Position numbers and translations under genes: made by a program | Assembly: GCA_009840135.1 (NCBI GenBank) | Contig: VXOH01000131.1 | Span: 3,608-67,607 of the forward strand | Source: Chloroflexota bacterium | Lineage (GTDB): Bacteria > Chloroflexota > Dehalococcoidia > Lucifugimonadales > UBA3495 | DNA length: 64,000 nucleotides | Direction of reading: 5' to 3' | Shown here: in pieces, positions 1 to 64,000 of the stretch | Layout of the letters: the number at the start of each line of letters is the position of its first letter | How positions within the stretch are numbered: the stretch's first letter is position 1 | Notes under the pieces: model-generated | Database searches by the model: none | Told to the model about the DNA's origin: nothing | Seen by the model: only the letters and a program-made list of their open reading frames with translations

Positions 1-441
1 GTGGCTGAGGCAGTTGTCCAGGAAGTAGATCATGGCCGGGTCCTTGGAGATTTCGATCAACAGTTCCCGGAAGTTGCCCATGCCATTGGCCCGCAGCATA
101 TCCAGCTCGGCCTGGGAGGTCACATAGCTCTGGGTCTTGCTGTCGGCGGTGCAGAGAATACCGTGCCAGAACAGCACCATCTTCTCTTCCAGTTGGTTCC
201 TGGAGTTGATCATGCGCCACATGATGTATTCGGGCACGCAGCGAATAAAGTGGTTCCATTCCAGGAAGCTGCGCTCGTTCAGGTCCAGATCCATGCCGTG
301 GTTGTCGTCGGTAGGGTTAAGCAACTCTTCCACAGTTGCCTCGTAACCCTTCTCGGCGCGCTCGACGATTTCGTCGTACTGGGCGCCGAACCCGGCTCGC
401 CGCATCAGGTGAGCCATCAAGGCAATATCGTTATCGGCCAT
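1..441 (-). CDS. DUF1800 domain-containing protein (N-terminal part; gene runs off the left edge)
   Basis: Reverse-strand translation from ATG at 439-441 reads MADNDIALMAHLMRRAGFGAQYDEIVERAEKGYEATVEELLNP...MVLFWHGILCT, which carries the RRAGFGA signature of DUF1800. GGGGAGGAG Shine-Dalgarno lies 5 nt upstream. It is absent from the ORF track because it has no stop in the window; the + ORF 1..528 is its antisense shadow. Confidence 0.7.
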   Translation of the reverse strand, partial: MADNDIALMAHLMRRAGFGAQYDEIVERAEKGYEATVEELLNPTDDNHGMDLDLNERSFLEWNHFIRCVPEYIMWRMINSRNQLEEKMVLFWHGILCTADSKTQSYVTSQAELDMLRANGMGNFRELLIEISKDPAMIYFLDNCLSH

Positions 442-658
442 CCGTACTCCTCCCCAACCAAGTTTGAGGCAAACATAGCTGGGCAAATAATAGCATTATC
501 GCTGCTGTCAATCAAGTTTGAAGGATAGAATCCACAAACGTTTTGGCAAATACTGTCTTCTAACTGGCAAGCCCATTACCCAAATGAACCTGTCTGCCAT
601 TCCTGCTAGAATCGTCAAGGCTAACCATTACAAATCTGCTACGCCGGAGGCTGCCGAT

Positions 659-1369
659 ATGCCGTCCTTCTGGGAGAAAATCCAGGTAGAAGACCGTGAA
701 ATGGATCTGTACGCCAGCGTCCCTTCAGGCGCCGGACCCTTTCCGGCGGTGGTCGTGGCCCATCCGGCCAGCGGGGTGGGAGAGTTTACCCAAAGCATCG
801 CCGACCGACTGGCGGCGGAAGGCTACGCCGCCGTGGCGCCAAACCGGTTTCACCGAATACCGGAAGAGGCGATAGCCAGCCGCACCGCGGGACAGTACCT
901 GAACGATCCGGAGACCGTGCTGGACATGAACGCCACGGTGGATTTTGTGCGGACCCACCCGGCCATTGACGGGGAACGCATCGGCATCATCGGCTTCTGT
1001 TCCGGGGGGCGCATCGCATGGCTGTCCGCCGCCACCAATCCTTACTACCGGGCCGTCGTGCCCTTCTACGGCGGCAACATCATGGCCACCATAGGCTCGG
1101 CCACCCAGTCTCCCTTCGAACTGGCGGAGGGAATCAACTGTCCCATGCTGTTCCACTTCGGGGAGATAGACGACAATCCCTCCCAGGAGGACATGCGCAA
1201 GCTGGGCGCAGAGTTGACCAGGCTGGGCAAGGAGCACCGTTTCATTACGCATCCTGGCGCCGGCCACGCCTTCCTGGACCAGACGGGGAATCGGTACCAC
1301 GAAGGGGCAGCAACAGCAGCGTGGCCGCAAACGGTGGAGTTTTTGGCTGAGCAGCTAAAGAGCAATTGA
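659..1369 (+). CDS. dienelactone hydrolase family protein
   Basis: Reads PFPAVVVAHPASG...GIIGFCSGG (Cys nucleophile elbow typical of DLH)...HPGAGHAF. I prefer the ATG at 659 (GGAGG 8 nt upstream) over the ORF-track start at 518. Confidence 0.8.
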   Translation: MPSFWEKIQVEDREMDLYASVPSGAGPFPAVVVAHPASGVGEFTQSIADRLAAEGYAAVAPNRFHRIPEEAIASRTAGQYLNDPETVLDMNATVDFVRTHPAIDGERIGIIGFCSGGRIAWLSAATNPYYRAVVPFYGGNIMATIGSATQSPFELAEGINCPMLFHFGEIDDNPSQEDMRKLGAELTRLGKEHRFITHPGAGHAFLDQTGNRYHEGAATAAWPQTVEFLAEQLKSN

Positions 1370-1400
1370 AGGTATTTGCCCAAGGGTGTCGTCAAATTGT

Positions 1401-1479
1401 CCATTTCGTCTTGCCGGCGAAGGCCGGAATCTTGACTTCAGCCGGCGAGGTTCCCGCCTTCGCGGGAACGACGAAATGG
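1401..1479. repeat. intergenic hairpin element, family D (core gttcccgccttcgcgggaac)
   Basis: Outer arms ccatttcgtc / gacgaaatgg enclose two inner hairpins. The core recurs at 14057-14076 and 31108-31127. It lies between convergent genes. Confidence 0.7.
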
Positions 1480-1516
1480 ACGCTGGGATACTTCCTCCTT
1501 CAATTTGACGGCAGGC

Positions 1517-1987
1517 CTAACCCTCAACCTCTACGATCATTTCGATTTCCACGGGCATGGACCCGGGAAGGGTGCTCATGCCCACGGCGGAGCGGGCGTG
1601 GCGGCCCCGGTCTCCGAAGAGGCTGACCAACAGGTCGGAGGCCCCGTTGGCCACGCGGGGCGTTTCGGTGAAATCCGGGTCCGCGTTGATCATGCACAGC
1701 AGTTTGACGATCCTGGTTACCTTGTCCAGGTCGCCGATTTCACCCTTGAGGTTGGACAGCAGGTTGAGCATGGTAAGCCGGGCGCAGTCGTAACCCTGGT
1801 CAATGGTGACCCCGGCGCCCAGTTTGCCAACGTGGAGAAATCCGCCCTCGGGCAGGCCGGGGCCCGTTCCGGCCAGGAACACCAGGTTGCCGGTCCGTAC
1901 TGCCGGGACGAAGTTGCCCACGGCGGAGCGACGGGGTTCGGTGAGCTGGTAGCCCATTTCGTTCAGTTTGTTCTCGATTTCAGGCAT
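1517..1987 (-). CDS. RidA family protein (YjgF/endoribonuclease L-PSP fold)
   Basis: 156 aa; reads NLVFLAGTGP...ARSAVGMSTLPGSMPVEIEMIVEV, typical RidA length and C-terminal motif. Confidence 0.85.
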   Translation of the reverse strand: MPEIENKLNEMGYQLTEPRRSAVGNFVPAVRTGNLVFLAGTGPGLPEGGFLHVGKLGAGVTIDQGYDCARLTMLNLLSNLKGEIGDLDKVTRIVKLLCMINADPDFTETPRVANGASDLLVSLFGDRGRHARSAVGMSTLPGSMPVEIEMIVEVEG

Positions 1988-2068
1988 AAGTTATTCCACC
2001 TTCCAGTTTGTCGGGGCGACGTTTTTTGTTTGGGCAATGTTCCCATGGGCGATACCCAGGCGATTTCC

Positions 2069-2094
2069 AGGGCAGCCACAAGGGCTGCCCCTAC
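2069..2094. repeat. intergenic hairpin, family C (gtaggggcagcc-N-ggctgcccctac type)
   Basis: agggcagccacaagggctgcccctac. Related copies at 10757-10776, 10866-10890, 18634-18661 and 22739-22761; degenerate copy at 4801-4826. Confidence 0.7.
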
Positions 2095-2111
2095 AAAAAA
2101 ACGCTGCGTCA

Positions 2112-3131
2112 TCAAGACAGTTCTACGAGGGAAATCCAGGCGGGGCGGTTGCCCAGGGGAGTCGTGGCCACCCGGTTTAGCTGGCCCGTTTCCCCGTCGA
2201 TGCCAAAGGTGGCCATGTTTCCCGACTCCACCCCGGCGGAGTACAGGAACTTCTCACCCGGGCCCACGGCCAGGGCGTTGGGAATGGCCTCGGCGTCCAC
2301 TATACCGTTGGCGGCCAGTTCTCCCGTAGCCGAATCGACGGTAAAGCAGGCAATGCTGTTGTGTCCCCGGTTGGGGGCGTACAGAAAACGCCCCGAAGGG
2401 GTGATCTGTATCTGGGAGCAGGTATTACGCTCGGTGAAGTCCTCGGGGATGGTGGGCACCGTCTGGAATTGGGTCAGCGTACCGTTCCCCGTATCCAGCC
2501 GGTAGGCACCCACGCTGCATCCCTGCTCGTTGGAGAAGTACAGCACGTCCAGAGACGGGTGGAAGCAGAAATGGCGTGGGCCGTGAAAGCCTTCGGGCTC
2601 CACCTGAGCCGGTGAGTTGGGTTCAATCTGCCCCGTATTCTCATCAAAGCGGAACTGGTAGATGCGGTTGGGGCCGTTTCCGGCGATGTGGGGGACGAAG
2701 GCATACCGGTTGGTGGGGTCGGTCTGCATGGCGTGGGCGCCGGTGGCCGTCTCCAGCCATACCACCGGATCGCCTCCCACCGAACCGTCATCGCCAATGG
2801 GGTGGACACCCACGTGCGCGCCCTGGTAATAGGCGGAGAGGACGTATCCGCCCTTGCGGTCGGCGCCGATGTAGGTGGGGTTGAATTCCAGCGCCACCCT
2901 TCCGGTGCGGGACAACTCACCGTTGGAAGGGTCAATATCGTAGCTGATGAGCTGCGGGTCTTCGCGGCAGCCAACGTAGAGGTGGGCGCCGCTGGGGCTG
3001 ACGGCCATGGTAAAGGGACCGCCGGCCACCGCCAGGTCTCGCTGGTGGGCCAGCCCTCCCGTGTCCGGGTCCACTACGAAGGTGGATATCCTGTCGTCTT
3101 CCTGAACTGCCACGTACATGTAGTGGGGCAT
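2112..3131 (-). CDS. lactonase, 7-bladed beta-propeller family
   Basis: Reads MPHYMYVAVQEDDRISTFVVDPDTGGL... with periodic propeller repeats. Start moved to the ATG at 3129-3131, which has AAGGAGAGG upstream. Confidence 0.75.
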   Translation of the reverse strand: MPHYMYVAVQEDDRISTFVVDPDTGGLAHQRDLAVAGGPFTMAVSPSGAHLYVGCREDPQLISYDIDPSNGELSRTGRVALEFNPTYIGADRKGGYVLSAYYQGAHVGVHPIGDDGSVGGDPVVWLETATGAHAMQTDPTNRYAFVPHIAGNGPNRIYQFRFDENTGQIEPNSPAQVEPEGFHGPRHFCFHPSLDVLYFSNEQGCSVGAYRLDTGNGTLTQFQTVPTIPEDFTERNTCSQIQITPSGRFLYAPNRGHNSIACFTVDSATGELAANGIVDAEAIPNALAVGPGEKFLYSAGVESGNMATFGIDGETGQLNRVATTPLGNRPAWISLVELS

Positions 3132-3202
3132 AGTATCCTCTCCTTTACTGTTGTGGTTTCGGAAGGGCTCTACTGCCACCTGCTTAGCCCCCAGACTTCC
3201 GT

Positions 3203-3772
3203 TCAGCTCTGCTGGAAGGGCGGGCGGCTGAAGATGCGTTGCACCAGGGGCACAAAGAACTCCAGCGGCAGGGACTCATACCCGGGATCGAAGGAGGACT
3301 GGTCCCAGCGGTGGCAGAAGTCCACGGTGTCCTGGTACCAAGGATGGTCGCGATAGGCGTCGCGGGCATTGCGGTCGCCGCCCGAGTGGTGGGCGTAGTA
3401 ATAGCTTTGGAACAGGCCATGGTGGCGAACAATCCAGTGAGTCCGCTCCGATACGTAGGGCCGCAGCACGGCAGCCGCCAGTTCGCTGTGGTTGAAGGGC
3501 GACAACAGGTCTCCGATGTCATGCAGCAGGGCCGCCACCACCATCTCCTCATCGGCCCCGTCCCGATGGGCGCGGGTAGCGCACTGGAGAGAGTGCTCCA
3601 AACGGTCAACCTGGTAGCCCGATAGCGAACCGGACAGGTCCTGCAGCATGGCCAGCACCCGGTCTGCCGTACCCTCGGCAAACTCCGCCTCCAGCCGTTC
3701 CAGAAGCTCGTAGTCCTCTCTAGTACCTTCGGCCATGCTGGTGAAGGTTACCGTGTCCATCGCATCCGCCAT
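3203..3772 (-). CDS. HD domain-containing protein (metal-dependent phosphohydrolase/oxygenase superfamily)
   Basis: Has the LLHDIGD HD motif plus downstream His residues (HWIVRHHGLF); 189 aa. Confidence 0.75.
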   Translation of the reverse strand: MADAMDTVTFTSMAEGTREDYELLERLEAEFAEGTADRVLAMLQDLSGSLSGYQVDRLEHSLQCATRAHRDGADEEMVVAALLHDIGDLLSPFNHSELAAAVLRPYVSERTHWIVRHHGLFQSYYYAHHSGGDRNARDAYRDHPWYQDTVDFCHRWDQSSFDPGYESLPLEFFVPLVQRIFSRPPFQQS

Positions 3773-3884
3773 CGTATCGCTCCACGCTCCGCCAGGTACG
3801 GAGCCAGGGGGTGTAGAATGGGCCTAGTTTAACATCCCAAGACACGCCCGGCACGCGGGATGGAGTCTGGTGGGGGGCAGGTAA

Positions 3885-4784
3885 ATGGCTGACGGTGACA
3901 TTAGGGAGAGACGGCTGGAAGGACGCGTTGCCCTCATTACCGGCGGGGGACGGGGCATCGGTCGAGCCATAGCCCGGGCCTATGCGGCTGAGGGGGCGCG
4001 GCTGGCCCTGGTATCCCGCACCGCCGCAGAACTGGAGGAAACGGCCCGGCTGGTGGGGGAAGAGTCCAACGCCGAGGCTATAACCCTCACCGCCGACGTT
4101 GCCAGCCGGGAGCAGGTGGGCCAGGCCGTGGCCCAGGTTTTGGATCACTACGGCGTCATTGACGTCCTGGTCAACAACGCCGGAAACATCGGCCCGGTAA
4201 ACACGGTGTGGAACAGCGACCCGGAGGAATGGGCGCGCACCATCGCGGTACACCTGATGGGAGTGTTCTACGGCTGCCATGCCGTTCTGCCCGCCATGCT
4301 GGAGCGCGGCAGCGGACGCATCGTCAATATGTCCGGCGTGGGCGGCCCCAACACCACGGCCTATGACGCGGCCAAGACCGGCATTGTCAACTTGACGGAA
4401 AACCTGGCCCTGGAACTGCAGGATACCCCCATTACGGTGAATGCCATCAGCCCCGGTTCCATACACACCCGCATGTGGGAGGAGACCAGGGACCTGTCGC
4501 TGGCCATCGGCGACATGGCAACCTATGAAAGGGGCGTCCAGGTGACCTCCGGGGAGGGCGCGTCCATCGAGCGGGCGGCTCAATTGGCGGTATTCCTGGG
4601 CAGCGACGACTGCGGCTCGCTTTCGGGCCGCCTGATTCGGGCCTTCGCCGACCGCTTTGAGGATTTCCCCAGGACTGTGGACGAGATAATGGCGTCGGAG
4701 GCCTACCTGCTGCGGCGAGTGGACCCCTACCGACCCTTTCCCACATCCCAAGCCTACCCGGACCTGCCCATAGCTGATCCCTGA
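3885..4784 (+). CDS. SDR family oxidoreductase
   Basis: Has the ITGGGRGIGRAIA Rossmann motif, NNAG, and a YDAAK catalytic Tyr/Lys. Confidence 0.85.
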   Translation: MADGDIRERRLEGRVALITGGGRGIGRAIARAYAAEGARLALVSRTAAELEETARLVGEESNAEAITLTADVASREQVGQAVAQVLDHYGVIDVLVNNAGNIGPVNTVWNSDPEEWARTIAVHLMGVFYGCHAVLPAMLERGSGRIVNMSGVGGPNTTAYDAAKTGIVNLTENLALELQDTPITVNAISPGSIHTRMWEETRDLSLAIGDMATYERGVQVTSGEGASIERAAQLAVFLGSDDCGSLSGRLIRAFADRFEDFPRTVDEIMASEAYLLRRVDPYRPFPTSQAYPDLPIADP

Positions 4785-4882
4785 GCGATAATTCGTGCCC
4801 GTAAGGGCAGTTCGCGACCCCCCTACGGGAGCAGGGACTATACTACCGGCAGTTCCTCATTTGCGAGAAAGGAGATGCTCGA

Positions 4883-5656
4883 ATGACCTTCAAGCCAGGC
4901 ATCATAACAACGGTAGCCGGCACAGGAGAACGGGGGTTCAGCGGTGACGGCGGCCCGGCTGCCGCTGCCGGACTGAGCGAACCCTTCATGTGCGCCTTCG
5001 ACACCGCCGGGAACATGTACATCGCTGAGGCAACCAACCACTGCATACGGCGGGTGGACCGGGAAAGCGGTGTCATCGTTACCATCGCCGGCACCGGTGA
5101 ATCAGGGTATTCGGGCGACGGCGGCGCCGCCACCGGGGCCACCTTCAACCATTCCTATTCATTACAGGTGGACACCAACGGGGACGTTTACGTGGTTGAC
5201 CGCCTGGACCACGTTATAAGGAAGATTGAGGCAGCCACGGGCATCGTATCCACCGTGGCCGGGACCGGAGAGCAGAACTACGGGGGCGATGGCGGTCCGG
5301 CGACGGCAGCCCGGTTTCGCGAGCCCAACGACTGTTTCCTGGACGGTCGGGGCAGCCTGCTGATAACCGACATCCAGGACCAGCGGGTGCGCCGCCTGAA
5401 CCTGGCGACGGGCAACATCAGCACCTTTGCCGGCAATGGGGTCAAGGAACGGGCAGGGGACGGCCTGCCAGCTTTGGAAGCCAGCATCCTGGGCGCGCGG
5501 GCCGTGTGCATGGACGGCGCAGGCAACACCTATATCGCCGAGCGGGAGGGCAACGGCATCCGCATGGTGGACGCCCAGGGGATTATGCACACCCTGGCCG
5601 GCACGGGGGAGTTCGGCTACAGCGGCGACGGCGGGCCGGCCCTGGACGCCACCTAG
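4883..5656 (+). CDS. NHL repeat-containing protein (blades 1-5; ends at an in-frame TAG)
   Basis: Five repeats of TxAGTGExGYSGDGGPA...GN(M/I)Y(I/V)A(E/D)..NH.IRR(V/I)D. AAGGAG RBS before the ATG. Confidence 0.8.
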   Translation: MTFKPGIITTVAGTGERGFSGDGGPAAAAGLSEPFMCAFDTAGNMYIAEATNHCIRRVDRESGVIVTIAGTGESGYSGDGGAATGATFNHSYSLQVDTNGDVYVVDRLDHVIRKIEAATGIVSTVAGTGEQNYGGDGGPATAARFREPNDCFLDGRGSLLITDIQDQRVRRLNLATGNISTFAGNGVKERAGDGLPALEASILGARAVCMDGAGNTYIAEREGNGIRMVDAQGIMHTLAGTGEFGYSGDGGPALDAT

Positions 5657-5701
5657 GGCGCGCCCAAAGCCATTCGGTGCGACCGGGCAAGTAACCTTCT
5701 G

Positions 5702-5914
5702 GTGGTGGACACCGAGAACCATGCCATCCGGCGCATTGATGCCGATACCCGAATCGTCACTACCATCGCCGGGGGCCGCCTGGGCGGGGAAGGTGACGGA
5801 GGGGCAGCCATTGCAGCAGGCATGGACCGTCCCCACGGCCTGGACCTGGATGCCAAGGACAATATCTACATTGCCGACAGCAACAACCACCGGGTGCGGG
5901 TGGTGGGAGCCTAG
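5702..5914 (+). CDS. NHL repeat fragment (blade 6; same frame as 4883..5656)
   Basis: The frame continues directly after the TAG at 5654-5656: GAPKAIRCDRASNLLVVDTENHAIRRID...NIYIADSNNHRVRVVGA. It is probably one gene broken by the stop. Confidence 0.6.
   Translation: MVDTENHAIRRIDADTRIVTTIAGGRLGGEGDGGAAIAAGMDRPHGLDLDAKDNIYIADSNNHRVRVVGA
5861..5912 (+). repeat. 52-bp perfect direct repeat, copy 1 (3' end of NHL gene)
   Basis: aatatctacattgccgacagcaacaaccaccgggtgcgggtggtgggagcct is identical to 6508-6559. Confidence 0.95.
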
Positions 5915-6176
5915 GGGTCAGCCTTTCCCGAGGACAAGCGTTCCCGATAGTACATTGACTGGTGTCTATGTGGCGCTCCTAGACGGTGTCTCCGGGGCGT
6001 ACCACCTGCTTCCACTAACCGAAGAAGGAATCGCCCCTACTGCTACCGACCTGAGACACGATCCGGAGTTGCCGTGCTAGTAGTCTTCCACGGCCAATTG
6101 TTTGGCCTTTTCCAGGATTATACCCTCTTCCTGCGACCTGCCACGTCTTCCCCCACTACCCTTTAGGAGCAAGACT

Positions 6177-6371
6177 ATGGTCTTAGGTGCTTTCACAGTT
6201 CTCTTCTTATTTCTAGGAGCCCCAATGGTTGCGGCGGGGCTTTGGCTCATCTCCAAGAAGGAAAATCAGCACCTTAGAGTAATGGGAATGGGTATGTTCC
6301 TTATCGGGTTGTCCCCTTTGCTGTTATGGCTGATCTTCCTGGCCTGGTGGGTATATTATGCTGAAGGCTAA
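6177..6371 (+). CDS. small two-TM membrane protein, hypothetical
   Basis: Reads MVLGAFTVLFLFLGAPMVAAGLWLISKKENQHLRVMGMGMFLIGLSPLLLWLIFLAWWVYYAEG. TAGGAG lies 6 nt upstream. It sits in the AT-richer insert between the 52-bp repeats. Confidence 0.4.
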   Translation: MVLGAFTVLFLFLGAPMVAAGLWLISKKENQHLRVMGMGMFLIGLSPLLLWLIFLAWWVYYAEG

Positions 6372-6507
6372 GGGTGAGGCGGCCTTCCTGATAAAGGGAT
6401 CTGCGCTCGTTACGGAAGTGCTGAGGGAGTGCTACGCCTTCCATTTGCGAGCCGAAAGGTCTGCGGTGGTTCGCATTCTACGCACGGCGGCTTTTGTGTC
6501 GGCGGGA

Positions 6508-6559
6508 AATATCTACATTGCCGACAGCAACAACCACCGGGTGCGGGTGGTGGGAGCCT
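6508..6559 (+). repeat. 52-bp perfect direct repeat, copy 2
   Basis: Identical to 5861-5912; followed by TGA instead of TAG. Confidence 0.95.
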
Positions 6560-6612
6560 GAGGAATCGGCGGCGGCTTGCGTTCCACCAGCCAAAACATG
6601 AGAAGCGAAAGA

Positions 6613-8310
6613 TCAGGCCCTACCCCGGTTGAGGACCAGTTCCAGCACGTCGTAACTGGTCAGCGCCCCCACAAATTTGCCGGATTTCCGCTCCAGGACA
6701 GGGATGGCCGTCAAATTGCTTTCGGTCATCCGCTGCAACACATCCTCCACGTGCTCGTCGAGCCAGGCCACCGGCGGGTCGGGCCGCACCAGTTGGCCGA
6801 GTTCGGTCCTTGACCAGGCTTCCGCGGGCAAGTATCGGAACATACCTATAGACAGGATGCCAGGTACGGAGTCATCATCCAGCACAACGTAATCATGCTG
6901 GTGGGGCGTGGCCCAGTTGGAAGTAAAGGCCCTTACCGACATGGAGGACTGGGGATGGGGCCGCAACCTGTCCAGTATGTCCCCCACCGTAATGTCCTGG
7001 AGCACAAACCGGAAGATGCCCCGGGGAATATCGTCGGGCGCCGGCTGGGAAGCCTGGCTCCGGCTGGCCCGGGCAGCCGAGAAGCTGATGACCGAAGGCA
7101 TGAGCAGGATGTAACAGAACATCACCAGGACCAGGAAGGAGAACACCACCTCGTCAATTATCCCCAGTTCCCTCAGGACCAGCAGGAGGGCTATTTCGGC
7201 CACGCCTTTCCCCATTAGCCCGGATGCTACTGCGTAGGGAACCCTCAGCCGCGAGACGTAAGCGCCCAGGAAAGCCCCCGCGAAGTTGCCAAACAGGGGA
7301 ATAAGGGCGAGGACCGCCATAATCCACCAGGGCATGGTCACGAAGGTGAAACTGAAGTAAAGACCCGCGGAGGCGAAGAACAGGGGCACGAAGAAGCCTT
7401 CGGCAACGCTGCGGAGACCCGGCATCATTTCAGACCGGACCTGGTAGGAAAGACCGGACAGGGAAGCGCCGAAGAGGAGGGCGCCCAGGGTACCGTGCAG
7501 TCCGAAGAACTCGGCCGCGTCCACCATGAGGAACAGGACGCCCAGCAGCAGCCCCAGGGAGAGCTGAGGCACCTGTATCACCCGCTGGAGCAGGCCCACC
7601 AGCGGGGGAAGCACCCGGGACGACAGCAGCCAGGCCAAGGCGGCAAAGCCGGCGATCTTTCCTATAAGGATTAGCAGGTCGGACACCGAAAACTCGCGGC
7701 TGTGCTCACCAATGCTGAAGCCGATTACCAGCAGGGTAAGCAGTTCGGCAATGACCACGACCGTGAAGATCTGGAGGCCGACGGGTTCCCGCAGTCGCCC
7801 TTCGTCCGCCAGCACCTTGGCCACAATTCCCAGGCTGCTCATGGACAGGATTCCGGCCAGGGCCAGGGCCTCCTGGAAGGTGAGGTCAATTCCAATGTCC
7901 AGGACCGTGCCGCTGGTAACCAGCACGGACACGCCGAGGGAGAAAAGCACCGACACGATGGCGGCGAGGAAGTAGTGGCCCCGCAGGGTTGCCACAAAGC
8001 TGGATATGTCAATTTCGTCCAGCCCGATGAGGAAGAAGAAGATGAAAATCCCCAGGGTCAGCAGCAGGTCTATGTGGCCGGTGGGCTGAATTGACCAGCC
8101 TGTAAGTACCTGCAGCACCGGGCCCAGCAGGATGCCCGCCGAAGCGTAGGCCAGGATGGAGTTCAGATGGAGGCGGCGGAAGACTCCCTCGGCCAGCTTG
8201 GCGACTATGATGAGCAGCCCCAGGGCCAGCAACGACTGCCGGATGTCGCCGCCCTCGGTGGAAAAACTCGCCATGTCGGCAAGGGGGGACAGGGAAATCT
8301 CACCGAACAT
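6613..8310 (-). CDS. cation:proton antiporter (CPA2/Kef-type) with C-terminal CBS pair
   Basis: About 12 TM helices in a Na+/H+ exchanger-like layout (LLIIVAKLAEGVFRRLHL...). The C-terminus has two CBS-like units (ITVGDILD..., TAIPVLERKSGKFVGALTSYDVLE). Confidence 0.85.
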   Translation of the reverse strand: MFGEISLSPLADMASFSTEGGDIRQSLLALGLLIIVAKLAEGVFRRLHLNSILAYASAGILLGPVLQVLTGWSIQPTGHIDLLLTLGIFIFFFLIGLDEIDISSFVATLRGHYFLAAIVSVLFSLGVSVLVTSGTVLDIGIDLTFQEALALAGILSMSSLGIVAKVLADEGRLREPVGLQIFTVVVIAELLTLLVIGFSIGEHSREFSVSDLLILIGKIAGFAALAWLLSSRVLPPLVGLLQRVIQVPQLSLGLLLGVLFLMVDAAEFFGLHGTLGALLFGASLSGLSYQVRSEMMPGLRSVAEGFFVPLFFASAGLYFSFTFVTMPWWIMAVLALIPLFGNFAGAFLGAYVSRLRVPYAVASGLMGKGVAEIALLLVLRELGIIDEVVFSFLVLVMFCYILLMPSVISFSAARASRSQASQPAPDDIPRGIFRFVLQDITVGDILDRLRPHPQSSMSVRAFTSNWATPHQHDYVVLDDDSVPGILSIGMFRYLPAEAWSRTELGQLVRPDPPVAWLDEHVEDVLQRMTESNLTAIPVLERKSGKFVGALTSYDVLELVLNRGRA

Positions 8311-8580
8311 TATTCAAAAAGCTCCTCCGTCTTCGAAGGCAGCGCCTATTATATTTGCAACGGCAGCGCATGGTATTTTCCTACATTACAGCCTCGATAG
8401 TCACCCCACATAGCGCCAATATTTGCGGCAATTCCCGCCGTGGAGTCGGCAGAGTAGGCATTATCAATGCGGGACTGGCTCGAGGTCGGCAGTCCGGCCC
8501 GTGTTTCCCGTCCCTGCCTCCGGGACTGGCCTCCGGAACCTGGTATTCCAACTCTGTTGGATTGACGGATAAGCCTGAAA

Positions 8581-8649
8581 TCCGCTCGTGGTGAGCTTGT
8601 CGAATCCGCCTGAGGCGGACGGCCCTTCGACAAGCTCAGGGTGAGCGGA
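8581..8649 (+). repeat. about 70-nt palindromic element, family A (tccgctc..gtgagcttgtcgaa ... ttcgacaagctcagggtgagcgga)
   Basis: The 24-nt arms are mutually complementary. Same-orientation copies at 25917-25981 and 27872-27943. Confidence 0.85.
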
Positions 8650-8705
8650 GAAAACACCCATCAAGCCAGTTGCGGCAACTGCCAGGGCCTCACCAGGCCC
8701 GCCAG

Positions 8706-9587
8706 CTAATCATACTCCGACAGGCCACCGGAAAGTCTCTCGCTCAACTCCCACAACTCAGCGGCCAGCCCGGTATCGTAGCTGAGACGAGAAGACGGCA
8801 CGGGTTGGCAGTCCATGAAAAATTTGCCGGTAACCCCTTCCACATCGGGCGAAGAAGCCAGGTAAACCGAAGTTTCGGCGCCCCTGGTTACGTCAATGCC
8901 CCGTACACCGATGGAGAAGTTGGCAATCCGGCCCAGAATGCCGTTGTTCAAGGCGATGCTGGTGCGCACCAGCCCGGGATGGAGGGCATTAACCGTAACT
9001 CCGCTGCCTTCCAGGCGGCGGGCCAGTTCGTAGGTGAACAATACGTTGCAAAGCTTGGAGCGGCCGTAGGCCTTGTATCCGCTACCTCGCCCGGGTGAGG
9101 CCAGGTCCTCCAGGGGCAGGGTCCGGGGAGAAAAATGGGAACTGGACGAAACGTTGACAACCCGCGCCGGGGCGGAGGCCTTCAGCAGGTCCAGCAGCAG
9201 CGTGGTCAGAAGAAAGTAGCCCAGGTGGTTGAGGGCAAAGGTCATCTCGATGCCGTCAACGGACTGCCGCCGGGAGAGAAAAATCGCCCCGGCGTTGTTA
9301 AGCAGCACGTCCAGTCCGGTCAGCTGTTCCTTTACCTGCTGGGCCAGCTTCCGCACTTCTTGCTGCGACGACAGATCGGCCAGCAGGAAGCGCACAGAGG
9401 AATTGCCAGTCTCGCTGACGATACGCGCCACGGCGGCTTCGGTTTTGGCGGCGTTGCGGCCCACGACTATGGTTTCTGCACCGAGGCGGGCCAATTCCAG
9501 GGCGGCGGCATAGCCGATGCCGTCGCTGGCTCCGGTAACCAGGCAAGTCTTGCCTTCCATCATCTGCGTTATCCCGGATTGCATCAT
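8706..9587 (-). CDS. SDR family oxidoreductase (retinol-dehydrogenase-like)
   Basis: Has VTGASDGIGYAAALELA, NNAG, and YGRSK. I prefer the start at MMQSGITQMMEGK (9585-9587); the ORF-track start at 9707 would overlap the upstream gene. Confidence 0.8.
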   Translation of the reverse strand: MMQSGITQMMEGKTCLVTGASDGIGYAAALELARLGAETIVVGRNAAKTEAAVARIVSETGNSSVRFLLADLSSQQEVRKLAQQVKEQLTGLDVLLNNAGAIFLSRRQSVDGIEMTFALNHLGYFLLTTLLLDLLKASAPARVVNVSSSSHFSPRTLPLEDLASPGRGSGYKAYGRSKLCNVLFTYELARRLEGSGVTVNALHPGLVRTSIALNNGILGRIANFSIGVRGIDVTRGAETSVYLASSPDVEGVTGKFFMDCQPVPSSRLSYDTGLAAELWELSERLSGGLSEYD

Positions 9588-9660
9588 TGAGTTACCAGGA
9601 CGGGAACTGCGGGTCAGCCTGTGTGCCAGCCCTGGAGACATTCTGATAGTAAGTCCCCAG

Positions 9661-10620
9661 TTAGGCCGAGGGACGCACGCTTTCAAAATACCTTCGGGGG
9701 TTTTCAATCATCATGCGGTCTATGACCTTCTGCGACACGCCGGCATCCATAAGCCGGGGAATGACGGCGCGGCTGAGCCACAGGTAGCCGTCCGGATTCT
9801 GTTCCCGTGTGGGCATACCCGGGGAACCGATGCGGGAAAGGACGATGTTCCAGTCGTGGGACAGCATCATGTGGGAGGCCAGCCCCTCGTCCAGCCGTTC
9901 TTTAAGGTAGTCGGTGCGGTCCTGCCAGGACGGCAGGTTGGGCCGCCCGAAGGGGTTGTTGATGTCCCAGCCCAGCCACACGCCCAGGCGGGCCAGTTCG
10001 TGGTGGTAGTCCGGGTCCAGGGTGTTGTTGATGTGGCCTACGTAGATATTGTGGGGCTCCACGCCCTCTTCCTTGAGGATGCGTACCTGTTCCTCGCCAA
10101 TGCGCGATTCGGCGGGGGTATGGGTGGTGACGGGAACACCGGTACGCAGGTGGGTGCGGGCCGAGGCGCGGAGCATCAGCTCTTCCTGCTCGGTGATGGG
10201 GTCGCTGGTGGCGACCTTGATGATGCCGGCCCTGATTCCGGTCCCCTCGATGCCCTGCTCGATTTCCCGCACCCACAGGTCGGCGATGAAGTCCTTGTCC
10301 CGGCCCCAGAAGCTGCGGGGAACGTCCAGCCAGCAGCCGGTGCAGCAGATGAACTGCACTCCCGTTCGCTCCGACACCTCTTTCATCAGTACCACGTCGC
10401 GACCCAGGTCCAATGGAGAGACTTCGACAACGGTGTCCACGCCGCCCTGCTTTGCCTGGTTGAAAGACTCCAGGGCCATATCCAGAGCCTGATCTCGAAA
10501 TTCCAGCTCGGAATAGGTCTGCCTTATGCCGGCGGAGGAATCAATCAGGTGTTCGTGGGGCAGGGTGAAACCGAGATCCGCCGTATCCAATGGCCCCAGC
10601 ACCGAGTTAATGGTTGCCAT
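9661..10620 (-). CDS. phosphotriesterase-related (PTE family) amidohydrolase
   Basis: Reads MATINSVLGPLDTADLGFTLPHEHL (HxH metal motif) with TIM-barrel length. GGGAGGTG RBS. Confidence 0.85.
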   Translation of the reverse strand: MATINSVLGPLDTADLGFTLPHEHLIDSSAGIRQTYSELEFRDQALDMALESFNQAKQGGVDTVVEVSPLDLGRDVVLMKEVSERTGVQFICCTGCWLDVPRSFWGRDKDFIADLWVREIEQGIEGTGIRAGIIKVATSDPITEQEELMLRASARTHLRTGVPVTTHTPAESRIGEEQVRILKEEGVEPHNIYVGHINNTLDPDYHHELARLGVWLGWDINNPFGRPNLPSWQDRTDYLKERLDEGLASHMMLSHDWNIVLSRIGSPGMPTREQNPDGYLWLSRAVIPRLMDAGVSQKVIDRMMIENPRRYFESVRPSA

Positions 10621-10756
10621 GGCACACCTCCCAAGTGGCCCGGACTTGAGCCGGGCAGTCTGGATTGCGGGATATGTTTGACGGGATTATACAACCACGG
10701 GCCTTCTGCCGGGGGCTCCTGTCGACCGGTTCCGGTCAGTGCAAAGGTAGCCCCCG

Positions 10757-10890
10757 ACAGCCCTTGTGGCTGCCCTGGATTAAACCATCCGACCAGGACG
10801 GCGCATGTCAACATTCAGAGGTAGCGGCCAGGGTTTCGCTTTAGCGGGTTTCGTTTGTGAAACCAGGGCGGGCACAAGGGCCGCCCCTAC
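10757..10890. repeat. two family-C hairpins in a divergent intergenic region
   Basis: acagcccttgtggctgcc at 10757-10776 and gggcgggcacaagggccgcccctac at 10866-10890. Confidence 0.6.
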
Positions 10891-10996
10891 ATATCCAGGT
10901 TGCTTAACTCCTGAAGAGAGGCGCTACCTGCTAGAATCAGCAAAGTGTTTCAATCGAAACAAACCATCAATGACAACCAACGTCAGGAGGTAGGAA

Positions 10997-12148
10997 ATGC
11001 CTCTTCATTTCAGCGAGCAGGAACTGGCCGAGAGAAGAGAGAATGTCATAGCGGAGCTCAACTCCAGGGGCCTGGCGGCCCTGCTGCTGTTCCGGCAGGA
11101 GAGCATGTACTACCTGACCGGGTACGACACCACCGGCTATTCCCAGTTCCAGTGCCTTTACCTGGGCTCCGATGGCAGGCTGGTCCTGCTCACCAGGTCG
11201 GCCGATCTGCGGCAGGCCCGGCTGACCTCCGTAATTGAGGACATCCGCATCTGGGTGGACAGCGCCGACAGCAACCCTGGAGAGGACCTGTGGCAAATCC
11301 TGGAAGAACAGGGATGCCAAGGGAGTAGTGTAGGTGTTGAACTGGAAGCCTGGTGCCTGACCGGCGCCCGCTGGGAGTATGTTAAGGCCGCAGCAAAGGG
11401 CCGGTGCGAGTTTGAGGACTGCTCGGAACTGGTAAGCCAATTTCGCCTGGTCAAGAGCGACGCCGAACTGGCGTACGTCCGAAGGGCCGCAGCGCTGGCC
11501 GACGATGCCCTGGCGGCGGCGCAGCGGCTGGCAAGGCCGGGAGCGCCGGAACAGGAAGTGCTGGCCGGGATGCATTCGGCGGTCTTCCAGGGTGGCGGCG
11601 ACTACGCAGCCTCCCGATACATAATCGGGTCCGGCGAGAACGCCCTGATGGTGCGCAACTTTACCGGCTACCGGATCCTGGAGGCCAACGACCAGCTGCA
11701 GCTGGAGTTCGGCGGCGCTTACCGCCACTACCACTCCTGCCTGATGCGGACGATTCTTACCGGCCAACCCGGCCGGCAGCAACTGGCCATGCACGCAGCC
11801 TGCCGCGAAGCTCTCGAGGCCTGCAAGGAGGCCGCCCGGCCCGGCGGAACCTTCGGCGATATTTTCTCCGCCCACGCCGATGCCCTGGACCGCTCCGGTT
11901 TCGGGGAACACCGGCTGAACGCCTGCGGCTACAGCCTGGGGGCGTTGTACCCGCCCACCTGGATGGACTGGCCCATGATTTACCGGGACAACCCGGTGAA
12001 GATCCAGCCAAACATGGTCATTTTCATGCACATGATCCTGCTGGACTGGGACCGTCGGCTGGCCATGTCCCTGGGAGACACGGTGCTGGTTACCCCGGAT
12101 GGATGCGAGACTTTGACCCGGATGGGTACGGACCTGGTGGTGAACTGA
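10997..12148 (+). CDS. M24 family metallopeptidase (Xaa-Pro peptidase / creatinase-like)
   Basis: Has a creatinase-type N-domain (LLLFRQESMYYLTGYDT) and a pita-bread C-domain (HSCLMRTI..., GYSLG...). Confidence 0.8.
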   Translation: MPLHFSEQELAERRENVIAELNSRGLAALLLFRQESMYYLTGYDTTGYSQFQCLYLGSDGRLVLLTRSADLRQARLTSVIEDIRIWVDSADSNPGEDLWQILEEQGCQGSSVGVELEAWCLTGARWEYVKAAAKGRCEFEDCSELVSQFRLVKSDAELAYVRRAAALADDALAAAQRLARPGAPEQEVLAGMHSAVFQGGGDYAASRYIIGSGENALMVRNFTGYRILEANDQLQLEFGGAYRHYHSCLMRTILTGQPGRQQLAMHAACREALEACKEAARPGGTFGDIFSAHADALDRSGFGEHRLNACGYSLGALYPPTWMDWPMIYRDNPVKIQPNMVIFMHMILLDWDRRLAMSLGDTVLVTPDGCETLTRMGTDLVVN

Positions 12149-12185
12149 CCCGCCGGCACGCAAGGAATATCGCATTGTCGAGCCA

Positions 12186-12315
12186 AAATCCCCTTCCCCC
12201 TTGATGGGGGAAGGCTGGGATGGGGGTGGGGTCCGGGTCGTTTTAAGCAACACCCCCTCACCCTGACCCTCTCCCGCCAGGCGGAACGCCCGCCTATGGC
12301 GGGGGAGAGGGGACT
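12186..12315. repeat. inverted pair of family-B elements (tcccct.ccccc-loop-ggggga.gg..gggtgggggtg type)
   Basis: 12186-12235 is in + orientation and 12251-12315 is inverted, about 15 bp apart, with no ORF between them. Confidence 0.7.
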
Positions 12316-12425
12316 TTGCAATCTTCCCGCCCCCACACGGCTGTCTCTGACAGCGCTCCCTGCGCGGGATATAATTGATTGAGGTGGGCTACAGCCGCTC
12401 TAGAGGGGGCTTTTGCGGAGACGGC

Positions 12426-14033
12426 ATGGACGTAATCGGCTCGAACCTGAGAACCGGTGACGGTAATTTCCTGGACAACCAGGCCCGTATGGGGGCCATG
12501 GTCAAGGAGTTGAAAGACCGGTTGGGGCAGGCGCGGCTGGGCGGCGGGCAGCGGACGGTGGACCTGCACCGCAGCCGGGGCAAGCTGCTGGCCCGGGAAC
12601 GAATTGACCGGCTGGTTGATGTCAACACCCCCTTCCTGGAACTGAGTCCCCTGGCCGCGTGGGACATGTACGACGGCGAGGTTGCTTCGGCCGGAATCGT
12701 CACGGGCATCGGCGTGGTCCACGGGAAAGAGGTGGTTATCGTCGCCAACGACGCCACGGTCAAAGGCGGCACATACTTCCCCATAACCGTCAAGAAGCAC
12801 CTGCGGGCCCAGGAAATAGCGCTGGAAAACCATTTGCCCTGCATTTACCTGGTGGATTCGGGAGGAGCGTACCTGCCCCTGCAGGCCGAGGTCTTTCCGG
12901 ACCGCGACCACTTCGGGCGCATTTTCTACAACCAGGCGCAAATGTCCGCGCTGGGTATTCCCCAGGTGGCGGTGGTCATGGGTTCCTGCACCGCCGGCGG
13001 CGCCTACATCCCGGCCATGAGCGACGAGGTGGTGATGGTGCGGCAGCAGGGAACCATTTTCCTGGGCGGCCCGCCCCTGGTGCGGGCGGCCACGGGAGAG
13101 GAGGTGGACCCGGAATCCCTGGGCGGCGCGGAAGTCCATACCCGCACATCGGGGGTGGCCGACCACCTGGCAGGGGACGATGTGGATGCCCTGGCCATCA
13201 CCCGCAACATTGTGGAGAATTTTGTAAGGCGGCGCGACCTTCCTTTCGAAGTCACCACCGCCGAACCGCCGGCCCACGACCCGGCGGAGCTTTACGGTAT
13301 CGTGTCTCCCGACAACCGGCGGCAGTACGACGTGCGGGAAGTAATCGCCCGCATCGTGGACGGCAGCCGCTTCCACGAGTTCAAGGCCGGCTATGGAGAA
13401 ACCCTGGTCTGCGGCTTTTCCCGCATCTGGGGCTATCCGGTGGGCGTGGTCGCCAACAACGGCGTGCTGTTCTCCGAAAGCGCTCTCAAGGGCACGCAGT
13501 TCGTGGAACTGTGCAGCCAGCGGGGAATTCCCCTGCTGTTCCTGCAGAACATTACCGGCTTCATGGTGGGCCGCCAGTACGAGGCCGGGGGCATAGCCAA
13601 GGACGGCGCCAAGATGGTCATGGCCGTTAGCAACGCCGCGGTACCCAAGTTTACCGTCATCATTGGCAGTTCCTTCGGCGCGGGAAACTACGGCATGTGC
13701 GGCAGGGCCTACCAGCCCCGCTTTCTTTGGGCATGGCCCAACGCCCGAATCTCGGTCATGGGCGGCCAGCAGGCGGCCGAGGTGCTGCTGACGGTGCGGC
13801 TGCAACAACTGGAGCGAGAGGGCCGCACCATGGAACAGGAGGAGAGGGACGCCCTGCAGGCCCCCATCCTGGAAAAGTACGAGGAAGAGAGCGATCCCTA
13901 CTACAGCACCGCCCGCCTCTGGGACGACGGCATTATAGATCCGGTGGACACCCGGGACATGGTGGGCCTGGGCATAGCGGCTTCCCTCAACGCTCCCTTC
14001 CCGGAACGGAAGCAGGGCGTATTCCGGATGTGA
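12426..14033 (+). CDS. acyl-CoA carboxylase carboxyltransferase subunit (methylcrotonyl-CoA carboxylase beta type)
   Basis: Reads [15 protein letters not shown]...[43 protein letters not shown]...[14 protein letters not shown]. Start taken at MDVIGS. Confidence 0.9.
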
Positions 14034-14056
14034 TGGCAAGCGCTACACTTACCTTC

Positions 14057-14142
14057 GTTCCGGCGCAGGCGGGAACCTCGATGGCTACGAAAGGGCACCA
14101 TCAACCCAATCCTAACCTTCCCCCGTCAAGGGGAAAGGGACT
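14057..14142. repeat. family-D hairpin (14057-14076) plus family-B element (14111-14142)
   Basis: gttccggcgcaggcgggaac and cctaaccttcccccgtcaaggggaaagggact, in the gap between the CT and BC genes. Confidence 0.6.
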
Positions 14143-14187
14143 TGTTCAGCGGTTGCCCAAGGCAGCACTGGCACATCTCGTGAGGAC

Positions 14188-15702
14188 ATGCACCAGCCCA
14201 TGTTCACCAAAGTCCTGGTAGCCAATCGCGGCGAGATAGCCGTCCGCATTAACCAGAGCCTGCGGGCGATGGGAATCGCACCCATCGCAGTCTATTCCGA
14301 TGCGGATGCCGGAGCTCCTCACGTGGCGTCGGCTGACTACTCCGTGGCCCTGCCCGGTAACACCGCCGAAGAAACCTACCTGAACATCCCCGTGATAGTA
14401 AAGGCGGCCTTGGACTGCGGCGCAGACGCCATTCATCCGGGCTACGGCTTCCTTTCCGAAAATCCCGAGTTTGCGCGGGCCTGCCATGAGGCCGGCATGA
14501 CCTTCATTGGCCCAACCCCGGAAAGCATGGAAGCCCTGGGAGACAAAGTCCGTTCCAAGGAAATCGCCCAGCGCGCCGGGGTACCGGTGGTGCCGAGTTC
14601 GCCTGTCTGCCGTCCGAGAGACAATGCGACCAGGGAATTCGCGGAACAGTGGGGCTATCCGTTGATGGTTAAGGCCGCTGCCGGGGGTGGCGGCCGGGGT
14701 ATGCGTCTGGTGCAGGACCGCCAGGACCTGGACAGGGCCGTCGAATCCGCCGGGCGGGAGGCGCTGGCCGCTTTTGGGGACGGGAGGGTATTCCTGGAGC
14801 GATACATCGCCAACCCCCGCCACGTGGAGGTGCAGGTAATGGCCGACAGCTTCGGTCATACCATCAACCTGGGCGAACGGGAATGCAGCATCCAGCGCCG
14901 CCACCAGAAGATAATAGAAGAAACACCTTCGCCGGCCGTTACCCCGGAATTGCGCCGCAGAATGGGCGAGGCGGCCGTGGCTATAGCCCGAGAAGCCGGC
15001 TACGTAAACGCCGGTACGGCCGAGTTTCTGCTGGACCCGCAGAGCGGCGAGTATTTCTTCCTGGAAATGAACGCCCGCCTTCAGGTGGAGCACCCCATCA
15101 CCGAGGCCGTCCTGGGACTGGACATGGTGGAGTGGCAAATCCGCATCGCCAGCGGCGAACCGCTGACGCTGAGGCAGGAAGAGATTCAGCCCAGAGGCCA
15201 TGCCATAGAATGCCGCATTTACGCCGAAGACCCTTACCGCGACTTCGCTCCCTCCACGGGAACGCTGCTGCGCTGGCGTCCGCCCAGCGGAGCCGGCCTG
15301 CGCCTGGACAGCGGCGTGGCCGAGGGCCAGGAGGTCTCCATCTACTACGACCCCATGCTGGCGAAGCTGATAGCCTGGGCGCCGAACCGTGACTTGAGCC
15401 TGCGCCGCATGGAGGTTGCCCTGTCCCAGTTCCAGGCACTGGGTGTCATCACCAACATACCCGTGTTGCGGGCGGTGGTGAACCACCCCCAGTTTCAGGC
15501 GGGAGCATACGACACGGGCTTCCTGGAGTGGAATCCGGCGGTGACGGCACCCCTCATCGCCGAGGATACCCAAACGCTAGCCCGGACACTGGCGGCGTGG
15601 TCCGCCACTCGGCCCGTTGCCACGACTTCTCCGGAAGCGGGAACCGACATCAGGGCCGGCCGTCGTCCCTGGCAGTCGGTCGGCCAGCGGACGCTGCCAT
15701 GA
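14188..15702 (+). CDS. biotin carboxylase subunit of acyl-CoA carboxylase (alpha subunit, BC part)
   Basis: Reads KVLVANRGEIAVRI..., ATP-grasp MVKAAAGGGGRGMRLV, EMNARLQVEHPITE. It stops where the BT/BCCP region would begin. Confidence 0.9.
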   Translation: MHQPMFTKVLVANRGEIAVRINQSLRAMGIAPIAVYSDADAGAPHVASADYSVALPGNTAEETYLNIPVIVKAALDCGADAIHPGYGFLSENPEFARACHEAGMTFIGPTPESMEALGDKVRSKEIAQRAGVPVVPSSPVCRPRDNATREFAEQWGYPLMVKAAAGGGGRGMRLVQDRQDLDRAVESAGREALAAFGDGRVFLERYIANPRHVEVQVMADSFGHTINLGERECSIQRRHQKIIEETPSPAVTPELRRRMGEAAVAIAREAGYVNAGTAEFLLDPQSGEYFFLEMNARLQVEHPITEAVLGLDMVEWQIRIASGEPLTLRQEEIQPRGHAIECRIYAEDPYRDFAPSTGTLLRWRPPSGAGLRLDSGVAEGQEVSIYYDPMLAKLIAWAPNRDLSLRRMEVALSQFQALGVITNIPVLRAVVNHPQFQAGAYDTGFLEWNPAVTAPLIAEDTQTLARTLAAWSATRPVATTSPEAGTDIRAGRRPWQSVGQRTLP

Positions 15703-16238
15703 CCTCCACCGATGGACACATGCGCGAGGTATATCCGGTTGGTGGAGAGTCCTACCGCTACCGGATTGCGGATATGGACGGCCTGTTCACCATTGAGGTG
15801 GAAGGAGAAGGGCCGACGGGGCCGAAAGCAGAGATTACGATTGGCATTGAGTCCCGGCAGGCTGGGGAAGGGCTGTGCCGTACCCAGTCGGGCCGGACGC
15901 ACCCCTTTGCCTGGGCCTGGGTGGGAACAGAGTTGCATTTGTGGCTGGACGGCCAGCTGTTCGTGTTCGAAAGAGCGGAGACCCGGCGGCGGGGTGGCGC
16001 TGAAAACAATGAGGCCTCCGGGGACATAGTGGCCCCCATGCCCGGGGCTGTGCTGGAGGTGCTGGTCGGTGAAGGAGAACGGGTGGAGGCCGGCCAGACC
16101 ATACTTCTGCTGGAGTCCATGAAGATGGAACTGGCCATCACCGCCCCCCGCAGCGGTGTGGTGCGCCGGGTGGCGGTACAACCTGGCCAGCAGGTGGAAC
16201 GGGGAATGCGGTTGGTGGAACTGGAAGGGGAGGGGTGA
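15699..16238 (+). CDS. biotin/lipoyl-attachment (BCCP) protein, C-terminal part of the carboxylase alpha subunit
   Basis: The ATG overlaps the upstream TGA (ATGA at 15699-15702). Reads APMPGAVLEVLVGEGERVEAGQTILLLESMKMELAI, with the biotinyl Lys at 16122-16124. Confidence 0.8.
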   Translation: MTSTDGHMREVYPVGGESYRYRIADMDGLFTIEVEGEGPTGPKAEITIGIESRQAGEGLCRTQSGRTHPFAWAWVGTELHLWLDGQLFVFERAETRRRGGAENNEASGDIVAPMPGAVLEVLVGEGERVEAGQTILLLESMKMELAITAPRSGVVRRVAVQPGQQVERGMRLVELEGEG

Positions 16239-16248
16239 CATTCTGCCA

Positions 16249-16277
16249 TAGTAAACGAATTGGCGAAGGGCTATAAT
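16249..16277 (+). promoter_or_regulatory. possible promoter with perfect TATAAT (16272-16277) 8 nt from the ATG (leaderless candidate)
   Basis: Perfect TATAAT; weak -35 (tagtaa) at 17-nt spacing; no Shine-Dalgarno before the ATG at 16286. Confidence 0.25.
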
Positions 16278-16285
16278 CGCCAAAT

Positions 16286-16801
16286 ATGACGGAATTCTGG
16301 ACCACCAATTGGGGCGATGCGGCCACGGCCCTTGGAATTTTAGTATCCCTTATCGGCCTCGGTTGGGCCATCAGGGAAGCCCACGGCGCCAGGTCGGCTG
16401 CCCAGGCAGCGCAAATTGCGGCAAACGAGGCCAGGGACCGGATGGCCCGCCACTTGCAGGCGGTAGATCTCCAGCGCGGCATCGGGCTGATAGGGCGCAT
16501 CAAAGACCTGCACGCCAATAACAGGTGGGAGGCGGCCACGGAGCATTACCAGACTTTGAGGGAAATGCTTTCGGATGTTATCGTGCGTTGTCCTGAGGAA
16601 AAGACAGAGTTTCGCCAAAAGCTGGCAATAGCTAGATCTAACATTACCGCGATGGACAACCGGGTTCGAGAGCGTGGCGCCGAAGGCGTCTCTGAAGATG
16701 ACCGTTCGCAATTTGGTCAAGGCCTCAACGACATTCAAAGTGATTTAGAAGAACTGGCGAGCGACCTTGGATTTGGCGATGCCCCAGGAGGCACAGCATG
16801 A
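16286..16801 (+). CDS. hypothetical protein, N-terminal TM helix plus helical region
   Basis: 171 aa with a TM segment ATALGILVSLIGLGWAI. No family recognised. AT-richer than the flanks. Confidence 0.55.
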   Translation: MTEFWTTNWGDAATALGILVSLIGLGWAIREAHGARSAAQAAQIAANEARDRMARHLQAVDLQRGIGLIGRIKDLHANNRWEAATEHYQTLREMLSDVIVRCPEEKTEFRQKLAIARSNITAMDNRVRERGAEGVSEDDRSQFGQGLNDIQSDLEELASDLGFGDAPGGTA

Positions 16802-17127
16802 CTGATTTGGGACATATCCTGGCAGGTCTGGTTCAACGAACCGATGAAGGCAGCTTGAAGTGGAACCGTACCGTCCAGAATAATCAATTCGTTACTGCCC
16901 TGGATGCAATAGTAATTGCGGTCGTTGAGTATGAAGCAGACTGGGGCAAGCGCAGGTATCGCCTCGACATATTTGATGAAGCTGGGGAACTGGCTGACTC
17001 CTTCGATTTCCGAGATACGACTCCAGAGCAGGTATCACAGTTGGAACGTCTTTTCGTCCTTGCCCGACGTTCGGCAAACAAAGTCGATTCAACATTGCAG
17101 AAAATAGCCAGGGCGCTCGAGATATAG
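16798..17127 (+). CDS. hypothetical soluble protein
   Basis: 109 aa; the ATG overlaps the upstream TGA (ATGA). No family recognised. Markedly AT-richer. Confidence 0.55.
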   Translation: MTDLGHILAGLVQRTDEGSLKWNRTVQNNQFVTALDAIVIAVVEYEADWGKRRYRLDIFDEAGELADSFDFRDTTPEQVSQLERLFVLARRSANKVDSTLQKIARALEI

Positions 17128-17247
17128 TTAGTTTCTAGCATAAGAGGTCCATCTCCTTTGACCCCTTCGCGATACGAAAATAGGCTCAAATTACCTGGTA
17201 ACTCAGTCGCTGGGCCGAGTCTATGCTCAAGATTCTGAGGACAAACC

Positions 17248-18108
17248 ATGGCTGAAATCTATACCCTGGGCGCTGGGACTCCCACGCCTACGCCCACCCG
17301 CTTCGGCAGTTCCCACGTGCTCAGGCTCGGCGGCCAACTGTTGATGTTTGACTGCGGGCCGGCCACCACCCACAAGCTGGTCAAGGCTGGGCTCTTTCCC
17401 ACCCGGGTGGACTACCTGTTCTTCACCCACCACCACTTTGACCACGACATTGATTATCCCTGCTTCCTGCTGTGCCGCTGGGACCAGAGCATCGGCAAGG
17501 AGAACCGGTTGCAGGTCTTCGGCCCAGACCTCACGGAAAAGATTACGGAGGGCATTCTGGGCGAAAACGGCCTCTTCTCCCACGACTGGAAGGCCCGGGT
17601 CAACCACCCCCTCAGCCAGCAGGTCTTCGTAAACCGGGGCGGCACCCTGCCCCGGCCCGCTCCGTCGGTGGACGCAAAGGACGTGGGACCGGGCAAGGTG
17701 TTCAACGGGCCCGACTGGGAGGTTACCTCCGCCCCCGCCGAGCACGTTCAGCCTTACCTGGACTCCCTGGCCTACCGGGTGGACTCCTCCGAGGGAAGCG
17801 TCATATTCACCGGCGACACCCAGCCCTGCGATTCCGTGACCGAACTGGCACGGGGCGCGGACATGATGCTTTGCATGTGCTGGGATGACCAGGCGGTGAT
17901 GGACGCCAACGGGGAATACACCGGCCAGTGCGGCACCACTGGCGCGGCCCGCATGGCCCAGGCCGCCGGGGTGAAGAAACTGGTGCTGGTCCACGTGGGG
18001 CCTCATCTGTCCTCACACGGTCCCATGGAGCAGGGTATTGGGGACGTGAGCAGAATTTACGACGGCGAGATAGTCTTCTCGGAAGAATTGATGCGCATTT
18101 CGTTGTAA
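17248..18108 (+). CDS. MBL fold metallo-hydrolase
   Basis: Has the THHHFDHD (HxHxDH) motif; GAGGA RBS. Confidence 0.85.
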   Translation: MAEIYTLGAGTPTPTPTRFGSSHVLRLGGQLLMFDCGPATTHKLVKAGLFPTRVDYLFFTHHHFDHDIDYPCFLLCRWDQSIGKENRLQVFGPDLTEKITEGILGENGLFSHDWKARVNHPLSQQVFVNRGGTLPRPAPSVDAKDVGPGKVFNGPDWEVTSAPAEHVQPYLDSLAYRVDSSEGSVIFTGDTQPCDSVTELARGADMMLCMCWDDQAVMDANGEYTGQCGTTGAARMAQAAGVKKLVLVHVGPHLSSHGPMEQGIGDVSRIYDGEIVFSEELMRISL

Positions 18109-18188
18109 AATGGCCGAGACGACTTGTTAGCAAACTCGGCGCCCTTCACCCAAGCAGCCCTGGCAAGCCTCAACAAGGAGCAGATGAC

Positions 18189-18584
18189 ATGACTACCACT
18201 GAACAGCAGTCCGGCCTCAAGCCCTACGTGGTACACGCCGTGGGCGACGCCTCGGAAACCACCCAGACGCCTGGCATGGTACGCCAGCCGGCGGTGATGC
18301 CCGAAAAGGGCGATACCACCAAGATCTGGATGGGCAAGGTCACCGCCGCGCCCATGGAAAAGGGCCCTCCCCACACCCACCTGGAAGCCGAAACCGCGGC
18401 CTATGTGCTCCAGGGCCGGGTAAGGGTATTGTTCGGAAAGGACTTCGAGGAGTGGATAGAGGCAGGGCCCGGCGACTTCCTTTTCGTGCCGGCCCATACC
18501 GCCCACATAGAGGAAAATCCCTACGACGAGGAAATGGTTGCCATCCTGTGCCGGGCGCCGGACAACATCGTACAGAATCTTTAG
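18189..18584 (+). CDS. cupin domain-containing protein
   Basis: Reads GPPHTHLEAETAAYVLQG...GDFLFVPAHTAH (two cupin motifs). Start taken at MTTTEQQ with AAGGAG upstream. Confidence 0.75.
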   Translation: MTTTEQQSGLKPYVVHAVGDASETTQTPGMVRQPAVMPEKGDTTKIWMGKVTAAPMEKGPPHTHLEAETAAYVLQGRVRVLFGKDFEEWIEAGPGDFLFVPAHTAHIEENPYDEEMVAILCRAPDNIVQNL

Positions 18585-18633
18585 CCCGGTGCCTCGCTTG
18601 TCACTCGGCGCAGAGTATGAAGCTCCTTTTACT

Positions 18634-18661
18634 GTAGGGGCGCTTCGCGAAGCGCCCCTAC
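18634..18661. repeat. 28-nt perfect palindrome (family C variant), terminator-like
   Basis: gtaggggcgcttcgcgaagcgcccctac, 50 nt after the cupin stop; no T-run. Confidence 0.6.
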
Positions 18662-18847
18662 GGGTATGACCAACAAAGGGCGGCCCTTTGACAGGCACAG
18701 GGTGAGCAGAATAATCACTCTCCGTTTCGGTCAAGTCCGCCCAGCCTTGTCCCACCCCTACCGCCGGGGTATCATACCCTCCGAAACCAGGGTTTCCCGA
18801 CTCGCCGATAGGACAGTCCTGCCGGCGCATGGTTAAAGGGGTGAGCG

Positions 18848-20446
18848 ATGCCAAGGAAGAGCTTCTGGGCCTGGGGTATGGAGGCCGACGAACCCACCGA
18901 GGCGCAGCGCCGGGAACTGGCCGCCAGCCTCTCCGCCAAGTATGGCGTTTCCATAGATGTGCCACCGGTGCCCACCAGCAACGCCCTGGAGCTGCGGAAG
19001 CCCCGCATCAGCGTCCCAGATTCGCTGGCGGCCATCTGCTCCACCGACACCCATGAAAGAGCCGTACACACCTACGGCCGCAACTACGAAGACCGCATCC
19101 GAGCCTTTAACCTGCAATTCCCCAACCCACCCGACGTGGTGGCCTTCCCCAGGAACGAGGACGACGTGGTAGCCCTGCTGGACTGGTGCTCCGACCGGGG
19201 TTACTGCGCCATACCCTACGGCGGCGGCAGTTCGGTAGTTGGCGGGGTGGAACCGCCGGAGGGGTATGACGGCACAGTTTCCATAGACCTGGGCGGACTG
19301 GACCAGGTGCTGGAGATAGACGATGTTTCCCGTGCCGCCCGCATCCAGGCCGGGGTTTACGGTCCGGCGCTGGAAGAACAGCTCCGGCCCCACGGATTTA
19401 CCCTGCGCCACTATCCCCAGAGCTTCGAGTTTTCCACCCTGGGCGGCTGGATAGCCACCCGTTCCGGGGGCCACTACGCCACCAACCAGACCCATATTGA
19501 CGATTTTGTCGAGTCGGTGCGGATGGTCACTCCCCAGGGTATCTGGGAGTCCCGCCGTCTCCCCGGCAGCGGCGCCGGCCCCAGTCCCGACCGCATGATC
19601 CTGGGCAGCGAAGGAGCGCTGGGCATAATCACCGAGGCCTGGATGCGGATTCAGGCCAGGCCCCGGTTTCGGGCGTCCGCCGCCGTTGCCTTCCCCACCT
19701 TTGAAACGGGAGGTGAAGCCGTTCGGCAGATTGTCCAGACCAAGCTGTGGCCGGCCAACTGCCGCCTGCTGGACCCGGGCGAGGCGGAGGATGCACTGGG
19801 CACCGACGGCGCCAACGCCATCCTGGTACTGGGCTTTGAGTCCGCCGAACTGCCCCAGGGCGAGCAGATGCGGCAGGTGATAGACATCGCCCGCGAGTGC
19901 GGTGGTTCAGTAAGCGATGACCAGATAAGGATAGTTGACGGGAGCGGCGAGGAGGCCCGCCGTCCCGAGGCGGTAGGGGCCTGGCGCAACGCCTTCATCA
20001 ACGCTCCCTACCAGCGCAACGCCTCCATGGGTATGGGCCTGGTAGCCGAGACCCTGGAGACCTCCATTACCTGGGACCGGTGGCACGAGATGGACGGTGC
20101 GGTGCGCAACGCCCTGCAGGACGCCCTGGACCGGGTTTGCGGCGGCGGGCGGGTAACCTGTCGCTTCACCCACGTCTATCCCGACGGGCCGGCCCCCTAC
20201 TTCACCTTCGAGGGCATGGGACGGCCGGGGGCCGAAATCGAGATGCACGAAGAGATAAAGCGAGTCGCCTCCGACGCCATCATGGAGGCTGGCGGCACCA
20301 TCACCCACCACCACGCCGTGGGGAGAGTCCACCGTCCCTGGTACGACCAGCAGCGCCCGGACCCCTTCGCCGCCGCCCTGCGCGCCGCCAAGTCCGCCGT
20401 GGACCCCAACTGGGTGCTGAACCCGGGGATATTGGTTGACAGGTAG
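18848..20446 (+). CDS. FAD-binding oxidoreductase (alkyl-DHAP-synthase-like FAD-linked oxidase)
   Basis: Reads PDVVAFPRNEDDVVALLDWC...IPYGGGSSVVGG (PCMH-type FAD domain). C-terminal HHHAVGRVH. Confidence 0.85.
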   Translation: MPRKSFWAWGMEADEPTEAQRRELAASLSAKYGVSIDVPPVPTSNALELRKPRISVPDSLAAICSTDTHERAVHTYGRNYEDRIRAFNLQFPNPPDVVAFPRNEDDVVALLDWCSDRGYCAIPYGGGSSVVGGVEPPEGYDGTVSIDLGGLDQVLEIDDVSRAARIQAGVYGPALEEQLRPHGFTLRHYPQSFEFSTLGGWIATRSGGHYATNQTHIDDFVESVRMVTPQGIWESRRLPGSGAGPSPDRMILGSEGALGIITEAWMRIQARPRFRASAAVAFPTFETGGEAVRQIVQTKLWPANCRLLDPGEAEDALGTDGANAILVLGFESAELPQGEQMRQVIDIARECGGSVSDDQIRIVDGSGEEARRPEAVGAWRNAFINAPYQRNASMGMGLVAETLETSITWDRWHEMDGAVRNALQDALDRVCGGGRVTCRFTHVYPDGPAPYFTFEGMGRPGAEIEMHEEIKRVASDAIMEAGGTITHHHAVGRVHRPWYDQQRPDPFAAALRAAKSAVDPNWVLNPGILVDR

Positions 20447-20502
20447 GCGGTGCAGTATAATCCCTTCCCCTATGATCTGGGCGGTTAAGATGGAGCAAAA
20501 AA

Positions 20503-20541
20503 TCCCCTCCCCCTTGATGGGGGAGGGTTAGGGTGGGGGTG
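20503..20541 (+). repeat. 39-bp terminal inverted repeat, left arm (family B)
   Basis: tcccctcccccttgatgggggagggttagggtgggggtg is the exact reverse complement of 20890-20928. Confidence 0.9.
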
Positions 20542-20627
20542 TTGGCATCCATACAAACACTACCGTTACCAGGGCAAGGCATCTAAGAAGAAACCCCACG
20601 GCTGCCGAACGAAAGCTATGGAGCACG

Positions 20628-20903
20628 TTGCGCACTCGCCAATTGCTGGGGCGCAGGTTTCGTAGGCAGGCCTCTATTGGCCCATATATCGTTGACTTCG
20701 TTAGTTTTGATGAGAAACTGATCATCGAAGTGGATGGCAGTCAACACATGGAGCAGAATGACTCTGATGCCGTACGTACGGCCTGGCTGGAGTCTCAGGG
20801 TTTTAGGGTGATTCGTTTCTGGAATAATCAGGTATTGCTAGAAATCGGGTCCGTGCAGGAATCAATAATATCGGCCCTGCGAGGCACTTCACCCCCACCC
20901 TAA
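20628..20903 (+). CDS. DUF559 (Vsr-like) endonuclease domain protein, possibly N-terminally defective
   Basis: Reads GRRFRRQASIGPYIVDFVSFDEKLIIEVDGSQH...GFRVIRFWNNQV. The conserved HLRRNPTAAERKLW lies in frame upstream (from 20580), but no ATG/GTG/TTG occurs before the TTG at 20628. Confidence 0.65.
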   Translation: MRTRQLLGRRFRRQASIGPYIVDFVSFDEKLIIEVDGSQHMEQNDSDAVRTAWLESQGFRVIRFWNNQVLLEIGSVQESIISALRGTSPPP

Positions 20904-20928
20904 CCCTCCCCCATCAAGGGGGAGGGGA
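20890..20928 (-). repeat. 39-bp terminal inverted repeat, right arm (family B)
   Basis: Exact reverse complement of 20503-20541; contains the DUF559 stop codon. Confidence 0.9.
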
Positions 20929-20958
20929 CTATTGGGCGAGATGGTTTCGAGCGTTCCA

Positions 20959-21030
20959 GGCACTTCACCCCCATTCCGCCAAGGGCGGACGTGGCCGCCT
21001 AACCCTCCCCCATCAAGGGGGAGGAGACTA
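20959..21030 (-). repeat. additional family-B element with an extra internal hairpin
   Basis: ggcacttcaccccca...ccgccaagggcgg...taaccctcccccatcaagggggaggagact, in tandem to the right TIR. Confidence 0.7.
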
Positions 21031-21075
21031 CATAGTTCGAGACTCTTAGCTTAATTTATTGCACAAGGAGGCCAC

Positions 21076-21276
21076 ATGCCTATTTCCAAGGAAACCATGC
21101 AAGCCATCATCCGCGAGTACGGGGGCTTTGAGCTTTCCGACGAGGAGCTGGACCTGGTGCAGCCGGAAGTTGACGGCTACCTGGAAGCCATGGCCGGAAC
21201 AGCGAACCTGGACCTTTCCGACGTAATGTCCAGCCGCTTGCTTCGCGTCGCCGAAGGAGGTGGCGAAAATGCCTAA
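21076..21276 (+). CDS. small acidic protein upstream of the amidase (GatC/AtzG-like accessory subunit candidate)
   Basis: 66 aa with AAGGAGG RBS. The 3' end overlaps the amidase start by 8 nt. Confidence 0.5.
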   Translation: MPISKETMQAIIREYGGFELSDEELDLVQPEVDGYLEAMAGTANLDLSDVMSSRLLRVAEGGGENA

Positions 21277-22690
21277 CGATGCTCTTCTGGATCTGACCAT
21301 TGCCGAACTTGCTCCGAAGATTGCCTCCAGAGAAGTTTCCCCGGTAGAGGTCACCGAGGCTGCCCTGGCCCGGGCGGACCGGCTCCAGCCCAGCCTCAAT
21401 TCCTTCATCACCCTACTCCACGATAGGGCCATGGAACGCGCCCGGGAATTGGAGGCGGAACTGGCCGCCGGGAAGAATCGCGGGCCCCTGCACGGAATTC
21501 CCATCGGCATCAAGGACAACATCGAGACCAAGGGAATACGCTCCACCGTCGGTTCGCTGGTGCTGGGCGACAATGTGCCCGACGAGGACGCCCGGGTGGT
21601 TACCCTGTGCGAAGAGGCCGGGGCCATTGTGCTGGGCAAGGAAAACCTGGAGGAGTTCGCCGCCGGCGCCACCTCCAACAACCCTCACTACGGCGCCGTC
21701 CATAACCCCTGGAACCTGGACCACATTCCCGGGGGTTCCAGCGGCGGCGGCGGGGCCAACGTAGCCGCCTGCGTTACCTTCGCGTCCCTGGGCACCGACC
21801 TGGGCGGCTCGGTGCGGCTGCCAGGCACCTTCTGTGGAGTGGTGGGACTCAAGCAGACTTTTGGGCGCGTGAGCCAGCGGGGCCTGATGGTCACCAGTTT
21901 TAACGGCGACCATATCGGCCCCATGACCCGATCCGTCGCCGACAGCGCCTTGGTGCTCCAGGCCATCGCCGGCTACGATCCCCTGGACCCCAGCACCGTT
22001 CCCGTCCCTGTTCCCGACTACTCGGAAGGCCTGGGTGGCGATCTCTCCGGCATGACGGCCGGCATCCCTTCCAACTACTTCTTTGAAGAGGTAGATTCCG
22101 AAGTTGAGGCCTCCGTGCGAAACGCCATTGCCGCCCTGCAGGAGTTGGGTGTGGAGGTGAGGGAAGTGAGCCTGCCCAGCATGGAGTACGTGGGCGCACT
22201 GCGGGCCGCCAGCCTGTCCGACGGCGTGGTGACCCACGAGCCTTATTTGAGCAGCGACCGGGACAAGTACGGGCCCAACGTCATTTACCGCACCCTGGCC
22301 GGCCAGTTCGTCCTGGGCAGGGACTACTCAAAAGCCATGAAGGTCCAGCGCATCATCAAGGAGGAATACGCCCGGGTTTTGCAGGACGTGGACTTCCTGG
22401 TAACGCCCACGGCTCCGATTCCCGCTCCCCGAATAGATGCGGTGGAGGTTGACCTGAACGGGGCAACCCACCGGGTGAGGGGGCCGGCTTCGGGTTTCAT
22501 CTCCCGCAACACCAGCCCCATGAACGGCAATGGCCTTCCGGCCATCACGGTACCCTGCGGTTTCAGCGGCGGGGGACTGCCCATCGGCGTCCAGTTTATC
22601 GGTCGCCCCTTCGAGGAAGGACTGATTTTCCAGGTGGCGTCAGGCTACGAGCAGGTCTCGCCCAGCCAGGGTGTCCGGCCTCCTTTGTGA
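21269..22690 (+). CDS. amidase (amidase-signature family, GatA/AtzE-like)
   Basis: Has GIPIGIKDNI and GGSSGGGGA (Ser-cisSer-Lys signature). ATG at 21269 with GAAGGAGG upstream. Confidence 0.9.
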   Translation: MPNDALLDLTIAELAPKIASREVSPVEVTEAALARADRLQPSLNSFITLLHDRAMERARELEAELAAGKNRGPLHGIPIGIKDNIETKGIRSTVGSLVLGDNVPDEDARVVTLCEEAGAIVLGKENLEEFAAGATSNNPHYGAVHNPWNLDHIPGGSSGGGGANVAACVTFASLGTDLGGSVRLPGTFCGVVGLKQTFGRVSQRGLMVTSFNGDHIGPMTRSVADSALVLQAIAGYDPLDPSTVPVPVPDYSEGLGGDLSGMTAGIPSNYFFEEVDSEVEASVRNAIAALQELGVEVREVSLPSMEYVGALRAASLSDGVVTHEPYLSSDRDKYGPNVIYRTLAGQFVLGRDYSKAMKVQRIIKEEYARVLQDVDFLVTPTAPIPAPRIDAVEVDLNGATHRVRGPASGFISRNTSPMNGNGLPAITVPCGFSGGGLPIGVQFIGRPFEEGLIFQVASGYEQVSPSQGVRPPL

Positions 22691-22738
22691 CGGGCAGCGT
22701 GTCCGGCCTGGCTTAAACAGATACGGTAGGGGCAGCCC

Positions 22739-22775
22739 TTGTGGCTGCCCCACTTTCATTTTTTCGTTACTAACA
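22739..22775 (+). terminator. rho-independent terminator after the amidase (family-C hairpin plus T-run)
   Basis: ggggcagcc-cttgt-ggctgcccc (9-bp stem) followed by actttcattttttcg. Confidence 0.7.
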
Positions 22776-22806
22776 CGCTTGCCAATCGGTATCGCGCTGC
22801 TCCACG

Positions 22807-24594
22807 CTATGCATTGGCCCAGGGCCGTGACTTTGCAATGTTCTGGACCTCCCGCGTGGTGGTTAGGGGAGCGAGGCACCGTTCTCCCATGCAAGCGTAC
22901 AGGGCCGCCGCCCTGTTGGCAGGGAAACCTAGAACGCGGACTCGCTCCGAGTCCCGTTCCAGGTCCAGGGGAAGCACTGCCCGGTGGGGCGCATAGGTGC
23001 GCAGGGCAGCCCGGTGGAGACTGCGATACCCGGCGGTGGTTGAATCACCAACCAGCACCAGACGCACCGTTCCGTGGACCAACATATCCTGGGCCCGGCC
23101 CCAAGCCGACCCAGCCGGCAGGAAAAGGGCTTCCTCATCCTCTTCCATCCGGCGGGAGGGGTGGCTGCCCAGGTAGCTTTTTCCCGGGACTAACGGCTCA
23201 TGAATCTTGAGAGTTGCAGCCGCCCGGTCCAGGTACCCACTGTCGCCGGTCAGTTCGGCCAGGACCATCAGCGATTCCGCCCACAGGCTGTTGTCCAGAA
23301 CCGGCTGTTCCCGGGGAAGAAGCCGGGCTTCAAAAGTCAAGGAGGGGACGGTATCGAAGCAGCCACCCTCCGGCGCGCCGAACAGCCGCTGGATGCTGCC
23401 TGCCACCTCGACAGCCCGCCCCAGATGTTCCGGTAGTCCGGTTGCCTGGTACATCTCCAGCCAGGCCCGCAGGAAGTTGACCTGGTCGCTTAGGATGGCA
23501 GCAGCGCCCTGGGCCTCTCCCGCCCGTCGCGCTAACCCGCCGGTCGCGGACCAGGCATCACTCCAGAGCCTGTCCAGGATGTCGGCGCCCCGCCGCCGGT
23601 AGTACTGCCGGCCCAGTACTCCAGCCGCCCGCACCAGGGCCAATGCGGCCAGGGCGTTCCAACCGGCGTAGAAGGTCCGGTCTATGGGCGGCGGCGCGGC
23701 GGCGGCCCTGTCCTTCCACGACATCTGATAATAGGGCTCGTCGGCGTCCTGGCTGGCGTAGAACAGCCCCGCATCCCCGTCAAACAGGGTGGCGGACAGG
23801 TACTGGAGAATACCCTGGGCGGCCTGCCGGTAACCGGCCTTGCGGGTTACCTGGTAAGCCTCCAGGTAGGCCATCAACAGGCTGGCATTGCTGACCAGCA
23901 TCTTCTCGTAATGAGGCACCTTCCAGTCCCGGCTTACGGAGTAGCGGAAAAAGCCCTGGTCCTTCCGGTCATAAATGCCCTGCCACATTCCCTCCAGGGT
24001 AGTTTCAACCATCTTCAAGACAGACCGGTCGCCGGTCAGGCCGTGGTGGGCGGTGAGAAAATGCAATGCTTCCCAGGGGGGCTGCTTGGGCTCAACCCCG
24101 AATCCGCCGAACTGGTCATCGTAGAGTTCCGTCAGCCGTTCCAGCACCGCGTCGGCGGACTGACGCCCCGACCTGGCTCCCGCCCTTCCGGTGGCCGAAA
24201 GCGGTCCGGCTTGGGTGGGCACGGCGGGCAACTCGCCGCTGGCAACCTGGGCCAGCAGGGCAACCATCTCGTCCGGCGGGGTATAGGGACGACCGGCCAG
24301 GAACCGGCCATCGCCCGCTATGAACGCCACCGAGGGGAAACCACCCTGGTTGTAGCGCAGGGAAATGTCGGGCCGCCGGTCAACATCCACCCGCACCGGA
24401 ATGAACCGGGCGTTGACCAGTTCAATCACCCTCGGGTCCGCGTAGGCCTGCTCGTCCATAACGTGGCACCAGTGGCACCAGGTCGCCCCCAGGGTGAGGA
24501 GTACCGGCTTATCCTCGGCCCTGGCCGCCTCGAAAGCAGCCTCGTTCCACTCCCGCCAGGCTATGGTGTCGCTGTGCCCCTCCGCTGGAGTCAT
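22807..24594 (-). CDS. thioredoxin domain-containing protein (DUF255 / YyaL-like, with six-hairpin glycosidase-like C-domain)
   Basis: Reads KPVLLTLGATWCHWCHVMDEQAY...GGFPS. Start taken at MTPAEGH (24592-24594) with GGAGGG upstream. Confidence 0.85.
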   Translation of the reverse strand: MTPAEGHSDTIAWREWNEAAFEAARAEDKPVLLTLGATWCHWCHVMDEQAYADPRVIELVNARFIPVRVDVDRRPDISLRYNQGGFPSVAFIAGDGRFLAGRPYTPPDEMVALLAQVASGELPAVPTQAGPLSATGRAGARSGRQSADAVLERLTELYDDQFGGFGVEPKQPPWEALHFLTAHHGLTGDRSVLKMVETTLEGMWQGIYDRKDQGFFRYSVSRDWKVPHYEKMLVSNASLLMAYLEAYQVTRKAGYRQAAQGILQYLSATLFDGDAGLFYASQDADEPYYQMSWKDRAAAAPPPIDRTFYAGWNALAALALVRAAGVLGRQYYRRRGADILDRLWSDAWSATGGLARRAGEAQGAAAILSDQVNFLRAWLEMYQATGLPEHLGRAVEVAGSIQRLFGAPEGGCFDTVPSLTFEARLLPREQPVLDNSLWAESLMVLAELTGDSGYLDRAAATLKIHEPLVPGKSYLGSHPSRRMEEDEEALFLPAGSAWGRAQDMLVHGTVRLVLVGDSTTAGYRSLHRAALRTYAPHRAVLPLDLERDSERVRVLGFPANRAAALYACMGERCLAPLTTTREVQNIAKSRPWANA

Positions 24595-24834
24595 GCCCTT
24601 AACCCTCCTAACCATGATGGCACCTGACTGTTGCACAGGTATGGCTGTGCATGTGCATGTGCATTGTACCGTCCCGTCAATGCCCCCACATCAACCGCAG
24701 GCCAATGTGGGAATGTGCAATTCACCTGATGAGTATTTGCAACCCAACTTTACGCGTATCCGTATTGACGGGGCCGCCTTAGGCACGTAACCTTAGCGCA
24801 ACCTGGGTCACAAATATCCAGCAAGGAGTTTGGC

Positions 24835-25707
24835 ATGACGTTAAGCAAACAGACTACGTACGAGGTTGAAATTACGGATGTGGAGTACCTCCGGCACGGA
24901 GATAAGCCCTTCCTGGCGAAGGTGTTCAGGCCCAAGGGCAGCGGACCCTTCCCGGTAATGATCGAGCTGCACGGCGGCGCGTGGGTGAACGGCACCCGCG
25001 AAAACGGCAACGCCGGCAACGAAGCCCTGGCCAGCAACGGCATCATCGTGGCAGCCTTGGACTTCCGCGTACCGCCGGAAGCCTCATATCCCGCGTCCCT
25101 GGCCGATATCCACTACGGAATCCGCTGGGCCAAGACCCAGGCCGCGTCCTGGAACGGCATTACCGGCAAGATTGGCGCCATGGGCACCTCCAGCGGCGCC
25201 CACCAGGCCATGCTCCTGGGCATGAGGCCCACCGATGCCCGCTACTCTGCGCTGTCCATGACCAATGGCGCCGCCGCCGCGGATGGCTCGCTGGACTGCG
25301 TGATTATGGTCTCGCCGGTCATAGACCCCCTGGGCCGCTATCACTACGCCAAGGGCATTCGCGACGACATCAAGCCCCCCGAGTCGGTGGGTGAGCGCAC
25401 CGTTGCCATGCACGATATGTACTGGGTTACGGAAGAAGCCATGGCCGAAGCAGCACCGGCACGGATCTTGGACCGGGGCGAAAAGACCGAGTTGCCGCCC
25501 ACCCTGTGCCTTGCGCGCAACTACGAAGCGGCGCATCCCCGCCCGGACCTGGACGAATTCATCAGCCAGTACCGCAAGGCTGGCGGCCAGATTGACGTCA
25601 CCATTTTCGAAGAGGAAGGCGACGGCGTTTTGCGGGACCTCTCCACGGACGTGGCCCAGCGCGCGCTGGACCAGATGACCGCCTTCATCCGCCAGCACGT
25701 CGGCTAG
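24835..25707 (+). CDS. alpha/beta hydrolase (esterase/lipase, fold-3 type)
   Basis: Has the HGGAW oxyanion motif and a GTSSGA nucleophile elbow. Confidence 0.85.
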   Translation: MTLSKQTTYEVEITDVEYLRHGDKPFLAKVFRPKGSGPFPVMIELHGGAWVNGTRENGNAGNEALASNGIIVAALDFRVPPEASYPASLADIHYGIRWAKTQAASWNGITGKIGAMGTSSGAHQAMLLGMRPTDARYSALSMTNGAAAADGSLDCVIMVSPVIDPLGRYHYAKGIRDDIKPPESVGERTVAMHDMYWVTEEAMAEAAPARILDRGEKTELPPTLCLARNYEAAHPRPDLDEFISQYRKAGGQIDVTIFEEEGDGVLRDLSTDVAQRALDQMTAFIRQHVG

Positions 25708-25738
25708 ACAGGAAACCTGGCAACAACTGGACCCATAC

Positions 25739-25776
25739 GCGGCGGGGGCTTCATTGGCTCCCGCCGCCGTCTTTTT
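25739..25776 (+). terminator. rho-independent terminator after the esterase
   Basis: gcggcgggggc-ttcattg-gctcccgccgc (11-bp stem with one G-U) followed by cgtcttttt. Confidence 0.75.
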
Positions 25777-25916
25777 CCTGTTTCCTTACAGACATTGCCT
25801 CTTAAAGGCCCGCGGTTGTGCCCCTGTTCATGCTTGCCCATGGCCTGCACCGGAAGTATTCGATTTTAGTGGTGTGCCATTTTCGGATTGATGAATGGCC
25901 CGTGAGTCCGTTCGTG

Positions 25917-25981
25917 GTGAGCCTGTCGAACCATGAACCGGCGGCCCTTCGACAGGCTCAGGGCGAGCGGAATATAACCCA
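25917..25981 (+). repeat. family-A palindromic element
   Basis: tccgttcgtggtgagcctgtcgaaccatgaaccggcggcccttcgacaggctcagggcgagcgga. Confidence 0.85.
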
Positions 25982-26117
25982 TCATGTCAAAGTTGTTCGT
26001 TTGCCAGATGGTATCGCACAGGCGGAAGGACCGAGATGTAGCCAGGGCGGGTTTGAAGCCCGCCTCTACCTGCTATAGGCCTCCTGAATTGCAACGCTAC
26101 CACCGGCACGCCAGCCA

Positions 26118-26146
26118 TTGACTGCTACCAATATTTTTGTTAGCAT
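26118..26146 (+). promoter_or_regulatory. candidate sigma70-type promoter for the inositol-phosphate synthase gene
   Basis: TTGACT, 17 nt, TAGCAT; 60 nt upstream of the ATG in an AT-rich patch. Confidence 0.35.
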
Positions 26147-26205
26147 TGTCCCCGATCATACATAGAGCAATCAGGCCGCGACAAATTGTGCAGGGGCCGT
26201 AGCTC

Positions 26206-27756
26206 ATGTCAACTCGCAAAAACATCAAAAATATTGGTGAGGAATTAACCTTGAATAACGCCAGAAGCATTATTGAACGATTCGGCGGACAATCAGCCCT
26301 GGCCGCACTGCTGGGCAAGCGGCAGAGTACCGTGCAGCACTGGGCCAGGACCGGCAGAATACCTTCCCAGTGGCACTCCACATTGATGGAGCTGGCGGTG
26401 CAGCAGGGCGTTGCCCTGGAGCCCCGGGATTTCGTAACCTCCGAAGGTACCAGCATTGCCCCCGCCACCGGCAAGCTGGGCGTTCTGCTGGTGGGCATGG
26501 GCGCGGTATCCTCCACCTTCGTGGCCGGCGTTGAACACATCCGGCGCGGCACCGGGCAGCCGGTGGGCTCCGTGTCGCAGATGTCCACCATTCGCCTGGG
26601 CAAGCGCACCGAGCACCGCTCCCCGTTGATTCGCGACTTTGTCCCCCTGGCGGAACTGGATGATATGGTTTTCGGGGCGTGGGACCCCATTCCGGACAGC
26701 GCCTACGACGCCGCCGTAAAGGCCGGCGTGCTGGACCGGTACGAGCAGATCGAACCCGTCTCCGACTTTCTCAAGTCCGTCAACCCCATGCCGGCGGTGT
26801 TCGATAACGACTACGTAAAGCGCATCAACGGCACCAACACCCGGATGGTGGACTCCAAGCTGGGCGCGGCCGAATCCCTGCGGGAGGACATCCGGCGATT
26901 CAAGGAAGAGAACGGCTGCGACCGCCTGGTAATGATCTGGTGCGCCTCCACCGAGAAGTTCATTACCGAATCGGCGGCCCACCAGGACCTGGAAAACTTT
27001 GTCGGCGCGCTGCACGACAACAATGAAGCCATCGCCCCATCCATGATCTACGCCTATGCCGCGCTGATGGAAGGCGTTCCCTTCATCAACGGCGCCCCCA
27101 ACCTGACGGTGGACATTCCCTCCATGGAAAGGCTGGCCGCCGACCAGGGAGTGCCCATCTGCGGCAAGGACTTCAAGACGGGCCAGACCCTGGTCAAGAC
27201 CGTTATAGGGCCCATGCTCAAGGCCCGGATGCTGGGAATGGATGGCTGGTTCTCCACCAACATCCTGGGCAACCGCGACGGCGAGGTGCTGGACGAGCCC
27301 GAAAACTTCAGGACCAAGGAAGAGTCCAAGCTGGGCGTGCTGGAATACATACTGCAGCCCGACCTGTACCCCGACCTTTATTCTGACGCCTACCACAAGG
27401 TGCGTATCAACTACTACCCTCCCCGGGGCGACAACAAGGAAGGCTGGGACAACATAGACATTTTCGGCTGGCTGGGCCGGCGCATGCAGCTGAAGATTGA
27501 CTTCCTCTGCTCCGACTCCATCCTGGCCGCTCCCCTGGTGCTGGACCTGGTGCTGTTCATGGACCTGGCGAAACGGGCCGGCCTCTCGGGCATCCAGGAG
27601 TGGCTCTCCTTCTATTTCAAGAGCCCGCACCACGCCCCCAGCGTATATCCGGAACACGACCTGTTCATCCAGCAGACCAAGCTGAAGAACACCCTGCGGT
27701 GGCTGATGGGCGAGGACCAGATAACTCACCTGGGCATGGAGTACTACCGGGAGTAA
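26206..27756 (+). CDS. inositol-3-phosphate synthase with an N-terminal Cro/YdaS-like HTH extension
   Basis: Core reads KLGVLLVGMGAVSSTFVAG...NGAPNLTVD...WFSTNILGNRDGEVL...KEGWDNIDIFGWLG...FLCSDSILAAPLVLDL. The first roughly 75 aa read GGQSALAALLGKRQSTVQHWARTGRIPSQW. Confidence 0.9.
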   Translation: MSTRKNIKNIGEELTLNNARSIIERFGGQSALAALLGKRQSTVQHWARTGRIPSQWHSTLMELAVQQGVALEPRDFVTSEGTSIAPATGKLGVLLVGMGAVSSTFVAGVEHIRRGTGQPVGSVSQMSTIRLGKRTEHRSPLIRDFVPLAELDDMVFGAWDPIPDSAYDAAVKAGVLDRYEQIEPVSDFLKSVNPMPAVFDNDYVKRINGTNTRMVDSKLGAAESLREDIRRFKEENGCDRLVMIWCASTEKFITESAAHQDLENFVGALHDNNEAIAPSMIYAYAALMEGVPFINGAPNLTVDIPSMERLAADQGVPICGKDFKTGQTLVKTVIGPMLKARMLGMDGWFSTNILGNRDGEVLDEPENFRTKEESKLGVLEYILQPDLYPDLYSDAYHKVRINYYPPRGDNKEGWDNIDIFGWLGRRMQLKIDFLCSDSILAAPLVLDLVLFMDLAKRAGLSGIQEWLSFYFKSPHHAPSVYPEHDLFIQQTKLKNTLRWLMGEDQITHLGMEYYRE

Positions 27757-27871
27757 GGTGCTTGGCCAGTAAGCAGCATTGCCCAAGGGAAAGAGGACTC
27801 ATTCAGAGAGTTTCCTGGGAAACAGCGCCATCATCCCTCTCATCGCAGGACGATTGCAAAGCATTCATTGA

Positions 27872-27943
27872 ACCGCTCATGGCGAGCTTGTCGAACCATC
27901 CCGCGTTTTGGGGGCGTCCTTCGACAAGCTCAGGATGAGCGGA
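27872..27943 (+). repeat. family-A palindromic element
   Basis: accgctcatggcgagcttgtcgaaccatcccgcgttttgggggcgtccttcgacaagctcaggatgagcgga. Confidence 0.85.
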
Positions 27944-28441
27944 CAGGCCGGTTTACCGGTTGAAATCGCTGGCAATTTGAGCAGCCAACCCTGGTCGGGA
28001 GTCCGTTAGTGCCAGGACCTCCTTCGGTGACTTCCTGGCCCGTCGCGCCAGGCCCGCGCTCTACTCGGGAGGCAGCGCATTATGTTATTGACAGCACGAT
28101 TTTCCCGGTGTTAATCTCCCCAGTGCTCAATATCAGGACAGGTGGACATGATACTCTCCCATAACCCGGGAAACGGTTACCGGTGGAGCCGCGCGAAGAG
28201 CGTTGGCATGTTTGTCGTTGTCTTTCGAAAGCATTGGGAGGGAAATCATTCCTGAGCTGGAGTCTTCAAATGGACCAGGTCGCCGCAACGGCGGGAAGCT
28301 CTTTCAGGAATCGGGCTTCCCGCCGATTTATTTTTGAGAGAGAACCCCTTCCTTTGTTTGAAATTTCCCTTCCCCGGAGAGAAGGGAAACAGAGCTACCG
28401 AACAGCCATTGAGAATGGAGCAGGAATAGGCGGCAATTGAT

Positions 28442-29221
28442 ATGGGCGATATCTACGCGTTCAAGAGCGCCTTTGTTGAGCAGCTCAAGAACGACATGCA
28501 CTGGGACGAGCTCTCGTTGTTCGTAATTACCCATGTTCCACTGGCTGCGGTGCTGGCCTGGATTGCCAGCAAGGGCTCCAGTTCCGTTCCCATTGATTAC
28601 CTCTTCGTGGGCGTCCTCCTGATGTCTATATGGAACCGGGTTTCAATCAGGGTAGGGTGGGCCATCACCGGGGACATACTGGTGGGCACTTACGATTACG
28701 TAGTAACTGCCCGCACTCCCCTGGTGGTGATCATCTTCGCCAGGGCATTGGCCCTTTCAGTGCTGGGCATCTTCTCCGGGCTGGTCCCACTCCTGGTGAT
28801 CGTATGGATTTCGGGACAGTTTATTCAAGCGTCAGAACCCGTCTTACTGGTTTTCGGCATCGTGGTAGGGGCGTTCAGCGTGCTCTCTGTGGCTGTTGTG
28901 TTCGCGCCCCTGTTCCTGCTGGTTCGGGGACGGGAGGGTTTCTTCAACGTAATCCGGCCATTGGGCGTGGTGCTGGGAGGCTTCCTCTATCCCGTGGCGT
29001 TTCTCGCCCCTGGTCTCGAAATCGTGGCTCGGGCCTTTCCGGCGGCCTGGGCCATGGATGCGGTGATCCTCGGCCTGGACTCCCAGGGAAGCCTGATGGA
29101 GGGTGCTCGGGACCTGGGCATCTGCCTGTTGATATCGCTGGCATACCTGTCCCTCACTTATGTGCTTCTGAAGAAAGTTGAGCGCCGTGTCCGCGTTGAC
29201 GGCAACATGAGGGCTTTCTAG
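28442..29221 (+). CDS. ABC-2 type transporter permease
   Basis: 259 aa, about 6 TM helices, followed by a paralogous permease and a DrrA-like ATPase. Confidence 0.75.
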   Translation: MGDIYAFKSAFVEQLKNDMHWDELSLFVITHVPLAAVLAWIASKGSSSVPIDYLFVGVLLMSIWNRVSIRVGWAITGDILVGTYDYVVTARTPLVVIIFARALALSVLGIFSGLVPLLVIVWISGQFIQASEPVLLVFGIVVGAFSVLSVAVVFAPLFLLVRGREGFFNVIRPLGVVLGGFLYPVAFLAPGLEIVARAFPAAWAMDAVILGLDSQGSLMEGARDLGICLLISLAYLSLTYVLLKKVERRVRVDGNMRAF

Positions 29222-29229
29222 GAGACGCA

Positions 29230-30015
29230 GTGACGAATTTCTTCATCCAGTCCTACCTGACCTACCGCGCCCTGTTCTTCTGGCTTAACTGGCCGTCCTA
29301 CATCGGCAACGTGTTCCTGGTACCCGTCCTCTACATAACCATGCTGCTGCTGACGGGCAGGTTCGCCAACAGCCCGCTGGACTCGGAATTCTACGTCCTG
29401 GGCATGGCGGCCTATTCCACCCCTTTCATTCTTATCTGGGGCATAACCCAGTGCAATTACTACGAACGGGTTACGGGGACCCTGGCCCACGTTCTCGGCT
29501 CCTCGGGGAACCGGTGGCTGATTTTCTGGAGCAAAGGCACGATGCATTTTCCCAACGGCCTGTTCACCGTCACCAGCAGCCTGCTGTTCGCCTGGGCCTT
29601 CATAGGCCTGGACTTTACCAATCTCAACTGGGTTACCCTGGTGGTTTCCGTTCTGTTGTTCGCCCTTTCCTGCACCGCCTTTTCGCTGTGCATCGGAATC
29701 TTCGCTATCGTCATGCGGTCATGGCTTACATTGAGCGCCACGGCATCCGGACTGCTCATTCTTTTAACCGGCGTGGTCATACCGCTGGAGGATCTACCCT
29801 TTTTCCTGCACTACGTCGGCAATGTTCTGCCCCTGACCAACGGGGTGACCGCCTTCAGGGCGGCGTTCGACGGAGCGGGGCCCATGTCCGTTGGGGACCA
29901 CCTGATATGGGAACTGGGTGTGGGAATCTCCTACGGCGTTTTGGGTTACCTGTTCTTTCTGTTTGTAGAGGCGGATGCCCGGCGCCGGGGAGCCTACGAT
30001 ACGTCCATTCTGTAG
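29230..30015 (+). CDS. ABC-2 type transporter permease
   Basis: 261 aa, about 6 TM helices. GTG start with AGGAG 5 nt upstream. Confidence 0.75.
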   Translation: MTNFFIQSYLTYRALFFWLNWPSYIGNVFLVPVLYITMLLLTGRFANSPLDSEFYVLGMAAYSTPFILIWGITQCNYYERVTGTLAHVLGSSGNRWLIFWSKGTMHFPNGLFTVTSSLLFAWAFIGLDFTNLNWVTLVVSVLLFALSCTAFSLCIGIFAIVMRSWLTLSATASGLLILLTGVVIPLEDLPFFLHYVGNVLPLTNGVTAFRAAFDGAGPMSVGDHLIWELGVGISYGVLGYLFFLFVEADARRRGAYDTSIL

Positions 30016-31011
30016 ATGCTTGAAGTTTGGAGAGAGATAGTGGTTGCTGACAGCATTAATGCCGTAGAGTGCGTCAATCTGGGCCGGGTATATTCCTCCC
30101 GCAGCGCCCTGGGACGGAGACGGGATGTAGAAGCCCTGAAAGACCTCAACCTGGAAATTCCCAAAGGATCCGTCTTTGGCCTGCTGGGACCCAACGGCGC
30201 CGGCAAGACCACCACCGTGCGCATCCTGTCCACCCTCTTGACTCCCACCTCGGGCAGAGCGCGAGTCCTGGGCTATGATGTGGAAGCGCAGGCCAAGCAG
30301 GTGCGCAGGAATACCGGGTTTATCCTCGGGGGCGAGCGGGGGCTCTATGGCCGCATCACCGGCGAGCAGAATATGCATTTCTTCGCCGCTCTGAATCACA
30401 TCAACCCCCGAGACGCCAAGCGGCGCACCCGGCAACTGCTGGAACGCGTAGGACTGGCGGAAAACGCCGGGATGGCGGTGGAGAACTACTCCAGGGGCAT
30501 GAAACAACGGCTGCACATCGCGCGAGGTCTGCTGACCGACCCTCCCGTACTCTTCATGGACGAGCCCACCATCGGCATTGACCCCGTTGGCGCCCAGGAA
30601 CTGAGGAACTACGTTCCCGAACTGGCCAGCGAGGGCAAGACCATTCTGCTCACCACCCACTACATGGCCGAGGCCGACATGCTGTGCGACACCATTGCCA
30701 TTATTGACCGGGGAGAGCTGGCGGCGGTGGGTACTCCCGGAGAAATCAAGCGCCGCTTCAGCCGGATCGGAATAGTCGAACTTACCGTCAACCGGCCCCG
30801 GGAGGAACTGGCCGGGGAAATCCTGGACCTGGAAGCCGTGGAACGAGTGGAATCAATAGCGGAAGGACCCTTTCAAAAATTGACCGTTTCCCTCCGGTTC
30901 GGGGAAGACCTTACCGACAAAATTGTGGAAATTGTCGGCACAGACAACATCGAGAGCCTGGTGTCGCGGGACCCCACCCTGGAGGAGGCGTACATCAACA
31001 TAATTCGGTGA
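30016..31011 (+). CDS. ABC transporter ATP-binding protein (DrrA/ABC-2 exporter type)
   Basis: Has Walker A GPNGAGKTT, the signature YSRGMKQRL, and Walker B VLFMDEPT. An alternative GTG start at 30040 has a GGAGAG RBS. Confidence 0.9.
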   Translation: MLEVWREIVVADSINAVECVNLGRVYSSRSALGRRRDVEALKDLNLEIPKGSVFGLLGPNGAGKTTTVRILSTLLTPTSGRARVLGYDVEAQAKQVRRNTGFILGGERGLYGRITGEQNMHFFAALNHINPRDAKRRTRQLLERVGLAENAGMAVENYSRGMKQRLHIARGLLTDPPVLFMDEPTIGIDPVGAQELRNYVPELASEGKTILLTTHYMAEADMLCDTIAIIDRGELAAVGTPGEIKRRFSRIGIVELTVNRPREELAGEILDLEAVERVESIAEGPFQKLTVSLRFGEDLTDKIVEIVGTDNIESLVSRDPTLEEAYINIIR

Positions 31012-31107
31012 TTGCCTCCAAGCGATTGGCAGAGCAAACGCATTCTCCTCCCAAACCATACTTTCTGGGCTTCCACGAGGGGAAATGCGTTACCCGCCAA
31101 GTTCGAG

Positions 31108-31127
31108 GTTCCTGCCTTCGCAGGAAC
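31108..31127. repeat. family-D hairpin
   Basis: gttcctgccttcgcaggaac. Confidence 0.6.
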
Positions 31128-31309
31128 GACGGTATTGCCCGAAGCTAAAATCCGTTTGCCTCCGAACGACCGGCCTTATAGCGGAAGCCATTCTCCTGAT
31201 CCTTCCGTGGCTCACTAAGCTCCCCGAAGGATGTTTACACTGCGCCCCCCTAGGCCTGGCGAACCTGAAGCATTCACCGGGAGGGCCGGGCTTGGCACGG
31301 CTTCAATCC

Positions 31310-31337
31310 TTGACAACCAACATCCCCAAGTTACAAT
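31310..31337 (+). promoter_or_regulatory. candidate sigma70-type promoter
   Basis: TTGACA, 16 nt, TACAAT; 43 nt upstream of the ATG at 31380. Confidence 0.45.
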
Positions 31338-31379
31338 TGCGTGAAGCTGAGAAAATCAGGTAACAAAGGAGAAACAGCT

Positions 31380-32138
31380 ATGCCGTTTTACGAGAGAGGC
31401 GATGTCCGAATCCACTACGATGAGGTCGGTTCCGGTTTCCCGCTGCTGGTGACCCCGGGCGGCGGCCTTAACTCCATCATGAGCGGCTGGCCCCGCCAGG
31501 TGTTCAATGCCATGGAGGTTTTCAAGGACGACTTCCGCTGCATCACCATGGACCAGCGCAACGCCAACGGTGGCGAGTCCACCGGGCCGGTCCAGGTGGA
31601 TGATCCCTGGGGCGCTTTCGCCGACGACCAGCTGGGGCTGATGGACCACCTGGGCATCCGGGAGTTCTTCTTCATGGGCTACTGCATCGGCGGCCCCTTT
31701 GCCATGAAGCTGATAGAGAGGGCCCCGGAGCGGGTGCTGGCGGCAGTCCTGTGCCAGCCCGTGGGTCATTCCGACAAGACACCGGACTCCATGTATGACT
31801 CGGGCACGGACATCTGGGCCCCCGAGCTCATCGCCAAGCGGCCCGACGTGACCATGGAGATTGTGGAGCAGTACCTGCATAATCTTTACCGCGTGCAGCC
31901 CGATTTCATGTACTGCGTTTCCCGGGACTTCGCCCGCAACTGCCAGACGCCGCTGCTGGTGATGCCCGACGACACTCCCTCCCATTCCTACGAAGCCGCC
32001 ATGGCCATGGCGGAACTGGCTCCCAGGGCCCAGGTAACTGCCTACCCCTGGAAGGAAGACGAGACCCTTTTCCGCGAAACCATCAACCAGGTACGCGACT
32101 TCCTCCAGGCTCACCAGCCCACCGCCGCCGCCCGCTAG
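31380..32138 (+). CDS. alpha/beta hydrolase with Cys in the nucleophile elbow
   Basis: Reads MPFYERGDVRIHYDEVGSGFPLLVTPGGG...FFFMGYCIGGPFA (G-Y-C-I-G-G, Cys codon 31683-31685). AAAGGAG RBS. Confidence 0.8.
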   Translation: MPFYERGDVRIHYDEVGSGFPLLVTPGGGLNSIMSGWPRQVFNAMEVFKDDFRCITMDQRNANGGESTGPVQVDDPWGAFADDQLGLMDHLGIREFFFMGYCIGGPFAMKLIERAPERVLAAVLCQPVGHSDKTPDSMYDSGTDIWAPELIAKRPDVTMEIVEQYLHNLYRVQPDFMYCVSRDFARNCQTPLLVMPDDTPSHSYEAAMAMAELAPRAQVTAYPWKEDETLFRETINQVRDFLQAHQPTAAAR

Positions 32139-32767
32139 ATACCGACTTCATCCCCGGGCCAGCATCACCGGCCCGGGGATATCCCCGTTGACCCCCCGAT
32201 TCTTCTTGAGGGCGCATCTGCGTCGCCACGTCGAAGGTCATCTACCTGGCCACCTCCCTTTCCCTTGCCTGGCGTTACAGAGTCGCAGGGCGCCCGATTC
32301 CATTCAACGTTTCAACGCCCAGCCAAAACATGGCGGCAACGATGTGGAGTCGTCAGCGTTAGTGCAGACGGATTGTAAAGCCGCCATCCTCGCCTTACCA
32401 TAGAATGCACGGTTCATATTATTTGGGCCGCTTCCAGGCGGCTCACAAATAACCGCACTAGCGATGTAGCCTCGAGGGGCAAAGCTGGTTCTGGGTTCTA
32501 TTGCCATTCGGGCTACCTATTAAAACATCCCTTCCGGCGCATTGTTGTATTGATAGTTCTGGCAGGGGCGGGGACCGGCGAGGGTCGAGCCAGGTTCCGG
32601 AAGCAGCTGTTTCGGTTCTCCTGCCCCCTGACGGTCATATAACTTTGAACCAATTACTTGATTGCTAGACATATGCAGCTCTTCAACCCTCGTCCAGAGC
32701 AGGCTCCGGTTTGAATTGTTGCCGGCCTCATTCCCATCACAACGGAAGCAGGTACAGGAGAAAATAG

Positions 32768-35700
32768 ATGGCCACAAAGCCCAATTCGGTTTCCAGTCGC
32801 GGGGCGCAGAGCTTCCCGGGAGGCGGTGAGCCCATAGCAATTGTTGGAATGGCGTGCCGGTTCCCTGGCGCTCCGGACCTGGGCTCATTCTGGCGTTTGC
32901 TAGTAGAGGGGAAAAACTCCGTCACCGAAGCCGACCCCAATTCAGGCGTGGGTCGCATGGGTGAGCTTTTCGGTGACAGCCAGGTCAATAACCAGGCGTG
33001 CCGCTTCGGCGCCTTTGTGGATGACCTCGATCTGTTTGATGCTTCGTTCTTCCGCATTTCCCCCGTCGAGGCCGAACTCCTGGACCCGCAGCAGCGCATG
33101 ATGCTGGAGGTAAGCTGGCAGGCCCTTGAAGATGCAGGCATTGATCCCGCCCGGCTGCGGGGGAGCCGCACCGGGGTTTATACGGGAATAAGCAACGACG
33201 AATACCGGATGCTGGTGGTGGATTCCAGTAAACCCTCCGAGGCGGCTGCCTGCCTATATGCCCTGAGCGGCACCAATTTGAACGGGACCAGTGGGAGGGT
33301 ATCCTTCGTATTGGGCCTGATGGGGCCGGCAAAAGCGGTAGATGCCGCCTGTGCATCATCCCTGGTTTCCGTCCACGACGCCGTGGCAGACCTTCAGCAG
33401 GGCAAGGCGGACCTGGCCATCGCCGGCGGCGTCCAGGCGATTCTGAACGGCCGAATCTACGAACTCCGCGCCGACTCGATGATGCTGTCGCCCGATGGGC
33501 AATGCAAGGCCTTCGACGCTTCCGCCAACGGCTACGTGAGGGGCGAGGGCTGCGGCGTAGTCATCTTGAAGCGGCTCAGCGAGGCGGAGGCCGACGGCGA
33601 CCGCATCTGGGCCGTCATCCGGGGCGCGGCGGTAAATCACGGCGGGACGGGCGTGGGCCTGACCGTGCCCAACACGCCGGGCCTGGAACAGGTGATGGAA
33701 GCGGCTCTTGCCGACGCCGGCATTGAGCCCCTGGAGGTTGACTATATCGAAGCCCACGGGACCGGCACAACCGTTGGCGACCCGATCGAACTCAACGCCG
33801 TGAACGCCGTCTATGGACAGGGGAGGAACCCCAGCGAACCGCTGTTGGTGGCCTCGGTGAAGACCAACGTGGGACACCTGGAGTCCGCAGCGGGCATCGC
33901 CGGGCTGATGAAGGCAGCCCTGGTGGTAAACCAGGGCCTGATTCCCAGGCACCTGCACTTCCTAGACCCCAATCCCAGCCTGGACTGGGAAGGCCTGCCC
34001 TTGCTGGTGCCAACTGAAACGGTTGACTGGCCCGACGACCGCCAGCGACCGCGACTGGTCGGAGTCAACTCCTTCGGCATTTCCGGAACCAACTCCCACA
34101 TCCTGGTGGGGCAGCACATCTACGACGGGCAAGGGACTGACCACAAGATTTCAACCCTGGGACCCGCCAGCACGGTAAAAATCAAGCTGCCCGAAACCTT
34201 TTCCCAAGAGTCTCCGTCCAATGAGGAAGTCTTCCCGCGCCCAAAGCGAGTGCTGCCGCTGTCGGGCAAGTCGGGGGGCGCGTTGCAGGAGCTTGCCCAG
34301 CGCTACCTGGCGTGGCTCGATGATGATTCCCCGGACCAATTGAAGGACGGCCTGGCCCTTCTCGAAAAACTTTCGGACATGGCATGGACGGCGAGTATCG
34401 GCCGCAGCCACTTCGACTATCGTTCCGGCCTGGTTTACCAGGACGTTCCGGCGCTGCGGGAGGGACTCAAGGCGCTGGCCGAAACCGGTCAGACCGGCCA
34501 GACCGGCCAGCCGCCGCGGGCAGCCAGGGTGGCATTCCTCTACACCGGACAGGGAAGCCAGTGGGTCGGCATGGGACAGGCCCTCTACGAGACTGAACCG
34601 GTTGCCCGAGCCGTAATGGACGATTGCGACAGGATAGTGATGGAGGTGAGAGGCGTTTCCCTGCTGGACGTCATGTTCGGGCGGGACGAGACTGCCGGAG
34701 ACCTGGGCGACACGGCATGGGAACAGCCGGCCCTCTATGCGCTGGAGTGCGCCCTTACCGCCCTTTGGGAAAGCGTTGGAGTCCGGCCCGGCGCGGTTAT
34801 GGGACACAGCGTGGGCGAACTGGCCGCTGCCCAGGCGGCCGGCGTCTTCAGCCTGCGGGACGGCATGCGGTTTGCATTGGCCCGTGGCTCCCTGCTGTCG
34901 GCTACTGAGGCAGGGGCCATGGCCGCGGTCTTCGCCCCGAAATCCAGGGTGGCAGAGGCGGTCGAAAGGGTGAACGCCGCCTCCGGCAGCGTTGGACTCA
35001 GCGTGTCCGCCGACAACGGGCCCCAACAGGTGGTCAGCGGCCCGGCGGCGGACATCGAGGCCGTTTCCCGCCTGTTCGAGTCAGAGGGAATCCGGGCAAT
35101 CCGCCTGAACACTTCCTGGGGCTTCCACAGCGCCCTGCTGGACCCGGCCCTGGACGGTTTGGAAGCCGCCCTGGATGGGGTTCCCATACAGCACCCTTCA
35201 ATTCCCTTGGTCAGCAACCTGACGGGTCGCCAGGTGGAAGCTTCAATGGCCATGGACGGGGCCTACTGGCGGCAGCATGCCCGGCAACAGGTGGCCTTTG
35301 CCGGAGGAATCGGAACGCTGGCCGAAATGGGAATGGACCTGGTAATCGAGCTTGGCCCCCACTCGGTGCTGGGTCCCATGTCAATGCAGGCCTGGCCGGA
35401 GTCCGCCGGAGAACGGCGACTTGAGGGAGGCCCGATTGCCCTGGCAAGTCTGCGCCGGCCGCCCCGGGACGGCTCAACGCCGGAGCCGGAAAGCAGCTTC
35501 ATTGATGCGGTGGCGCAGGCCTACGAGGCCGGCCTGGACATTACTTTCGAAGGACTGTTCGCCGGCGAGGAACGCCGCCGGATTTCCCTGCCGGGTTATC
35601 CCTTCCAGCGCGAACGTTACTGGCTGCAGGGGGCCAGGAGGCGTCGGAGCGGCGGCGGGCATCCCCTGCTGGGAGAACGCCACGACTCAGCGCGGGGGGA

Positions 35701-38700
35701 GATTGCTTTCGAGACGGAGGTTTTTCCTTCCGACCCTGACTGGCTGAAGGACCACCGGGTCTTCGGCCACCTTGTAGCCCCGGGAGCCCTCTACGGGGCC
35801 ATGGCGGCAACTGCATCATTGCTCGAAGGCGACTGCCCGGTGGTATTGGACGACATCCAGCTGCATAGTCCGTTGGTCTTCACGGAACCGGACTCGGGAG
35901 AGGCCCCAGGCGCCGGAGGCCGAAAGCTACAGGCGTTCCTGGAAGATTCCGGGGAAGGATCGGAGCGCCTGGTTCAGATTTTCAGCCGCGGCCCCGAAAG
36001 CGGCTGGACGATGCACGTAGAGGGCCGCGTGGTTTCGAACGCCGCCTTGCAGGACGCGGAGGAGCGGGCAGACCTTGATGGCCTGAAGTCCCGCCTTGCC
36101 CCGGCAAACGTGCCCGCCTACTACCGGGCCAAGGCTGCCACCAGCATTGACCTGGGGCCGGCCTTCCGCACCCTGGGCAGGGTCTGGACCGGCCCTGGCG
36201 AGGCTCTCGGCGAGGTGTCCCTGCCGGAAGCCCTGGGCCTGAACGACCTGGAAATAAACCCGCTGGTTCTGGACGGCTGCTTCCAGGTGGTGGGGATGGC
36301 GCGCAACATGACCGGCTCACCGGACGAGCCCACCTACCTGCCCTTCGGCTGGGAGAGAATGTGGCTGACCGGAAAACTTCCGGACCGGGTGGTCTGCCAT
36401 GTGCTGATGAGTGAATCCGGCCGGGTATCAGACCCTGATGCTGACGATCATCCGGAGGCGCTGAGCGGGGAAATTCGCATCTATGACCTCGACGGAGCGC
36501 TCATCGGGGGGTTGAGCGGCTACACGGTAAAGCGGGCAACCCAGGCGGCCCTCCTTGCAGCAGTGGAAGGGGCAGAAGGTATAGACGACCTCCTTTACGA
36601 GGTAATCTGGCGCGACCGGCCCCTGGAATCGGCGTTGAAACCTGCAGGTTTCTTCCCCGCCCCGACAACTGTCGCAGCAGGAACCAGGCTGTTTCCCGAC
36701 TACCTCGTCGAGGCCGGGGTTGACCCCAAGGACAGGAACGCCCTGCTGGCCGACCTGGAAAGATGGTCCCACTCCTACGCTCTCCTCACCCTGGAAAAAC
36801 TGGGGTGGCAGCGAGCTCAAGGGGAGAAGGTAGTAGCAGAGGAACTCAGGCAACGCCTGAACGTTCTGCCAGTACACGAGCGCCTGTTCCGGCGGCTGCT
36901 GGAAATGCTGGCCCGCTCGGGCGTGGTTGAGGAGAATGACGGAGGATTTACCGTTCTGGTTGGAGACGGGGATACGTTGCCGGAATCCCTTCCCAGTGAT
37001 CCCGTGAACTTCGACCAGCAGATGCTAGCCAGGTATTCCCACGGCCTCACCGAAATCGGCCTCTTCCGCCGATCGGCCGCCGCCCTCGTTGATGTGCTGC
37101 GCGGGGAGCAGGATCCGCTGACCCTTTTGTTCAGCAGCGGCGAACCGACTGCCGCAGACCTTTACCTCAAAGCCCCGGTGGCCCGGGCCGCCAACGGGTT
37201 GCTGGCCGACACCGTACGGGCCCTGTTAGCCGACCTGCCCGACGACCGCCGGCTGCGGGTATTGGAGGTAGGGGCCGGCACCGGGTCGGCGACCGCCTCC
37301 GTGCTGCCGGAGCTACCCGCAGGCAGATTCGACTACGTCTATACCGATATTTCCGCCGGTTTCTTTGCCGAGGCGGAGGAGCGATTCGGCAACCAGGGTA
37401 TCGAATACCGCCCACTGGACATCGAAAAGGATCCTGTTTCCCAGGGCTTTAACTCCCACGGGTACGACCTGATCATCGCCTCCAACGTGCTGCACGCCAC
37501 TCAATACCTGTCGGAGACCCTGGGGCACTGCCGTGATTTGCTGGCCCCTTCAGGCCAACTCGTGGCCCTGGAAAACCTGCGCGGGCTGGGCTGGATGGAC
37601 CTGACCTTCGGCCAACTGGACGGCTGGTGGCGCTTCGCCGACTCATACCGCCCCCACCATGCCCTGGCTACTCCCGCAATTTGGCGTCAAGCTCTCACCG
37701 AATCGGGATTCGAGGACGCAACGGTATTGGGTGTGGACGATTCGTTCCCGTACGAATCACTGGATAAGGGAGTAATCGTGGCCCAGGGCCCCGCCCTGGT
37801 CAAGGAGGCCCAGGGCCTGTGGGTCATCCTGGGTGACCGGGAGGGCGAAGCTGGTGAGCTGGCGGCCGAACTGGCGGCCAGAAACCAGGCCATACTGCTG
37901 GCAGGCGTCAAAGAGGTAACCACCGGTGCTGAAGAGCCCTGCGTAACCGAAGAGTCCCGCATCCAGGGCGTTCAGGAGGTTGCCATAGACCCGGCCAGCC
38001 GCGAGGATTGGCAGTCAATTCTCAGAGAACTGCCCGGCGATGTGCCCTTCGGCGGTGTGGTACACCTTCAGAGCCTGGACGGTCATGGGAACCGGTCAAC
38101 GGCCAGGGAACTCGACGAGGACGTAAGCCATGCGGGGGAAAGCGCCCTGGTTCTGGTACAGGGTTTGCTTGACACGGATGTAACGCCGGAGAAGGGTGTT
38201 TGGTTTGTTACCCGGGGCGCCCAGGTATTGGAACGGGAGAATACCGGGGAACTGTCCGGTTCCGTACTGTGGGGATTGGGAAAGGCGATAGCCCTGGAGG
38301 CCCCCCATCTTCAGCCCCGCATGCTGGATTTGGACCCCTCCTCCCCAACAACGGCGTCCGACCTCGCCGGGGAACTGCTCTACCCCGATGAAGAGAATCA
38401 TCTTGCCTACCGGCTGGGTCGTCGACGGGCGGCTCGCCTGGTCCGGTTCGCCGCCGGAGCCGAGGAGTCCGGACGCCTGGCCCTGCCCGAAGAGACGGAG
38501 TGGGTGCTGGCCCCCGACCGGGGCGGCGTCTTCGATCAGCCCGAGGTCAAACTGCTCCCTTCCCAGCCCCTGGAACCCAGGGAGGTAAGGGTCGCGGTTG
38601 AGGCCGCAGGAATAAACTTCTGGGATGTCTTCAGGTCGCTGGGTTTCATCGAGGAAGGCGACCTGGGACGGGAATTTTGCGGTTACGTGATGGCCGTGGG

Positions 38701-41700
38701 CTCTGACGTTTCAAATGCATCCGTGGGCGATCACGTTGTTGGGTTGGGTTTTGGCGCCTTTGCCCCGGAAATGGTTACCCACGAGGAATTGGTGGCTCCC
38801 GCTCCGGAAGAAATCCCCGTTTCCGGGCTTGCCACCATTCCCAGCGCCTTCGTGTCCGCCGACCTGTCCTACCGGATGTCGGGGTTGAAGGCCGGCGATC
38901 GAGTGCTGATTCACGCCGGAGCCGGCGGCGTTGGCCTGGCCGCCATTCAACTGGCCCAGGCAGCGGGGGCAGAGGTATATGCCACTGCCAGCGCACCCAA
39001 GCAGGAATACCTCCGATCCCTGGGCGTAAAGCACATTTTCGACAGCCGCCAGACCCGGTTCGGGCAGGAAATCCTTGAGACCACCGGAGGCGAGGGTGTT
39101 GACGTAGTGCTGAACAGCCTCACCAGCGAAGGCTTCATTGACGCCAGCCTGTCCTGCCTGGCCCGGGGCGGCCGCTTCGTCGAGCTGGCCCGAAGGGATA
39201 TTCTCAGCCATGAAGAGATGGCGGCGGTACGCCCGGACGTGTCCTACTCTATCCTGGAGCTGGACGTGCTGAAGAAGACCGAGCCCGACAACGTGGGCGT
39301 CGTGCTGAGGGAAATAATGCGGCGGGTCGCCGGGGGCGAACTGGAACCCCTGATCCACAGCCGATGGCCGATGGCCCAGGCCGGGTCCGCATTGAGTTTC
39401 ATGCGCTCGGCCCGTCACATCGGAAAGATCGTGCTTACCAACCAGCCCCTGGTGCGAGGCAGCTTGCGGCAGGACCGCTCCTACCTGATAACCGGCGGAC
39501 TGGGCGGCATCGGCTGCGCTGTCGCCGGGTGGCTGGCCGACCACGGCGCCGGAACCATCGTGCTTAACGGCCGTCGCGACCCTGACCCCGAAGCTGTTAT
39601 GGCCATTGAGGAATTGCGACAAAAGGGCGCAAGAGTGGAGGTGGAACTCGCGGACGTAACGGACACCGCGGCCATAGACGCGATGCTGGCCCGTATAGAC
39701 ACTAACCTGCCGCCCCTGGCCGGGGTCATCCACAGCGTTGGAGTGTTGTCAGACGCCGCCCTGACCAACCAGACATGGGAGACCTTCCAGCAGGTCCTCA
39801 GGCCCAAGATTATGGGAGCCTGGCACCTGCACCGCGCCACCATGCAGCGCGACCTGGACCTGTTCGTCCTCTTCTCCAGCCGGGTGGGCGTAATGGGCAA
39901 TCCCGGCCAGGCGAACCATGCCGCGGCCAACGCCTTTTTGGACCAACTGGCCGGCCATCGCCGCGCCCTGGGCCTTCCCGGCCAGGCCATGGCCTGGGGA
40001 GCCTGGTCGGAAATCGGAGAAGCGGCTGAGCAGCGGGAGAGGATCGAAAGGCGCAGGTCTGCCCTTGGCGGCCGTTGGTTCACACCCCGCCAGGGCCTTC
40101 GCGCCCTCGAGAAACTGGTGTGCCAGGACACCACAACCTCCGTGGTGATGTCCATGGACTGGTCAGTATTCGAGGACGCAGTCGAATCCCGACCCTCTTT
40201 CCTGGAAGACCTGCTTACCTCGGGCGGCGGCCAGGAGACCACGGACGCGGGGACGTCGGAAGACCTCCTTTCCCAACTTCGTGGCGTTCCCTCTGCTGCC
40301 CCCCAGGACCTCCTTACCACCTTTCTCCAGCAGCAAGTCCAGGCCGTGCTGCGGCTATCATCGGCGCCCTCACCGACCGTTGGCTTCTTTGACCTGGGGA
40401 TGGACTCATTGATGGCGGTGGAGCTGCGAAATCGCCTTAACCGGGCCTTTGCCGGCCAGTACACCGCCTCCAACACCGTTGTATTTGACTACCCGGACAT
40501 CGCCAGCCTGTCGCGCCATTTGGCAGAGGAGCTTGGACAAGCCCAGGAAAGCGGCAATGCTCCGGAACTGGCGGAACCGGCGGCCCAGGAACCGGGGCAG
40601 GCGGCCACGACCGCAGATGACGGAATTGCGGTCGTGGGAATGGCCTGCCGATTCCCCGGGGCCGGTAACCTGGACGAGTTCTGGAAATTGCTGGAGGAAG
40701 GGCGCGAAGCAATCACCGACGGTCGCCAGGACGGCGGTTCCTGGACTGGCGCCGTGGGAGACCCCAATGCCGAGGACATCGCTCACCGGCGGGGCGGATT
40801 CCTGGACGGCATTGACCAGTTCGACTCCCGTTTCTTCCGAATCCAGCCCATCGAGGCTCGCATGATGGACCCCCGGCAGAGGGTGCTGCTGGAAACTACC
40901 TGGACCGCACTCGAAGATGCCGGCCTCGACCCGGACCAACTGCGGGGCAGCCGCACGGGAATCTACGCCGGACTTGGCGGCAGCGAATACCGAGACCTGA
41001 TCCAGTCCGGCGACCAGACCCATACCTACCTGGGAACCACCGGCAGTGTAACCGTGGGCCGTATCGCTTTCGCGCTGGGCCTGGAAGGGCCCGCCATGCC
41101 CGTGGACATGGCATGCGCCTCGTCCCTGGCTGCGGTGCATCAGGCGGTGGTTGCCCTGCAAAGGGGAGAGGTGGATATGGCTCTCGCCGGCGGGGCAAAC
41201 ATGGTACTGTCACCCGCAGTCTCCAGATTCATGATGGACGTGGGCATGCTGTCCCCCACCGGCCAATGCCGGCCCTTCGACGCCTCCGCCAATGGCTACG
41301 TGCGCGGTGAGGGCTGCGGGATAGTGGTGCTGAAACGCCTGAGCGACGCCGAGGCCGATGGCGACCGGATATGGGCAGTTGTTCGAGGGTCGGCGGTAAA
41401 CCAGAACGGAGCCAGCGCCGGCCTTACGGTGCCCAATGGCCAGGCGCAGGTGCGGGTAATGGAAGACGCCGTCACCCGGGCGGGAATATCGCCCTCCGAG
41501 GTGGACTACCTGGAGGCCCACGCGGTCGGCTCCCAGTTGGGTGACCCGATTGAATTAAACGCGGTGGCTTCGGTTTACGGCAAAGACCGGGAACAGGAAA
41601 AACCGCTGCTCATTGGCTCCATAAAGTCGAACATCGGGCACGTGGAGTGGGCCGCCGGGATTTCCGCCTTCATTAAGGCGGTCTTGTCCATCTCCAATGG

Positions 41701-43147
41701 CGTCATACCCGGAATTCCCAGCCTGGAGAAACTCAATCCCAACGTCGCCTGGGACCAGACCTCCCTTCGCGTAACCGCCAACAAGATGGACTGGCCGGCA
41801 GCTACCGGTCGGCAGCCGATGGCCGGTGTCAGCGCCTTTGGTCTCTCCGGCGCCAACGCGCACGTATTGGTGGAAGGGTACAGCGGCGCCGCATACAGTC
41901 CGGCAGTAACCGATGGCGCAGCTCTGCCGGCGGGACTGCCAAAACCGGTTTCCGCAAACCTGCCTGATCCATTAGGCGGGCTGCAAAACCTCGACAAGAA
42001 CTCGCCGGAGCGAACGGGCCGCCTGTTGCCGATTTCCGGTAAATCGCCCGGAGCCTTGCGGGAATTGGCGGAGCGATACCTGAACTGGCTGGATGCCAGG
42101 CACCTCTCTGCCGATAGCGAAGACCTAGCCGACCTGGCCTGGACTGCCAGCGCTGGCCGCGCTCACTTCCCGCACCGGGCAGGGCTGGTATTCAACAGCC
42201 AGGACCAGCTTCGTCAAGAGCTGATGTCGCTGTCCCAAGCCGAATCGGTCACCGGAGGGTCAACACCCCGTGAATCTGCAAGGGTGGCGTTTCTGTTTGC
42301 TGGTCAGGAAAGCCCCTGGGACGGCCTGGGCGCGGACCTGTGCCAGGAAGAACCCGTTGCGCGGGCGGTGCTTGACCAGTGCGGTGAACAATTCAGGGCC
42401 GCCCGCGGCGTCTCCCTGCTGGATGTGATGTTCGGGCGGTCCGTTATCGACCCTGGCGAAAATGGTCCTGAATGGGAACTGCCGGCCCGGTACGCGCTGC
42501 AATGCGCGTTAACCGCCCAGTGGGCAAGCCTGGGAATACGGCCCAGCGCAATAGTGGCCGATGGTTTCGGATGGCTTGCGGCAGCGCAGGCAGCCGGCGT
42601 GTGCGGCCTGGAAGACGGCCTGCGATTCGCGGCAGCCCTTGGGGACATAAAGAATCTTCAGCCAGGGCAAGACCTGGCATCGGCGCAAAGAGACCTGGAA
42701 GACGCCCTCGCCGCGCTGAATCCCGGATTGTCATCCGTACCCCTGGTGGATTGTTCCAGCGGGCTGCGGCAGGATACCGTCGGAATGGCTGAGATTACCC
42801 GCTGGCTTCAGCAGGGCCAGGAGTCCATTGACTACACCGGCTGCGCAAACTTTTTGGCCGACCTGGAGGTGAATGCGGTTATAGAGGTCGGGTCCACCTC
42901 GGCAACAGGGAAAAAGATTGGCAGTAACTGGCCGGACACCTCAGAGGCGCCCCTGGTAGTGGCTGACATGACCAATTCCACCGATGGCAGCGGATCCGGC
43001 GATTCCGATGGCGGTTTCCTGAGGGCCGCAGCCAGCCTTTATGAGGCCGGAGTGGATATTACCTTCGAAGGATTGTTTGCCGGGGAGACCCGGCGGAGAA
43101 TTTCTGTCCCGACCTATCCCTTCCAGCGAAGGAGGTATTGGTTTTAG
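32768..43147 (+). CDS. type I polyketide synthase, KS-AT-DH-cMT-ER-KR-ACP-KS-(degenerate AT)
   Basis: Approximate domain spans: KS1 32831-34110 (DAACASS, EAHGTGT, NVGHLE). AT1 34529-35623 (GQGSQ, GHSVG, GFHS). DH 35660-36545 (HRVFGHLVAP, DGCFQ). cMT about 36990-37700 (LEVGAGTGS). ER about 38470-39440 (HAGAGGVGLAA). KR 39481-40020 (ITGGLGGIG). ACP about 40300-40530 (GMDSL). KS2 40623-41878 (DMACASS, EAH, NIGHVE). AT-like 42284-43141 (ADGFG instead of GHSxG). Confidence 0.95.
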   Translation: MATKPNSVSSRGAQSFPGGGEPIAIVGMACRFPGAPDLGSFWRLLVEGKNSVTEADPNSGVGRMGELFGDSQVNNQACRFGAFVDDLDLFDASFFRISPVEAELLDPQQRMMLEVSWQALEDAGIDPARLRGSRTGVYTGISNDEYRMLVVDSSKPSEAAACLYALSGTNLNGTSGRVSFVLGLMGPAKAVDAACASSLVSVHDAVADLQQGKADLAIAGGVQAILNGRIYELRADSMMLSPDGQCKAFDASANGYVRGEGCGVVILKRLSEAEADGDRIWAVIRGAAVNHGGTGVGLTVPNTPGLEQVMEAALADAGIEPLEVDYIEAHGTGTTVGDPIELNAVNAVYGQGRNPSEPLLVASVKTNVGHLESAAGIAGLMKAALVVNQGLIPRHLHFLDPNPSLDWEGLPLLVPTETVDWPDDRQRPRLVGVNSFGISGTNSHILVGQHIYDGQGTDHKISTLGPASTVKIKLPETFSQESPSNEEVFPRPKRVLPLSGKSGGALQELAQRYLAWLDDDSPDQLKDGLALLEKLSDMAWTASIGRSHFDYRSGLVYQDVPALREGLKALAETGQTGQTGQPPRAARVAFLYTGQGSQWVGMGQALYETEPVARAVMDDCDRIVMEVRGVSLLDVMFGRDETAGDLGDTAWEQPALYALECALTALWESVGVRPGAVMGHSVGELAAAQAAGVFSLRDGMRFALARGSLLSATEAGAMAAVFAPKSRVAEAVERVNAASGSVGLSVSADNGPQQVVSGPAADIEAVSRLFESEGIRAIRLNTSWGFHSALLDPALDGLEAALDGVPIQHPSIPLVSNLTGRQVEASMAMDGAYWRQHARQQVAFAGGIGTLAEMGMDLVIELGPHSVLGPMSMQAWPESAGERRLEGGPIALASLRRPPRDGSTPEPESSFIDAVAQAYEAGLDITFEGLFAGEERRRISLPGYPFQRERYWLQGARRRRSGGGHPLLGERHDSARGEIAFETEVFPSDPDWLKDHRVFGHLVAPGALYGAMAATASLLEGDCPVVLDDIQLHSPLVFTEPDSGEAPGAGGRKLQAFLEDSGEGSERLVQIFSRGPESGWTMHVEGRVVSNAALQDAEERADLDGLKSRLAPANVPAYYRAKAATSIDLGPAFRTLGRVWTGPGEALGEVSLPEALGLNDLEINPLVLDGCFQVVGMARNMTGSPDEPTYLPFGWERMWLTGKLPDRVVCHVLMSESGRVSDPDADDHPEALSGEIRIYDLDGALIGGLSGYTVKRATQAALLAAVEGAEGIDDLLYEVIWRDRPLESALKPAGFFPAPTTVAAGTRLFPDYLVEAGVDPKDRNALLADLERWSHSYALLTLEKLGWQRAQGEKVVAEELRQRLNVLPVHERLFRRLLEMLARSGVVEENDGGFTVLVGDGDTLPESLPSDPVNFDQQMLARYSHGLTEIGLFRRSAAALVDVLRGEQDPLTLLFSSGEPTAADLYLKAPVARAANGLLADTVRALLADLPDDRRLRVLEVGAGTGSATASVLPELPAGRFDYVYTDISAGFFAEAEERFGNQGIEYRPLDIEKDPVSQGFNSHGYDLIIASNVLHATQYLSETLGHCRDLLAPSGQLVALENLRGLGWMDLTFGQLDGWWRFADSYRPHHALATPAIWRQALTESGFEDATVLGVDDSFPYESLDKGVIVAQGPALVKEAQGLWVILGDREGEAGELAAELAARNQAILLAGVKEVTTGAEEPCVTEESRIQGVQEVAIDPASREDWQSILRELPGDVPFGGVVHLQSLDGHGNRSTARELDEDVSHAGESALVLVQGLLDTDVTPEKGVWFVTRGAQVLERENTGELSGSVLWGLGKAIALEAPHLQPRMLDLDPSSPTTASDLAGELLYPDEENHLAYRLGRRRAARLVRFAAGAEESGRLALPEETEWVLAPDRGGVFDQPEVKLLPSQPLEPREVRVAVEAAGINFWDVFRSLGFIEEGDLGREFCGYVMAVGSDVSNASVGDHVVGLGFGAFAPEMVTHEELVAPAPEEIPVSGLATIPSAFVSADLSYRMSGLKAGDRVLIHAGAGGVGLAAIQLAQAAGAEVYATASAPKQEYLRSLGVKHIFDSRQTRFGQEILETTGGEGVDVVLNSLTSEGFIDASLSCLARGGRFVELARRDILSHEEMAAVRPDVSYSILELDVLKKTEPDNVGVVLREIMRRVAGGELEPLIHSRWPMAQAGSALSFMRSARHIGKIVLTNQPLVRGSLRQDRSYLITGGLGGIGCAVAGWLADHGAGTIVLNGRRDPDPEAVMAIEELRQKGARVEVELADVTDTAAIDAMLARIDTNLPPLAGVIHSVGVLSDAALTNQTWETFQQVLRPKIMGAWHLHRATMQRDLDLFVLFSSRVGVMGNPGQANHAAANAFLDQLAGHRRALGLPGQAMAWGAWSEIGEAAEQRERIERRRSALGGRWFTPRQGLRALEKLVCQDTTTSVVMSMDWSVFEDAVESRPSFLEDLLTSGGGQETTDAGTSEDLLSQLRGVPSAAPQDLLTTFLQQQVQAVLRLSSAPSPTVGFFDLGMDSLMAVELRNRLNRAFAGQYTASNTVVFDYPDIASLSRHLAEELGQAQESGNAPELAEPAAQEPGQAATTADDGIAVVGMACRFPGAGNLDEFWKLLEEGREAITDGRQDGGSWTGAVGDPNAEDIAHRRGGFLDGIDQFDSRFFRIQPIEARMMDPRQRVLLETTWTALEDAGLDPDQLRGSRTGIYAGLGGSEYRDLIQSGDQTHTYLGTTGSVTVGRIAFALGLEGPAMPVDMACASSLAAVHQAVVALQRGEVDMALAGGANMVLSPAVSRFMMDVGMLSPTGQCRPFDASANGYVRGEGCGIVVLKRLSDAEADGDRIWAVVRGSAVNQNGASAGLTVPNGQAQVRVMEDAVTRAGISPSEVDYLEAHAVGSQLGDPIELNAVASVYGKDREQEKPLLIGSIKSNIGHVEWAAGISAFIKAVLSISNGVIPGIPSLEKLNPNVAWDQTSLRVTANKMDWPAATGRQPMAGVSAFGLSGANAHVLVEGYSGAAYSPAVTDGAALPAGLPKPVSANLPDPLGGLQNLDKNSPERTGRLLPISGKSPGALRELAERYLNWLDARHLSADSEDLADLAWTASAGRAHFPHRAGLVFNSQDQLRQELMSLSQAESVTGGSTPRESARVAFLFAGQESPWDGLGADLCQEEPVARAVLDQCGEQFRAARGVSLLDVMFGRSVIDPGENGPEWELPARYALQCALTAQWASLGIRPSAIVADGFGWLAAAQAAGVCGLEDGLRFAAALGDIKNLQPGQDLASAQRDLEDALAALNPGLSSVPLVDCSSGLRQDTVGMAEITRWLQQGQESIDYTGCANFLADLEVNAVIEVGSTSATGKKIGSNWPDTSEAPLVVADMTNSTDGSGSGDSDGGFLRAAASLYEAGVDITFEGLFAGETRRRISVPTYPFQRRRYWF

Positions 43148-43735
43148 CGCCAAATTCACGGGACAGGGGTGAGGGAGACTTGGGAGATCCTGGGACGATG
43201 CCCCTGCCCTTCCCCGAGAGTCCATACGGTGAAAATCCCTGGACGCGGGGGATGGGCTTGCTGTTGGTGACCGCCCGTTTCCGTGGGGCAGGTTCTGCCA
43301 AACCACAGCCCGGATCGCAACGCTCATAAAGCCAACCGGGATGGGGTCAGAGAAGAGGCCCACGCGATCAGTGCCAGGCGAGGAAAGAAGCGGTCCAGCA
43401 GAAGTTGAGCCCATATCCGACCATAACTCGGTCCTTTTCAATCTACACAGCGACAGGAACAACATTAGTTCGATACCCCTGCTTTCAAAGCAAGCGTTAT
43501 GGGAAAGGGTGAGTCGAAACCTGGCCTGGCGGCGGCGCCGTCAGAAGTTCGGACCGCCCCGAACTTACAAAAGCATACTCTTTCCTGTTGAATGAAAGTA
43601 GTCCTTATTAATGGTTGACGCAGGTAAGCATTAAGTATTGGTTTAAGTCAACACTTAATGCAAAAGCCGGAATTGATTCTGGCGAAAAGTTATCACTATT
43701 AGTCGGCTCCTGGGCCGCTCGCCAACCGTCTCACT

Positions 43736-45097
43736 TTACGCACTCTGCAATTGGGTTGGAAATTGACCAGGGAGGTCCGCTGTCCTTTTTGCCAATCGGT
43801 CAGAGCGGCCGCGGCCGACACCTGCGTAGTCAAACCCCAGTTCCGCCATAACCTCAGGCTCCAGCGCGTTTCTCCCGTCGAAAACATACCTGGGCGTCCG
43901 CATTATCCCGGCTATGCCGGCCCAGTCGGCGCCGACAATTTCGTCCCATTCCGTCAAGAGCGCCAGGGCCTGGGCTCCGGTGGCAGCCGACTCAGGGCTG
44001 CCAGAAAAGGCCACGCAGGCGGGCAGCTTCTTCCTTGCAGCGTGGTTGGCCTGGGGGTCAAAAGCCGCGACGTCCGCTCCTTCCTGCACCAGGGCTTCTA
44101 TCAGGTCTACAGCGGGGGCTTCGCGAATGTCGCTGGTGCCAGGCTTGAAGGCCAGCCCCAGCACGCCAACACGGACACCGGCCAGTCCCCCGGGAAAGCG
44201 GGAGCGCAACCGGGCCAGCGGCAGCATTCGCTGGCGGGCGTTCACGGATGCCACGGAACCAAGCAGGTCCATCTGGACTCCTTTGGCATGGGCCAAATAC
44301 TGAAGGGCCAAAATGTCCTTTGGGAAGCAGGACCCGCCGTATCCTATGCCGGGGTGGATTTGCTGGCCCGTCCTTGCATCCATGGCCAGCCCCAGGCTGA
44401 CCGCGTCTATGGACGCCCCAACCTCCTCACACAGTGCAGCCATCTCGTTGATAAAAGAAATTCGTGCGGCCAGGAAAGCGTTGCTGGCGTATTTGAGCAT
44501 TTCAGCGCTGGTGACGTCTGTGACCAGGTAGGGGGCTTCTATCGTGGCGTACATTTTCTTGACCACCGCGACGGCCCATTGGGAACACCGGTCAGCGCCC
44601 ACCACGATCCGGTCCGGGTGCATCCAGTCCTGTAATGCCCGCCCTTCCCTCAGGAATTCGGGATTGCTTACATAAGCCACATCCAGCCCTCTTAGCTCCC
44701 GTTGGGCAAAGGCGCTTCCGGAACCTGGCGGCACCGTACTCTTCATTACGATGGCGGTGTTTCCTGGCTGCAGGCTTCTGATCCAATGTAAGGCGGAAAG
44801 GACCTGGCTCAAGTCGGCCTCTCCCCCTTCACTGGCGGGAGTGCCCGTAGCCACCAGCGCCACTTCTCCCAGATTGCCGGAGAACTCTTCAGTGTCAAGG
44901 AAACACAGATTGCCCCTGCCCAGGCCTTCCTCCAGCCATGCCTCCAGACCGGGTTCGTGAAGAGCAGGCTTCCCCTGCTTCAGCCCTTCAATCCTGAACC
45001 TGTCAACATCTACTCCGGTGACGTGATGCCCCGCCCTGGCGAGGGCGCTGGCCGCCACCACCCCCAGGTGTCCCATACCAACGACCGTAATTCGCAA
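43736..45097 (-). CDS. UDP-glucose/GDP-mannose dehydrogenase family protein (UDP-glucose 6-dehydrogenase-like)
   Basis: Reads RITVVGMGHLGVVAASALARAGHHVTGVD, catalytic GGSCFPKD. TTG start with GGGGAGG upstream. Confidence 0.9.
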   Translation of the reverse strand: MRITVVGMGHLGVVAASALARAGHHVTGVDVDRFRIEGLKQGKPALHEPGLEAWLEEGLGRGNLCFLDTEEFSGNLGEVALVATGTPASEGGEADLSQVLSALHWIRSLQPGNTAIVMKSTVPPGSGSAFAQRELRGLDVAYVSNPEFLREGRALQDWMHPDRIVVGADRCSQWAVAVVKKMYATIEAPYLVTDVTSAEMLKYASNAFLAARISFINEMAALCEEVGASIDAVSLGLAMDARTGQQIHPGIGYGGSCFPKDILALQYLAHAKGVQMDLLGSVASVNARQRMLPLARLRSRFPGGLAGVRVGVLGLAFKPGTSDIREAPAVDLIEALVQEGADVAAFDPQANHAARKKLPACVAFSGSPESAATGAQALALLTEWDEIVGADWAGIAGIMRTPRYVFDGRNALEPEVMAELGFDYAGVGRGRSDRLAKRTADLPGQFPTQLQSA

Positions 45098-45224
45098 TTG
45101 ACAAGTCCTCCCCGGTGTTCGCGAGACTGATGGCTAAAGGAGGCACAATACCACCTTAGTTCTGTTTCCACCAATATACATTGAATGTACACAAGTCATA
45201 ATTGATGTCGTGTAACATGGGATA

Positions 45225-45253
45225 TTGACTTATAGAAATCTTACTGTTATAAG
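45225..45253 (+). promoter_or_regulatory. candidate sigma70-type promoter for the 45314-54034 gene string
   Basis: TTGACT, 17 nt, TATAAG inside a strongly AT-rich divergent intergenic region; 60 nt before the ATG at 45314. Confidence 0.45.
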
Positions 45254-45313
45254 TATACACGTTTTACAAAAATAATCTACACTGTTGCATACTTATAGGC
45301 AATACGTAAATAT

Positions 45314-48300
45314 ATGAACACTGGCAACACAACCGTAAATGCAGCCTCAATAGACGAAGCGCAATCTGTTTCTGCTCTGGGGGCGACTGGGCGCCCACCA
45401 ATCTCGATATTCAGGGTCCTGGTATCTGTGGCGGCGCTGGTGGTGGCCCTGGTTACCGTGGGCCTCCTCGCCGATTGGCCGCTGCTGGCCGAGGCTCTGA
45501 GGGAACTGGGGAAGCAGCCGTATCTTGTGCCTGTCCTGGTCATTGTGTACTCCTCCGCTTTCCTGCTGAGGGCCATAGCCTGGAAGGCGCTAATGGTCTC
45601 CGGCGGGAACACGTTCAAGCTGCTGGGGGCGTTGCAGGCAGCGTTGCTGGTCAATCACCTGGCGCCCCTGAAACTGGGCGAGTTTGTTCGCCCCCTGGCA
45701 GCAGCCAGGGCAGGCGTCCCACTGGCCGAGGCGGCAACCACCACGGCGGTGGCGCGGGTCCTGGACTTTGTGGCTTTGCTGGTAATTGCGGCCAGCGTAG
45801 GGTCTTTTGTTTCTTTGTCCGCCGGCGAGGGGCGCTGGCTCCAGGGACTGGCCCTGCCGGCGGTGGTGATTGCCGGAATCTGTGGACTGCTGCTGGTCCT
45901 GCGGTGGCGCCGGCTGCATGATTGGCTTCCGGAACTGCTGCGTACTCGCTTCGACATTATGCAGTCCCAGCTGAGGCAGGTGTCGGGACGGCGACTGGCT
46001 ACGGCCGCCGCCTGGACTTTACCCAGCTGGATTCTGGAAGCCGTGGTCATTATCGTGGCGGCCAGAGCCCTCGGGATCGAACTTTCCCTGGCTGCGGCAA
46101 TTTCGGTAACTGCCTTCACGATCCTGTTCCAGGCCTTCCATATCACTCCCGGCGGCATCGGCGTTTACGAAGCGGTTATGACGGGCGCCCTGTTTGCCCA
46201 CGGCATACCCTGGGAGGAAGGGCTCGCCCTGGCCGTGGCTACCCACGGTCTAAAGTTCGCCTACTCCTACACCATTGCCCTGGCCTTCTCCTTCACCGCC
46301 CTGGTCGGCCTCAGGCGGATGCCGTCGCTGAACCCGCTGAATCATCTGCGAGGTTCGTCAGACGGCGCCAAGTCGGCCTCCAGCTTCGAGGTTGTCGCGG
46401 CGCGCCTTTGGAACGTCCTCAATGAGGGCAAACCCTTTACACCGGTATTCACCCTGGGCATCATCGCCCTGCTGAGTGTCCCGCACCTGGGCGACGGCGG
46501 CTATTGGCTCCGCGCGGCAGGCGCGCTCCTTGCCCTGGTTCCCCTTTTCGTCGTGTTCTACCGCTTCGACTTCCCCCTGCGGCTTCGGGTGACCCTGTGG
46601 ATATACGTGGGCGTTTTCCTGGCCGTTTTCCGGTTCGCCGACCTGACGGCCATGGCCCTTATCCTGGGCATCTACCTGACTTTCACCATATTCCTGTGGG
46701 GCACGGTGTACTACCACCTGCGTATCGGCACTTCCTGGCTTAACTTTACCCGATTCTGGCGCCTGGTCCTGGAGAATCCGGACCCCACCAGCGGCAACTT
46801 CCTGGAGCAGATTCCCAAGCTGACGCTGCTGGTCCTCGCCTTCCAGATACTGGTTGCCCGACCCACGCCGGTGACGTATTTGGCGGTGGAAGGCTTTGTG
46901 CTGCTGTTGGCCATTACCGCGCTCCTGCTGCACCAGTGGTTCTTCACCTGGCCGCCCGCGCCATCCATGGTGCCTACGACCAAGCGCGCCATTAACGGCG
47001 AACGCATTTCCCGCCGCTTCATCACCATCGTCATCGACGGTTGCCGGGCCGACCGCCTGCTGGAGGCCAACACTCCGTACATAGACCGGCTGCGCAGTGA
47101 GGGCGTCGACTACATAGATACTTCGACAGTTTACCCGGCCCGCACGGTATCCGGTTTCAGCTCAATGTTCACGGGGGCGCCCCCGACCGTTCACGGCATG
47201 ACCAGCAACTTCGTGCCCAGCCTGGGCGTGAAGTGCGAGTCCATATTTGATGCTCTGCGGAAGGAAGGCTTGAACGGCAAGCTGGTGGGCATAGCTCACC
47301 TCATTGATGCCTTCGGCCACAACGACGTTGAAACGGTGACGGCGGTTACCAACAACGACGATATAGACAACGCGCTGACCGCCCGCGCCCAGGCGGTAAT
47401 ACAGCGGGACGACCCGGACCTGCTGATTCTGCAATTGTTAAGCGTTGACCAGACCGGCCACGCCCGGGGCAGCTACAACTCTGAGTACCTGGAAAAGATC
47501 GAGGAATCGGACCGGATAATCCAGCGTTTTCTGGAGTGGTGCGACTCCATCGGCTATCTGGACGAAGCCACAGTTGTGATTACCGCCGACCACGGCCAGG
47601 GCATCGGCATTGGCGGACACGGGCACATGAGCCCCACCGAACGGTACGTGCCGTGCATTCTGTGGGGCCACGGCGTGGAAACCCGGGGAGTTATCGCTGA
47701 GCCCCATTCGGTGATGGACGTTACCGCCACCATCGCCTACTTCCTGGGTGTTGCCCCTCCCGAACAGTCGGTGGGGCAGGTGCTGGGCATTGCCGAGAGC
47801 GAAGCGGATGTTGCTTCGCGTCCGGTCGCCGTAATCATTCCCGCCTACAACGAAACGGAGAACCTGCCTGACACGCTGGCGCGAATACCCCGCCGCCAAT
47901 TTCCCAACCTGAAGGTCATCGTCGTGGACGACGGTTCAACCGATGGTACGGCCCGGCTGGCCCGGGACCACGGCGCCGACGTGGTGATATCCCACACCCT
48001 TAACCGGGGTCTGGGCGCGGCCCTCCGAACGGGCCTGGCGGCTGCCAACGAACTGAATGCCAGGGCCGCGGTTTACGTGGATGCCGATGGCGAATATCCA
48101 CCGGAACAGATTCCCGACCTGCTGGAGCCCATATTGCAGGGTGAAGCCGACTACGTTCTCGGTTCACGCTACCTGGGCAAGAGACAGGGCCAGAGAGCGG
48201 TCCGCCTGCTGGGCAACCTGGTCTTTACCGGCTTGCTGTGCCTGGCGACGGGCCGGCGAATTACCGACGGACAGACAGGCTTCCGCGCCTTCTCGCGGCG

Positions 48301-48496
48301 GGCCCTGGAATGCGCCGAGATCATTCACGACTACAACTATGCCCAGGTTTTGACTCTTGACCTGCTCAAGAAGGGCATGCGGATGCGGGAGGTTCCCATT
48401 TCATACTCGCGCCGCACCCGGGGCAGGTCATTTATTGGCCCAAAGTACCTCTGGCGGGTCCCGGTAAGGATGCTGCAAGAGATGCTCAGCAAATAG
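45314..48496 (+). CDS. multidomain membrane protein: flippase-like (UPF0104/LPG-synthase-TM) + extra TM block + alkaline-phosphatase-superfamily phosphodiesterase + GT2 glycosyltransferase
   Basis: The N-terminal roughly 330 aa are polytopic, UPF0104-like. About 47021-47760: IVIDGCRADRL...YPARTVSGFSSMFTG..HGM...ITADHGQG..GGHGH (NPP/PglZ-type metal and nucleophile motifs). 47826-48493: VIIPAYNETENL...VVDDGSTDGT...DADGEY (DPM1-like GT2). Confidence 0.85.
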   Translation: MNTGNTTVNAASIDEAQSVSALGATGRPPISIFRVLVSVAALVVALVTVGLLADWPLLAEALRELGKQPYLVPVLVIVYSSAFLLRAIAWKALMVSGGNTFKLLGALQAALLVNHLAPLKLGEFVRPLAAARAGVPLAEAATTTAVARVLDFVALLVIAASVGSFVSLSAGEGRWLQGLALPAVVIAGICGLLLVLRWRRLHDWLPELLRTRFDIMQSQLRQVSGRRLATAAAWTLPSWILEAVVIIVAARALGIELSLAAAISVTAFTILFQAFHITPGGIGVYEAVMTGALFAHGIPWEEGLALAVATHGLKFAYSYTIALAFSFTALVGLRRMPSLNPLNHLRGSSDGAKSASSFEVVAARLWNVLNEGKPFTPVFTLGIIALLSVPHLGDGGYWLRAAGALLALVPLFVVFYRFDFPLRLRVTLWIYVGVFLAVFRFADLTAMALILGIYLTFTIFLWGTVYYHLRIGTSWLNFTRFWRLVLENPDPTSGNFLEQIPKLTLLVLAFQILVARPTPVTYLAVEGFVLLLAITALLLHQWFFTWPPAPSMVPTTKRAINGERISRRFITIVIDGCRADRLLEANTPYIDRLRSEGVDYIDTSTVYPARTVSGFSSMFTGAPPTVHGMTSNFVPSLGVKCESIFDALRKEGLNGKLVGIAHLIDAFGHNDVETVTAVTNNDDIDNALTARAQAVIQRDDPDLLILQLLSVDQTGHARGSYNSEYLEKIEESDRIIQRFLEWCDSIGYLDEATVVITADHGQGIGIGGHGHMSPTERYVPCILWGHGVETRGVIAEPHSVMDVTATIAYFLGVAPPEQSVGQVLGIAESEADVASRPVAVIIPAYNETENLPDTLARIPRRQFPNLKVIVVDDGSTDGTARLARDHGADVVISHTLNRGLGAALRTGLAAANELNARAAVYVDADGEYPPEQIPDLLEPILQGEADYVLGSRYLGKRQGQRAVRLLGNLVFTGLLCLATGRRITDGQTGFRAFSRRALECAEIIHDYNYAQVLTLDLLKKGMRMREVPISYSRRTRGRSFIGPKYLWRVPVRMLQEMLSK

Positions 48497-48535
48497 AACA
48501 CCATCCGCCTCTGGCGGACCAGGAGGAGTGCTATC

Positions 48536-51127
48536 GTGCAAGACCACACAGGAACACTGGGAATGTTTACCAGGCGATATCATTGGCTTGCCGGTCTGGC
48601 GTTGGCCATGTTGATGGTGCTGACGCTGGCCTGCTCGCAACAGGAGCCTGCCCCCGCAACGCAGGTAGTTGAGGTGGACTCGGGCGCCACGGCAGCCGCC
48701 GCGCAGGCCGTGGCAGCGGCGGAACAGGCCCTGGCCGCAGCCCAGCAGGCCCAGGCGGCGGCGCAGACCCAGGCCGGGTCGGCGGAAGCCGTTGCCGCCC
48801 AGGCCAGCGCGTCGGCGGAACAAGCCCTGGCGGCGGCGCAGATGGCCCAGGCGGCGGCGGAGACGCCTCGCCGGGGTGAAGACCGTCCCACCATAACCGT
48901 CATCGGTGGCGGTGGCGGCACGGCCTCGGTATCCGGCACCGGTACAGGTACCGGAACGGGCTCAGTCTCAGGTATCGGCACGGGAACTGGGACCGGTTCA
49001 GTCTCCGGCATCGGCCACCATCACGGGCACGGCACGGGCACCGGTACGGGTTCAGTATCTGGCGCCATGGCCATGATGGACAAAGGGGTGTCCGGTGGAG
49101 TTATGATCCCCACCAACCTCAGCTATGAGACCAGCGGCCCCACCAAGTCCGATGGCTACTACACTCCTACCACCAACCGGGAAATTTACCAGAAGATTTC
49201 CACGGACTACCAGGAAATTCTGAAGCTGACCAACGTGATCAAGGAAGGCAAGCCCCTGCCTGCGGCGGAGATATGGTTGCTTTATGAGGCCGGGCCCCAC
49301 ACTAGACTCGGGCCCCAGAGCCGTACCCTTCGGAGCTTTGCGACAGGGTCCACGCCTTCAACCTATTACCCTGAGTCGGCCGAGTTCTACGGGTCAGACA
49401 CCTTTCTTGACGACCCCATCGAAAATGCGGTTCGGGGCCGTGGAGAGGCAGCGGAGTACACGGATGCCCAGAAGCGCCAGGCCATAGGCAAGGGCCTGCT
49501 CAGGATTGTCTATCACTGGGCCAAGTTTTACATGATAATCGGCCAGGACCGGATGAGTTCCCGCCTGATAGACGAGGCCTGGGCCGTTTACGTGGGCGAA
49601 GAAGTAAACGGGGACTACCCTAACTCCCTCTCGGGGGTAGCCCGTTCCCGTGAAGGCAACTTCGGCCGTGAAGGGACCATTGACATACCGCTGCGCCAGG
49701 CCATGGACCGGGCCAGGCGGGCTGCAGATGACGGAAACGCCGCGGCATTGGAGACGGCAACCAACGAGGTCTTTTCCCGATTTAACGCCATCTTCTACCT
49801 GGCCACGGTAAGGTACATGGGACGGGTATTCGATGACGCCCAGGCCGGTAACCGCGACGCGCTGGGAACCCACCAGGTGGAGGCCCTGGCCTTCTACCAG
49901 TCCATCCAGCCCGATGTGGCCAAGGCGAACGCGTCAGCCGATGAGACAATCATGGCCTACCTGACCGCGGAACCCAGCCACGTTACAGCTGCGTCGCGGG
50001 ACAGGGCGTTGGCCGCCCTTAATGGGACGGCTTCCGCCCTTATGCTGATGCCGAGCGACCTGGTCACCGCGTACACCGACGATACCGGCGACGGCTCCAG
50101 CAGCGCGCCGTCTCCGGCCACGGGTGAGCTGGACCTTTCCTCCAGCGTATTCATTCCGGTTAACCTTCCCCACGAGACCGACCGCAGCGTCCCCAGCCCG
50201 TCCGACGGTTACTACCACGCCACAACCAACCGGGAGCATTACCAGAAGATTCCTTCCGACTACCAGGAAATTGTCAAGCTGGCCAACGTAATCAAAGAGG
50301 GCCATCCCCTGCCCGTGGCTGACATATTCCTGCTGTACGAGGTAGGGATGCATACCCGTATCGGCGTCCGCAGCAAGACCCTGCGGGGCTTCGCTCGCGA
50401 CCCGGAACGATCTGAGGAGTTCCCACTGGCCACGGAATTCTACGGATCCGGCAGCTTCCTTGACTCGTCAATAAGCAATGTTGTTCGTGGGCGCGGCGCA
50501 GCAGAAAACTGGACCGATGCCCAAAAGCGGCAGGCCATCAACAAGGGCATTCTCAGAATCCTCTATCACTGGTCAAAGCATTACGTGATTGGGGGCTGTG
50601 CAGACCTCGACTCGGGAGATGTTGATGAGGGATGGGGTATCTATGTGGGGCTGCCGGGAAGTGATGGCAACTATCCCTATTCACTCTCCGCCCTGGCGCG
50701 AAGTCGGGAAGGCAACTTTGGCCGGGAGGGCGCCATAGACGTTCCCCTGCGCGAGGCCTTTGAGCGGGTCCGGCAGGCAGCGGAGAACGGTGATGCCGCC
50801 GCCTGTGCTGCCGCGGCTCAAGAGGTCTATTCCCGTTACAACGCTCTCTTCTACCTGGCAACCGTGCGGTACATAGGCGTCTCATACAATGACGTGGCGG
50901 AAGGGAAAGACCCGGGCACCCACCAGGTTGAGGCGCTGGCCTTCTACCAGTCCATTCAGCCGGAAGTGGCAAACGCCAACCCTGACGCTGATGCTACCAT
51001 CGTGGCTTTCCTCGAGTCTGCACCGGACCAGGTTACCGCTCAGTCCCGGGATGCGGCCCTGGCGGCCCTCAACAGTGTCGCCGACGCACTGCTGTTGACC
51101 CAGGCTGACCTGGTGACGGGTTACTAG
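48536..51127 (+). CDS. lipoprotein with Ala/Gln-rich and Gly/Thr/His-rich linkers and two tandem copies of a roughly 320-aa domain of unknown function
   Basis: Signal plus lipobox-like LMVLTLAC. Domain copies at 49105-50075 and 50152-51124 share long collinear strings (TTNRE.YQKI.SDYQEI.KL.NVIKEG.PLP, DAQKRQAI.KG.LRI.YHW.K.Y, ARSREGNFGREG.ID.PLR, THQVEALAFYQSIQP). GTG start with GGAGGAG RBS. Confidence 0.8.
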   Translation: MQDHTGTLGMFTRRYHWLAGLALAMLMVLTLACSQQEPAPATQVVEVDSGATAAAAQAVAAAEQALAAAQQAQAAAQTQAGSAEAVAAQASASAEQALAAAQMAQAAAETPRRGEDRPTITVIGGGGGTASVSGTGTGTGTGSVSGIGTGTGTGSVSGIGHHHGHGTGTGTGSVSGAMAMMDKGVSGGVMIPTNLSYETSGPTKSDGYYTPTTNREIYQKISTDYQEILKLTNVIKEGKPLPAAEIWLLYEAGPHTRLGPQSRTLRSFATGSTPSTYYPESAEFYGSDTFLDDPIENAVRGRGEAAEYTDAQKRQAIGKGLLRIVYHWAKFYMIIGQDRMSSRLIDEAWAVYVGEEVNGDYPNSLSGVARSREGNFGREGTIDIPLRQAMDRARRAADDGNAAALETATNEVFSRFNAIFYLATVRYMGRVFDDAQAGNRDALGTHQVEALAFYQSIQPDVAKANASADETIMAYLTAEPSHVTAASRDRALAALNGTASALMLMPSDLVTAYTDDTGDGSSSAPSPATGELDLSSSVFIPVNLPHETDRSVPSPSDGYYHATTNREHYQKIPSDYQEIVKLANVIKEGHPLPVADIFLLYEVGMHTRIGVRSKTLRGFARDPERSEEFPLATEFYGSGSFLDSSISNVVRGRGAAENWTDAQKRQAINKGILRILYHWSKHYVIGGCADLDSGDVDEGWGIYVGLPGSDGNYPYSLSALARSREGNFGREGAIDVPLREAFERVRQAAENGDAAACAAAAQEVYSRYNALFYLATVRYIGVSYNDVAEGKDPGTHQVEALAFYQSIQPEVANANPDADATIVAFLESAPDQVTAQSRDAALAALNSVADALLLTQADLVTGY
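48925..49063 (+). repeat. in-frame 36-nt tandem repeat (SVSG[T/I]GTGTGTG x3) with a GHHHGH insertion
   Basis: Three units read directly; the third carries the His-rich insertion at about 49023-49045. Confidence 0.85.
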
Positions 51128-51166
51128 CCGGCTGCTGACCGGGCCCTTGGCTTCATGATGCCTGAT

Positions 51167-51207
51167 GCGCCTACAACCATCTCCTTGAAGGAGATGGTTG
51201 TAGGCGC
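51167..51207. other. perfect 18-bp-stem hairpin (gcgcctacaaccatctcc-ttgaa-ggagatggttgtaggcgc)
   Basis: Inverted repeat read directly. It lies between the lipoprotein stop and the binding-protein start. No T-run. Confidence 0.8.
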
Positions 51208-51254
51208 AGATTATACCCAATGCGGACCAATCTAAAATGGTATAGGGGAAAACT

Positions 51255-52562
51255 ATGACAAGGACTTGTCGCCGGAACACTCCCGGGGCTCTGTTGACCT
51301 TCGTGGGTATGTTCCTTGCGCTTACCCTGGCCCTGGCAGGCTGCGGAGGAGGGGCGCAATCCCCTGCTCAGGCCCCTGCTCAGGCGGTTACGTCGCCGGC
51401 CCCACAGACGGGAGTCTCTACCTCGGCAGCGGCGCCCACTACTGCGCCGCCGGCCGCTGCCGCCGATGGCATGTCGTCCAGCTCCGGAACTGCCGCCGAG
51501 CCGGCTTCGCCCGCGGCCGCGGCTTCACCGGCGGGCGCGCCCAGCCCTGTGGCCCAGCCGACCCAGGCTCCACCGACCCAGGCTCCGCCGGCTCCTCCCG
51601 TCGCTCCAACGGAGCCGGCAGTGGAATACGACACTCTGACCGTTTACTCGGGGCGTTCGCAGACCCTGGTCCATCCGTTGCTGTTGGCCTTCGGCGAATA
51701 CCTGGGGGTGGATATAGAAGTACGGTACGGCGGCAGTTCGTCAACCGCCGCGACTCTCCTCGAAGAGGGTGACAACACACCGGCGGACGTGGTGTTCCTA
51801 CAGGACCCCGGTTCACTGGGTAGCCTGGCGGGCGAGGGAATGCTGGGCGAATTGCCCCAGGAGACCCTGGACAAGGTTGACCCCAGGCTGCGGGACCCTA
51901 ACGGGCGCTGGATTGGAACATCGGGTCGGGCGCGGACCGTTATATACAATACCGACCTGATAGACCCGGCAACGGACCTGCCGGATTCCATCCTCGACTT
52001 CACAGACGAGGAATGGAAGGGTAGAGTGGGATGGGCTCCCTGGAACGGCTCCTTCCAGGCCTTCGTCACTGCGTTACGATTGACCAAGGGTGACGACGCA
52101 GCAAGGGACTGGCTGGAAGGTATGAGGGACAACGAGGCACGGGACTATCCCAACAATGTCTCTATCGTGCAGGCCGCCGCCAATGGCGAGGTGGAAGTGG
52201 GATTCGTCAACCACTACTACCTGGAACGCTTCCTGGCCGAATACGGACCCGACTTCAAGGCCCGCAATTATTACATAGGCAATGGGGATCCGGGGGCGCT
52301 GGTCCTGGTGGCCGGCGCCGGTATCCTGGAGGTATCGGACAACCAGCACACCGCCCAGGAGTTCGTGGACTTCCTGCTCTCCGAACCTGCTCAGCAGTAT
52401 TTCACCTCGGAGATAAAGGAATATCCGGTGGCCGCCGGTGTAGTACCTGAAGGCGATTTGCCTCCAATAGACTCTCTTAATCCTCCCGACGTTGATCTGG
52501 GCAACCTGACGGACCTGGAGGGAACACTTGATTTGCTCAGGGATGTGGGCGTTGTGCCGTGA
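51255..52562 (+). CDS. Fe3+-type ABC transporter substrate-binding lipoprotein (FbpA/AfuA-like), no cognate permease/ATPase nearby
   Basis: Lipobox LALAGC, then a roughly 90-aa Pro/Ala/Thr tether, then LTVYSGRSQTLVHPLL..F....G..IEVRYGGSS......EEG...PADVVFLQD.... Confidence 0.8.
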   Translation: MTRTCRRNTPGALLTFVGMFLALTLALAGCGGGAQSPAQAPAQAVTSPAPQTGVSTSAAAPTTAPPAAAADGMSSSSGTAAEPASPAAAASPAGAPSPVAQPTQAPPTQAPPAPPVAPTEPAVEYDTLTVYSGRSQTLVHPLLLAFGEYLGVDIEVRYGGSSSTAATLLEEGDNTPADVVFLQDPGSLGSLAGEGMLGELPQETLDKVDPRLRDPNGRWIGTSGRARTVIYNTDLIDPATDLPDSILDFTDEEWKGRVGWAPWNGSFQAFVTALRLTKGDDAARDWLEGMRDNEARDYPNNVSIVQAAANGEVEVGFVNHYYLERFLAEYGPDFKARNYYIGNGDPGALVLVAGAGILEVSDNQHTAQEFVDFLLSEPAQQYFTSEIKEYPVAAGVVPEGDLPPIDSLNPPDVDLGNLTDLEGTLDLLRDVGVVP

Positions 52563-54034
52563 TACTGAAGCTGGACTCCCTGGCTGTGTCGAGCCGGATT
52601 AAGGAAAACGAGCTGCCGCTCCTGGCGGTGGCTCTTTTCCTTTTACTTGCTACTGCCTACCTATGGTCAGTGGACATACGGGCCACCCGGGGAGCGTCCA
52701 TTACCGGCGACGAGCCTTTCTACCTGCTGACCACTCAGAGTCTGCTGGCCGACGGCGACTTCGACCTGACGAATCAGTACGAAAGCAGGTCCTACACGTC
52801 CTTCTTTGATCATCCGGACGGCCTGTGGTTCCAATCTGTTACGCGGGAAGACGGCAGCCTGCTAAGCCCTCACAATCCAGGGTTGTCCTTTCTGGTTATC
52901 CCTGGGTTCGCCCTGGGAGGCCTGCTGGGCGTCCAGGTTCAACTTCTGTTGCTGGCATCCACCACCCTGGCGCTTGCTTTTGTGCTGGCCGACCGGCTGA
53001 CCGGCCATCGCCTGACCAGCTGGGTAGTAACGCTGGGCGTGGGTTTGACCGCCACTGCCTTCATCTATTCCACGGAAATATATCCGGAATTCCCTGCCGC
53101 TCTGGCGTTGATGGTGGCGTTGCTGCTGGTCACCCGGCGGACCCGGCTGGGAGTATCCGACGGGCTGTGGCTGGCCGCTACACTCACCGTCATGTGCTGG
53201 CTGGGTATCAAGTACGCGCCCCTGGCCTTGATTGTATCCACCTACTTCCTGCTGAAAACTGACCGGACGGGGCGTATTGCCCTGGTGTCGGCAGGGACTG
53301 TGTCAGCAGTGATCTTCGCCGGGATTCACCTTTACCTCTTCGGCGGCCTGACCCCCTACGGCAATAATGCGGTTTATGCCCAGTGGAACACAGTGGAGAT
53401 TCTGGCGGGACATATTGAATTTGGGGAGAGGTACTACCGGGTGTGGGGCATATTTATAGACCGCCAGTTTGGAGTTGGCCGTTGGGCGCCCCTGCTGCTG
53501 GCGGCAGTGCCCGGCCTGGCGCTGCTGGCAGTGGGCAAAGGGGCCATGAAGCTGGTCCTGGCCCTGGCTCTGGCCCAGTTGCTCATGGCAACCTTCGTAG
53601 CCATCACGATGATGGGGTGGTGGTTCGCCGGACGCACCATGCTGACGGTCCTGCCCCTGTTCGCCGTGCCCATTACGCTAGTCGCCGCGAGAAGCCCCCT
53701 GTGGGGAAGGGTTGGCGTTGCGTTGCTGGGATGCTACTCCCTGGCAATTACCGTGGGTCTGGCCTCGGCCGCCCATGCCGGGGAAGTCACCATCGCCGTG
53801 GACCCCTTCGACATGGCCTTCCCACCCTTCCAGGGGCTGGCGGGACTGTTCCCCCTGTACACATTGTGGACTACGGAGACCTGGTGGTTGACCTTCTTCT
53901 GGCTGACCCTGGCATTGCTGGCAACCGGAAGCATGGTATGGAAAGACATCTCTTCAAGAGTGGCAAGGGTTAACTTGCGAGAGTGGCGACGACCCCGACG
54001 CGCTCTTAACTTTCGCGGCAACACCATCACCTGA
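52559..54034 (+). CDS. polytopic membrane protein, putative GT-C fold (ArnT/PMT-like) glycosyltransferase
   Basis: More than 10 TM helices. The first extracytoplasmic loop has ITGDEPFYLLTTQSLLADGDFDLTNQY (acidic DE/DxD-type loop). GTG overlaps the upstream TGA. Confidence 0.6.
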   Translation: MILKLDSLAVSSRIKENELPLLAVALFLLLATAYLWSVDIRATRGASITGDEPFYLLTTQSLLADGDFDLTNQYESRSYTSFFDHPDGLWFQSVTREDGSLLSPHNPGLSFLVIPGFALGGLLGVQVQLLLLASTTLALAFVLADRLTGHRLTSWVVTLGVGLTATAFIYSTEIYPEFPAALALMVALLLVTRRTRLGVSDGLWLAATLTVMCWLGIKYAPLALIVSTYFLLKTDRTGRIALVSAGTVSAVIFAGIHLYLFGGLTPYGNNAVYAQWNTVEILAGHIEFGERYYRVWGIFIDRQFGVGRWAPLLLAAVPGLALLAVGKGAMKLVLALALAQLLMATFVAITMMGWWFAGRTMLTVLPLFAVPITLVAARSPLWGRVGVALLGCYSLAITVGLASAAHAGEVTIAVDPFDMAFPPFQGLAGLFPLYTLWTTETWWLTFFWLTLALLATGSMVWKDISSRVARVNLREWRRPRRALNFRGNTIT

Positions 54035-54035
54035 A

Positions 54036-54959
54036 CTACGGCCGCGCCAGCCCCTCGCTGGCCAGCAGGCCTTTCATCCCCTGGGCGAAGGGAATCCGGG
54101 GCTGCCACCCGATAAGCTCCCTGGCCCTGGAGTTATCGGCAGACTTGCGAAACTCCTCATAATCGCCCCTGGGGTTGGGGAGAATATGCGCTACCGGGCC
54201 TCCAATAATGGCAGCTATGTCGTTAACCGACGTTTCTTCTACCGGCCCAATATGCAGCGCGATATGCTGGCCCGTGGGCAGTTCAGCGGCGGCGGCGAGA
54301 AGATTGGCCTCGACCACATCGGACACGTGGGTATAACCGCGGGTCTGGTTCCCGTCGCCGTAGATCGTGAGGGGCTCTTTCAGTCGCCGCATATGCAGGA
54401 ACTTGGGAATTACCAACGGGTATGCACCGCCGGCACGCTGCCGTGGCCCGTACACGTTGAAGTAACGCAGGGAGATAATCCGCATATCGAAGAGCCTGGC
54501 GTACATTTCGGCATACCGCTCACCGACCAGCTTCTGCACCGCGTAGGGAGACAGGGGATTGGGTCTCATGTCCTCGCGCATGATGTGGCATTGCCCCTGG
54601 TGGCCATAGACGCTGGAAGAGGAGGAATTAACTACCCTGCTGACCCCGTTGAGGCGAGCCGCCTGGAGAACATTGAGGGTTCCGGTGACATTCACATGGT
54701 GGGTGCCCACCGGGTCGCTGACCGAGCGCTCCACCCGGGCCCAGGCCGCCGTATGGAATAACCATTCCGCCCCCTTGGTGGCCGATATCAGCATCTCCAG
54801 GTCAGTTACGGTTCCCTCCAACAGGGAGACCTGTGGATTCAGGAAGGAATTATCACCGGTAGAAAGGTCGTCCACCACCACTTCGTGCCCGAGTTGGACC
54901 AGTCGGTCAGCCAGGTGGGAACCAATAAAGCCACAGCCGCCGGTTACAACACACTTCAT
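54036..54959 (-). CDS. NAD-dependent epimerase/dehydratase (UDP-sugar epimerase or UDP-glucuronate decarboxylase-like)
   Basis: Reads VTGGCGFIGSHLADRL, catalytic SPYAVQK (YxxxK), FNVYGPRQ. Confidence 0.9.
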   Translation of the reverse strand: MKCVVTGGCGFIGSHLADRLVQLGHEVVVDDLSTGDNSFLNPQVSLLEGTVTDLEMLISATKGAEWLFHTAAWARVERSVSDPVGTHHVNVTGTLNVLQAARLNGVSRVVNSSSSSVYGHQGQCHIMREDMRPNPLSPYAVQKLVGERYAEMYARLFDMRIISLRYFNVYGPRQRAGGAYPLVIPKFLHMRRLKEPLTIYGDGNQTRGYTHVSDVVEANLLAAAAELPTGQHIALHIGPVEETSVNDIAAIIGGPVAHILPNPRGDYEEFRKSADNSRARELIGWQPRIPFAQGMKGLLASEGLARP

Positions 54960-55159
54960 TTTTCGGTAGTCCCTTTGAGAAACCTGGGAAGCTCGAATTG
55001 CTTGAAATTACGGGAGCGCCAAGCCGGAAGCAATGCCGGTTTATGTTATTAGACTGCCACAGCCGGTGGCGGTTCGGATAATCCTCCTCCCGGGTTCTCT
55101 GCAGCTGGATTTTATAGCATTTATTTTCCAACAAAGTATACAGCTAGTCAAACATACTG

Positions 55160-55188
55160 TTGACACTTAAAACCAATAAGTATATATT
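55160..55188 (+). promoter_or_regulatory. candidate sigma70-type promoter with about 270-nt leader
   Basis: TTGACA, 17 nt, TATATT in an AT-rich patch upstream of 55458. Confidence 0.4.
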
Positions 55189-55457
55189 AACTCCATACTT
55201 ACTAATGTCCATTATGCACCTTAGGCAGCATTACAATTTCAACCTTGCTGTGCCGTTCGCGATCCCGTTACCTCCTGTTCGGGAAACGCGGACACAGTCA
55301 CTGCGGCAGGCGCGCCTTCTCCCACCTCCCCAGAGGAGGCGCGTTTGACCGAATCCAGGACTCCACCCAGCGGAGAGTCTGCCAGATTGATTATTCCTGA
55401 ACCTCGGAAGTAGATGCGTCAACCCCAGCCCTGGGCGGCGCCCTTAAAGGAGAAATT

Positions 55458-55979
55458 ATGGTACCGGTTTATCCCTATCTCATTCGCCGCAGCAACAGCG
55501 GCGACGGCGGAGAGATGCTACTGAGCCTGCGAGACCGCAAAACCGCTATGGTCCTGCAACTTACCATGGACCAGTCCAGGATGCTGGCTGTGGAAATGCG
55601 GGGGCTGGCCACCGATCACTGCTCGTTGCACCACCTGGTGATGGCCGTCTCAAAATCCCTGGGGGCCGAGTTATCCCTGGTCATGATCAAGGGCGCGGGA
55701 CACGGCCAGGTTACCGGGTCCATTCGGCTGGACTGCGAGGACCGCCAACTGGACGTGAACGTGGACGTTGCGGCGGCCCTGGCCATCGCCATGCACCTGG
55801 GGCTACCCATTTACATGGAGAGCTCGGCCATCCACGGAGAGGACCAACTGGAGCCCGTTGCAGCCACCCCTGACACGCACGGCCCCTCGCCAATACCGGA
55901 GGCATTTCGCGAGGTAATTGAGAATCTGGACCTTCCCACTTCAGCGGAGGGCGAAGATCGAGAAGAGAGGGAGAGCTAA
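55458..55979 (+). CDS. bifunctional nuclease family (DUF151/BFN) protein
   Basis: Has the DUF151-like layout MVLQLTMDQSRMLAVEMRG...DVNVDVAAALAIAMHLGLPIYMES and an acidic tail. AAGGAG RBS. Confidence 0.65.
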   Translation: MVPVYPYLIRRSNSGDGGEMLLSLRDRKTAMVLQLTMDQSRMLAVEMRGLATDHCSLHHLVMAVSKSLGAELSLVMIKGAGHGQVTGSIRLDCEDRQLDVNVDVAAALAIAMHLGLPIYMESSAIHGEDQLEPVAATPDTHGPSPIPEAFREVIENLDLPTSAEGEDREERES

Positions 55980-56596
55980 TGACCAATAAGGAAGAGTCCC
56001 GCGTGGCAAACAGGTTGACCCCGGAATCGGTGGAGATACCCGCTACGGATCTTTCCGTTTACGAGGCCCTCTACCGCCGCCGAATGGCCTGGCGCTTCAA
56101 AGATGCTCCTGTTAAGCGGGAGGCCATAAATCGGATGCTGGATACCGCCGTCTGGGCCCCTAACCACAGGCTGACCGAGCCCTGGCGGTTCTTCGTTCTG
56201 GAAAAGGACACCGAGGCCCGGCGGCAGGCTGCGGAGGCGGCCTACGAATACTCGTTGGAAGACGGCAACCGGGGCAGGGCTGAGGCCGCCTGCCAAAAGG
56301 TTCTGGAGCCTCCCGTTTTGATTTTCGTCTATAGCCAGCCAGGCGACAACGATGGGGTCACCAGGGAAAACTACGCATCCGTTTGTTGCGCCGTTCAGAA
56401 CATATCCCTGGCCGCCGTGGCCGAAGGTCTGACCGTCACCTGGGAAACGGGACGGATCACACGCAGCCCGGAACTGACGAAAATTCTTGGGTCCGAGAAA
56501 GAATGGCAGATGGTGGGCGCCCTCTCAGTCGGCGTTCCCGATGAAGAGCTCAACCCTCCCAGAACACCGGCTGCCGAGTTCACCACCTGGCTGTAG
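55979..56596 (+). CDS. nitroreductase family protein
   Basis: Reads RRRMAWRFKDAPV...AVWAPNHRLTEPWRFFVL...CCAVQNISLAAVAEGL. Start overlaps the upstream stop (TAATG). Confidence 0.85.
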   Translation: MTNKEESRVANRLTPESVEIPATDLSVYEALYRRRMAWRFKDAPVKREAINRMLDTAVWAPNHRLTEPWRFFVLEKDTEARRQAAEAAYEYSLEDGNRGRAEAACQKVLEPPVLIFVYSQPGDNDGVTRENYASVCCAVQNISLAAVAEGLTVTWETGRITRSPELTKILGSEKEWQMVGALSVGVPDEELNPPRTPAAEFTTWL

Positions 56597-56974
56597 GCCG
56601 GTGTATTGCGCGACCCTCAGAGGCTGGATTTTTGGACTGACCGCTTCCAGAGAGAATGGGGCGGGCGCCGGTGAACGCCTCCTCCCAGGCCTTCCTGGCC
56701 GCCTTCAGGCTGAAGTGCGGTGACGAAGCGGCACGGGCCTGGCTGCGGGAGATGCAGGCCAACAACATATGAGGGCATCCCGATAACTCGATCATCGTAG
56801 CGGCGGCTGCCCGGCGGGAAGTTGACATGGGCTTGGTGACCCGCTCTTAGCTGCAGCCCTTCCTGCAATAAGAAAGCGAGGGGTTCGAAGCCCGCACCCA
56901 CTTCCACAAGGCTGGAAACCCGGGCGCGACGGCGCCGTCTGCCGGGCCGGGTCCATTTCCTAACTTCGGTATGC

Positions 56975-57703
56975 CTACTCCGGTTCTTCCACCGCCGCGG
57001 AGCCAAACCTGGCGATGAAGAGCCGCTCCACCCTTCCGGTAAAGAGCATAAAGCCTATTGCCGCCAGCCACAGGACAAAGGCCACGCCACTGAAGCGATG
57101 CAGATAAGTCAGAGCATCAATCCAAATCAGGAGCATGGCGGCGCCGATGATGACCGACAAGGGCGATATGAACCGCAACGCCCCTCCTGCCATCCACTGG
57201 TACCGGGCGGCCACCAGCAAAGCCAGTCCGGCGGCGGTGAAGCCCAGCTTGCCGGTAAACCAGCGAAGGAAGGCGGTAATCTCCGTGAAGGCTCCGGGAT
57301 CCGCGGAGTTCGTCGCTACCACTGCCAGTACCGCCGCGCCGAGGCCGGACACGGCCGTGAATATGCCTGAGGCCATGAATAGCCACGGGACCATCGGGGT
57401 CGCTCGGCGCTGGCGGATTATCCAGGTCGCCAGCAAGAGCCAGGCGCCCGCAAGCAGCGTCACTCCCGACACCAAGCGGGCAATACCGCTCAGGCCGTAG
57501 GAAATCCGGCTTTCCGCGATGGCCGGCAGGGATTCCACCAGAGTTGGCTGGTCGGCGTCAGCCATAACGCGGGCAGCCACCATGAGCAACGTAACCACCG
57601 CCGTGGCGATCAACAGCAGGCCGGCATAGCGGGCAGCCGAATCGCCCGGCCGTTCCGGAACCGCATTTGAGAAGTTTTGGGGTTCAGGCGCTGATTCCTG
57701 CAT
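56975..57703 (-). CDS. hypothetical multi-pass membrane protein (last gene of the imelysin/HTTM operon)
   Basis: 242 aa, about 6 TM helices. The start lies 7 nt after the HTTM stop. Confidence 0.7.
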   Translation of the reverse strand: MQESAPEPQNFSNAVPERPGDSAARYAGLLLIATAVVTLLMVAARVMADADQPTLVESLPAIAESRISYGLSGIARLVSGVTLLAGAWLLLATWIIRQRRATPMVPWLFMASGIFTAVSGLGAAVLAVVATNSADPGAFTEITAFLRWFTGKLGFTAAGLALLVAARYQWMAGGALRFISPLSVIIGAAMLLIWIDALTYLHRFSGVAFVLWLAAIGFMLFTGRVERLFIARFGSAAVEEPE

Positions 57704-57709
57704 TTAAAG

Positions 57710-59158
57710 TTACCCCCGTTTTTCAGGATAGGGCAATATCCAGGCTCTGGGACCAATACCTGGCTGAACGGTTGCCAGGTCTACAGTCGGGTCAATCAGG
57801 CGAGCCGCAGGTCTGCCGTTGTAGCTGACGTAGGCATCTGCCCGGACCTGCGCTCGCCCATAACCCTGGTTGGCCAAGTCATCCCTTACCAGGTGGGCCG
57901 TGGCCAGTATCAGATCGGGCTGATGGGACATTCGCTCAACCTGCGCCGGTGTCAGGTACTCGTCCGGGTAAACCAGAGTTGCCCTGGCGTCGGGGTCGCT
58001 GCTGACCCGGTAAACCACCTGCCCCGTCTTTTCCGTAAGCATCATTCGCCAGGCGAAAGAGTAGCCTTCCTCGGTCCAGCGCACGTTACCGGGGTAGGCA
58101 TAGTGACGCAGGGGCACAGCCACCTGGATCAGCAGGAATATTGCGGCGGTTGCGATAGCGGCTGTGATCTGCCAGTCCGGGCTTTCGTTTAATGGGGGGC
58201 GACGGCGAAACTCCACAGGAGCTTGCCGCAAGTTCACATGCTGCCGCACCCGCTTTATCAACTTCAGCGGCCAGTCGGGAGCGAAGAAAATCAGCGTAAC
58301 GCCCATCATGATCCAGGGGAACATGCCCAGCGCGGGAAAGAGCAGGGCCGTGGCAAGGTGGAATAACACCAACACCCCATAAGCCCAGGGCCGGGTCCTC
58401 CGCCACAACAGCCAGCTTACTATGGTCAGGTCAAAGACTGCTCCTCCCCAACTCATGGCATAGGCTACCCACTCCTCCCGCAACAGGCCGCCTATCAGGG
58501 GGACGTCGCCGGCGTTGTACAGCCAGATGCGCAGTGGTTGGGCATGGAACAGCCAGTCGGGATTCAGCTTGGCCAGGCCCCCGAACACGTAAACCAGGCC
58601 AACCTGGGCCATCAGCAACCACAGGATGCCCCTGGGTATCACTGGCGAGTCGTGGGCCTTGGGGCTTCCTAGCGCGTCAAGGGAAGCCACCCGGTTCAGG
58701 GGCAGGAAAATCATGATGAAGCTGAGCAGGCTGACCAGGTAGTAGTGGTTGAGGTAGGTAGTCCGGTCAATCAGCTCAACATAGGTGAAAAGGAGAAAGA
58801 AGGCAGTAATGGACAACCGGTAGCGGTATCCCAGCATTACGCCCAGGCAGGCCAGGCCCAACAGCGCAAAGTGCAGGTACATTCCCCAGGCGGGCCAGGC
58901 CTGCACCCAACTGAACCCGTAGTAGCTGAAGTGGTGGACCGGTTCCAGGTAAAGCTGGGAAATCCACCCATTTAAGGCAAAACGGACAACTGCCACCAGC
59001 CCAAGAAGGCCGAAAACGATACGGAATGCAGCCGCCGAATAGGGCGAAACCGGGTGCAGGACGGACCTGATTAGACGACTGGTCAGCCTCTCAAAGCCCC
59101 CGGGGACGCGGCCAAGGGCCAGGGATGCAATGGAAGTGGCTTGGGCAGACAAGGGCAA
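57710..59158 (-). CDS. HTTM domain protein (vitamin K-dependent gamma-carboxylase-like)
   Basis: Reads AAAFRIVFGLLGLVAVVRF...HFSYYGFSW...YVELIDRTTYLNHYYLVSLL. The C-terminal part FAWRMMLTEKTG...YLTPAQVERMSHQPDLIL is like the carboxylase lumenal region. TTG start. Confidence 0.85.
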   Translation of the reverse strand: MPLSAQATSIASLALGRVPGGFERLTSRLIRSVLHPVSPYSAAAFRIVFGLLGLVAVVRFALNGWISQLYLEPVHHFSYYGFSWVQAWPAWGMYLHFALLGLACLGVMLGYRYRLSITAFFLLFTYVELIDRTTYLNHYYLVSLLSFIMIFLPLNRVASLDALGSPKAHDSPVIPRGILWLLMAQVGLVYVFGGLAKLNPDWLFHAQPLRIWLYNAGDVPLIGGLLREEWVAYAMSWGGAVFDLTIVSWLLWRRTRPWAYGVLVLFHLATALLFPALGMFPWIMMGVTLIFFAPDWPLKLIKRVRQHVNLRQAPVEFRRRPPLNESPDWQITAAIATAAIFLLIQVAVPLRHYAYPGNVRWTEEGYSFAWRMMLTEKTGQVVYRVSSDPDARATLVYPDEYLTPAQVERMSHQPDLILATAHLVRDDLANQGYGRAQVRADAYVSYNGRPAARLIDPTVDLATVQPGIGPRAWILPYPEKRG

Positions 59159-59165
59159 CGCCTTT

Positions 59166-60290
59166 TTACCGCAGGGTGTCGCCGTCGGTGTCGGAGAAGC
59201 CTACCGACACTCCCAGCAGGCTGACCACCTCGGTGGCCAGGGTCAACTGTATATCGGCAAGCCGGTCGTAGAGAGCATGTACCTGCTCGGGCCGCTCTTC
59301 AATGGCGACCCTCAGTGGTCCATCCACATCATCAACGGCTTTGATGGCAGCTGCCAGTTGCTCCCTCAGGCGCTGGTCCGTCTCCTCGGACAGGGGCCGG
59401 ACCAAGTCCGAAATGCCGAGGGAATCGGCTCCTGACCCCTCGTAAACCCTCTGCATGCCAATCAGCTCATTTCGCAGGTCGGCCAGGCCATTGTCCGCGG
59501 CATTGCCCGGAATAGCGGTCAAGTCGGTTCCGTCGCCCCGGAGCCCCAGGGCCGTGGCCATGCGCATGTGAACAATGTCCCTGATCAGAAATACCTGGGT
59601 ACGGACCACTTCCTCCACCGCGTCGCCCGAAACAAGGGACAGGCTTGCCCGGTCAGTAAAGTAGTCCCGGTAAGGGGTTCCCAGTTCGCCGCCCTCGGTC
59701 CAGTCAGCGAAGATTGCCTCCGTTTCTTCGCGACCAAGCTGGGTCAAGGCAATAAGATATTGGCAATACCCAAGGGAACCGGAGACCGTCGCCACGGCAT
59801 CATCGCGGAACAAGAGGTGCTCGATGGAGCCGAAACCCCGGCGGCTGGCCGAGTAGGAGTTCCGGACCTGGTCGGCGTCTGTGGAGAAGCCAGTGTCGGC
59901 TACGGACTCGTCAATTGCCGCTGTATCGGTGGGGGACCAGTCCAGCAGGCTTTCGGACCGCCGGTCCATCACCGGCCCGAAGGACATTGCGCTGGTCTGA
60001 AGCCAGGAAGCGCGAGCCGAGCGCCACGCCTGACGCGTGTCCTCCAGCGCCGCTTCCGAGGGAGCACTGCAGAGGGCGGTCGCTTTACTGTCCAGCTCCG
60101 CGGAGTCGCCAGCCAGCTGCCGGTATGCCGGCGCCACCACCTCGTCCGTCAGGTCGATTAAGACTTCCTTGTCGGAAGGTGCGCCGCCCAGGCACGCCGC
60201 GGCGGCCAGCAGCAAGGCCGCCAGGATGGGAGCCAATCTTACCGCAGCATGCAGCAATTTAGAGGGAACCAAGGAATTTAAGAAGAGCAT
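59166..60290 (-). CDS. imelysin-like (peptidase M75 fold) lipoprotein
   Basis: Lipobox LAAAAC; AWRSARASWLQTSAMSFGP, GFGSIEHLLF; C-terminal GFSDTDGD. Confidence 0.7.
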   Translation of the reverse strand: MLFLNSLVPSKLLHAAVRLAPILAALLLAAAACLGGAPSDKEVLIDLTDEVVAPAYRQLAGDSAELDSKATALCSAPSEAALEDTRQAWRSARASWLQTSAMSFGPVMDRRSESLLDWSPTDTAAIDESVADTGFSTDADQVRNSYSASRRGFGSIEHLLFRDDAVATVSGSLGYCQYLIALTQLGREETEAIFADWTEGGELGTPYRDYFTDRASLSLVSGDAVEEVVRTQVFLIRDIVHMRMATALGLRGDGTDLTAIPGNAADNGLADLRNELIGMQRVYEGSGADSLGISDLVRPLSEETDQRLREQLAAAIKAVDDVDGPLRVAIEERPEQVHALYDRLADIQLTLATEVVSLLGVSVGFSDTDGDTLR

Positions 60291-61680
60291 TTCTTTCTTC
60301 GAGAGTTAGGCCCATAAAGTTGTCGCGGGACTCTTTAGCTTCGCCGTCGTGCCAGAGAATAGCTTCTTCCAGGCTGCGGGCCCTGCCGTCGTGCAAGAAG
60401 AAGGTGTGCCCATTTACGACTTCAACCAGTCCAATGCCCCACAGGGGCGGCGTACGCCACTCGGTACCGCTCGCCAACCCGTCAGGCCGGTGGTCGGCCA
60501 GCCCCTCTCCCATGTCGTGCAACAGCAGGTCGGTATAAGGATAGATTACCTGTCCCCGCAGAGGTTCCAAAGGGTGAGTGTTTCCGGTTTCGTGCCTGGG
60601 GGTGTGGCAGGCCGAACACTGGGACTGGACGAACAGCCTCGCCCCCTGTTTGACCTCATCGTCTTCAGTATTCCGCATAGCGGGAACGGCAAGGGTCTGC
60701 GTGTATATAGTCACCTTCTCCAGGCGGGCCTCCGTCAATTCGGGCTCGCCGCCGTTGGGGGCCTGGGCGCAGGCTGATTGGGCTTGGGGACAATTCTGAT
60801 CGGGCAGCAGGCTGGAGGTGATTCCGATGTCTCCCAGGAATGCGCCCGCAGCCTGCTGCTCCACCGTGGGCTGGTTGGCCTTCCAGCCAAAACGCCCGAG
60901 GGACAACTTATCATTGCGGATATCCCAGACATAGTTGGCGCGGCCTGAGATGCCGTCGTTATTGGCGTCATCCGGGTCTGCCAAGGCCAACATATCCTCC
61001 CCGGGTATGGCTTCCAGCAGGCCCATCCCGATGGTGGACGGGGCGATACGGGGCGAAATCATCACCTCCGGGTGGACCAGTCCAAAGGCCGGGTCTTCAA
61101 TGCCGTACGTGGGACGACGCAGACTGTATTCCGTTCCGTCAGGGTAATTGCCGGAGATGTCCGTGTAGATAATCCCTATCCGGCCCTCCGGCGGAACCCC
61201 CAGGATGGAGCGGTCCTGCAACTGGTCGCCGTAAACGGGCTCGGCAACGGGGCCGTCGGGTCCCGGAATGCTCAATCTCAGCAGCAGGCCCCTCACCGGG
61301 TCCTCCGCATTCTCCGGAGGCCGGGCTCGACCATCGTGGCTGTGGCAGGAGGAACAGGACAGGGCGTTCATCGTGGGTCCCAGCCCGTCTCTGGCCTTGG
61401 TGCTGGCCGGGGCAGTGACCCAGTTCTGCTCAAAAAAGCTGTCTCCCACCTCAAAGGCCCGGCGCAACGGCGTGTCCAAATTGCGGGCGGAGAGTTCGAA
61501 GGCGCTCTTGCCATCCGTGAAGGCCGTGGTATCTCCACCCAGGCGCTCGTCATACACTTCCCGCAGGTCAATGCCCCGCTGATAGAATTGGCAACCCATC
61601 ACAAGGATAGTCAAGACCGCCAGCAGCAAGGCTGCCGACGGTCTGGCCAGATGTTTCAGGATCGGGCAGGGACGGGGCAT
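60259..61680 (-). CDS. di-haem oxidoreductase / putative peroxidase (DUF1111 family) lipoprotein
   Basis: Two CxxCH motifs (CSSCHSHDGR, CSACHTP); lipobox LVMGC. Confidence 0.85.
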   Translation of the reverse strand: MPRPCPILKHLARPSAALLLAVLTILVMGCQFYQRGIDLREVYDERLGGDTTAFTDGKSAFELSARNLDTPLRRAFEVGDSFFEQNWVTAPASTKARDGLGPTMNALSCSSCHSHDGRARPPENAEDPVRGLLLRLSIPGPDGPVAEPVYGDQLQDRSILGVPPEGRIGIIYTDISGNYPDGTEYSLRRPTYGIEDPAFGLVHPEVMISPRIAPSTIGMGLLEAIPGEDMLALADPDDANNDGISGRANYVWDIRNDKLSLGRFGWKANQPTVEQQAAGAFLGDIGITSSLLPDQNCPQAQSACAQAPNGGEPELTEARLEKVTIYTQTLAVPAMRNTEDDEVKQGARLFVQSQCSACHTPRHETGNTHPLEPLRGQVIYPYTDLLLHDMGEGLADHRPDGLASGTEWRTPPLWGIGLVEVVNGHTFFLHDGRARSLEEAILWHDGEAKESRDNFMGLTLEERNALLKFLGSL

Positions 61681-61690
61681 AGCGAGGTTT

Positions 61691-62857
61691 CTAGCTGACG
61701 CTTATGGTAATTCCCACTCCCTGGGCCGCGCTGACGATAGTGTCAGTCTGGGCCTCGAGAGCCTCAATAGTCTCCAGGACTGCCCGGCGATTGGGGGCGG
61801 CATCGGATATACCCTCCAGCAACGCGCCGTCGAAGGGGGCAGGAATGGAGCGGGCCAGGTAAACTGAGCGGTTTATCTCAGCCGCAAGCCTATCGGCCAG
61901 CGCCTGGTCCTGCGCCGCTATCAATTCCCTGATACCGGGGCCGGAGACTGAACCATAGTCCCCAAAGTACACCCGCTGGATTCCGGCGGCGTTTGCCACT
62001 ATGTCCGAGATCGTGTTATCCGAGAAGCACGAGTGTTCGTCTTCCTGGGACCGGGCATCGTAGGCCACGGTCATGCGCTCACCGGCAAGTTCGCCACGGC
62101 TCATTTCGCCGATTCCGGTAATGATGTCGGTGATGGCATCATCGGAGTCCTTGGAGACGAACTGAGCCCGGTAGTTGCTCTGACCGGGAGCCCAGGCGTT
62201 CACCATGTCCTGGAGGTGGGACAGAAGCAGGTCGGATGAGACCGCCAGGTAGGTAGCGCGGCGGTCCGCGTTGTCCGCGGTAGTGTAGTCGGAGACGGGG
62301 CGATAGCCGGGGCCGTCCTCATTCAGGTCCTGCCCCCACAGCAGGAACTCGATGGCGTGCCAGCCCGTGGAGATATTCGCCTCGCCGCCCTCTTCGTTGA
62401 GGGATACCAACAGGTCGGCGTCAATAGTCGGATACTCTTCCGGCATATTGATTATGCCGGAGTTCGCGTTGCCTTCCACGTAGTCCACGTAGGACTCGTC
62501 CATGGGCCAGGCATTGATCAACCCTTCGGGGCCATCGGCTTCGTTATCGATGGGACCTTCGTAGAACCGGTAAATCTCGGTCACTCCGTAATCGTCCCGG
62601 GCCAAAAGCCAAGCCCGCTTGGCGGCATCCAGGCGAACCTGAGAAGGCTCCGCCAGGAAGTTATCTATTGCCACATCCATGGCCTGTGCGGAAGCCAGGC
62701 TGCGGGAATAGGACGCATGAGCGCCGGATGCGTAATTCTCGACCACCGAGGTTTTCAGTTCATCGGTGGGTCCCCGGGAAGCGCAGGCGGCCAATGAAGC
62801 CAGCGCCAGCAGGGTTACTGCCAGTGTTATAAGGACCTTTTTTGCCATGACAACCAT
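61691..62857 (-). CDS. imelysin family lipoprotein (iron-regulated protein A-like)
   Basis: Has GWHAIEFLLWGQDLNEDGPGYRP and lipobox LASLAAC. Start taken at MVVMAKK (62855-62857) with AGGAG 6 nt upstream. Confidence 0.8.
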   Translation of the reverse strand: MVVMAKKVLITLAVTLLALASLAACASRGPTDELKTSVVENYASGAHASYSRSLASAQAMDVAIDNFLAEPSQVRLDAAKRAWLLARDDYGVTEIYRFYEGPIDNEADGPEGLINAWPMDESYVDYVEGNANSGIINMPEEYPTIDADLLVSLNEEGGEANISTGWHAIEFLLWGQDLNEDGPGYRPVSDYTTADNADRRATYLAVSSDLLLSHLQDMVNAWAPGQSNYRAQFVSKDSDDAITDIITGIGEMSRGELAGERMTVAYDARSQEDEHSCFSDNTISDIVANAAGIQRVYFGDYGSVSGPGIRELIAAQDQALADRLAAEINRSVYLARSIPAPFDGALLEGISDAAPNRRAVLETIEALEAQTDTIVSAAQGVGITISVS

Positions 62858-63065
62858 GTTCAACTCCTTTACCTCGTTTAACCTGAATCTACATACCCAG
62901 GCACGCAAAACCTGGATTTTCATACACCGCTATAACGATGCCAGTAAATACCATGGCCAGCTCGGATACAGTCCAAAGACCTCTCCGCTTCAAATCCTGG
63001 ACGCATCAATTCGGTTAACATCACATAGCACAGTTGGCATATCAATTTCTATTGTGAATGTAAAA

Positions 63066-63133
63066 ATATATCATTTATCATTAGTGCAAGAATCTTAAAC
63101 AGTATATGCACTATTGTCAATGGCATATTGACA
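63066..63133 (-). promoter_or_regulatory. candidate promoter of the imelysin operon with overlapping palindrome and Fur-like box
   Basis: On the minus strand: TTGACA (63115-63120), 17 nt, TAAGAT (63092-63097). The palindrome TGTCAAT-N5-ATTGACA (63115-63133) overlaps the -35. CTAATGATAAATGATATAT (63084-63066) has TAATGATAA identical to the Fur consensus core. Confidence 0.35.
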
Positions 63134-63359
63134 CATGCTTAATTCAGTGTTTTAACTAACTGTTCTTTGTCGTCTTAACTTTTAGATAGACTAATTGGGC
63201 ATACTCGCTGTTCGGGACATAGGGAAGAAAGGCTCTTGGCCGCCCAGCGTGCAGTAATGGACGAGGCCTGTGGTGGGCCCGGAATTTCGGACCGGTAGCA
63301 AAGTGAGAGTCCCGCTCCTGAACCGAGGGCAGCGTTGCTGTGGGAAGGAGCAGCAAATG

Positions 63360-63788
63360 TCACAAGGACGCAGGAAACACACCGGCTTTCAAGGCAAGGG
63401 TGGCGCCTGAGGCGTTGAAGGGCCAGGAGGTCGCGCCGTGAATGCTAACCCTTTGGCTCGTGCAGGGTGTGGTTTGCGCGTTAACGCCGGGCGTAATTAT
63501 CCCGACAATGATCTCTATGCCGGTCAGGTCCAGATTGTCCAGAGAGGATCCCAGAGATGACCCCAGGGGGCAGGCGGCGCCGGGGAAACCCATCCTTACC
63601 TCCGGCCGCGCTCCCGCTTCTTCCAGGGCCGATGCGGGAAGCAGAGTGGACACCGTAGCTTCGGTATGGAGTTCGTCGAAGAACAGCATGTGGTGCTGGC
63701 CAGTCCGTCGGTCGAACGGGTTGCCGGAGACCGGTCCATGCCGCTCTTGTCCGGTGTTAGAGGGATTCTGCGTCGGCTTTTCGACCAT
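63360..63788 (-). CDS. hypothetical protein
   Basis: ORF with GC-rich third positions and a plausible start at MVEKPTQNP. No family recognised. The overlapping + ORF 63442..63804 looks like its shadow. Confidence 0.4.
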   Translation of the reverse strand: MVEKPTQNPSNTGQERHGPVSGNPFDRRTGQHHMLFFDELHTEATVSTLLPASALEEAGARPEVRMGFPGAACPLGSSLGSSLDNLDLTGIEIIVGIITPGVNAQTTPCTSQRVSIHGATSWPFNASGATLALKAGVFPASL

Positions 63789-64000
63789 GGCTGAAGCCGG
63801 GTAGGTATTGCCGACGCCATGAACACAGGGACGGAAGCGGATTGACAAGCGCCGAAGACCGGCAATAAGCTCCAACTACCCTGTTCGGAACCTGCCGGTT
63901 GGCCGATATGGAGAGTGCCGGTTTATAATCGGAAAAATCCCGGCACGTCCTGTTCTCAGCGGAATCAGTTGAAGCCAGGAAATCCTGTGTTAGAAGAAGA

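Follow-up and report, generated by a model that had tools for sequence, protein, structure and literature searches.

A conserved, probable three-component glycosylation module interleaved with genes for putative ferric-iron lipoproteins in a sponge-associated Chloroflexota genome

Most characterised three-component glycosylation systems, including Arn, Gtr, CsbB/YfhO and the mycobacterial PpgS/Rv3779, decorate lipids or polymers. In the 64-kb window of a sponge-associated Chloroflexota genome analysed here (the whole stretch of DNA), the interval 26206-54959 had originally been predicted to form one envelope-lipid island with an Arn-like sugar branch. Every gene named in that prediction was found where it had been placed, together with one further gene, encoding an FbpA/HitA-type ferric-binding lipoprotein (51255-52562). 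Synteny divides the interval into unrelated groups: the 29-kb stretch is composed of several gene groups that are neighbours by chance, and a single lipid island across it is not supported. We consider it fairly probable that the interval consists of independent units lying side by side, among them a conserved lipid-linked three-component glycosylation system dedicated to ferric-iron capture. The first unit would be a housekeeping-type inositol-3-phosphate synthase, the second a strain-level insertion with an ABC-2 exporter, a Cys-hydrolase and a Sup-like iterative polyketide synthase (PKS), and the third the conserved module, with Ugd, fusion protein, Fea1-like, FbpA-like, GT-C and epimerase genes; only this third unit would be an ancient functional one.

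The one-island reading holds that the whole of 26-55 kb makes and exports a surface glyco/phospho-inositol lipid, the acyl chain coming from the PKS, the inositol phosphate from the synthase and the sugar from Ugd, SDR, GT2, flippase and GT-C, with export by ABC-2. Each enzymatic step is plausible taken singly, and the genes lie side by side, most of them on one strand, both here and in L088, a relative of the same species (87-93% nucleotide identity). However, this arrangement is not kept beyond the same-species level and therefore gives no evidence for one functional island, and even in L088 the left block differs internally, being interrupted by an IS element and an indel and carrying a methyltransferase gene. 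No PKS, inositol-3-phosphate synthase or ABC-2 permease gene was found near the fusion or GT-C genes in 80 related genomes, nor beside the module in any of the 61 Dehalococcoidia genomes whose loci extend 7 kb or more to either side of the fusion gene (0/61). The fusion and GT-C genes are syntenic with each other, but in none of these genomes is the PKS with them, and its orthologues, like a near-identical synthase, occupy unrelated contexts elsewhere, which argues against a shared pathway. The synteny breakpoint lies between the PKS and Ugd, in a non-coding gap from the PKS stop codon to the 3' end of Ugd (43148-43735) that holds no credible ORF. In tblastx comparisons, L002 and L003, the two closest relatives, become colinear with the window only from positions 43703-43706 onwards, and nothing upstream in their loci matches it; L003 carries a ferritin gene and an FbpC-like ATPase gene upstream of Ugd, at the position of the window's PKS block. 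Moreover, neither a CDP-alcohol phosphatidyltransferase gene nor any other gene for inositol lipids was found among the ORFs scanned across the window, and the glycosylation genes are linked to iron genes instead. A single inositol-lipid island is already disfavoured by these results, and we regard it as extremely improbable.

The central gene of the conserved module encodes a fusion protein of 1060 aa (45314-48496, forward strand; PF03706 2.5e-35, PF01663 1.6e-23, PF00535 1.2e-27), in which an MprF-type flippase-like transmembrane (TM) domain (LPG_synthase_TM; aa 39-317, nt 45428-46264) is followed by six further TM helices (aa ~375-544), an NPP/alkaline-phosphatase-type (AP) domain (aa ~568-823, nt 47015-47782) and a polyprenyl-phosphate GT2 domain (aa ~837-1047, nt 47822-48454); GT2 and putative flippase therefore share one polypeptide, as predicted. 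The GT2 domain matches dolichyl-phosphate mannose synthase (DPMS 5mlz, 8.8e-21) and ArnC (1e-11), and Foldseek searches with the structural model retrieved ArnC/DPMS/GtrB for the GT2 domain and PbgA/YejM for the AP domain. AP residues D575, T611, D712, H716, D759, H760, H769 and H771 and GT2 residues D873, D923 and D925 were invariant in 37 sequences. The AP and GT2 domains are not separated by any TM segment. Since the fusion protein was modelled poorly (pLDDT 63), its topology is argued solely from hydrophobicity. The NPP-like domain, predicted to be cytoplasmic, was present in 6 of 24 distant loci and is a lineage-specific addition.

The third component would be a 491-aa membrane protein (52559-54034, forward strand), a candidate GT-C-fold glycosyltransferase with no Pfam or PDB sequence match, profile searches included. 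In its AF2 model (pLDDT 68, pTM 0.75; loops below 50), the top 14 Foldseek matches were all GT-C proteins, among them AftB, ArnT, AglB, ALG3, AftA, DPY19, Pmt4, AftD and ALG9, with weak values (E 0.01-0.5, TM 0.33-0.48), and this medium-confidence model suggests a GT-C fold. Catalytically idle GT-C-fold proteins exist (PIG-U, a GPI transamidase subunit, is one), and the protein might be no glycosyltransferase at all, acting instead in the Fea1/FbpA iron-uptake system, as a transporter or as a subunit that binds lipid or serves as a scaffold; this would fit the lack of sequence matches to any GT-C family, the GPI-transamidase subunit at Foldseek rank 15 and the position of the gene directly after fbpA-fbpB in many loci. 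Such a role is nevertheless very unlikely, given that a D51-E52-P53-x-Y55 motif and D65/D69 follow TM1, in the first outside loop, and are invariant across 24-52% identity, so that four acidic residues (D51, E52, D65 and D69) are retained there. It is also opposed by the repeated fusion or adjacency of homologues to polyprenyl-phosphate GT2 and flippase-like domains, GtrA and a sugar epimerase: LPG_TM with GT-C (P0389), GT-C with GT2 (P0412), GT-C with LPG_TM and GT2 (P0440) and epimerase with GT-C (P0469), as well as GtrA adjoining GT-C/GT2 in L092 and L135. These recurrent partners make sense only for a user of lipid-linked sugars. Together with the GT2 matches and the model fold, they uphold, for the right-hand module, the proposed logic in which GT2 loads a sugar, the flippase-like domain moves it and GT-C transfers it outside the cell.

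Two lipoprotein genes lie between those for the fusion and GT-C proteins. The first (48563-51127, alternative start 48536; forward strand) matches NF038033 at 2.2e-53 in two stretches, with a score below the curated cutoff, and its product shares 29% identity (E 1e-22) with the syntenic L067 protein, which passes Pfam Fea1 (PF07692) at 2.4e-30. The earlier description of a secreted duplicated-domain lipoprotein holds for the duplication and the lipobox, to which we add an identity, that of a tandem Fea1/phytotransferrin-like, Fea1-related iron protein. Its lipobox Cys (aa 24) is followed by an Ala/Gln-rich segment, a GEDRPTITVI motif (nt 48875) and a Gly-Thr/Gly-Ser repeat stalk with an HHHGHG insert, and the two Fea1-like domains (nt ~49154-50062 and 50195-51112) lie C-terminal to the stalk. 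The motif, as GEDRPxIxVI, was present in 64 of 81 sources, and (G/A/V)(S/T) repeats followed it in 58 of the 64 motif-bearing Dehalococcoidia copies, whose stalks have a median of 34.5 Ser+Thr per 120 aa; a Ser/Thr repeat stalk was also found in nearly all distant Fea1 lipoproteins with a complete N-terminus. The stalk is the presumed glycosylation acceptor, but Ser/Thr-rich linkers are common in monoderm lipoproteins, and the stalk is therefore not specific evidence for glycosylation. The second lipoprotein (51255-52562, forward strand) is of the FbpA/HitA type (E 8e-80 to 7w3w, 5e-63 to HitA) and aligns end to end with solved FbpA structures, retaining the Tyr-Tyr pair. It has an LAGC lipobox and a Pro/Ala/Ser/Thr linker of ~95 aa, which is missing from the FbpA of more distant Dehalococcoidia, and the stop codon of its gene overlaps the GT-C start by 4 nt.

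The fusion, Fea1-like, FbpA-like and GT-C-like genes occurred together in 56 of the 61 Dehalococcoidia genomes and in the same canonical order in 51, and of 61 loci spanning 20 kb or more, 35 held further iron genes. The L067 set comprises FbpA, ferritin, ferrochelatase, fusion, Fea1 and GT-C genes; in L059, GT-C is followed by FbpB, and in three distant loci (L089, L091 and L093) fused glycosylation proteins are encoded within FbpABC or Fea1 operons. Among 24 metagenome loci with adequate flanks, GT2 was found in 22, LPG_TM in 19 and Fbp/Fea1 genes in 20, and where GT-C identity was below 40% (n=16), GT2 was found in 16 and iron genes in 12, with no Fbp/Fea1 gene within reach in the other 4; these counts are inflated by some near-duplicates among the loci. 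Even at about 30% identity, the glycosylation trio is still found within Fea1/FbpABC iron-uptake operons, and these data support an iron-linked three-component glycosylation module. The original prediction had missed this interleaving of glycosylation and iron-uptake genes. The 64-kb window itself contains no FbpB, FbpC or ferritin gene, and a search upstream for a Fur/IdeR-type operator found none, a conserved -35 hexamer alone emerging. We found no description of this widely conserved pairing, in which a membrane machine that attaches sugars goes together with surface lipoproteins that capture iron.

The gene content, synteny, domain fusions, fold and conserved catalytic residues and stalk observed here are consistent with the following mechanism. 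The fusion protein would act at the cytoplasmic side through its C-terminal GT2 domain, loading polyprenyl phosphate with a sugar, which we infer to be a hexose or hexuronic acid, from a UDP-sugar donor; in genomes that encode them, Ugd and the 4-epimerase would supply this donor. The lipid-linked sugar would be flipped by the N-terminal MprF-type domain, or by GtrA in some relatives, and passed by GT-C, translationally coupled to fbpA, to an extracytoplasmic acceptor, presumably the Ser/Thr-repeat stalk of the Fea1-like protein and, where present, the FbpA linker. Both lipoproteins would bind Fe(III) outside the membrane and pass it to the FbpBC permease/ATPase, encoded elsewhere in this genome and, in relatives, within the operon. 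Alternatively, the system may be a genuine three-component one with a non-protein acceptor (a membrane lipid, lipoglycan or wall polymer), possibly adding uronic acids, its iron neighbours reflecting shared regulation or an envelope need and not a substrate relationship. The precedent of Arn, Gtr and their counterparts, the frequent association with Ugd, the small GT-C protein with its short loops and the distant loci lacking nearby iron genes would all suit such an acceptor. We consider it rather unlikely, however, because the glycosylation genes are not merely adjacent to fea1/fbpA/fbpB but interleaved and translationally coupled with them, an interleaving that survives rearrangements at these identities, and because the co-encoded Fea1 lipoproteins repeatedly carry the stalk.

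The two sugar-nucleotide genes of the module are facultative accessories. Ugd, a UDP-glucose/nucleotide-sugar 6-dehydrogenase (43736-45097, reverse strand; three UDPG_MGDP_dh domains, TIGR03026 1.3e-107), is divergent from the fusion gene and had an orthologue (at least 40% identity) near it in 29 of the 61 genomes, and the NAD-dependent SDR (54036-54959, reverse strand; PF01370 1.1e-55) had one at the same threshold in 22. The latter had been described as an epimerase/decarboxylase-type enzyme; its best solved relatives are UDP-hexose/HexNAc 4-epimerases (1e-52 to 1e-42), whereas the match to UDP-GlcA decarboxylases (UXS) is weaker (3e-31). The parallel with Arn extends to the order of GT2, flippase and GT-C steps but is weak in detail, since an ArnA-type decarboxylase, an aminotransferase and a deformylase are all absent here and the SDR is epimerase-like.

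On the left side, the inositol-3-phosphate synthase (26206-27756, forward strand; PF07994 1.6e-96, PF01658 2e-31, NF046037 4e-18) carries an N-terminal HTH-like 'carph-isopro' domain (aa 20-71); gene calls for its close relatives give lengths of 501-518 aa. The gene stands apart from the glycosylation module as a unit of its own; downstream of its L085 counterpart, which is at least 90% identical, come a HAD hydrolase gene and infC-rpmI-rplT, with no ABC-2 or PKS genes. The ABC-2 type exporter (28442-31011, forward strand), missing from all 80 fusion-anchored loci, consists of two permeases with 6-7 hydrophobic segments each (28442-29221, ABC2_membrane weak at E 0.0014; 29230-30015, 2.4e-12) and a drrA-like ATPase (30016-31011; ABC_tran 2.6e-28, drrA-like 6.6e-83). 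The next gene encodes an alpha/beta hydrolase (31341-32138, forward strand; Abhydrolase_1 3.3e-12) in which a cysteine nucleophile elbow, G-Y-C-I-G (GYCIGG at aa 113), was read from the sequence, as the predicted Cys-hydrolase would have. The type I PKS (32768-43147, forward strand; 3459 aa) has the Pfam domain order KS-AT-DH-cMT-ER-KR-ACP-KS-AT0, that is, one fully reducing, C-methylating module and a terminal KS/inactive-AT didomain. Motifs were located at nt 33341, 33749 and 33866 (KS1 C/H/H), 34802 (AT1 GHSVG), 37262 (cMT), 40394 (ACP), 41105 (KS2) and 42557 (AT2, where ADGFGW replaces the GHSxG serine), and no ACP follows the second AT. Homologues of its C-terminal part occur in several phyla of sponge MAGs, and the enzyme is a candidate for the sponge-symbiont 'Sup' type, which it resembles; its products would most likely be methyl-branched fatty acyl chains. 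PKS orthologues with ~70% identity and the same domain layout are found in other genomic contexts, one of them (L082) sharing a contig with the fusion gene (L039) at a distance of ~0.87 Mb.

For this left block, a small functional cassette is possible though doubtful, in which the iterative PKS would build a methyl-branched acyl chain, the hydrolase free it and the ABC-2 proteins export it or a derivative. In its favour, these genes adjoin one another on the same strand in both this genome and L088, the PKS lacks a release domain of the thioesterase or reductase type, and a PKS homologue in L084 (about 50-60% identity) is flanked by hydrolase, ACP and PPTase genes. That hydrolase, however, is not orthologous, the PKS orthologues in L082-L084 lack ABC-2 genes, and the IS element of L088 lies between the ATPase and hydrolase genes; the sole hydrolase orthologue near a fusion gene (L019, 73% identity) is beside an SDR gene without an adjoining PKS.

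To the right of the module, a second FbpA-type gene persists as a remnant (56653-56952, forward strand; tblastn 45% identity over 100 aa, SBP residues 135-234), its paralogue being intact in the closest relatives (L002 17067-17984, L003 20930-21870). It is followed by a conserved protein with five hydrophobic segments (5-TM) and no Pfam match or assigned family (56975-57703, reverse strand), which accompanies the module in 34 of 80 loci. Beyond it lies an iron-associated cluster (57710-62923, reverse strand) encoding HTTM (57710-59158; PF05090 1.9e-78), two imelysins (59166-60290 and 61691-62923; PF09375 8.4e-40 and 3.5e-70) and, between these, a di-haem oxidoreductase (60259-61680; PF06537 2.3e-103), and genes of this cluster were found near the fusion gene in 16-23 of 80 loci.

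The ORF listing and the Pfam and NCBIfam scans bore out the gene content predicted for the interval, which belongs to a sponge-metagenome Chloroflexota MAG. An inositol-3-phosphate synthase (26206-27756) is followed by two ABC-2 type permeases with a drrA-like ATPase (28442-31011), an alpha/beta hydrolase with the nucleophile elbow GYCIGG (31341-32138) and a type I PKS of 3459 aa (32768-43147). The right-hand module comprises a nucleotide-sugar 6-dehydrogenase (Ugd; 43736-45097, minus strand), a fusion protein of 1060 aa joining an LPG_synthase_TM domain (MprF flippase-type), an NPP/alkaline-phosphatase-type domain and a GT2 domain (45314-48496), a Fea1-related duplicated-domain lipoprotein (48563-51127), an FbpA/HitA-type lipoprotein that the original prediction had not listed (51255-52562), a multi-TM protein without a family, here the GT-C candidate (52559-54034), and an NAD-dependent epimerase-family SDR (54036-54959, minus strand).

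These genes had been read as one lipid/glycolipid island of 29 kb, perhaps a new pathway; synteny did not support this view. The fusion protein, which lies between the PKS and the GT-C candidate, was used as the anchor for 80 loci from species-representative genomes, all of them Dehalococcoidia/Chloroflexota MAGs, and the 61 loci with at least 7 kb on each side of the fusion were counted; tblastn of every window protein and unbiased ORF clustering agreed. The Fea1-like, FbpA-like and GT-C-like genes occurred together in 56 of the 61 loci, and in the same co-directional order in 51; orthologues of Ugd (at least 40% identity) and of the SDR were found in 29/61 and 22/61, respectively, and the PKS, the inositol-phosphate synthase and both permeases in 0/61. 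A tblastx comparison with the two closest relatives, in which the fusion is 87% and 81% identical, was colinear from window position 43,703 to beyond 58 kb and gave no match upstream of 43,703, and the break therefore lies within the 590-nt gap between the PKS stop codon and Ugd. At the place of the PKS block, one of these relatives (L003) carries a ferritin and an FbpC-like ATPase upstream of Ugd.

The genes of the left block were found elsewhere. An inositol-phosphate synthase at least 90% identical to that of the window kept its upstream neighbours and was then followed by a HAD hydrolase and infC-rpmI-rplT. PKS orthologues (~70% identical, identical domain order) occurred in related genomes at other places, one of them sharing a contig with the fusion gene at a distance of ~0.87 Mb; their neighbours differed at every orthologous locus and did not repeat those of the window. 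Because the PKS and synthase homologues lie elsewhere and the counted fusion-anchored loci lack the PKS, the synthase and both permeases, the homologues of the left half are scattered and not syntenic in related genomes, and the gene units of the interval are very probably independent of one another. The order synthase, ABC-2 exporter, hydrolase and PKS was repeated only in a same-species relative, L088 (87-93% nucleotide identity). Inside this block, L088 (8417-9494 and 12539-13998) has two inserts that the window (27766-27939 and ~30980) lacks: one, the gene of a 214-aa SAM-methyltransferase, stands between synthase and first permease, and the other, an IS with a DDE_Tnp_1 transposase, separates the ABC ATPase from the hydrolase. 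The left block is therefore structurally plastic. No tRNA genes or Rfam families were found in the window as insertion hallmarks round the PKS block, the composition of which was not clearly foreign. In the locus of a PKS homologue (L082), a Na+/H+ exchanger-CBS gene (12939-14642) directly follows the PKS orthologue, and a gene with the same domains lies in the window 24 kb upstream of the PKS (6613-8310, minus strand); this placement hints at rearrangement round the PKS. The synthase ORF itself begins with an N-terminal HTH-like 'carph-isopro' domain (26206-26480, aa 1-90; NF046037, 4e-18), where a weak YdaS/Cro-like Pfam match was also seen and no stop codon precedes the enzyme domain. The NCBI product for this gene is shorter (456 aa), and the extension seems to be conserved because the gene calls in relatives at least 90% identical run to 501-518 aa.

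The domain order of the PKS is KS-AT-DH-cMT-ER-KR-ACP-KS-AT. Motifs are intact in the first KS and the first AT; the second KS keeps its Cys and both His residues, with HAVGS replacing HGTGT, and the second AT lacks the active serine, because ADGFGW (nt 42557) stands where GHSxG is expected. Neither an ACP nor a release domain follows the terminal KS-AT (40625-43147, PKS aa 2620-3459). This terminal layout is kept in the homologues L082-L084, the last of which has a free-standing ACP and a PPTase after its PKS. A search with the C-terminal ACP-KS-AT segment retrieved homologues from sponge MAGs of Gemmatimonadota, Nitrospira, Caldilineaceae, Latescibacteria and Rhodospirillales. For the monomodular Sup ('sponge symbiont ubiquitous') PKSs, the proposed products are mid-chain methyl-branched fatty acids (PMC4245539, PMC9864124, PMC3908369). 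The window PKS shares with them a single fully reducing module with a C-methyltransferase, a sponge-associated host and homologues across many sponge-symbiont phyla, and differs from them in its extra terminal KS/inactive-AT didomain and in that free-living Dehalococcoidia MAGs also carry its orthologues. The homologue distribution and the single methylating module thus fit the published description, and, on balance, we favour a Sup-like PKS, likened by that description, that makes methyl-branched acyl chains. Considered separately from the rest of the interval, it adds a further example of the methyl-branching synthases of sponge symbionts, the products of which are still putative.

For the right-hand module, the predicted logic of a GT2, a flippase and a GT-C enzyme was supported by GT2 matches, a GT-C fold, domain fusions and GtrA neighbours, and the module is highly likely to act as a three-component glycosylation system. 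The GT2 domain of the fusion matched PF00535 (1.2e-27), the DPMS structure 5mlz (8.8e-21) and ArnC (1e-11); its best Foldseek matches were ArnC, DPMS and GtrB, and residues D873 and D923-x-D925 (DxD) were invariant. It scored below the equivalog cutoffs for AglJ (105 versus 325 bits), PpgS (80 versus 370) and ArnC (49 versus 529). PF03706 covered aa 39-317 of the fusion (2.5e-35, 122.8 bits versus a gathering cutoff of 33.4). Hydrophobicity analysis indicated eight helices corresponding to PF03706, a Lys/Arg-rich loop and six more helices, followed by the NPP-type and GT2 domains; because no TM segment lies between these two domains, both should be cytoplasmic. The AlphaFold model of the fusion was poor (pLDDT 63, pTM 0.42) and served for domain-level Foldseek searches only, not for topology. 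All metal and nucleophile residues of the NPP-type domain are kept, and its presence in only 6 of 24 distant loci indicates a lineage-specific addition.

Structure prediction was needed for the 491-aa GT-C candidate because sequence searches were empty: nothing was found in Pfam, in NCBIfam, by phmmer against the PDB or with a 17-sequence profile against the PDB (E up to 10), and the PMT model PF02366 reached only E 5 in 1 of 17 family members. The protein has ~11 hydrophobic segments, and its AlphaFold model (pLDDT 68, pTM 0.75) returned GT-C enzymes as all of its best 14 Foldseek matches (AftB, ArnT, AglB, ALG3, AftA, DPY19, Pmt4, AftD and ALG9), with probabilities of 0.97-1.0 but weak E values (0.01-0.5) and TM scores of 0.33-0.48. 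D51-E52-P53-x-Y55 and D65/D69 were invariant in 27 GT-C sequences of 24-52% identity and lie in the first extracytoplasmic loop, immediately behind the first TM helix. The predicted structure thus points to a candidate membrane glycosyltransferase of the GT-C fold.

A profile search of 1.84 billion representatives yielded 1,967 relatives of the candidate at E up to 1e-10 (representatives at 50% identity), and ten of the longer matches were scanned against Pfam. Their domain fusions constitute the strongest evidence for a three-component glycosylation system: P0389 combines LPG_synthase_TM with a GT-C-like domain, P0412 a GT-C-like domain with a GT2 and is followed by a GtrA-family flippase gene, P0440 GT-C-like, LPG_synthase_TM and GT2 domains, and P0469 an Epimerase with a GT-C-like domain. 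GT-C-like, GT2 and GtrA genes also lie together at a second locus; the loci at which GtrA takes the place of the MprF-type domain are L092 and L135. It therefore appears that GtrA and the MprF-type domain can stand in for each other as partners, which supports the flippase idea of the original prediction and suggests that the MprF-type domain may act as a flippase for a polyprenyl-phosphate sugar. Likewise, the fusions and adjacency with GT2, flippase-like domains and GtrA suggest that the candidate GT-C would use a polyprenyl-phosphate-linked sugar.

This mechanism class, lipid-linked glycosylation of the Gtr/Arn/Pmt type, is already known. Like GtrA/GtrB/Gtr-type systems, ArnC/ArnEF/ArnT, CsbB/GtcA/YfhO and mycobacterial PpgS/Rv3632/Rv3779, the module encodes together a DPM1/GtrB/ArnC-like GT2, a flippase candidate and a GT-C-fold transferase, and some of its relatives use a true GtrA protein. 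It differs from these systems in that its flippase candidate is a PF03706 domain of MprF type fused N-terminal to the GT2, that a cytoplasmic phosphodiesterase domain of NPP type is also present in the Dehalococcoidia form, that its GT-C protein belongs to no curated family, and that the system as a whole is embedded in ferric-iron uptake operons. The fusion shares PF03706, with about 8 TM helices and a cytoplasmic catalytic part after it, with MprF, but a phosphodiesterase and a GT2 take the place of the aminoacyl-PG synthase domain. The resemblance to the Arn (lipid A aminoarabinose) pathway proposed earlier did not hold: ArnA, ArnB, ArnD and ArnE/F were all absent from the window, and the module is not an Arn pathway because it has no aminotransferase, formyltransferase or deformylase and its SDR is closer to UDP-hexose/HexNAc 4-epimerases than to UDP-glucuronate decarboxylases. 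The assignment of this SDR as a decarboxylase of that kind (Arn/UXS logic) was accordingly rejected for a 4-epimerase-like enzyme.

The iron-related genes of the module indicate what the glycosylation may serve. The FbpA-like lipoprotein aligned end to end with solved FbpA/HitA proteins (E 8e-80 to 3e-80, 306 residues) and kept the tyrosine pair, with N-H-Y-Y aligned to N-N-Y-Y of the solved Fe(III)-binding SBPs. NF038033 matched the duplicated lipoprotein in two stretches (2e-53, 181 bits versus a curated cutoff of 250), and no Pfam match was obtained at E up to 0.001; the syntenic protein of a Tepidiformaceae genome (L067), which aligned with the window lipoprotein at E 1e-22, passed PF07692 (106 bits versus 25), the domain of algal FEA1 and of the diatom phytotransferrin ISIP2A (PMC7966952). 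The window has its fusion, Fea1-like, FbpA-like and GT-C genes in one orientation, with a 4-nt overlap between the stop of fbpA and the start of the GT-C gene. No FbpB or FbpC gene lies within the window; both were found with FbpA in relatives (L059, L089 and L091) and in many metagenome loci. The gene order in L067 is FbpA, ferritin, ferrochelatase, fusion, Fea1, truncated Ugd-like gene and GT-C, and in L059 the GT-C gene is followed by an FbpB-type permease. Further iron genes were present in 35 of the 61 fusion-anchored loci of at least 20 kb.

Outside Dehalococcoidia, the GT-C fusion proteins sit within FbpABC operons, as in L089 (76% GC; FbpC, a 195-aa ORF, P0440, FbpA, FbpB), L091 (Fea1, FbpA, FbpB, FbpC, P0389) and L093 (P0469, FbpA-like, FbpB-like). 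A metagenome scan with a diverse GT-C alignment gave 80 loci, 24 of which had adequate flanks and were counted; GT2 was present in 22/24, the PF03706 domain in 19/24 and an Fbp or Fea1 gene in 20/24, and at GT-C identities below 40% the numbers were 16/16, 13/16 and 12/16, all of these counts being upper bounds because some loci are near-duplicates. The order Fea1 / GT2-LPG_TM / FbpA-FbpB-GT-C / SDR / Ugd recurred, and the combined iron and glycosylation loci extended from Dehalococcoidia to unassigned high-GC (68-76% G+C) and other metagenomic contigs. From this recurrence, the glycosylation module is probably tied functionally to Fea1/Fbp iron uptake. The FbpA/HitA-type SBP and the Fea1-related lipoprotein, with FbpB and FbpC in the operons of relatives, correspond to FbpABC/HitABC systems and the algal Fea1/ISIP2a phytotransferrins, except that here the proteins are bacterial and lipid-anchored, bear Ser/Thr repeat stalks and always stand alongside glycosylation genes.

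Several neighbouring genes were also recorded. A truncated Ugd-like gene of 263-270 aa (L067, 14585-15397; L059, 15846-16637), which comprises the central domain and part of the NAD domain without the UDP-binding domain, lies in more distant loci between Fea1 and the GT-C or SBP gene. An FAD-dependent amine-oxidase/phytoene-desaturase-like gene adjoins the Fbp/glycosylation operon in L089 (7939-9312) and L091 (10469-11857) and has no counterpart in the window. Of a second FbpA-type gene the window has a fragment (56653-56952; 45% identity over 100 aa); L002 and L003 carry this gene intact at the corresponding position, and the window copy is a paralogue that has probably decayed. Beyond it lie the gene of a 242-aa protein that has five hydrophobic segments and matches no family (56975-57703, minus strand), found near the module in 34/80 genomes and often adjoining the second fbpA or an HTTM gene, and a second iron-associated cluster of HTTM (vitamin-K-carboxylase-like), imelysin, di-haem oxidoreductase (DHOR) and imelysin genes (57710-62923, minus strand), which was found close to the fusion gene in 16-23 of the 80 genomes.

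Protein O-mannosylation in actinobacteria employs Ppm1, a polyprenol-phosphate-mannose synthase with a fused membrane domain, and the GT-C enzyme Pmt, and its substrates include lipoproteins and solute-binding proteins. The module shares with it a fused membrane-domain/GT2 synthase, a GT-C protein whose first outside loop bears an Asp-Glu motif, and candidate acceptors in the Ser/Thr-rich linkers of lipoproteins, including an SBP. It differs in that its GT-C protein has no PMT sequence membership and that it appears to be dedicated and encoded in an operon with its presumed substrates rather than general; the associated Ugd suggests that its sugar may not be mannose. By analogy with the mannosylation of lipoprotein linkers by Ppm1/Pmt, the Fea1 stalk could be the O-glycosylation target, a proposal we hold as somewhat less likely than not. 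Among the Dehalococcoidia loci, the motif GEDRPxIxVI was found in Fea1-like lipoproteins from 64 of 81 sources; in 58 of these 64 proteins it precedes (G/A/V)(S/T) dipeptide repeats spanning at least 10 residues, with a median of 34.5 Ser+Thr in the 120 residues after the motif. Most of the distant Fea1 lipoproteins from metagenomes with a complete N-terminus have a lipobox, a short, conserved acidic motif (GDDDGGSVRDL or GEDRPG), repeats (~35-100 residues of SG/SA/GT) and then the Fea1 domain. Linkers of the Ser/Thr type are common in monoderm lipoproteins, and more distant Dehalococcoidia have lost the FbpA linker, both of which weigh against the stalk as a specific acceptor. A serious alternative is that the sugar is transferred to a non-protein component of the envelope. 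The Pro/Ala/Ser/Thr linker of FbpA measures 31-105 aa at identities of at least 74%, and 43 aa in one 66% relative; it was rejected as a universal acceptor, being only 2-7 aa long in the more distant Dehalococcoidia. In the window, the Gly-Thr repeats of the Fea1-like stalk (48990-49060, aa ~150-175) are broken by a His-rich insert, GHHHGHG; the stalks of most relatives have no His insert or scattered His only.

With the Fea1 stalk as acceptor, we tentatively propose, as a reading rather less probable than not, that these are widespread Fe(III)-uptake loci in which a lipid-anchored Fea1/phytotransferrin-like protein and FbpA would be serviced by their own lipid-linked glycosylation, the machinery being the MprF-like flippase domain, the DPM1-like GT2 and the new GT-C family; in cells without an outer membrane, surface iron capture would depend on a glycosylated Ser/Thr stalk, possibly one bearing uronic acids. 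A limited keyword search of the literature (Fea1/FbpA with glycosyltransferase or Chloroflexi) found no description of iron-linked glycosylation loci. What appears to be new is the GT-C family without a curated model, the fusion architecture, the cytoplasmic NPP-type domain and, above all, the recurrent embedding of glycosylation genes in Fea1/FbpABC ferric-iron uptake operons. The tempting 'novel lipid pathway' is thereby replaced by a testable and much more widely distributed association, which provides genomic context and a candidate substrate for a large GT-C family (about 2,000 representatives) and, for bacterial relatives of the algal phytotransferrins, proposed partners in FbpABC and dedicated glycosylation. 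If true, the loci would be a rare example of a protein glycosylation system that is encoded in an operon and dedicated to its substrate, and would suggest an iron-capture mechanism for abundant marine and sponge-associated Chloroflexota.

A search for an iron-responsive operator by k-mer enrichment in 81 regions upstream of the fusion recovered only the -35 hexamer TTGACA with its flanks, and we make no claim of a Fur or IdeR box. The divergent Ugd/fusion intergenic region of the window (45098-45313) is strikingly AT-rich for the genome and contains three ACTTATAG-like words, two of which form an inverted repeat.

Follow-up and report, generated by a model that had tools for sequence, protein, structure and literature searches.

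A type I PKS gene raises the question of how a megasynthase can end in a KS that has a complete catalytic triad but no carrier of its own. It lies in the 64-kb window, i.e. the whole stretch of DNA analyzed here. The earlier note had pointed out that such an ending is at odds with textbook module logic. We found that the architecture is real and family-wide: it is a conserved, non-textbook architecture of a known but uncharacterized kind.

Domain organization and C-terminal end of the PKS

The complete gene (32768..43147, forward strand, as are all PKS domains below) encodes a protein of 3459 residues with the domain order KS1-AT1-DH-cMT-ER-KR-ACP-KS2-AT0. It starts with ATG, has an AGGAG ~7 nt 5' of this codon and an in-frame stop immediately upstream, and all 3459 codons are open without a break in frame. 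The protein is 85-86% identical over its full length to the orthologues at loci L001, L003, L010 and L030, and an exact-sequence look-up returned no identical record.

The first module begins with KS1 (32828..34111, residues 21-448; Pfam KS match 21-398), which bears Cys195 and the motifs EAHGTG and NVGH. AT1 (34523..35407, residues 586-880; Pfam AT match 590-872) contains GQGSQ, GHSVG with Ser681, the Arg of ALARGS and WGFHS, and by these motifs is the sole catalytically complete AT of the protein. It also has the GFHS/xAFHS malonyl-type motif, in line with the malonyl specificity suggested earlier, and is thus predicted to be an active, malonyl-type AT. The following domains are DH (35648..36577, residues 961-1270; Pfam 965-1262) with HxxxGxxxxP at residues 996-1005, a C-methyltransferase (cMT; 37193..37717, residues 1476-1650 by Pfam) with motif I LEVGAGTGS, ER (38558..39442, residues 1931-2225; Pfam 1937-2223) with GAGGVG, and KR (39473..40027, residues 2236-2420; Pfam 2238-2415) with GGLGGIG, in which His2384 occupies the position of the catalytic Tyr (GQANHAAAN). 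The module ends with ACP (40313..40537, residues 2516-2590; Pfam PP-binding match 2520-2585), which has Ser2547 in the motif GMDSL.

ACP is connected to KS2 by a variable linker of the inter-module kind (40538..40618, residues 2591-2617), which is disordered in the structure model and has a mean identity of 28% with 35% gaps among 27 orthologues. KS2 (40619..41887, residues 2618-3040) has Cys2783 in DMACASS, in addition to EAHAVG and NIGH. It is followed by a second KS-AT linker domain (41888..42277, residues 3041-3170), with Pfam matches to CurL-like_PKS_C and to the RhiE-like linker at residues 3086-3156, and then by AT0 (42278..42967, residues 3171-3400), a dead and shortened AT scaffold that gives a weak Pfam AT match. 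In AT0, GQESP stands for GQGSQ and ADGFG for GHSxG, with Ser changed to Gly and His to Asp, and a Leu replaces the carboxylate-binding Arg. Only ~15 residues are left where AT1 has ~88, namely the small subdomain with the GFHS motif. The post-AT linker (42968..43147) terminates in YPFQRRRYWF, directly followed by the stop codon. Having neither an active AT nor a downstream ACP of its own, the KS2-AT0 unit is not a canonical cis-AT extension module. The earlier note had read this domain order from the letters; Pfam recovers the same order including the second KS and the AT-like scaffold, the losses in AT0 agree with its view of a scaffold without activity, and its coordinates for KS1 Cys195 (33350-33352), AT1 Ser681 (34808-34810), ACP Ser2547 (40406-40408) and KS2 Cys2783 (41114-41116) are exact.

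Neither Pfam nor NCBIfam detected a TE, reductase or condensation domain in the protein, and a six-frame scan of the 64-kb window for the ACP motif returned only that of the PKS ORF itself. Among the 34 other large ORFs of the window that were scanned with Pfam, none carries a domain of the PKS, ACP, PPTase or thioesterase type, and the PKS has no linked gene for a free-standing ACP, a free-standing AT or a partner PKS in the window or at 34 related loci. The claim that the locus has no second ACP, no off-loading domain and no other PKS or ACP gene thus withstood all three approaches. The stop codon is followed by 588 bp of non-coding DNA (43148..43735; ~590 bp by the earlier estimate) before a convergent UDP-glucose dehydrogenase gene.

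This non-coding gap is what one might see if the gene were a truncated pseudogene, or if an assembly error had removed an ACP-TE end near 43150. In the same direction, the related loci L032 and L001 hold disrupted copies, the former with a frameshift and the latter with an internal stop, and 15% of supA amplicons are reported to contain frameshifts (PMC4245539). Against it, all 27 full-length orthologues, which come from several bacterial phyla, share the end residue and stop at the post-AT motif YPFQRRRxW, as do 106 of 120 database homologues. In an exhaustive search, all matches to the whole tail (query ~6-419) end within ~25 residues of the C-terminus of the matched protein, except for four in which the KS-AT0 unit is internal to the protein. 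Moreover, a Logan contig from run SRR9841444 is 100% identical to window positions 39895-49097 (9203 bp, no gaps), a segment that spans both the PKS stop codon and the 588-bp gap. The gap is not conserved in relatives and blastx revealed no PKS-domain remnant in it, and the 3459-codon frame is uninterrupted. The findings by which the earlier note could have been overturned did not appear: the orthologues and homologues end at YPFQRRRxW instead of continuing into ACP or TE, Pfam and NCBIfam show no overlooked ACP or TE, and the independent assembly runs identically through the stop region. We therefore reject truncation and misassembly, which seem extremely improbable. As the same ending recurs throughout the family, the unusual C-terminus reflects a conserved design instead of damage to the gene.

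Conservation and distribution of the KS2-AT0 unit

Among the 27 orthologues, the mean pairwise identity of KS2 (73%) is close to that of KS1 (74%), with cMT at 79%, whereas AT0 shares a linker-like 41% compared to 66% for AT1. The catalytic Cys of KS2 is present in 120/120 homologues and both His residues in nearly all, His1 being replaced by Gln or Asn in a few family members; AT0 has lost its Ser and the small subdomain in all 120. As judged from these alignments, KS2 is under purifying selection equal to that on KS1, and AT0 has decayed to the level of a linker. The intact and almost universally kept Cys-His-His triad also upholds the view that KS2 is condensation-competent. A new function of AT0 was considered and rejected, as its invariant residues are only scattered and are also found in AT1, giving no sign of a new active site.

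The structure model of KS2-AT0 folds as a canonical KS-AT didomain that matches CurL, DEBS, Lsd14 and Pks13, at a moderate pLDDT of 70, and the best PDB sequence match of KS2 is 7zma, the KS of a trans-AT bimodule. KS-AT didomains dimerize in known PKSs. The unit might accordingly be a catalytically irrelevant remnant of a lost module that is kept for dimerization or stability, as the didomain fold, the clear decay of AT0 and the existence of multi-module relatives, a possible source of truncation, would allow. However, a Cys retained in 120/120 homologues, a nearly universal His pair and a KS1-like identity of 73% across at least five bacterial lineages render this explanation very unlikely.

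Placed in a KS phylogeny, KS1 and KS2 fall into two distinct, reciprocally monophyletic clades; identity is 56% across the two clades and 73-74% inside each one. The two are separate and, by this sequence evidence, ancient clades, which implies that KS2 is older than the spread of the PKS family. Comparison of KS1 with KS2 revealed only two invariant columns that discriminate the classes, from which no difference in specificity is demonstrable.

At least five bacterial lineages are represented among the MAGs that are closest to the source of the PKS, and several of the MAG names point to sponge samples. The relatives include members of Dehalococcoidia/Chloroflexota, Acidimicrobiia (Ca. Spongiisocius), Paracoccaceae, Binatia, Gemmatimonadota, Nitrospira and others. 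Bins named RHO and COS are presumably sponge-derived. PMC7883664 includes the SB06xx_bin series among sponge-associated bacteria. The terminal KS-AT0 characterizes the whole family and occurs in hundreds of public sequences, and is therefore less singular than first rated. Taken together, the PKS is an intact and probably functional member of a widespread family that seems to occur chiefly in sponge-microbiome genomes.

Distant relatives carry the KS-AT0 unit in other positions. In P0361, P0387, P0391 and P0397, it heads complete modules with reducing domains and ACP, and in P0372 and P0502 it continues into DH. The catalytic AT is confined to module 1 in P0361, P0372, P0375 and P0387, whose N-terminal module is on record, and the AT0 module of P0397 sits downstream of modules with an active AT. 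A motif check found the full triad in 24 of 32 KS domains that precede an AT0. Since KS-AT0 heads complete modules there, one active AT would serve several KS units; and as most of these KSs keep the full triad, the AT0-paired KSs of this lineage apparently act in elongation and are supplied by the AT of another module.

Because the module continues after KS-AT0 in these relatives, the terminal KS-AT0 of our PKS could also correspond to the leading half of a split module. KS2 would then condense the methyl-branched chain from ACP1 with malonyl on a carrier encoded elsewhere, either a free-standing ACP such as the FabD-loaded housekeeping AcpP of FAS II, or an unlinked partner protein, and thereby prime ordinary fatty-acid elongation. 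Such a hand-off would yield a single mid-chain methyl branch and dispense with a thioesterase and a second ACP. It is consistent with a complete KS2 triad in a unit with no AT or ACP of its own, with the lack of a release domain, and with published proposals in which Sup PKSs are connected with fatty acids that bear a mid-chain methyl branch (PMC4245539). However, neither the window nor any of the 34 related loci has a linked ACP or partner gene, even though genes for a PPTase, a hydrolase and a permease recur at such loci. We also know of no precedent for a megasynthase KS that uses AcpP, and consider the hand-off unlikely.

Genomic neighbourhood and comparison with known systems

The PKS gene is preceded by a conserved non-coding leader that includes the RBS (32312..32767, forward strand; CAGGAGAA..AGATG). 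The leader is ~66% identical over ~456 nt to the region upstream of the orthologous PKS at L001 and L003, despite different flanking genes. It shows no codon periodicity, no ORF shared with L001 or L003, no Rfam match, no stable fold (MFE z-score -0.64) and no further copies under a strict pattern; a known RNA and a small ORF were both rejected on the negative Rfam, periodicity and folding results.

None of the neighbour genes in the window is common to any of 35 related loci. They are of an envelope/glycolipid type and comprise an inositol-1-phosphate synthase, an ABC-2 transporter and a large ORF that matches LPG-synthase-TM, sulfatase/phosphodiesterase and GT2. At the 34 related loci, the PKS is adjoined by accessory genes for a permease (11 loci), a PPTase (15) and an alpha/beta-hydrolase (21). 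Homologues of these three were not found in the 64-kb window (tblastn, 1e-3), and the accessory genes are likewise missing from the flanks of the closest relatives, L001 and L003. Two alpha/beta-hydrolases of related loci are generic esterase-like proteins according to a PDB sequence search and are mutually unrelated; as neither resembles thioesterases, a thioesterase role was rejected.

These neighbours bear on a further explanation, in which a non-elongating KS2 accepts only the finished chain and so ends the iteration by KS1, after which an enzyme acting in trans hydrolyses the acyl-Cys or transfers the chain to an acceptor lipid. The lack of a TE, the conserved alpha/beta-hydrolase beside the PKS at 21 related loci, the envelope/glycolipid-type neighbours in the window and the few members that lack His1 but keep the Cys would all suit a gatekeeper of this kind. 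Yet nearly all members keep both His residues, which serve decarboxylation and not transacylation. The non-elongating KS0 of trans-AT PKSs typically lacks His1; KS2, with EAH and NIGH kept, is not a KS0 of this sort. In addition, the hydrolases are esterase-like instead of thioesterase-like and the family hydrolase is absent from the window, so that off-loading by KS2 is quite unlikely, somewhat more so than the hand-off above.

The Sup (sponge symbiont ubiquitous) type I PKS SupA was reportedly described by Fieseler et al. 2007, and its published domain string is, we assume, KS-AT-DH-MT-ER-KR-ACP. According to Pfam and the motifs, our PKS likewise contains one fully reducing module, equipped with a C-methyltransferase and an AT of the malonyl type, and its related loci carry a permease of ~570-600 aa (the SupE kind), a PPTase and a hydrolase. 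Sup PKSs are small mono-modular enzymes proposed to make methyl-branched fatty acids, and are very abundant and diverse in sponge microbiomes across many phyla; the same descriptions make no mention of a terminal KS-AT0 (PMC3908369, PMC4245539, PMC9864124). The window also differs in that no accessory sup genes lie beside the PKS. No relevant paper giving an ...ACP-KS-AT domain string was found, and named SupA, SupE or amplicon entries are absent among the matches listed in the searches with the PKS, the permease and the KS1 amplicon region. Overall, the family very probably belongs to the sponge-symbiont Sup type, as judged from published descriptions and not from the SupA sequence. The Sup resemblance suggested in the earlier note fits the relatives with names that point to sponges and the sup-like genes at related loci; the window itself lacks the accessory genes.

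The first module had also been compared to mycocerosic acid synthase (MAS) and similar iterative PKSs of mycobacteria. These share the iterative, FAS-like KS-AT-DH-ER-KR-ACP core, methyl-branched lipids as products and the lack of an integrated TE, and MAS is one of the closest proteins of solved structure to the KS and KR domains of the PKS. However, MAS has one KS, no cMT and takes its methyl groups from methylmalonyl-CoA, compared to two KSs, a cMT and an AT without methylmalonyl-type features here, and the score against the NCBIfam Pks2 equivalog (1460) is below the cut-off of 2400. Since the methyl group would come from a SAM-dependent cMT in combination with a malonyl-type AT, the resemblance holds for the architecture and not for the methyl source.

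Three other systems share parts of this design. Trans-AT PKSs also pair a KS with a non-functional AT-like scaffold, rely on an AT elsewhere, and may have a terminal KS that is separated from its partner domains, which belong to a different polypeptide. Here, by contrast, there is no free-standing trans-AT gene, the loading AT is the cis AT of module 1, KS2 keeps His1 unlike the typical KS0, and no downstream partner is linked in 35 loci. In PUFA synthases (PfaA/PfaC), several KSs share carriers and different KSs serve different rounds, within several subunits that have tandem ACPs, a KS-CLF pair and a FabA-type DH. Our PKS resembles them as an iterative fatty-acid-like megasynthase with more than one KS for chains on the same ACP, but has a single ACP, lacks the PfaA-type architecture, and scores 594.9 bits against the PfaA model TIGR02813, below the cut-off of 1010.1. 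Mycobacterial Pks12 combines two complete iterative modules in one protein, and both of them have an active AT and an ACP. It has likewise two KSs per polypeptide and makes a methyl-branched lipid by repeated alternation, whereas the second unit here has neither an active AT nor an ACP.

Proposed mechanism and implications

The reading that we consider most likely, with somewhat less than even confidence, is that KS2 works as a further elongation KS and, together with KS1, draws on the one ACP and on AT1 in an iterative synthase. The product would be a reduced, SAM-methylated, fatty-acid-like chain. As KS2 is placed directly after ACP, like the KS of a downstream module, it may take the growing acyl chain from ACP onto Cys2783, by analogy with modular PKSs. 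AT1 would then re-load malonyl onto ACP, on its own chain or the partner chain of the dimer, and KS2, given its conserved Cys-His-His triad, would condense the two decarboxylatively. The beta-keto product would be processed by the shared KR, DH and ER, and sometimes by cMT. The enzyme would thus iterate as a “two KS, one AT, one ACP” synthase, and AT0 may be merely the structural scaffold needed by the KS-AT didomain. Speculatively, KS1 and KS2 could divide the rounds between them, for example by chain length or by recognition of an alpha-methylated intermediate, and an enzyme encoded away from this PKS copy would release the chain.

In favor of this reading are the family-wide C-terminal end, the KS1-like conservation of KS2 and its triad next to a decayed AT0, the age of the KS2 clade, the AT0-paired KSs at the head of modules in distant relatives, the lack of linked carrier, AT or partner PKS genes, and the predicted didomain fold. 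Against the shared ACP, two condensing KSs on one carrier seem redundant, and the exit of the chain is unexplained, with both a thioesterase and the recurrent alpha/beta-hydrolase absent from the window. Nor do the relatives with an internal AT0 prove that the ACP-less KS2 uses ACP1, since they have ACPs of their own. A broader reading, which we hold as a tentative and rather doubtful possibility, is that the family embodies a hitherto undescribed programming logic of iterative PKSs. Two condensing KSs would time-share one ACP and one AT, the hand-over from KS1 to KS2 at a set stage would determine the site of the single methyl branch and the end of elongation, and in the wider lineage one cis-AT would load the ACPs of several AT0 modules.

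Surveys of KS genes in sponge microbiomes are dominated by Sup-type PKSs, and MIBiG 2.0 contains no counterpart of the sponge-specific KS clade (PMC3908369, PMC4245539, PMC9864124). We found no report of a product or mechanism for the Sup family, known since 2007. A conserved terminal KS, a decayed AT and KS-AT0-headed modules in relatives turn an annotation oddity into a biochemical hypothesis that mutants can test. If one AT and one ACP do serve two KSs, this would be a new programming mode for iterative synthases, and would help to explain the abundant mid-chain methyl-branched lipids of sponges.

Domain architecture of the polyketide synthase

The PKS gene (32768-43147, + strand) comprises 3459 codons, with an AGGAG preceding the ATG and an in-frame stop immediately upstream. 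Pfam analysis assigned a KS (KS1, aa 21-398), AT (AT1, aa 590-872), DH (aa 965-1262), methyltransferase (aa 1476-1650), ER (aa 1937-2223), KR (aa 2238-2415) and PP-binding domain (aa 2520-2585), followed by a second KS (KS2), a second KS-AT linker (aa 3086-3156) and a weak second AT stretch. The motif coordinates of the earlier note proved exact in every case. Its claim that the protein has neither a second ACP nor a release domain also held: Pfam and NCBIfam revealed no thioesterase, reductase or condensation domain in the protein, and no other ACP-type motif was found in any frame of the 64-kb window. Moreover, PKS, ACP, PPTase and thioesterase domains are all absent from the 34 other large ORFs scanned in the window. 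Downstream of the stop codon lie 588 non-coding bases, then a UDP-glucose dehydrogenase gene in convergent orientation.

The second AT has GQESP where GQGSQ is expected, ADGFG instead of GHSxG, a Leu in place of the carboxylate-binding Arg, and some 15 residues instead of the ~88 that make up the GFHS-containing small subdomain of AT1. Judged from its sequence by these four features, it is a dead domain (AT0), as had been proposed. The architecture as a whole is thus non-textbook, and the original description of it was accurate.

In the KR, the position of the catalytic Tyr is taken by His2384 (window 39917-39919) in the stretch GQANHAAAN, the motif of AmphB, MAS and other PKS KRs being N-Y-A-A-A-N. 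This His is present in all 27 orthologues and in 68 of 68 further homologues with a regex match. Both the NADPH motif and the Ser are preserved, and conservation of the KR is higher than that of any other domain (80%); the His may serve as general acid, or the chemistry may be altered.

Conservation of the C-terminal KS-AT0 unit

Scanning one genome per species yielded 34 related loci, 27 of which carry a complete gene. All 27 proteins (3393-3486 aa, read stop to stop) end at the same place. Similarly, when the ACP-KS2-AT0 segment was compared with 120 database homologues, 106 of these proved to stop no more than 16 residues from the post-AT motif YPFQRRRxW, the remaining 14 being earlier break-offs or distant modular PKSs. 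An exhaustive HMMER search with AT0 and the tail as query retrieved 1702 representatives at E <= 1e-30, in which the whole-tail matches (query ~6-419) all lie at the extreme C-terminus, except for four with an internal unit. Homologues therefore do not run on into an ACP or TE, as they would had this copy been truncated. A misassembly near the stop had also been considered; in an independent assembly (run SRR9841444), a Logan contig matches window 39895-49097 at 100% identity and without gaps over 9203 bp. The match takes in the stop codon and the entire gap up to the next gene, in which blastx detected no trace of a PKS domain. Given the shared stop of the orthologues, the identical assembly and the empty gap, it is very improbable that the gene is a pseudogene or an artefact.

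The Logan contig terminates at 39895, within the KR domain, possibly because the assembly broke among the many sup-like paralogues present in the community. Disrupted copies occur in two of the 34 loci: L032 has a frameshift (about 7150-7210) between query residues 1687 and 1705, and L001 an internal stop upstream of 3707, echoing the roughly 15% of supA amplicons reported as frameshifted (PMC4245539).

Mean pairwise identity across the 27 full-length orthologues is 74% for KS1, 66% for AT1, 60% for DH, 79% for cMT, 74% for ER, 80% for KR and 77% for ACP, compared to 73% for KS2, 45% for the second KS-AT linker, 41% for AT0 and 58% for the post-AT linker. KS2 thus shows the conservation of a working enzyme and AT0 that of a linker, which makes it improbable that KS2-AT0 is a purely structural relic. 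The Cys-His-His triad of KS2 is complete, as the earlier note had read it. Among the 120 homologues, the Cys is invariant, the second His (NIGH) all but invariant, and the first His present in most, with Gln or Asn in a few; in all 120, the nucleophile position of AT0 is Gly and the small subdomain is absent. KS1 and KS2 are reciprocally monophyletic (56% identity between groups, 73-74% within), so the second KS is older than the dispersal of the family among phyla. The ACP-KS2-AT0 segment, modelled with AlphaFold at moderate confidence (pLDDT 70), best matches ordinary KS-AT didomains in the PDB, namely CurL, Lsd14, DEBS and Pks13.

Genomic context and relation to Sup PKSs

The PKS gene neighbours two alpha/beta-hydrolase genes, a myo-inositol-1-phosphate synthase gene (26206-27756) and ABC-2 transporter genes (28442-31011) in the window, as well as a 1060-aa ORF followed by an 863-aa ORF (45314-51127). 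The former ORF matches the LPG-synthase transmembrane region, a sulfatase/phosphodiesterase region and GT2 in Pfam, and the latter has no Pfam match. Together with the UDP-glucose dehydrogenase, the inositol-1-phosphate synthase, ABC-2 genes and 1060-aa ORF suggest envelope-lipid or glycolipid chemistry; however, none of the window's neighbours is common to any related locus, so we draw no functional link to the PKS. The related loci have recurrent neighbours of their own, an Abhydrolase_6 protein (21 loci), an Sfp-type PPTase (15 loci) and a Xan_ur_permease-family protein of roughly 570-600 aa (11 loci), none of which has a homologue in the window. The family hydrolase and the hydrolase upstream of the PKS in the window are both unlike PKS thioesterases. 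About 17 kb upstream lies a biotin-dependent acyl-CoA carboxylase set (12375-16238) of carboxyltransferase (12375-14033), biotin carboxylase (14188-15702) and BCCP (15528-16238), a possible source of malonyl-CoA. A four-gene cluster at 57710-62923 (- strand), encoding an HTTM/vitamin-K-dependent gamma-carboxylase-like protein, an imelysin, a di-haem oxidoreductase and a second imelysin, is apparently unrelated to the PKS.

The non-coding leader of ~450 nt upstream of the PKS (32312-32767) is ~66% conserved with those of the orthologues in L001 and L003, despite different flanking genes in the three loci. Its invariant blocks include GATTGTAAA..CG.CA.CCTCGCCTTACCAT, and it shows no codon periodicity, shared ORF, Rfam match or significant MFE. 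The leader may act as a promoter, or as a long 5' UTR, that travels with the PKS gene.

The literature describes Sup PKSs as small, mono-modular enzymes of high diversity that are specific to high-microbial-abundance sponges; methyl-branched fatty acids have been proposed as their product but not demonstrated (PMC3908369, PMC4245539, PMC9864124). A 2023 survey again recovered a sponge-specific KS clade, across Gemmatimonadetes and Alphaproteobacteria and absent from MIBiG 2.0 (PMC10308959). The present family shares the first-module architecture, occurs in MAGs of at least five bacterial lineages, including bins listed as sponge-associated, and has in related loci a permease neighbour resembling SupE. 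The Sup resemblance suggested in the earlier note thus fits the published descriptions, and on this match to descriptions membership is very likely; the likeness to MAS is one of architecture and goes no further. The protein falls outside the definitions of a trans-AT KS0 and of a PUFA synthase. The KS-AT0 ending is a trait conserved across a large family, known since 2007 and represented by hundreds of public sequences, of which the window copy, at 85-86% identity with its nearest MAG relatives, is a new member. None of the Sup PKS texts consulted mentions this ending.

KS-AT0 units in the wider lineage and a proposed mechanism

Orthologue-derived domain HMMs, with Pfam confirmation, were applied to the best 150 of the 1702 representatives. 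Ten end in KS-AT0 but have other reducing loops (DH-MT-ER-KR, DH-MT-KR, DH-KR or KR alone), and fifteen have further domains after the unit. In several of the latter, such as P0361 (KS-AT-MT-KR-ACP-KS-at0-DH-KR-ACP-KS-at0-DH-KR-ACP), P0387 (KS-AT-ACP-KS-at0-ACP-KS-at0-DH), P0391 and P0397, the KS-AT0 stands at the start of a complete module that has an ACP of its own. Multi-module relatives with dead downstream ATs also include P0372, P0375, P0395 and P0502; these ATs are either full-length with a Ser-to-Gly change or lack the small subdomain, and stand inside otherwise complete modules. In P0361, P0372, P0375 and P0387, the relatives whose N-terminal module is on record, the catalytic AT is confined to module 1, which, with the dead downstream ATs, points to one cis-AT serving several modules. 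A motif check found the Cys-His-His triad in 24 of 32 KS domains preceding an AT0. Altogether, this is the best comparative evidence from the present analysis that AT0-paired KSs of the lineage would be true elongating KSs, served by the AT of another module.

The window PKS has one active AT and one ACP, and its two KS triads are both complete and equally conserved. We propose that KS2 would receive the chain from this ACP, because a short variable linker joins them as for the KS of a downstream module, and would condense it with a malonyl-carrier, because both His residues are kept; that KS2 is instead a non-elongating gatekeeper or off-loading station is rather unlikely. As this carrier we tentatively favour, at slightly below even chance, the ACP of the enzyme itself, with AT1 re-loading it, since none of the 35 loci offers another genetically linked candidate and since in the relatives a single AT appears to serve several AT0 modules. 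The main rival, in which the chain passes to a free ACP (for example FAS II AcpP), is considerably less probable, though it would yield a single mid-chain methyl branch and make a thioesterase unnecessary. What the finding contributes is a testable two-KS, one-ACP hypothesis, together with comparative evidence of one AT common to AT0-paired KS units.

Follow-up and report, generated by a model that had tools for sequence, protein, structure and literature searches.

Organization of the locus

The window analysed here, a stretch of 64,000 nucleotides from a metagenome-assembled genome of a Chloroflexota bacterium, contains a gene that is annotated in GenBank as 'glycosyltransferase' and nothing more. 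The gene, its modules and its neighbours lie at the following positions in the window.

43736..45097, minus strand: UDP-glucose 6-dehydrogenase (UGDH) with three Pfam UDPG_MGDP_dh domains, divergent from the fusion gene
45225..45253, plus strand: promoter-like TTGACT-17 nt-TATAAG, located in the AT-rich gap that separates the fusion gene from the divergent UGDH gene
45314..48496, plus strand: fusion gene for a 1060-aa four-module membrane protein (GenBank MYC30666.1)
45428..46264, plus strand: module 1 (aa 39-317, Pfam PF03706), UPF0104/LPG_synthase_TM polytopic domain (MprF-flippase-like, 'PplT')
46382..46939, plus strand: module 2 (TM2; aa 357-542), amphipathic helix and six TM helices, from AF2 helices
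46709..46819, plus strand: near-invariant loop YYHLRIGTSWLNFTRFW..N.D.TSGN..EQ.PK (aa 466-502) between TM4 and TM5 of module 2
47012..47788, plus strand: module 3 (aa 567-825), AP-superfamily NPP-type domain, predicted to be cytoplasmic
47819..48478, plus strand: module 4 (aa 836-1055, Pfam PF00535), GT2 catalytic domain of Dol-P/Und-P-sugar synthase type
48536..51127, plus strand: duplicated FEA1-related lipoprotein (lipobox LTLAC; NCBIfam NF038033, E=2e-53 over two stretches)
51255..52562, plus strand: FbpA/HitA-family ferric-iron-binding lipoprotein (lipobox LALAGC; Ala/Pro/Ser/Thr linker of ~100 aa)
52559..54034, plus strand: GTC491, a polytopic GT-C-fold glycosyltransferase candidate of 491 aa (Foldseek)
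54036..54959, minus strand: NAD-dependent sugar-nucleotide epimerase/dehydratase (Pfam Epimerase, 1e-55)

The fusion ORF runs unbroken from ATG to stop, and its GC content is uniform (0.60-0.64). The three families named in the initial annotation (UPF0104, AP-type and GT2) pass Pfam cut-offs, and all the motifs quoted there are in place, namely DGCRADRL (aa 575-582), YPARTVSGFSSMFTG (607-621), ADHGQG (758-763) and GGHGH (767-771) in the AP domain and PAYNE (843-847), DDGSTDGT (872-879) and DADGEY (923-928) in GT2. The term 'triple fusion' holds for three families in one intact ORF, but the modules are four: the second TM block mentioned there is present (aa ~357-542), and its 6-TM domain was overlooked in the count. 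A search for the same architecture, as had been suggested, recovered the full-length fusion in more than 120 clusters (clustered at 90% identity; 67-100% identity to the query) and in representatives of ~70 Dehalococcoidia/Chloroflexota species, many of which are assembled to chromosome level, closed chromosomes included. Because this architecture recurs so widely, also in chromosome-level assemblies, and since the composition is even throughout and other lineages carry independent partial fusions, a chimeric assembly or frameshift-fused gene call is a negligible possibility, for which support was looked for and none was found, the metagenomic source being its sole context. The fusion is a genuine, widely conserved four-module inner-membrane enzyme. 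The searchable literature yielded no characterised protein of such architecture, in agreement with the earlier impression that the three-way fusion had not been characterised.

The promoter-like site is absent from the consensus scan because its -10 hexamer ends in G; the arrangement TTGACA..N17..TATAAG is kept upstream of the orthologue in L001, L068, L043, L016 and L022. Among the neighbours, UGDH is TuaD-like, matches the NCBIfam NDP-sugar dehydrogenase above its cut-off (357 bits) and occurs in 44 of the 79 related loci, and also in L084. The FEA1-related lipoprotein (66 of 79 loci) carries the conserved motif GEDRPTITVI and a conserved (SVSG)/(TG)n linker (48875-49063), and is a candidate acceptor or partner of the fusion. 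The FbpA lipoprotein (65 of 79) matches PDB 7w3w (3e-80), HitA/FbpA (1e-46 to 1e-63) and Pfam SBP_bac_6/8/1/11. The best NCBIfam match of the epimerase is TviC (uronate 4-epimerase type; 1.3e-42), followed by GalE (9e-41), both under their cut-offs.

GTC491, present in 65 of the 79 loci, starts with a GTG that overlaps the FbpA stop codon (GTGA). An invariant GDEPFY follows its TM1 (52706-52723), including the invariant D51, E52 and P53. Searches of Pfam, NCBIfam and PDB sequences gave no match, and the confident Foldseek matches are all GT-C enzymes (ArnT, DPY19, AftA, AglB, ALG9, ALG3, Pmt4 and PimE), at a probability of ~1 with TM-scores of 0.36-0.46, weak E-values (3e-3 and worse) and a model pLDDT of 66; transporters stay below a probability of 0.12. 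On this modelled fold, GTC491 is a candidate GT-C-fold glycosyltransferase. The fusion had been pictured as a 'self-contained' machine, a description that does not fit because the separate GT-C candidate is conserved; UGDH and the epimerase are conserved neighbours as well.

Modules of the fusion and their predicted topology

The PF03706 match of module 1 (E=2.5e-35; 122.8 bits, the cut-off being 33.4) covers profile positions 2-296 of 302, and NCBIfam TIGR00374 'flippase-like domain' matches weakly. To our knowledge, UPF0104 flippase activity has been demonstrated for MprF with phospholipids only. Module 2, for which Pfam gave no family at E<=5, consists of AF2 helices at 357-370, 375-391, 395-417, 422-439, 444-471, 475-487 (interfacial), 496-515 and 519-542. 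It is always paired with the AP domain among non-fragment representatives, and distant TM2+AP homologues (30% identity) exist without GT2. The columns of its near-invariant loop, including invariant Arg, Lys and His residues, are unchanged between Bacillaceae and Dehalococcoidia, and the K/R-rich composition of the loop places it on the predicted cytoplasmic side.

Over aa 570-813, module 3 matches Pfam Phosphodiest (PF01663, E=1.6e-23), Sulfatase (PF00884, 8e-18) and Metalloenzyme (PF01676, 5e-11). It had been described as 'PglZ-type', a label that PF08665 does not bear out, giving no match; instead, D575, T611 (the nucleophile), N632, D712/H716, D759/H760 and H769/H771 align residue by residue with Xac (Xanthomonas) NPP D54/T90/N111/D210/H214/D257/H258. 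These residues are invariant in 42 sequences and, judged from the alignment, module 3 carries a complete and intact NPP-type catalytic set, the NPP base-stacking residue F91 being replaced by Val. Foldseek recovered AP-superfamily folds at 1e-10 to 1e-12 and aligned the TM2+AP model full length with PbgA and MCR-1. By sequence and fold together, NPP, sulfatases, PafA and the PbgA/MCR-1 class are all equally near. None of the nearby genes belongs to a phospho-donor pathway.

Module 4, itself devoid of TM helices, contains DDGSTDG, DAD, GSRY and TDGQTGFRAF, with PF00535 (Glycos_transf_2) on aa 840-999 (E=1.2e-27). Its top PDB match is the Pyrococcus furiosus Dol-P-Man synthase (DPMS) 5mlz (8.8e-21; 1e-22 with a profile), followed by ArnC (1e-11 to 1e-13), and its top NCBIfam matches are AglJ, Dol-P-hexose transferase and PpgS, with ArnC among them too. 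These matches back the earlier reading as a 'DPM1-like GT2' of polyprenyl-phosphate type. The score is far under every NCBIfam equivalog cut-off, and therefore the sugar and the carrier lipid cannot be named from it.

The AP and GT2 domains are joined by a hydrophilic linker of 15-25 residues, with no hydrophobic or TM segment between them. The loops of module 2 hold ~12 K+R on one side against ~0.6 on the other, so that by the positive-inside rule the 6-TM block begins and ends on the cytoplasmic side in both phyla. In the relative P0128, exactly one TM helix separates GT2 from a downstream secreted domain, which has a Bacillus homologue (1e-29) with a signal peptide. On these grounds the AP and GT2 domains are both predicted to face the cytoplasm, so that any modification would precede flipping, contrary to the 'make-flip-modify' order initially proposed. 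The characterised TM-anchored AP-superfamily phosphotransferases known to us all face outward, and an inward-facing one would therefore be unprecedented.

Other lineages and the iron-uptake context

In cultured Bacillaceae, the same modules are encoded by three adjacent genes in the order UPF0104, 6TM-AP and GT2, with an SDR epimerase gene first. Representatives with TM2+AP+GT2, UPF0104+TM2+AP, UPF0104+GT2 and all four modules were found, always in constant order. The adjacent genes and the intermediate fusions support a functional coupling of the modules. An SDR epimerase adjoins the system in L083 and L084 too.

A GT-C partner occurs in three lineages and is drawn from non-orthologous GT-C families. 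A Bacillus protein of 485 aa is homologous (4e-35) to a TMEM260_N-type GT-C that L084 also has, and in L086 a GTC491 homologue directly follows a UPF0104+GT2 fusion. Close UPF0104+GT2 fusions without adjacent TM2+AP still adjoin an FEA1-like lipoprotein or a GT-C.

A point overlooked in the initial annotation is the conserved association with iron uptake: in two distant phyla the genes of the system lie within iron-uptake clusters, represented in the window by the FEA1-like and FbpA lipoproteins. The cluster in Bacilli encodes an FEA1-like lipoprotein (weak NCBIfam match, 1.6e-5, in Bacillaceae) and the permease FTR1. These are preceded by perfect Fur boxes, which in the Bacillus cluster fall on its two best promoters (~0.2 chance matches expected). 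L084 and L085 encode homologues of the FEA1-related lipoproteins of the window and of Bacillaceae, and an Fe-type SBP and permease are present in L082 and L084.

A possible lipid-carrier glycosylation pathway

With about even confidence, the fusion may be regarded as the cytoplasmic-face half of a three-component lipid-carrier glycosylation pathway (GT2, flippase and GT-C) to which an NPP-type enzyme has been added, within an iron-acquisition cluster. We infer its lipid carrier, sugar, flippase activity, AP reaction and acceptor as follows. The GT2, tethered by the upstream membrane modules, would move a sugar from a nucleotide sugar onto polyprenyl phosphate in the inner leaflet; judging from the adjoining UDP-glucose dehydrogenase and uronate-type epimerase, this sugar may be a hexuronic acid, for example GalA or GlcA. 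The 6-TM domain and the two-metal, Thr-nucleophile NPP-type domain would form one membrane-interface enzyme at the cytoplasmic face, whose substrate would be the same lipid intermediate, at its phosphate-containing head group. By analogy, our preferred guess has this enzyme adding a phospho-linked substituent, or remodelling one, with the phosphotransferase chemistry of EptA, LtaS and PigN, at a pathway position analogous to the 'modify-before-flip' steps of ArnD, NaxD and GpgD. Once complete, the lipid-linked sugar would be brought to the outer leaflet by the UPF0104 domain at the N-terminus, a homologue of the flippase domain of MprF. There the separately encoded GT-C would hand it to an extracytoplasmic acceptor; the probable acceptors are the linkers, rich in Ser/Thr-Gly, of the two iron-binding lipoproteins encoded alongside (FEA1-like and FbpA).

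Similar relays from a cytoplasmic DPMS-like GT2 through a flipping membrane protein to an outside GT-C are found in ArnC/ArnD/ArnEF/ArnT, GtrB/GtrA/GtrV, CsbB/GtcA/YfhO and RgtE/RgtA-D, and ArnC and ArnT rank among the best sequence or structural matches of the GT2 and GTC491. As in the Arn and Rgt pathways (RgtE/RgtA-D with a UDP-GlcA 4-epimerase), Ugd and an SDR enzyme would provide a uronate-derived sugar, and, as with ArnD, the extra enzyme would work on the lipid-linked sugar before flipping. However, the flippase candidate is UPF0104 instead of GtrA- or ArnEF-type, the GT2 lacks TM helices with the cytoplasmic-face parts all in one chain, and instead of LPS or teichoic acid the setting is the iron uptake of monoderm bacteria. 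In place of the Arn deacylase, there is an NPP-type metallo-phosphodiesterase that has a 6-TM domain dedicated to it.

Modules 2 and 3 share an N-terminal multi-TM part followed by an AP fold with Thr nucleophile and metal site with EptA/MCR-1, LtaS, OpgB, BcsG, GacH, PigN/O/G (GPI ethanolamine-phosphate transferases) and the inactive PbgA/YejM, and we take PF01663 to be the Pfam family of PigN-type enzymes. The TM helices before the AP domain number six here against five in EptA/LtaS-type enzymes, and the catalytic domain is predicted to be cytoplasmic where theirs faces outward. Module 3 also has every ligand of the two-metal NPP site, the first being Asp, plus the N111 equivalent; in sequence, EptA and LtaS are more distant from it than NPP, PafA and sulfatases are. 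Mycobacterial Ppm1 (Rv2051c) is Lnt fused to polyprenyl-P-mannose synthase, with a Ppm1/Ppm2 pair in M. smegmatis and C. glutamicum, and its product feeds the O-mannosylation of lipoproteins by Pmt (GT-C). The present system presumably parallels it in that a TM-less DPM1-like GT2 is fused to, or adjacent to, a polytopic lipid enzyme, fused in one lineage and in an operon in another, with the product passing to a lipoprotein-glycosylating GT-C; the Ppm1 partner, as we understand it, is a CN-hydrolase acyltransferase (Lnt) and not NPP-type, with neither UPF0104 nor an iron link.

Archaeal AglD, a GT2 fused to UPF0104, is a precedent for UPF0104 working with a glycosyltransferase, and arCOG00899 neighbourhoods hold AglD-like GT2 and PMT/STT3-like GT-C enzymes (Makarova et al., 2015; PMC5898192). 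Here too a DPMS-like GT2 is covalently joined to UPF0104 in a conserved neighbourhood with a GT-C, but AglD has its GT2 N-terminal, lacks the 6TM-AP insertion and serves S-layer N-glycosylation instead of standing in an iron-uptake context. GpgSDF/HexSDF, comprising a glycosyltransferase, a deacetylase and a UPF0104 protein, add a modify-before-flip enzyme to such a pair (PMC12713373). These systems and MprF, a UPF0104 flippase domain with an aminoacyl-PG synthase, resemble the fusion in inner-leaflet head-group modification followed by a UPF0104 flip, and in a polytopic part followed by a cytosolic catalytic domain. Nevertheless, the fusion has no DUF2156 synthase, its GT is a polyprenyl-P-type GT2, not GT4, its modifier is of the AP superfamily and a GT-C consumer is present.

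It is rather unlikely that the NPP module is hydrolytic and acts in the same pathway before or alongside GT2, either as a cytoplasmic-face polyprenyl-diphosphate pyrophosphatase (Pren-PP to Pren-P and Pi) supplying GT2 with de novo carrier lipid or by hydrolysing released NDP and so drawing the Pren-P-sugar synthase reaction, which is reversible, towards its product. NPPs are enzymes that cleave R-O-P-O-P bonds, and module 3 has the complete catalytic set with the N111 equivalent, a residue typical of diester and pyrophosphate cleavage. In addition, the invariant Arg/Lys/His of the TM2 loop at the cytoplasmic interface could bind a pyrophosphate head group, an AP domain between a lipid-binding TM domain and a TM-less GT2 suits the hand-over of one lipid, and we know of no enzyme for inner-face dephosphorylation of de novo Und-PP. 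However, no AP-superfamily Und-PP phosphatase is known to us, the F91 to Val change argues against a nucleotide substrate, and the UPF0104+GT2 fusions that keep their neighbours without TM2+AP indicate that the GT2 step does not obviously depend on the module.

Less likely again is an MprF/GpgSDF-like route in which the inner-leaflet substrate that GT2 and AP modify together is the head group of a glycerophospholipid, for instance by PLD-/PLC-type cleavage and then glycosylation to a phosphatidyl-sugar or glycolipid, and UPF0104 flips the product to alter surface charge or metal binding, the GT-C being unrelated or a mere consumer of the lipid. Modified phospholipids (MprF) are the only UPF0104 substrates with experimental support, the NPP family includes the lipid PLC-/PLD-type enzymes NPP2, NPP6 and NPP7, and the layout of eight TM helices, six TM helices and a cytosolic enzyme presumably resembles that of MprF, for which the PDB sequence search gave no match. 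A GT and a head-group-modifying enzyme are also paired with a UPF0104 protein in GpgSDF and HexSDF (PMC12713373; 10.1101/2022.03.11.483950). Against this, the GT2 falls in the polyprenyl-phosphate class, with DPMS, ArnC, AglJ and PpgS, and not among the GT4/GT28 glycolipid synthases, and non-orthologous GT-C families in the same slot in three lineages are hard to explain without a polyprenyl-P-sugar donor.

The self-contained model of the initial annotation, with AP outside the cell acting on a flipped glycolipid or an acceptor like LtaS, EptA and GacH, is very improbable: the full-length alignment of TM2+AP with PbgA and MCR-1 favours it, as does the extracytoplasmic position of all characterised membrane-anchored AP-superfamily lipid enzymes that we know of, yet it conflicts with six TM helices instead of five, the positive-inside rule in both phyla, the mere 15-25-residue hydrophilic linker to a nucleotide-sugar-dependent GT2, the P0128 architecture that fixes the GT2 and AP side as cytoplasmic, and the conserved separate GT-C.

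For the lipid-carrier pathway that we prefer, the iron-uptake neighbours could reflect regulation and not mechanism. The occurrence of iron clusters with a membrane glycosyltransferase in two phyla points to an uncharacterised, iron-regulated surface-glycosylation pathway.

Modules of the single-chain fusion

45314..48496, + strand: fusion gene, uninterrupted ORF of 1060 codons with an ATG start

To date, the product of this gene (GenBank MYC30666.1, from a Chloroflexi MAG) has been annotated only as 'glycosyltransferase'. The initial annotation described it as one chain joining a UPF0104 membrane domain, an alkaline-phosphatase-type enzyme and a GT2 glycosyltransferase, and this description holds. 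The ORF is intact, GC content is even along it (0.60-0.64) and similar to that of the neighbouring genes, and the same full-length Pfam architecture was found in more than 120 clusters (90% identity clustering) with 67-100% identity to the query. When each GTDB species was scanned through a single genome, at least 398 stretches were seen to encode relatives. The best ~70 of these are full-length orthologues (50-87% identity) in Dehalococcoidia/Chloroflexota MAGs, many of them chromosome-level and some sponge-derived bins. A chimeric join or a frameshift is thus excluded for practical purposes, and an assembly artefact essentially so. All three families score above the Pfam curated cut-offs, and re-reading of the sequence located every motif that had been quoted for them.

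The N-terminal module matches PF03706 (LPG_synthase_TM/UPF0104) at aa 39-317 (E=2.5e-35, 122.8 bits against a cut-off of 33.4), spanning profile positions 2-296 of 302. A PDB sequence search with the membrane part of the fusion (aa 1-569) gave no match. Lipid translocation by UPF0104 proteins has been demonstrated for MprF only and is predicted for AglD, GpgF and YbhN (PMC5898192, PMC12713373, 10.1101/2022.03.11.483950). MprF carries a C-terminal aminoacyl-PG synthase, whereas Pfam detected no such DUF2156/aminoacyl-PG synthase domain in the fusion, where AP and GT2 are the C-terminal domains instead. For UPF0104, 148 architectures have been listed (preprint 10.1101/2022.03.11.483950), the archaeal AglD is a known GT2-UPF0104 fusion (PMC5898192), and GlcN-PG is made by operons of a GT, a deacetylase and UPF0104 (PMC12713373).

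A second membrane block between UPF0104 and AP, also described previously, is present at aa ~357-542 (TM2) and matches no Pfam family even at E<=5. The AF2 model of aa 335-835 (pLDDT 80, pTM 0.82) comprises an amphipathic helix, six TM helices, a short interfacial helix and the AP fold. Within TM2, residues 466-502 (YYHLRIGTSWLNFTRFW..N.D.TSGN..EQ.PK) hardly differ between two phyla, indicating that TM2 is a functional domain and not a mere anchor. Between Bacilli and Chloroflexota, identity is ~50% for GT2 and ~46% for TM2+AP, and only ~29% for UPF0104.

The AP domain had been called an NPP/PglZ-type metalloenzyme, of which the NPP half stands. Phosphodiest (PF01663) matches with E=1.6e-23 (84.3 bits against a cut-off of 23), together with Sulfatase (PF00884; 8e-18, 65 bits) and Metalloenzyme (5e-11), the AP models overlapping at aa 570-813. 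The two-metal ligands and the Asn align with those of Xac NPP (D575=D54, N632=N111, D712/H716=D210/H214, D759/H760=D257/H258), and so does the nucleophile (T611 with T90). H769/H771 also belong to the catalytic set, whose residues are invariant across Bacilli and Chloroflexi. The base-stacking aromatic next to the nucleophile of Xac NPP (F91) is replaced by an invariant Val, which makes a nucleotide substrate improbable. The PglZ half was dropped, as PF08665 gave no match at E<=0.1 in the fusion and was seen only as a precomputed extra match in four Bacillus homologues. A sulfatase assignment was likewise rejected, since the nucleophile region YPARTVSGF contains Thr and lacks the C/S-x-P-x-R formylglycine motif. 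Foldseek with the AF2 model retrieved a Vibrio AP-superfamily protein, PbgA/YejM, Xac NPP, sulfatases and full-length MCR-1, all at 1e-10 to 1e-12; NPP-like, sulfatase-like and PbgA/MCR-like enzymes are not separated by this search, and the chemistry is not settled by fold.

The C-terminal module matches Glycos_transf_2 (PF00535) at aa 840-999 (E=1.2e-27). Its closest solved relative is the Pyrococcus Dol-P-Man synthase 5mlz (8.8e-21; 1e-22 by profile), followed in the PDB by ArnC (1e-11), and equivalents of DAD..PPE.IP..GSRY and TGFRAF are present in the alignment with DPMS, so that this GT-A domain has the DxD as well as the GSRY and D-x-x-(S/T)-G-F acceptor-loop motifs. Among NCBIfam models, AglJ, Dol-P-hexose transferase, PpgS and ArnC score highest (105, 88, 80 and 49 bits), all of them far below their equivalog cut-offs (325, 375, 370 and 529 bits), and none of these enzyme names was adopted. 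Judged by these relatives and the DPMS-aligned motifs, GT2 appears to be a polyprenyl-phosphate-sugar synthase with no equivalog-level specificity match. PfDPMS, GtrB and ArnC possess their own TM or juxtamembrane helices, whereas the GT2 of the fusion has none at its C-terminus, the protein ending ~5 residues past the catalytic domain; in this it resembles the DPM1/Ppm1 type. The stand-alone GT2 of Bacillus (253 aa) also has zero TM helices.

Predicted orientation of the soluble domains

It is known that a nucleotide-sugar-dependent GT2 has to be cytoplasmic. AP and GT2 are joined by a linker of 15-25 hydrophilic residues, and alignment-averaged charges put the K/R-rich stretches (aa 198-233, 336-373, 465-497 and 545-570) all on one side. 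In stand-alone 6TM+AP proteins of Bacillus, the N-terminus, the TM4-5 loop and the post-TM6 segment contain ~12 K+R, against ~0.6 in the opposite loops. In addition, in the 1100-aa relative P0128 exactly one TM helix separates GT2 from a downstream domain that is homologous (E=1e-29) to a signal-peptide-bearing, C-terminally anchored Bacillus protein. From the linker, the two charge counts and the P0128 layout, AP, the invariant TM2 loop and GT2 are all predicted to face the cytoplasm, and an outward-facing AP is essentially excluded. With AP so placed, the make-flip-modify order suggested in the initial annotation is untenable, and any modification of the product by AP would precede flipping. 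An outward phosphotransferase of the LtaS/EptA/MCR type was also considered for AP. Fold similarity to this type is present, but its members have five TM helices and an extracytoplasmic AP fold, whereas the fusion has six TM helices and a predicted cytoplasmic AP.

Gene neighbourhood and the link to iron uptake

In the window, the fusion gene is followed by genes for a FEA1-like lipoprotein, a FbpA-family lipoprotein and GTC491 (a 491-aa polytopic protein), and the block is flanked by a divergent UDP-glucose dehydrogenase (UGDH) gene and a TviC-like SDR epimerase gene. The features of this region and of related loci (L numbers) in other genomes are as follows.

Features of the window and of related loci
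Window 26206-27756, + strand: myo-inositol-1-phosphate synthase
Window 29230-31011: ABC-2 type exporter pair, after the myo-inositol-1-phosphate synthase gene
Window 32768-43147, + strand: type I polyketide synthase, 3459 aa, KS-AT-DH-MT-ER-KR-ACP then a second KS (with a second AT match)
Window 48536-51127, + strand: duplicated FEA1-related lipoprotein (NCBIfam 'FEA1-related lipoprotein', 2e-53), linker at 48875-49063
Window 52559-54034, + strand: GTC491
Window 57710-62923, - strand: HTTM-domain protein, imelysin, di-haem DHOR oxidoreductase, second imelysin
L075:7533-7547 and 13071-13085: Fur boxes (L076 and L079 at the same relative positions)
L075:13111-13860: sec249 family member
L084:1942-5244: P0128, TM2+AP+GT2 with a fused sec249 family domain
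L080:8001-9512: distant 6TM+AP paralogue, 30% identity, on the 5.2-Mb Firmicute chromosome CP032848.1
L046:9846-9940, sense strand: example of an almost invariant, ~95-nt GC-rich two-hairpin element, ~150-270 nt upstream of the fusion gene

FEA1-related proteins are taken here to be algal Fe-assimilation/phytotransferrin-like, and the FbpA/HitA-family lipoprotein (3e-80 to 7w3w) is by sequence unambiguously assigned as a ferric-iron-binding protein. The order fusion, FEA1-like, FbpA, GT-C is preserved in ~65 of 79 loci, the exceptions being mostly truncated contigs. The HTTM-domain protein is vitamin-K-carboxylase-like; its gene and the three beside it recur in many other Dehalococcoidia loci (e.g. 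L002-L010), there immediately upstream of the fusion gene, and form another iron-related neighbour group. The polyketide synthase, from a sponge-associated Chloroflexi genome, is not conserved beside the fusion gene elsewhere (weak partial matches of ~25% identity in 4 of 79 loci).

The remaining genome matches come from cultured Bacillaceae (Bacillus sp. cl95, REN3, DJP31, Fictibacillus halophilus and B. methanolicus PB1) and from one MAG labelled Pseudoneobacillus. Here the query corresponds to three separate genes that lie side by side and keep its order, UPF0104 (~320 aa), 6TM+AP (~485 aa) and GT2 (~253 aa), preceded by an SDR epimerase gene. The whole cluster, ordered FEA1-like, epimerase, UPF0104, 6TM-AP, GT2, sec249, FTR1 iron permease and a 485-aa membrane protein, was found in five of six loci. 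The sec249 proteins (249 aa in Bacillus; secreted, C-terminally anchored) have an AYSYG start and a GxPGxxGVG motif, belong to no Pfam family and are encoded with FTR1 in Bacilli. One lineage has the family as a C-terminal extension of TM2+AP+GT2, joined by a single TM helix. Stand-alone 6TM+AP proteins are widespread in Geobacillus, Parageobacillus, Anoxybacillus, Neobacillus, Peribacillus and others, where databases name them only 'alkaline phosphatase family protein'.

Other loci combine the modules differently. In L084, TM2+AP+GT2 with the fused sec249-like domain neighbours a Fe-type SBP, a FEA1-like protein (5e-40), a TMEM260_N-type GT-C, UGDH, an epimerase and a cupredoxin, and in L082, TM2+AP+GT2 adjoins a Fe-type SBP with an ABC permease and a sec249 homologue. 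L083 encodes UPF0104+TM2+AP followed by an epimerase and GT2. The UPF0104+GT2 fusions of L085 and L086, whose next gene encodes a FEA1-like lipoprotein or a GTC491 homologue, have no adjacent TM2+AP, although on contigs of ~3 kb a remoter copy is possible. FEA1-like homologues accompany the glycosylation genes in Dehalococcoidia, Bacillaceae, L084 and L085.

An exhaustive search covering 1.8 billion representatives, combined with HMMs for each of the four modules, recovered TM2+AP alone, TM2+AP+GT2, UPF0104+TM2+AP, UPF0104+GT2 and the full four-module fusion, the last forming only 2-3 clusters at 50% identity. The order UPF0104 > TM2 > AP > GT2 was constant and TM2 never occurred without AP. 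All intermediate fusion states in a fixed order are classic fusion/fission evidence that the modules work together. The most distant TM2+AP homologues (L080 and L081, 30-32% identity), with no adjoining GT2, were left out of this inference; no GT2 was seen in the L080 flanks read, and the L081 contig ends directly after the gene. The L080 paralogue sits between bofA and csfB/gin-type sporulation-region genes with neither GT2 nor UPF0104 nearby, so the TM2+AP family is broader than the glycosylation system.

The start of the GTC491 gene overlaps the stop codon of the FbpA gene (GTGA). No sequence-family match was obtained for GTC491 in the PDB sequence search or in Pfam at E<=5. Its AF2 model (pTM 0.73, pLDDT 66) retrieved ArnT, DPY19, AftA, AglB, ALG9, ALG3, Pmt4 and PimE at Foldseek probability ~1; confident matches (>=0.84) were exclusively GT-C, and transporters stayed below 0.12. 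GDEPFY, an acidic motif after TM1 in the first extracytoplasmic loop, is invariant in the family. GTC491 is therefore a candidate GT-C glycosyltransferase at the level of fold only. The 249-aa and 485-aa Bacillus proteins have no Pfam match at E<=5; the 485-aa one is homologous over its full length (4e-35) to the L084 GT-C of the TMEM260_N type. Orthology of GTC491 with the two TMEM260-type GT-Cs was rejected, as hhalign with the GTC491 profile gave a probability below 1%, so GT-C partners of different lineages are non-orthologous. Such recurrence of non-orthologous GT-C families in one slot in three lineages would be expected if a polyprenyl-P-sugar donor is the constant feature.

The FEA1-like lipoproteins of Dehalococcoidia carry the motif GEDRPxIxVI behind the lipobox and, after it, (S-V-S-G)/(T-G)n repeats that in some species run to more than 100 residues. 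In the window these repeats form the linker 48875-49063, and the protein also has a His-Gly run (GHHHGHG). The FbpA lipoprotein has a ~100-aa linker of Ala/Pro/Ser/Thr. Ser/Thr-rich stalks of this kind are typical O-glycosylation substrates, and TMEM260, PMT and DPY19, structural relatives of the GT-C partners, are protein glycosyltransferases. We infer that the FEA1-like and FbpA iron-binding lipoproteins may be the acceptors.

In three Bacillaceae loci, the two sigma-70-like promoters ranked best in the region each overlap the consensus Bacillus Fur box TGATAATCATTATCA. L075 has a perfect box at both promoters; in L076 and L079 the second box is perfect and the first has one mismatch. The first box lies upstream of the FEA1-like gene, at the promoter of the FEA1-like-to-GT2 unit, with no called promoter or terminator between the FEA1-like gene and the epimerase-to-GT2 genes; the second lies upstream of the sec249, FTR1 and GT-C unit. 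Chance alone would give about 0.2 matches per locus, and the observed count was not reached in any shuffle. The glycosylation genes thus very probably belong to the Fur regulon in Bacilli.

At the fusion gene of Dehalococcoidia no operator was identified, and the AT-rich upstream region of the window, tried as one, reads as a plain sigma-70-type promoter (TTGACT-17-TATAAG). The two-hairpin element is absent from the window and occurs in 16 loci (L003, L004, L005, L007, L009, L010, L013, L023, L036, L044, L045, L046, L048, L052, L063, L065). The loop of its second hairpin reads CCCUCCUCC and resembles an anti-Shine-Dalgarno sequence; a U-rich tract comes after this hairpin. It shows no covariation, and Rfam gave nothing for it or for the window; it could be a leader or attenuator.

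Proposed pathway and alternatives

Glycosylation by a GT2, a flippase and a GT-C is a well-known three-component scheme, and the fusion is most likely the cytoplasmic half of such a pathway. A Pren-P-type GT2 and a GT-C are co-encoded and syntenic; known systems use a small flippase of the GtrA/ArnEF/GtcA type, whereas UPF0104, a predicted flippase, would fill the place of the GtrA-like protein here. GT2 would load a sugar, possibly a uronic acid because UGDH and an epimerase are encoded nearby, on polyprenyl phosphate. The TM2-NPP enzyme would act at the inner leaflet on a phosphate-bearing head group, at the pathway position of ArnD, NaxD and GpgD. UPF0104 would then flip the lipid-linked product, and GT-C would move the sugar to the iron-binding lipoproteins.

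For the NPP module, transfer or remodelling of a phospho-substituent (EptA/LtaS/PigN chemistry) is favoured, because enzymes with a TM domain plus AP are as a class lipid-donor phosphotransferases, the nucleotide-stacking residue is missing, and UPF0104+GT2 systems without adjacent TM2+AP exist; these last suggest that the AP step is an accessory decoration. The main rival is a hydrolytic role in converting Pren-PP to Pren-P or in NDP removal. A phospholipid-head-group pathway of the MprF/GpgSDF type comes next and is disfavoured, since GT2 is of the DPMS type and a GT-C recurs.

A more far-reaching proposal, which we consider improbable, would make the UPF0104/6TM-NPP/GT2/GT-C set an integral, Fur-controlled part of an unrecognised monoderm Fe(III)-uptake system built on a FEA1/phytotransferrin-like lipoprotein with FbpA or FTR1. 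Uptake would need a lipid-linked phosphate- or uronate-bearing glycan carried by the iron-binding lipoproteins on their long Ser/Thr-Gly stalks. No earlier example of an inward-facing membrane AP-superfamily enzyme on a polyprenyl-linked intermediate would precede 6TM-NPP, whose activity would be that of a new phospho-group transferase or of the missing polyprenyl-diphosphate phosphatase of the cytoplasmic face.

Three features fall outside the three-component scheme: a cytoplasm-facing NPP-type membrane enzyme, UPF0104 covalently joined to a polyprenyl-P-type GT2 in bacteria, and the conserved physical link to FEA1/FbpA/FTR1 iron uptake. Consistent with the earlier view that the three-way fusion is uncharacterised, literature searches turned up no study characterising the fusion, the 6TM-AP family or any connection of glycosylation with FEA1/FTR1. 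Nor did they yield a description of a bacterial polyprenyl-P-type GT2 fused downstream of UPF0104, of the 6TM+NPP module and its predicted inward orientation, or of such a pathway linked to FEA1, FbpA and FTR1.

Because cultured, genetically tractable Bacillaceae such as Geobacillus, Parageobacillus, Neobacillus and B. methanolicus carry the same genes as a Fur-box-controlled operon, genetics and lipidomics may offer a direct test of the hypothesis. UPF0104 is a very widespread protein family of unknown function; if the model is true, its members would gain a concrete, testable polyprenyl-linked substrate, and membrane AP-superfamily enzymes a new reaction class. The iron connection is unexpected, and the model would suggest that iron acquisition in Chloroflexota and Bacillaceae relies on dedicated glycosylation of iron-binding lipoproteins.
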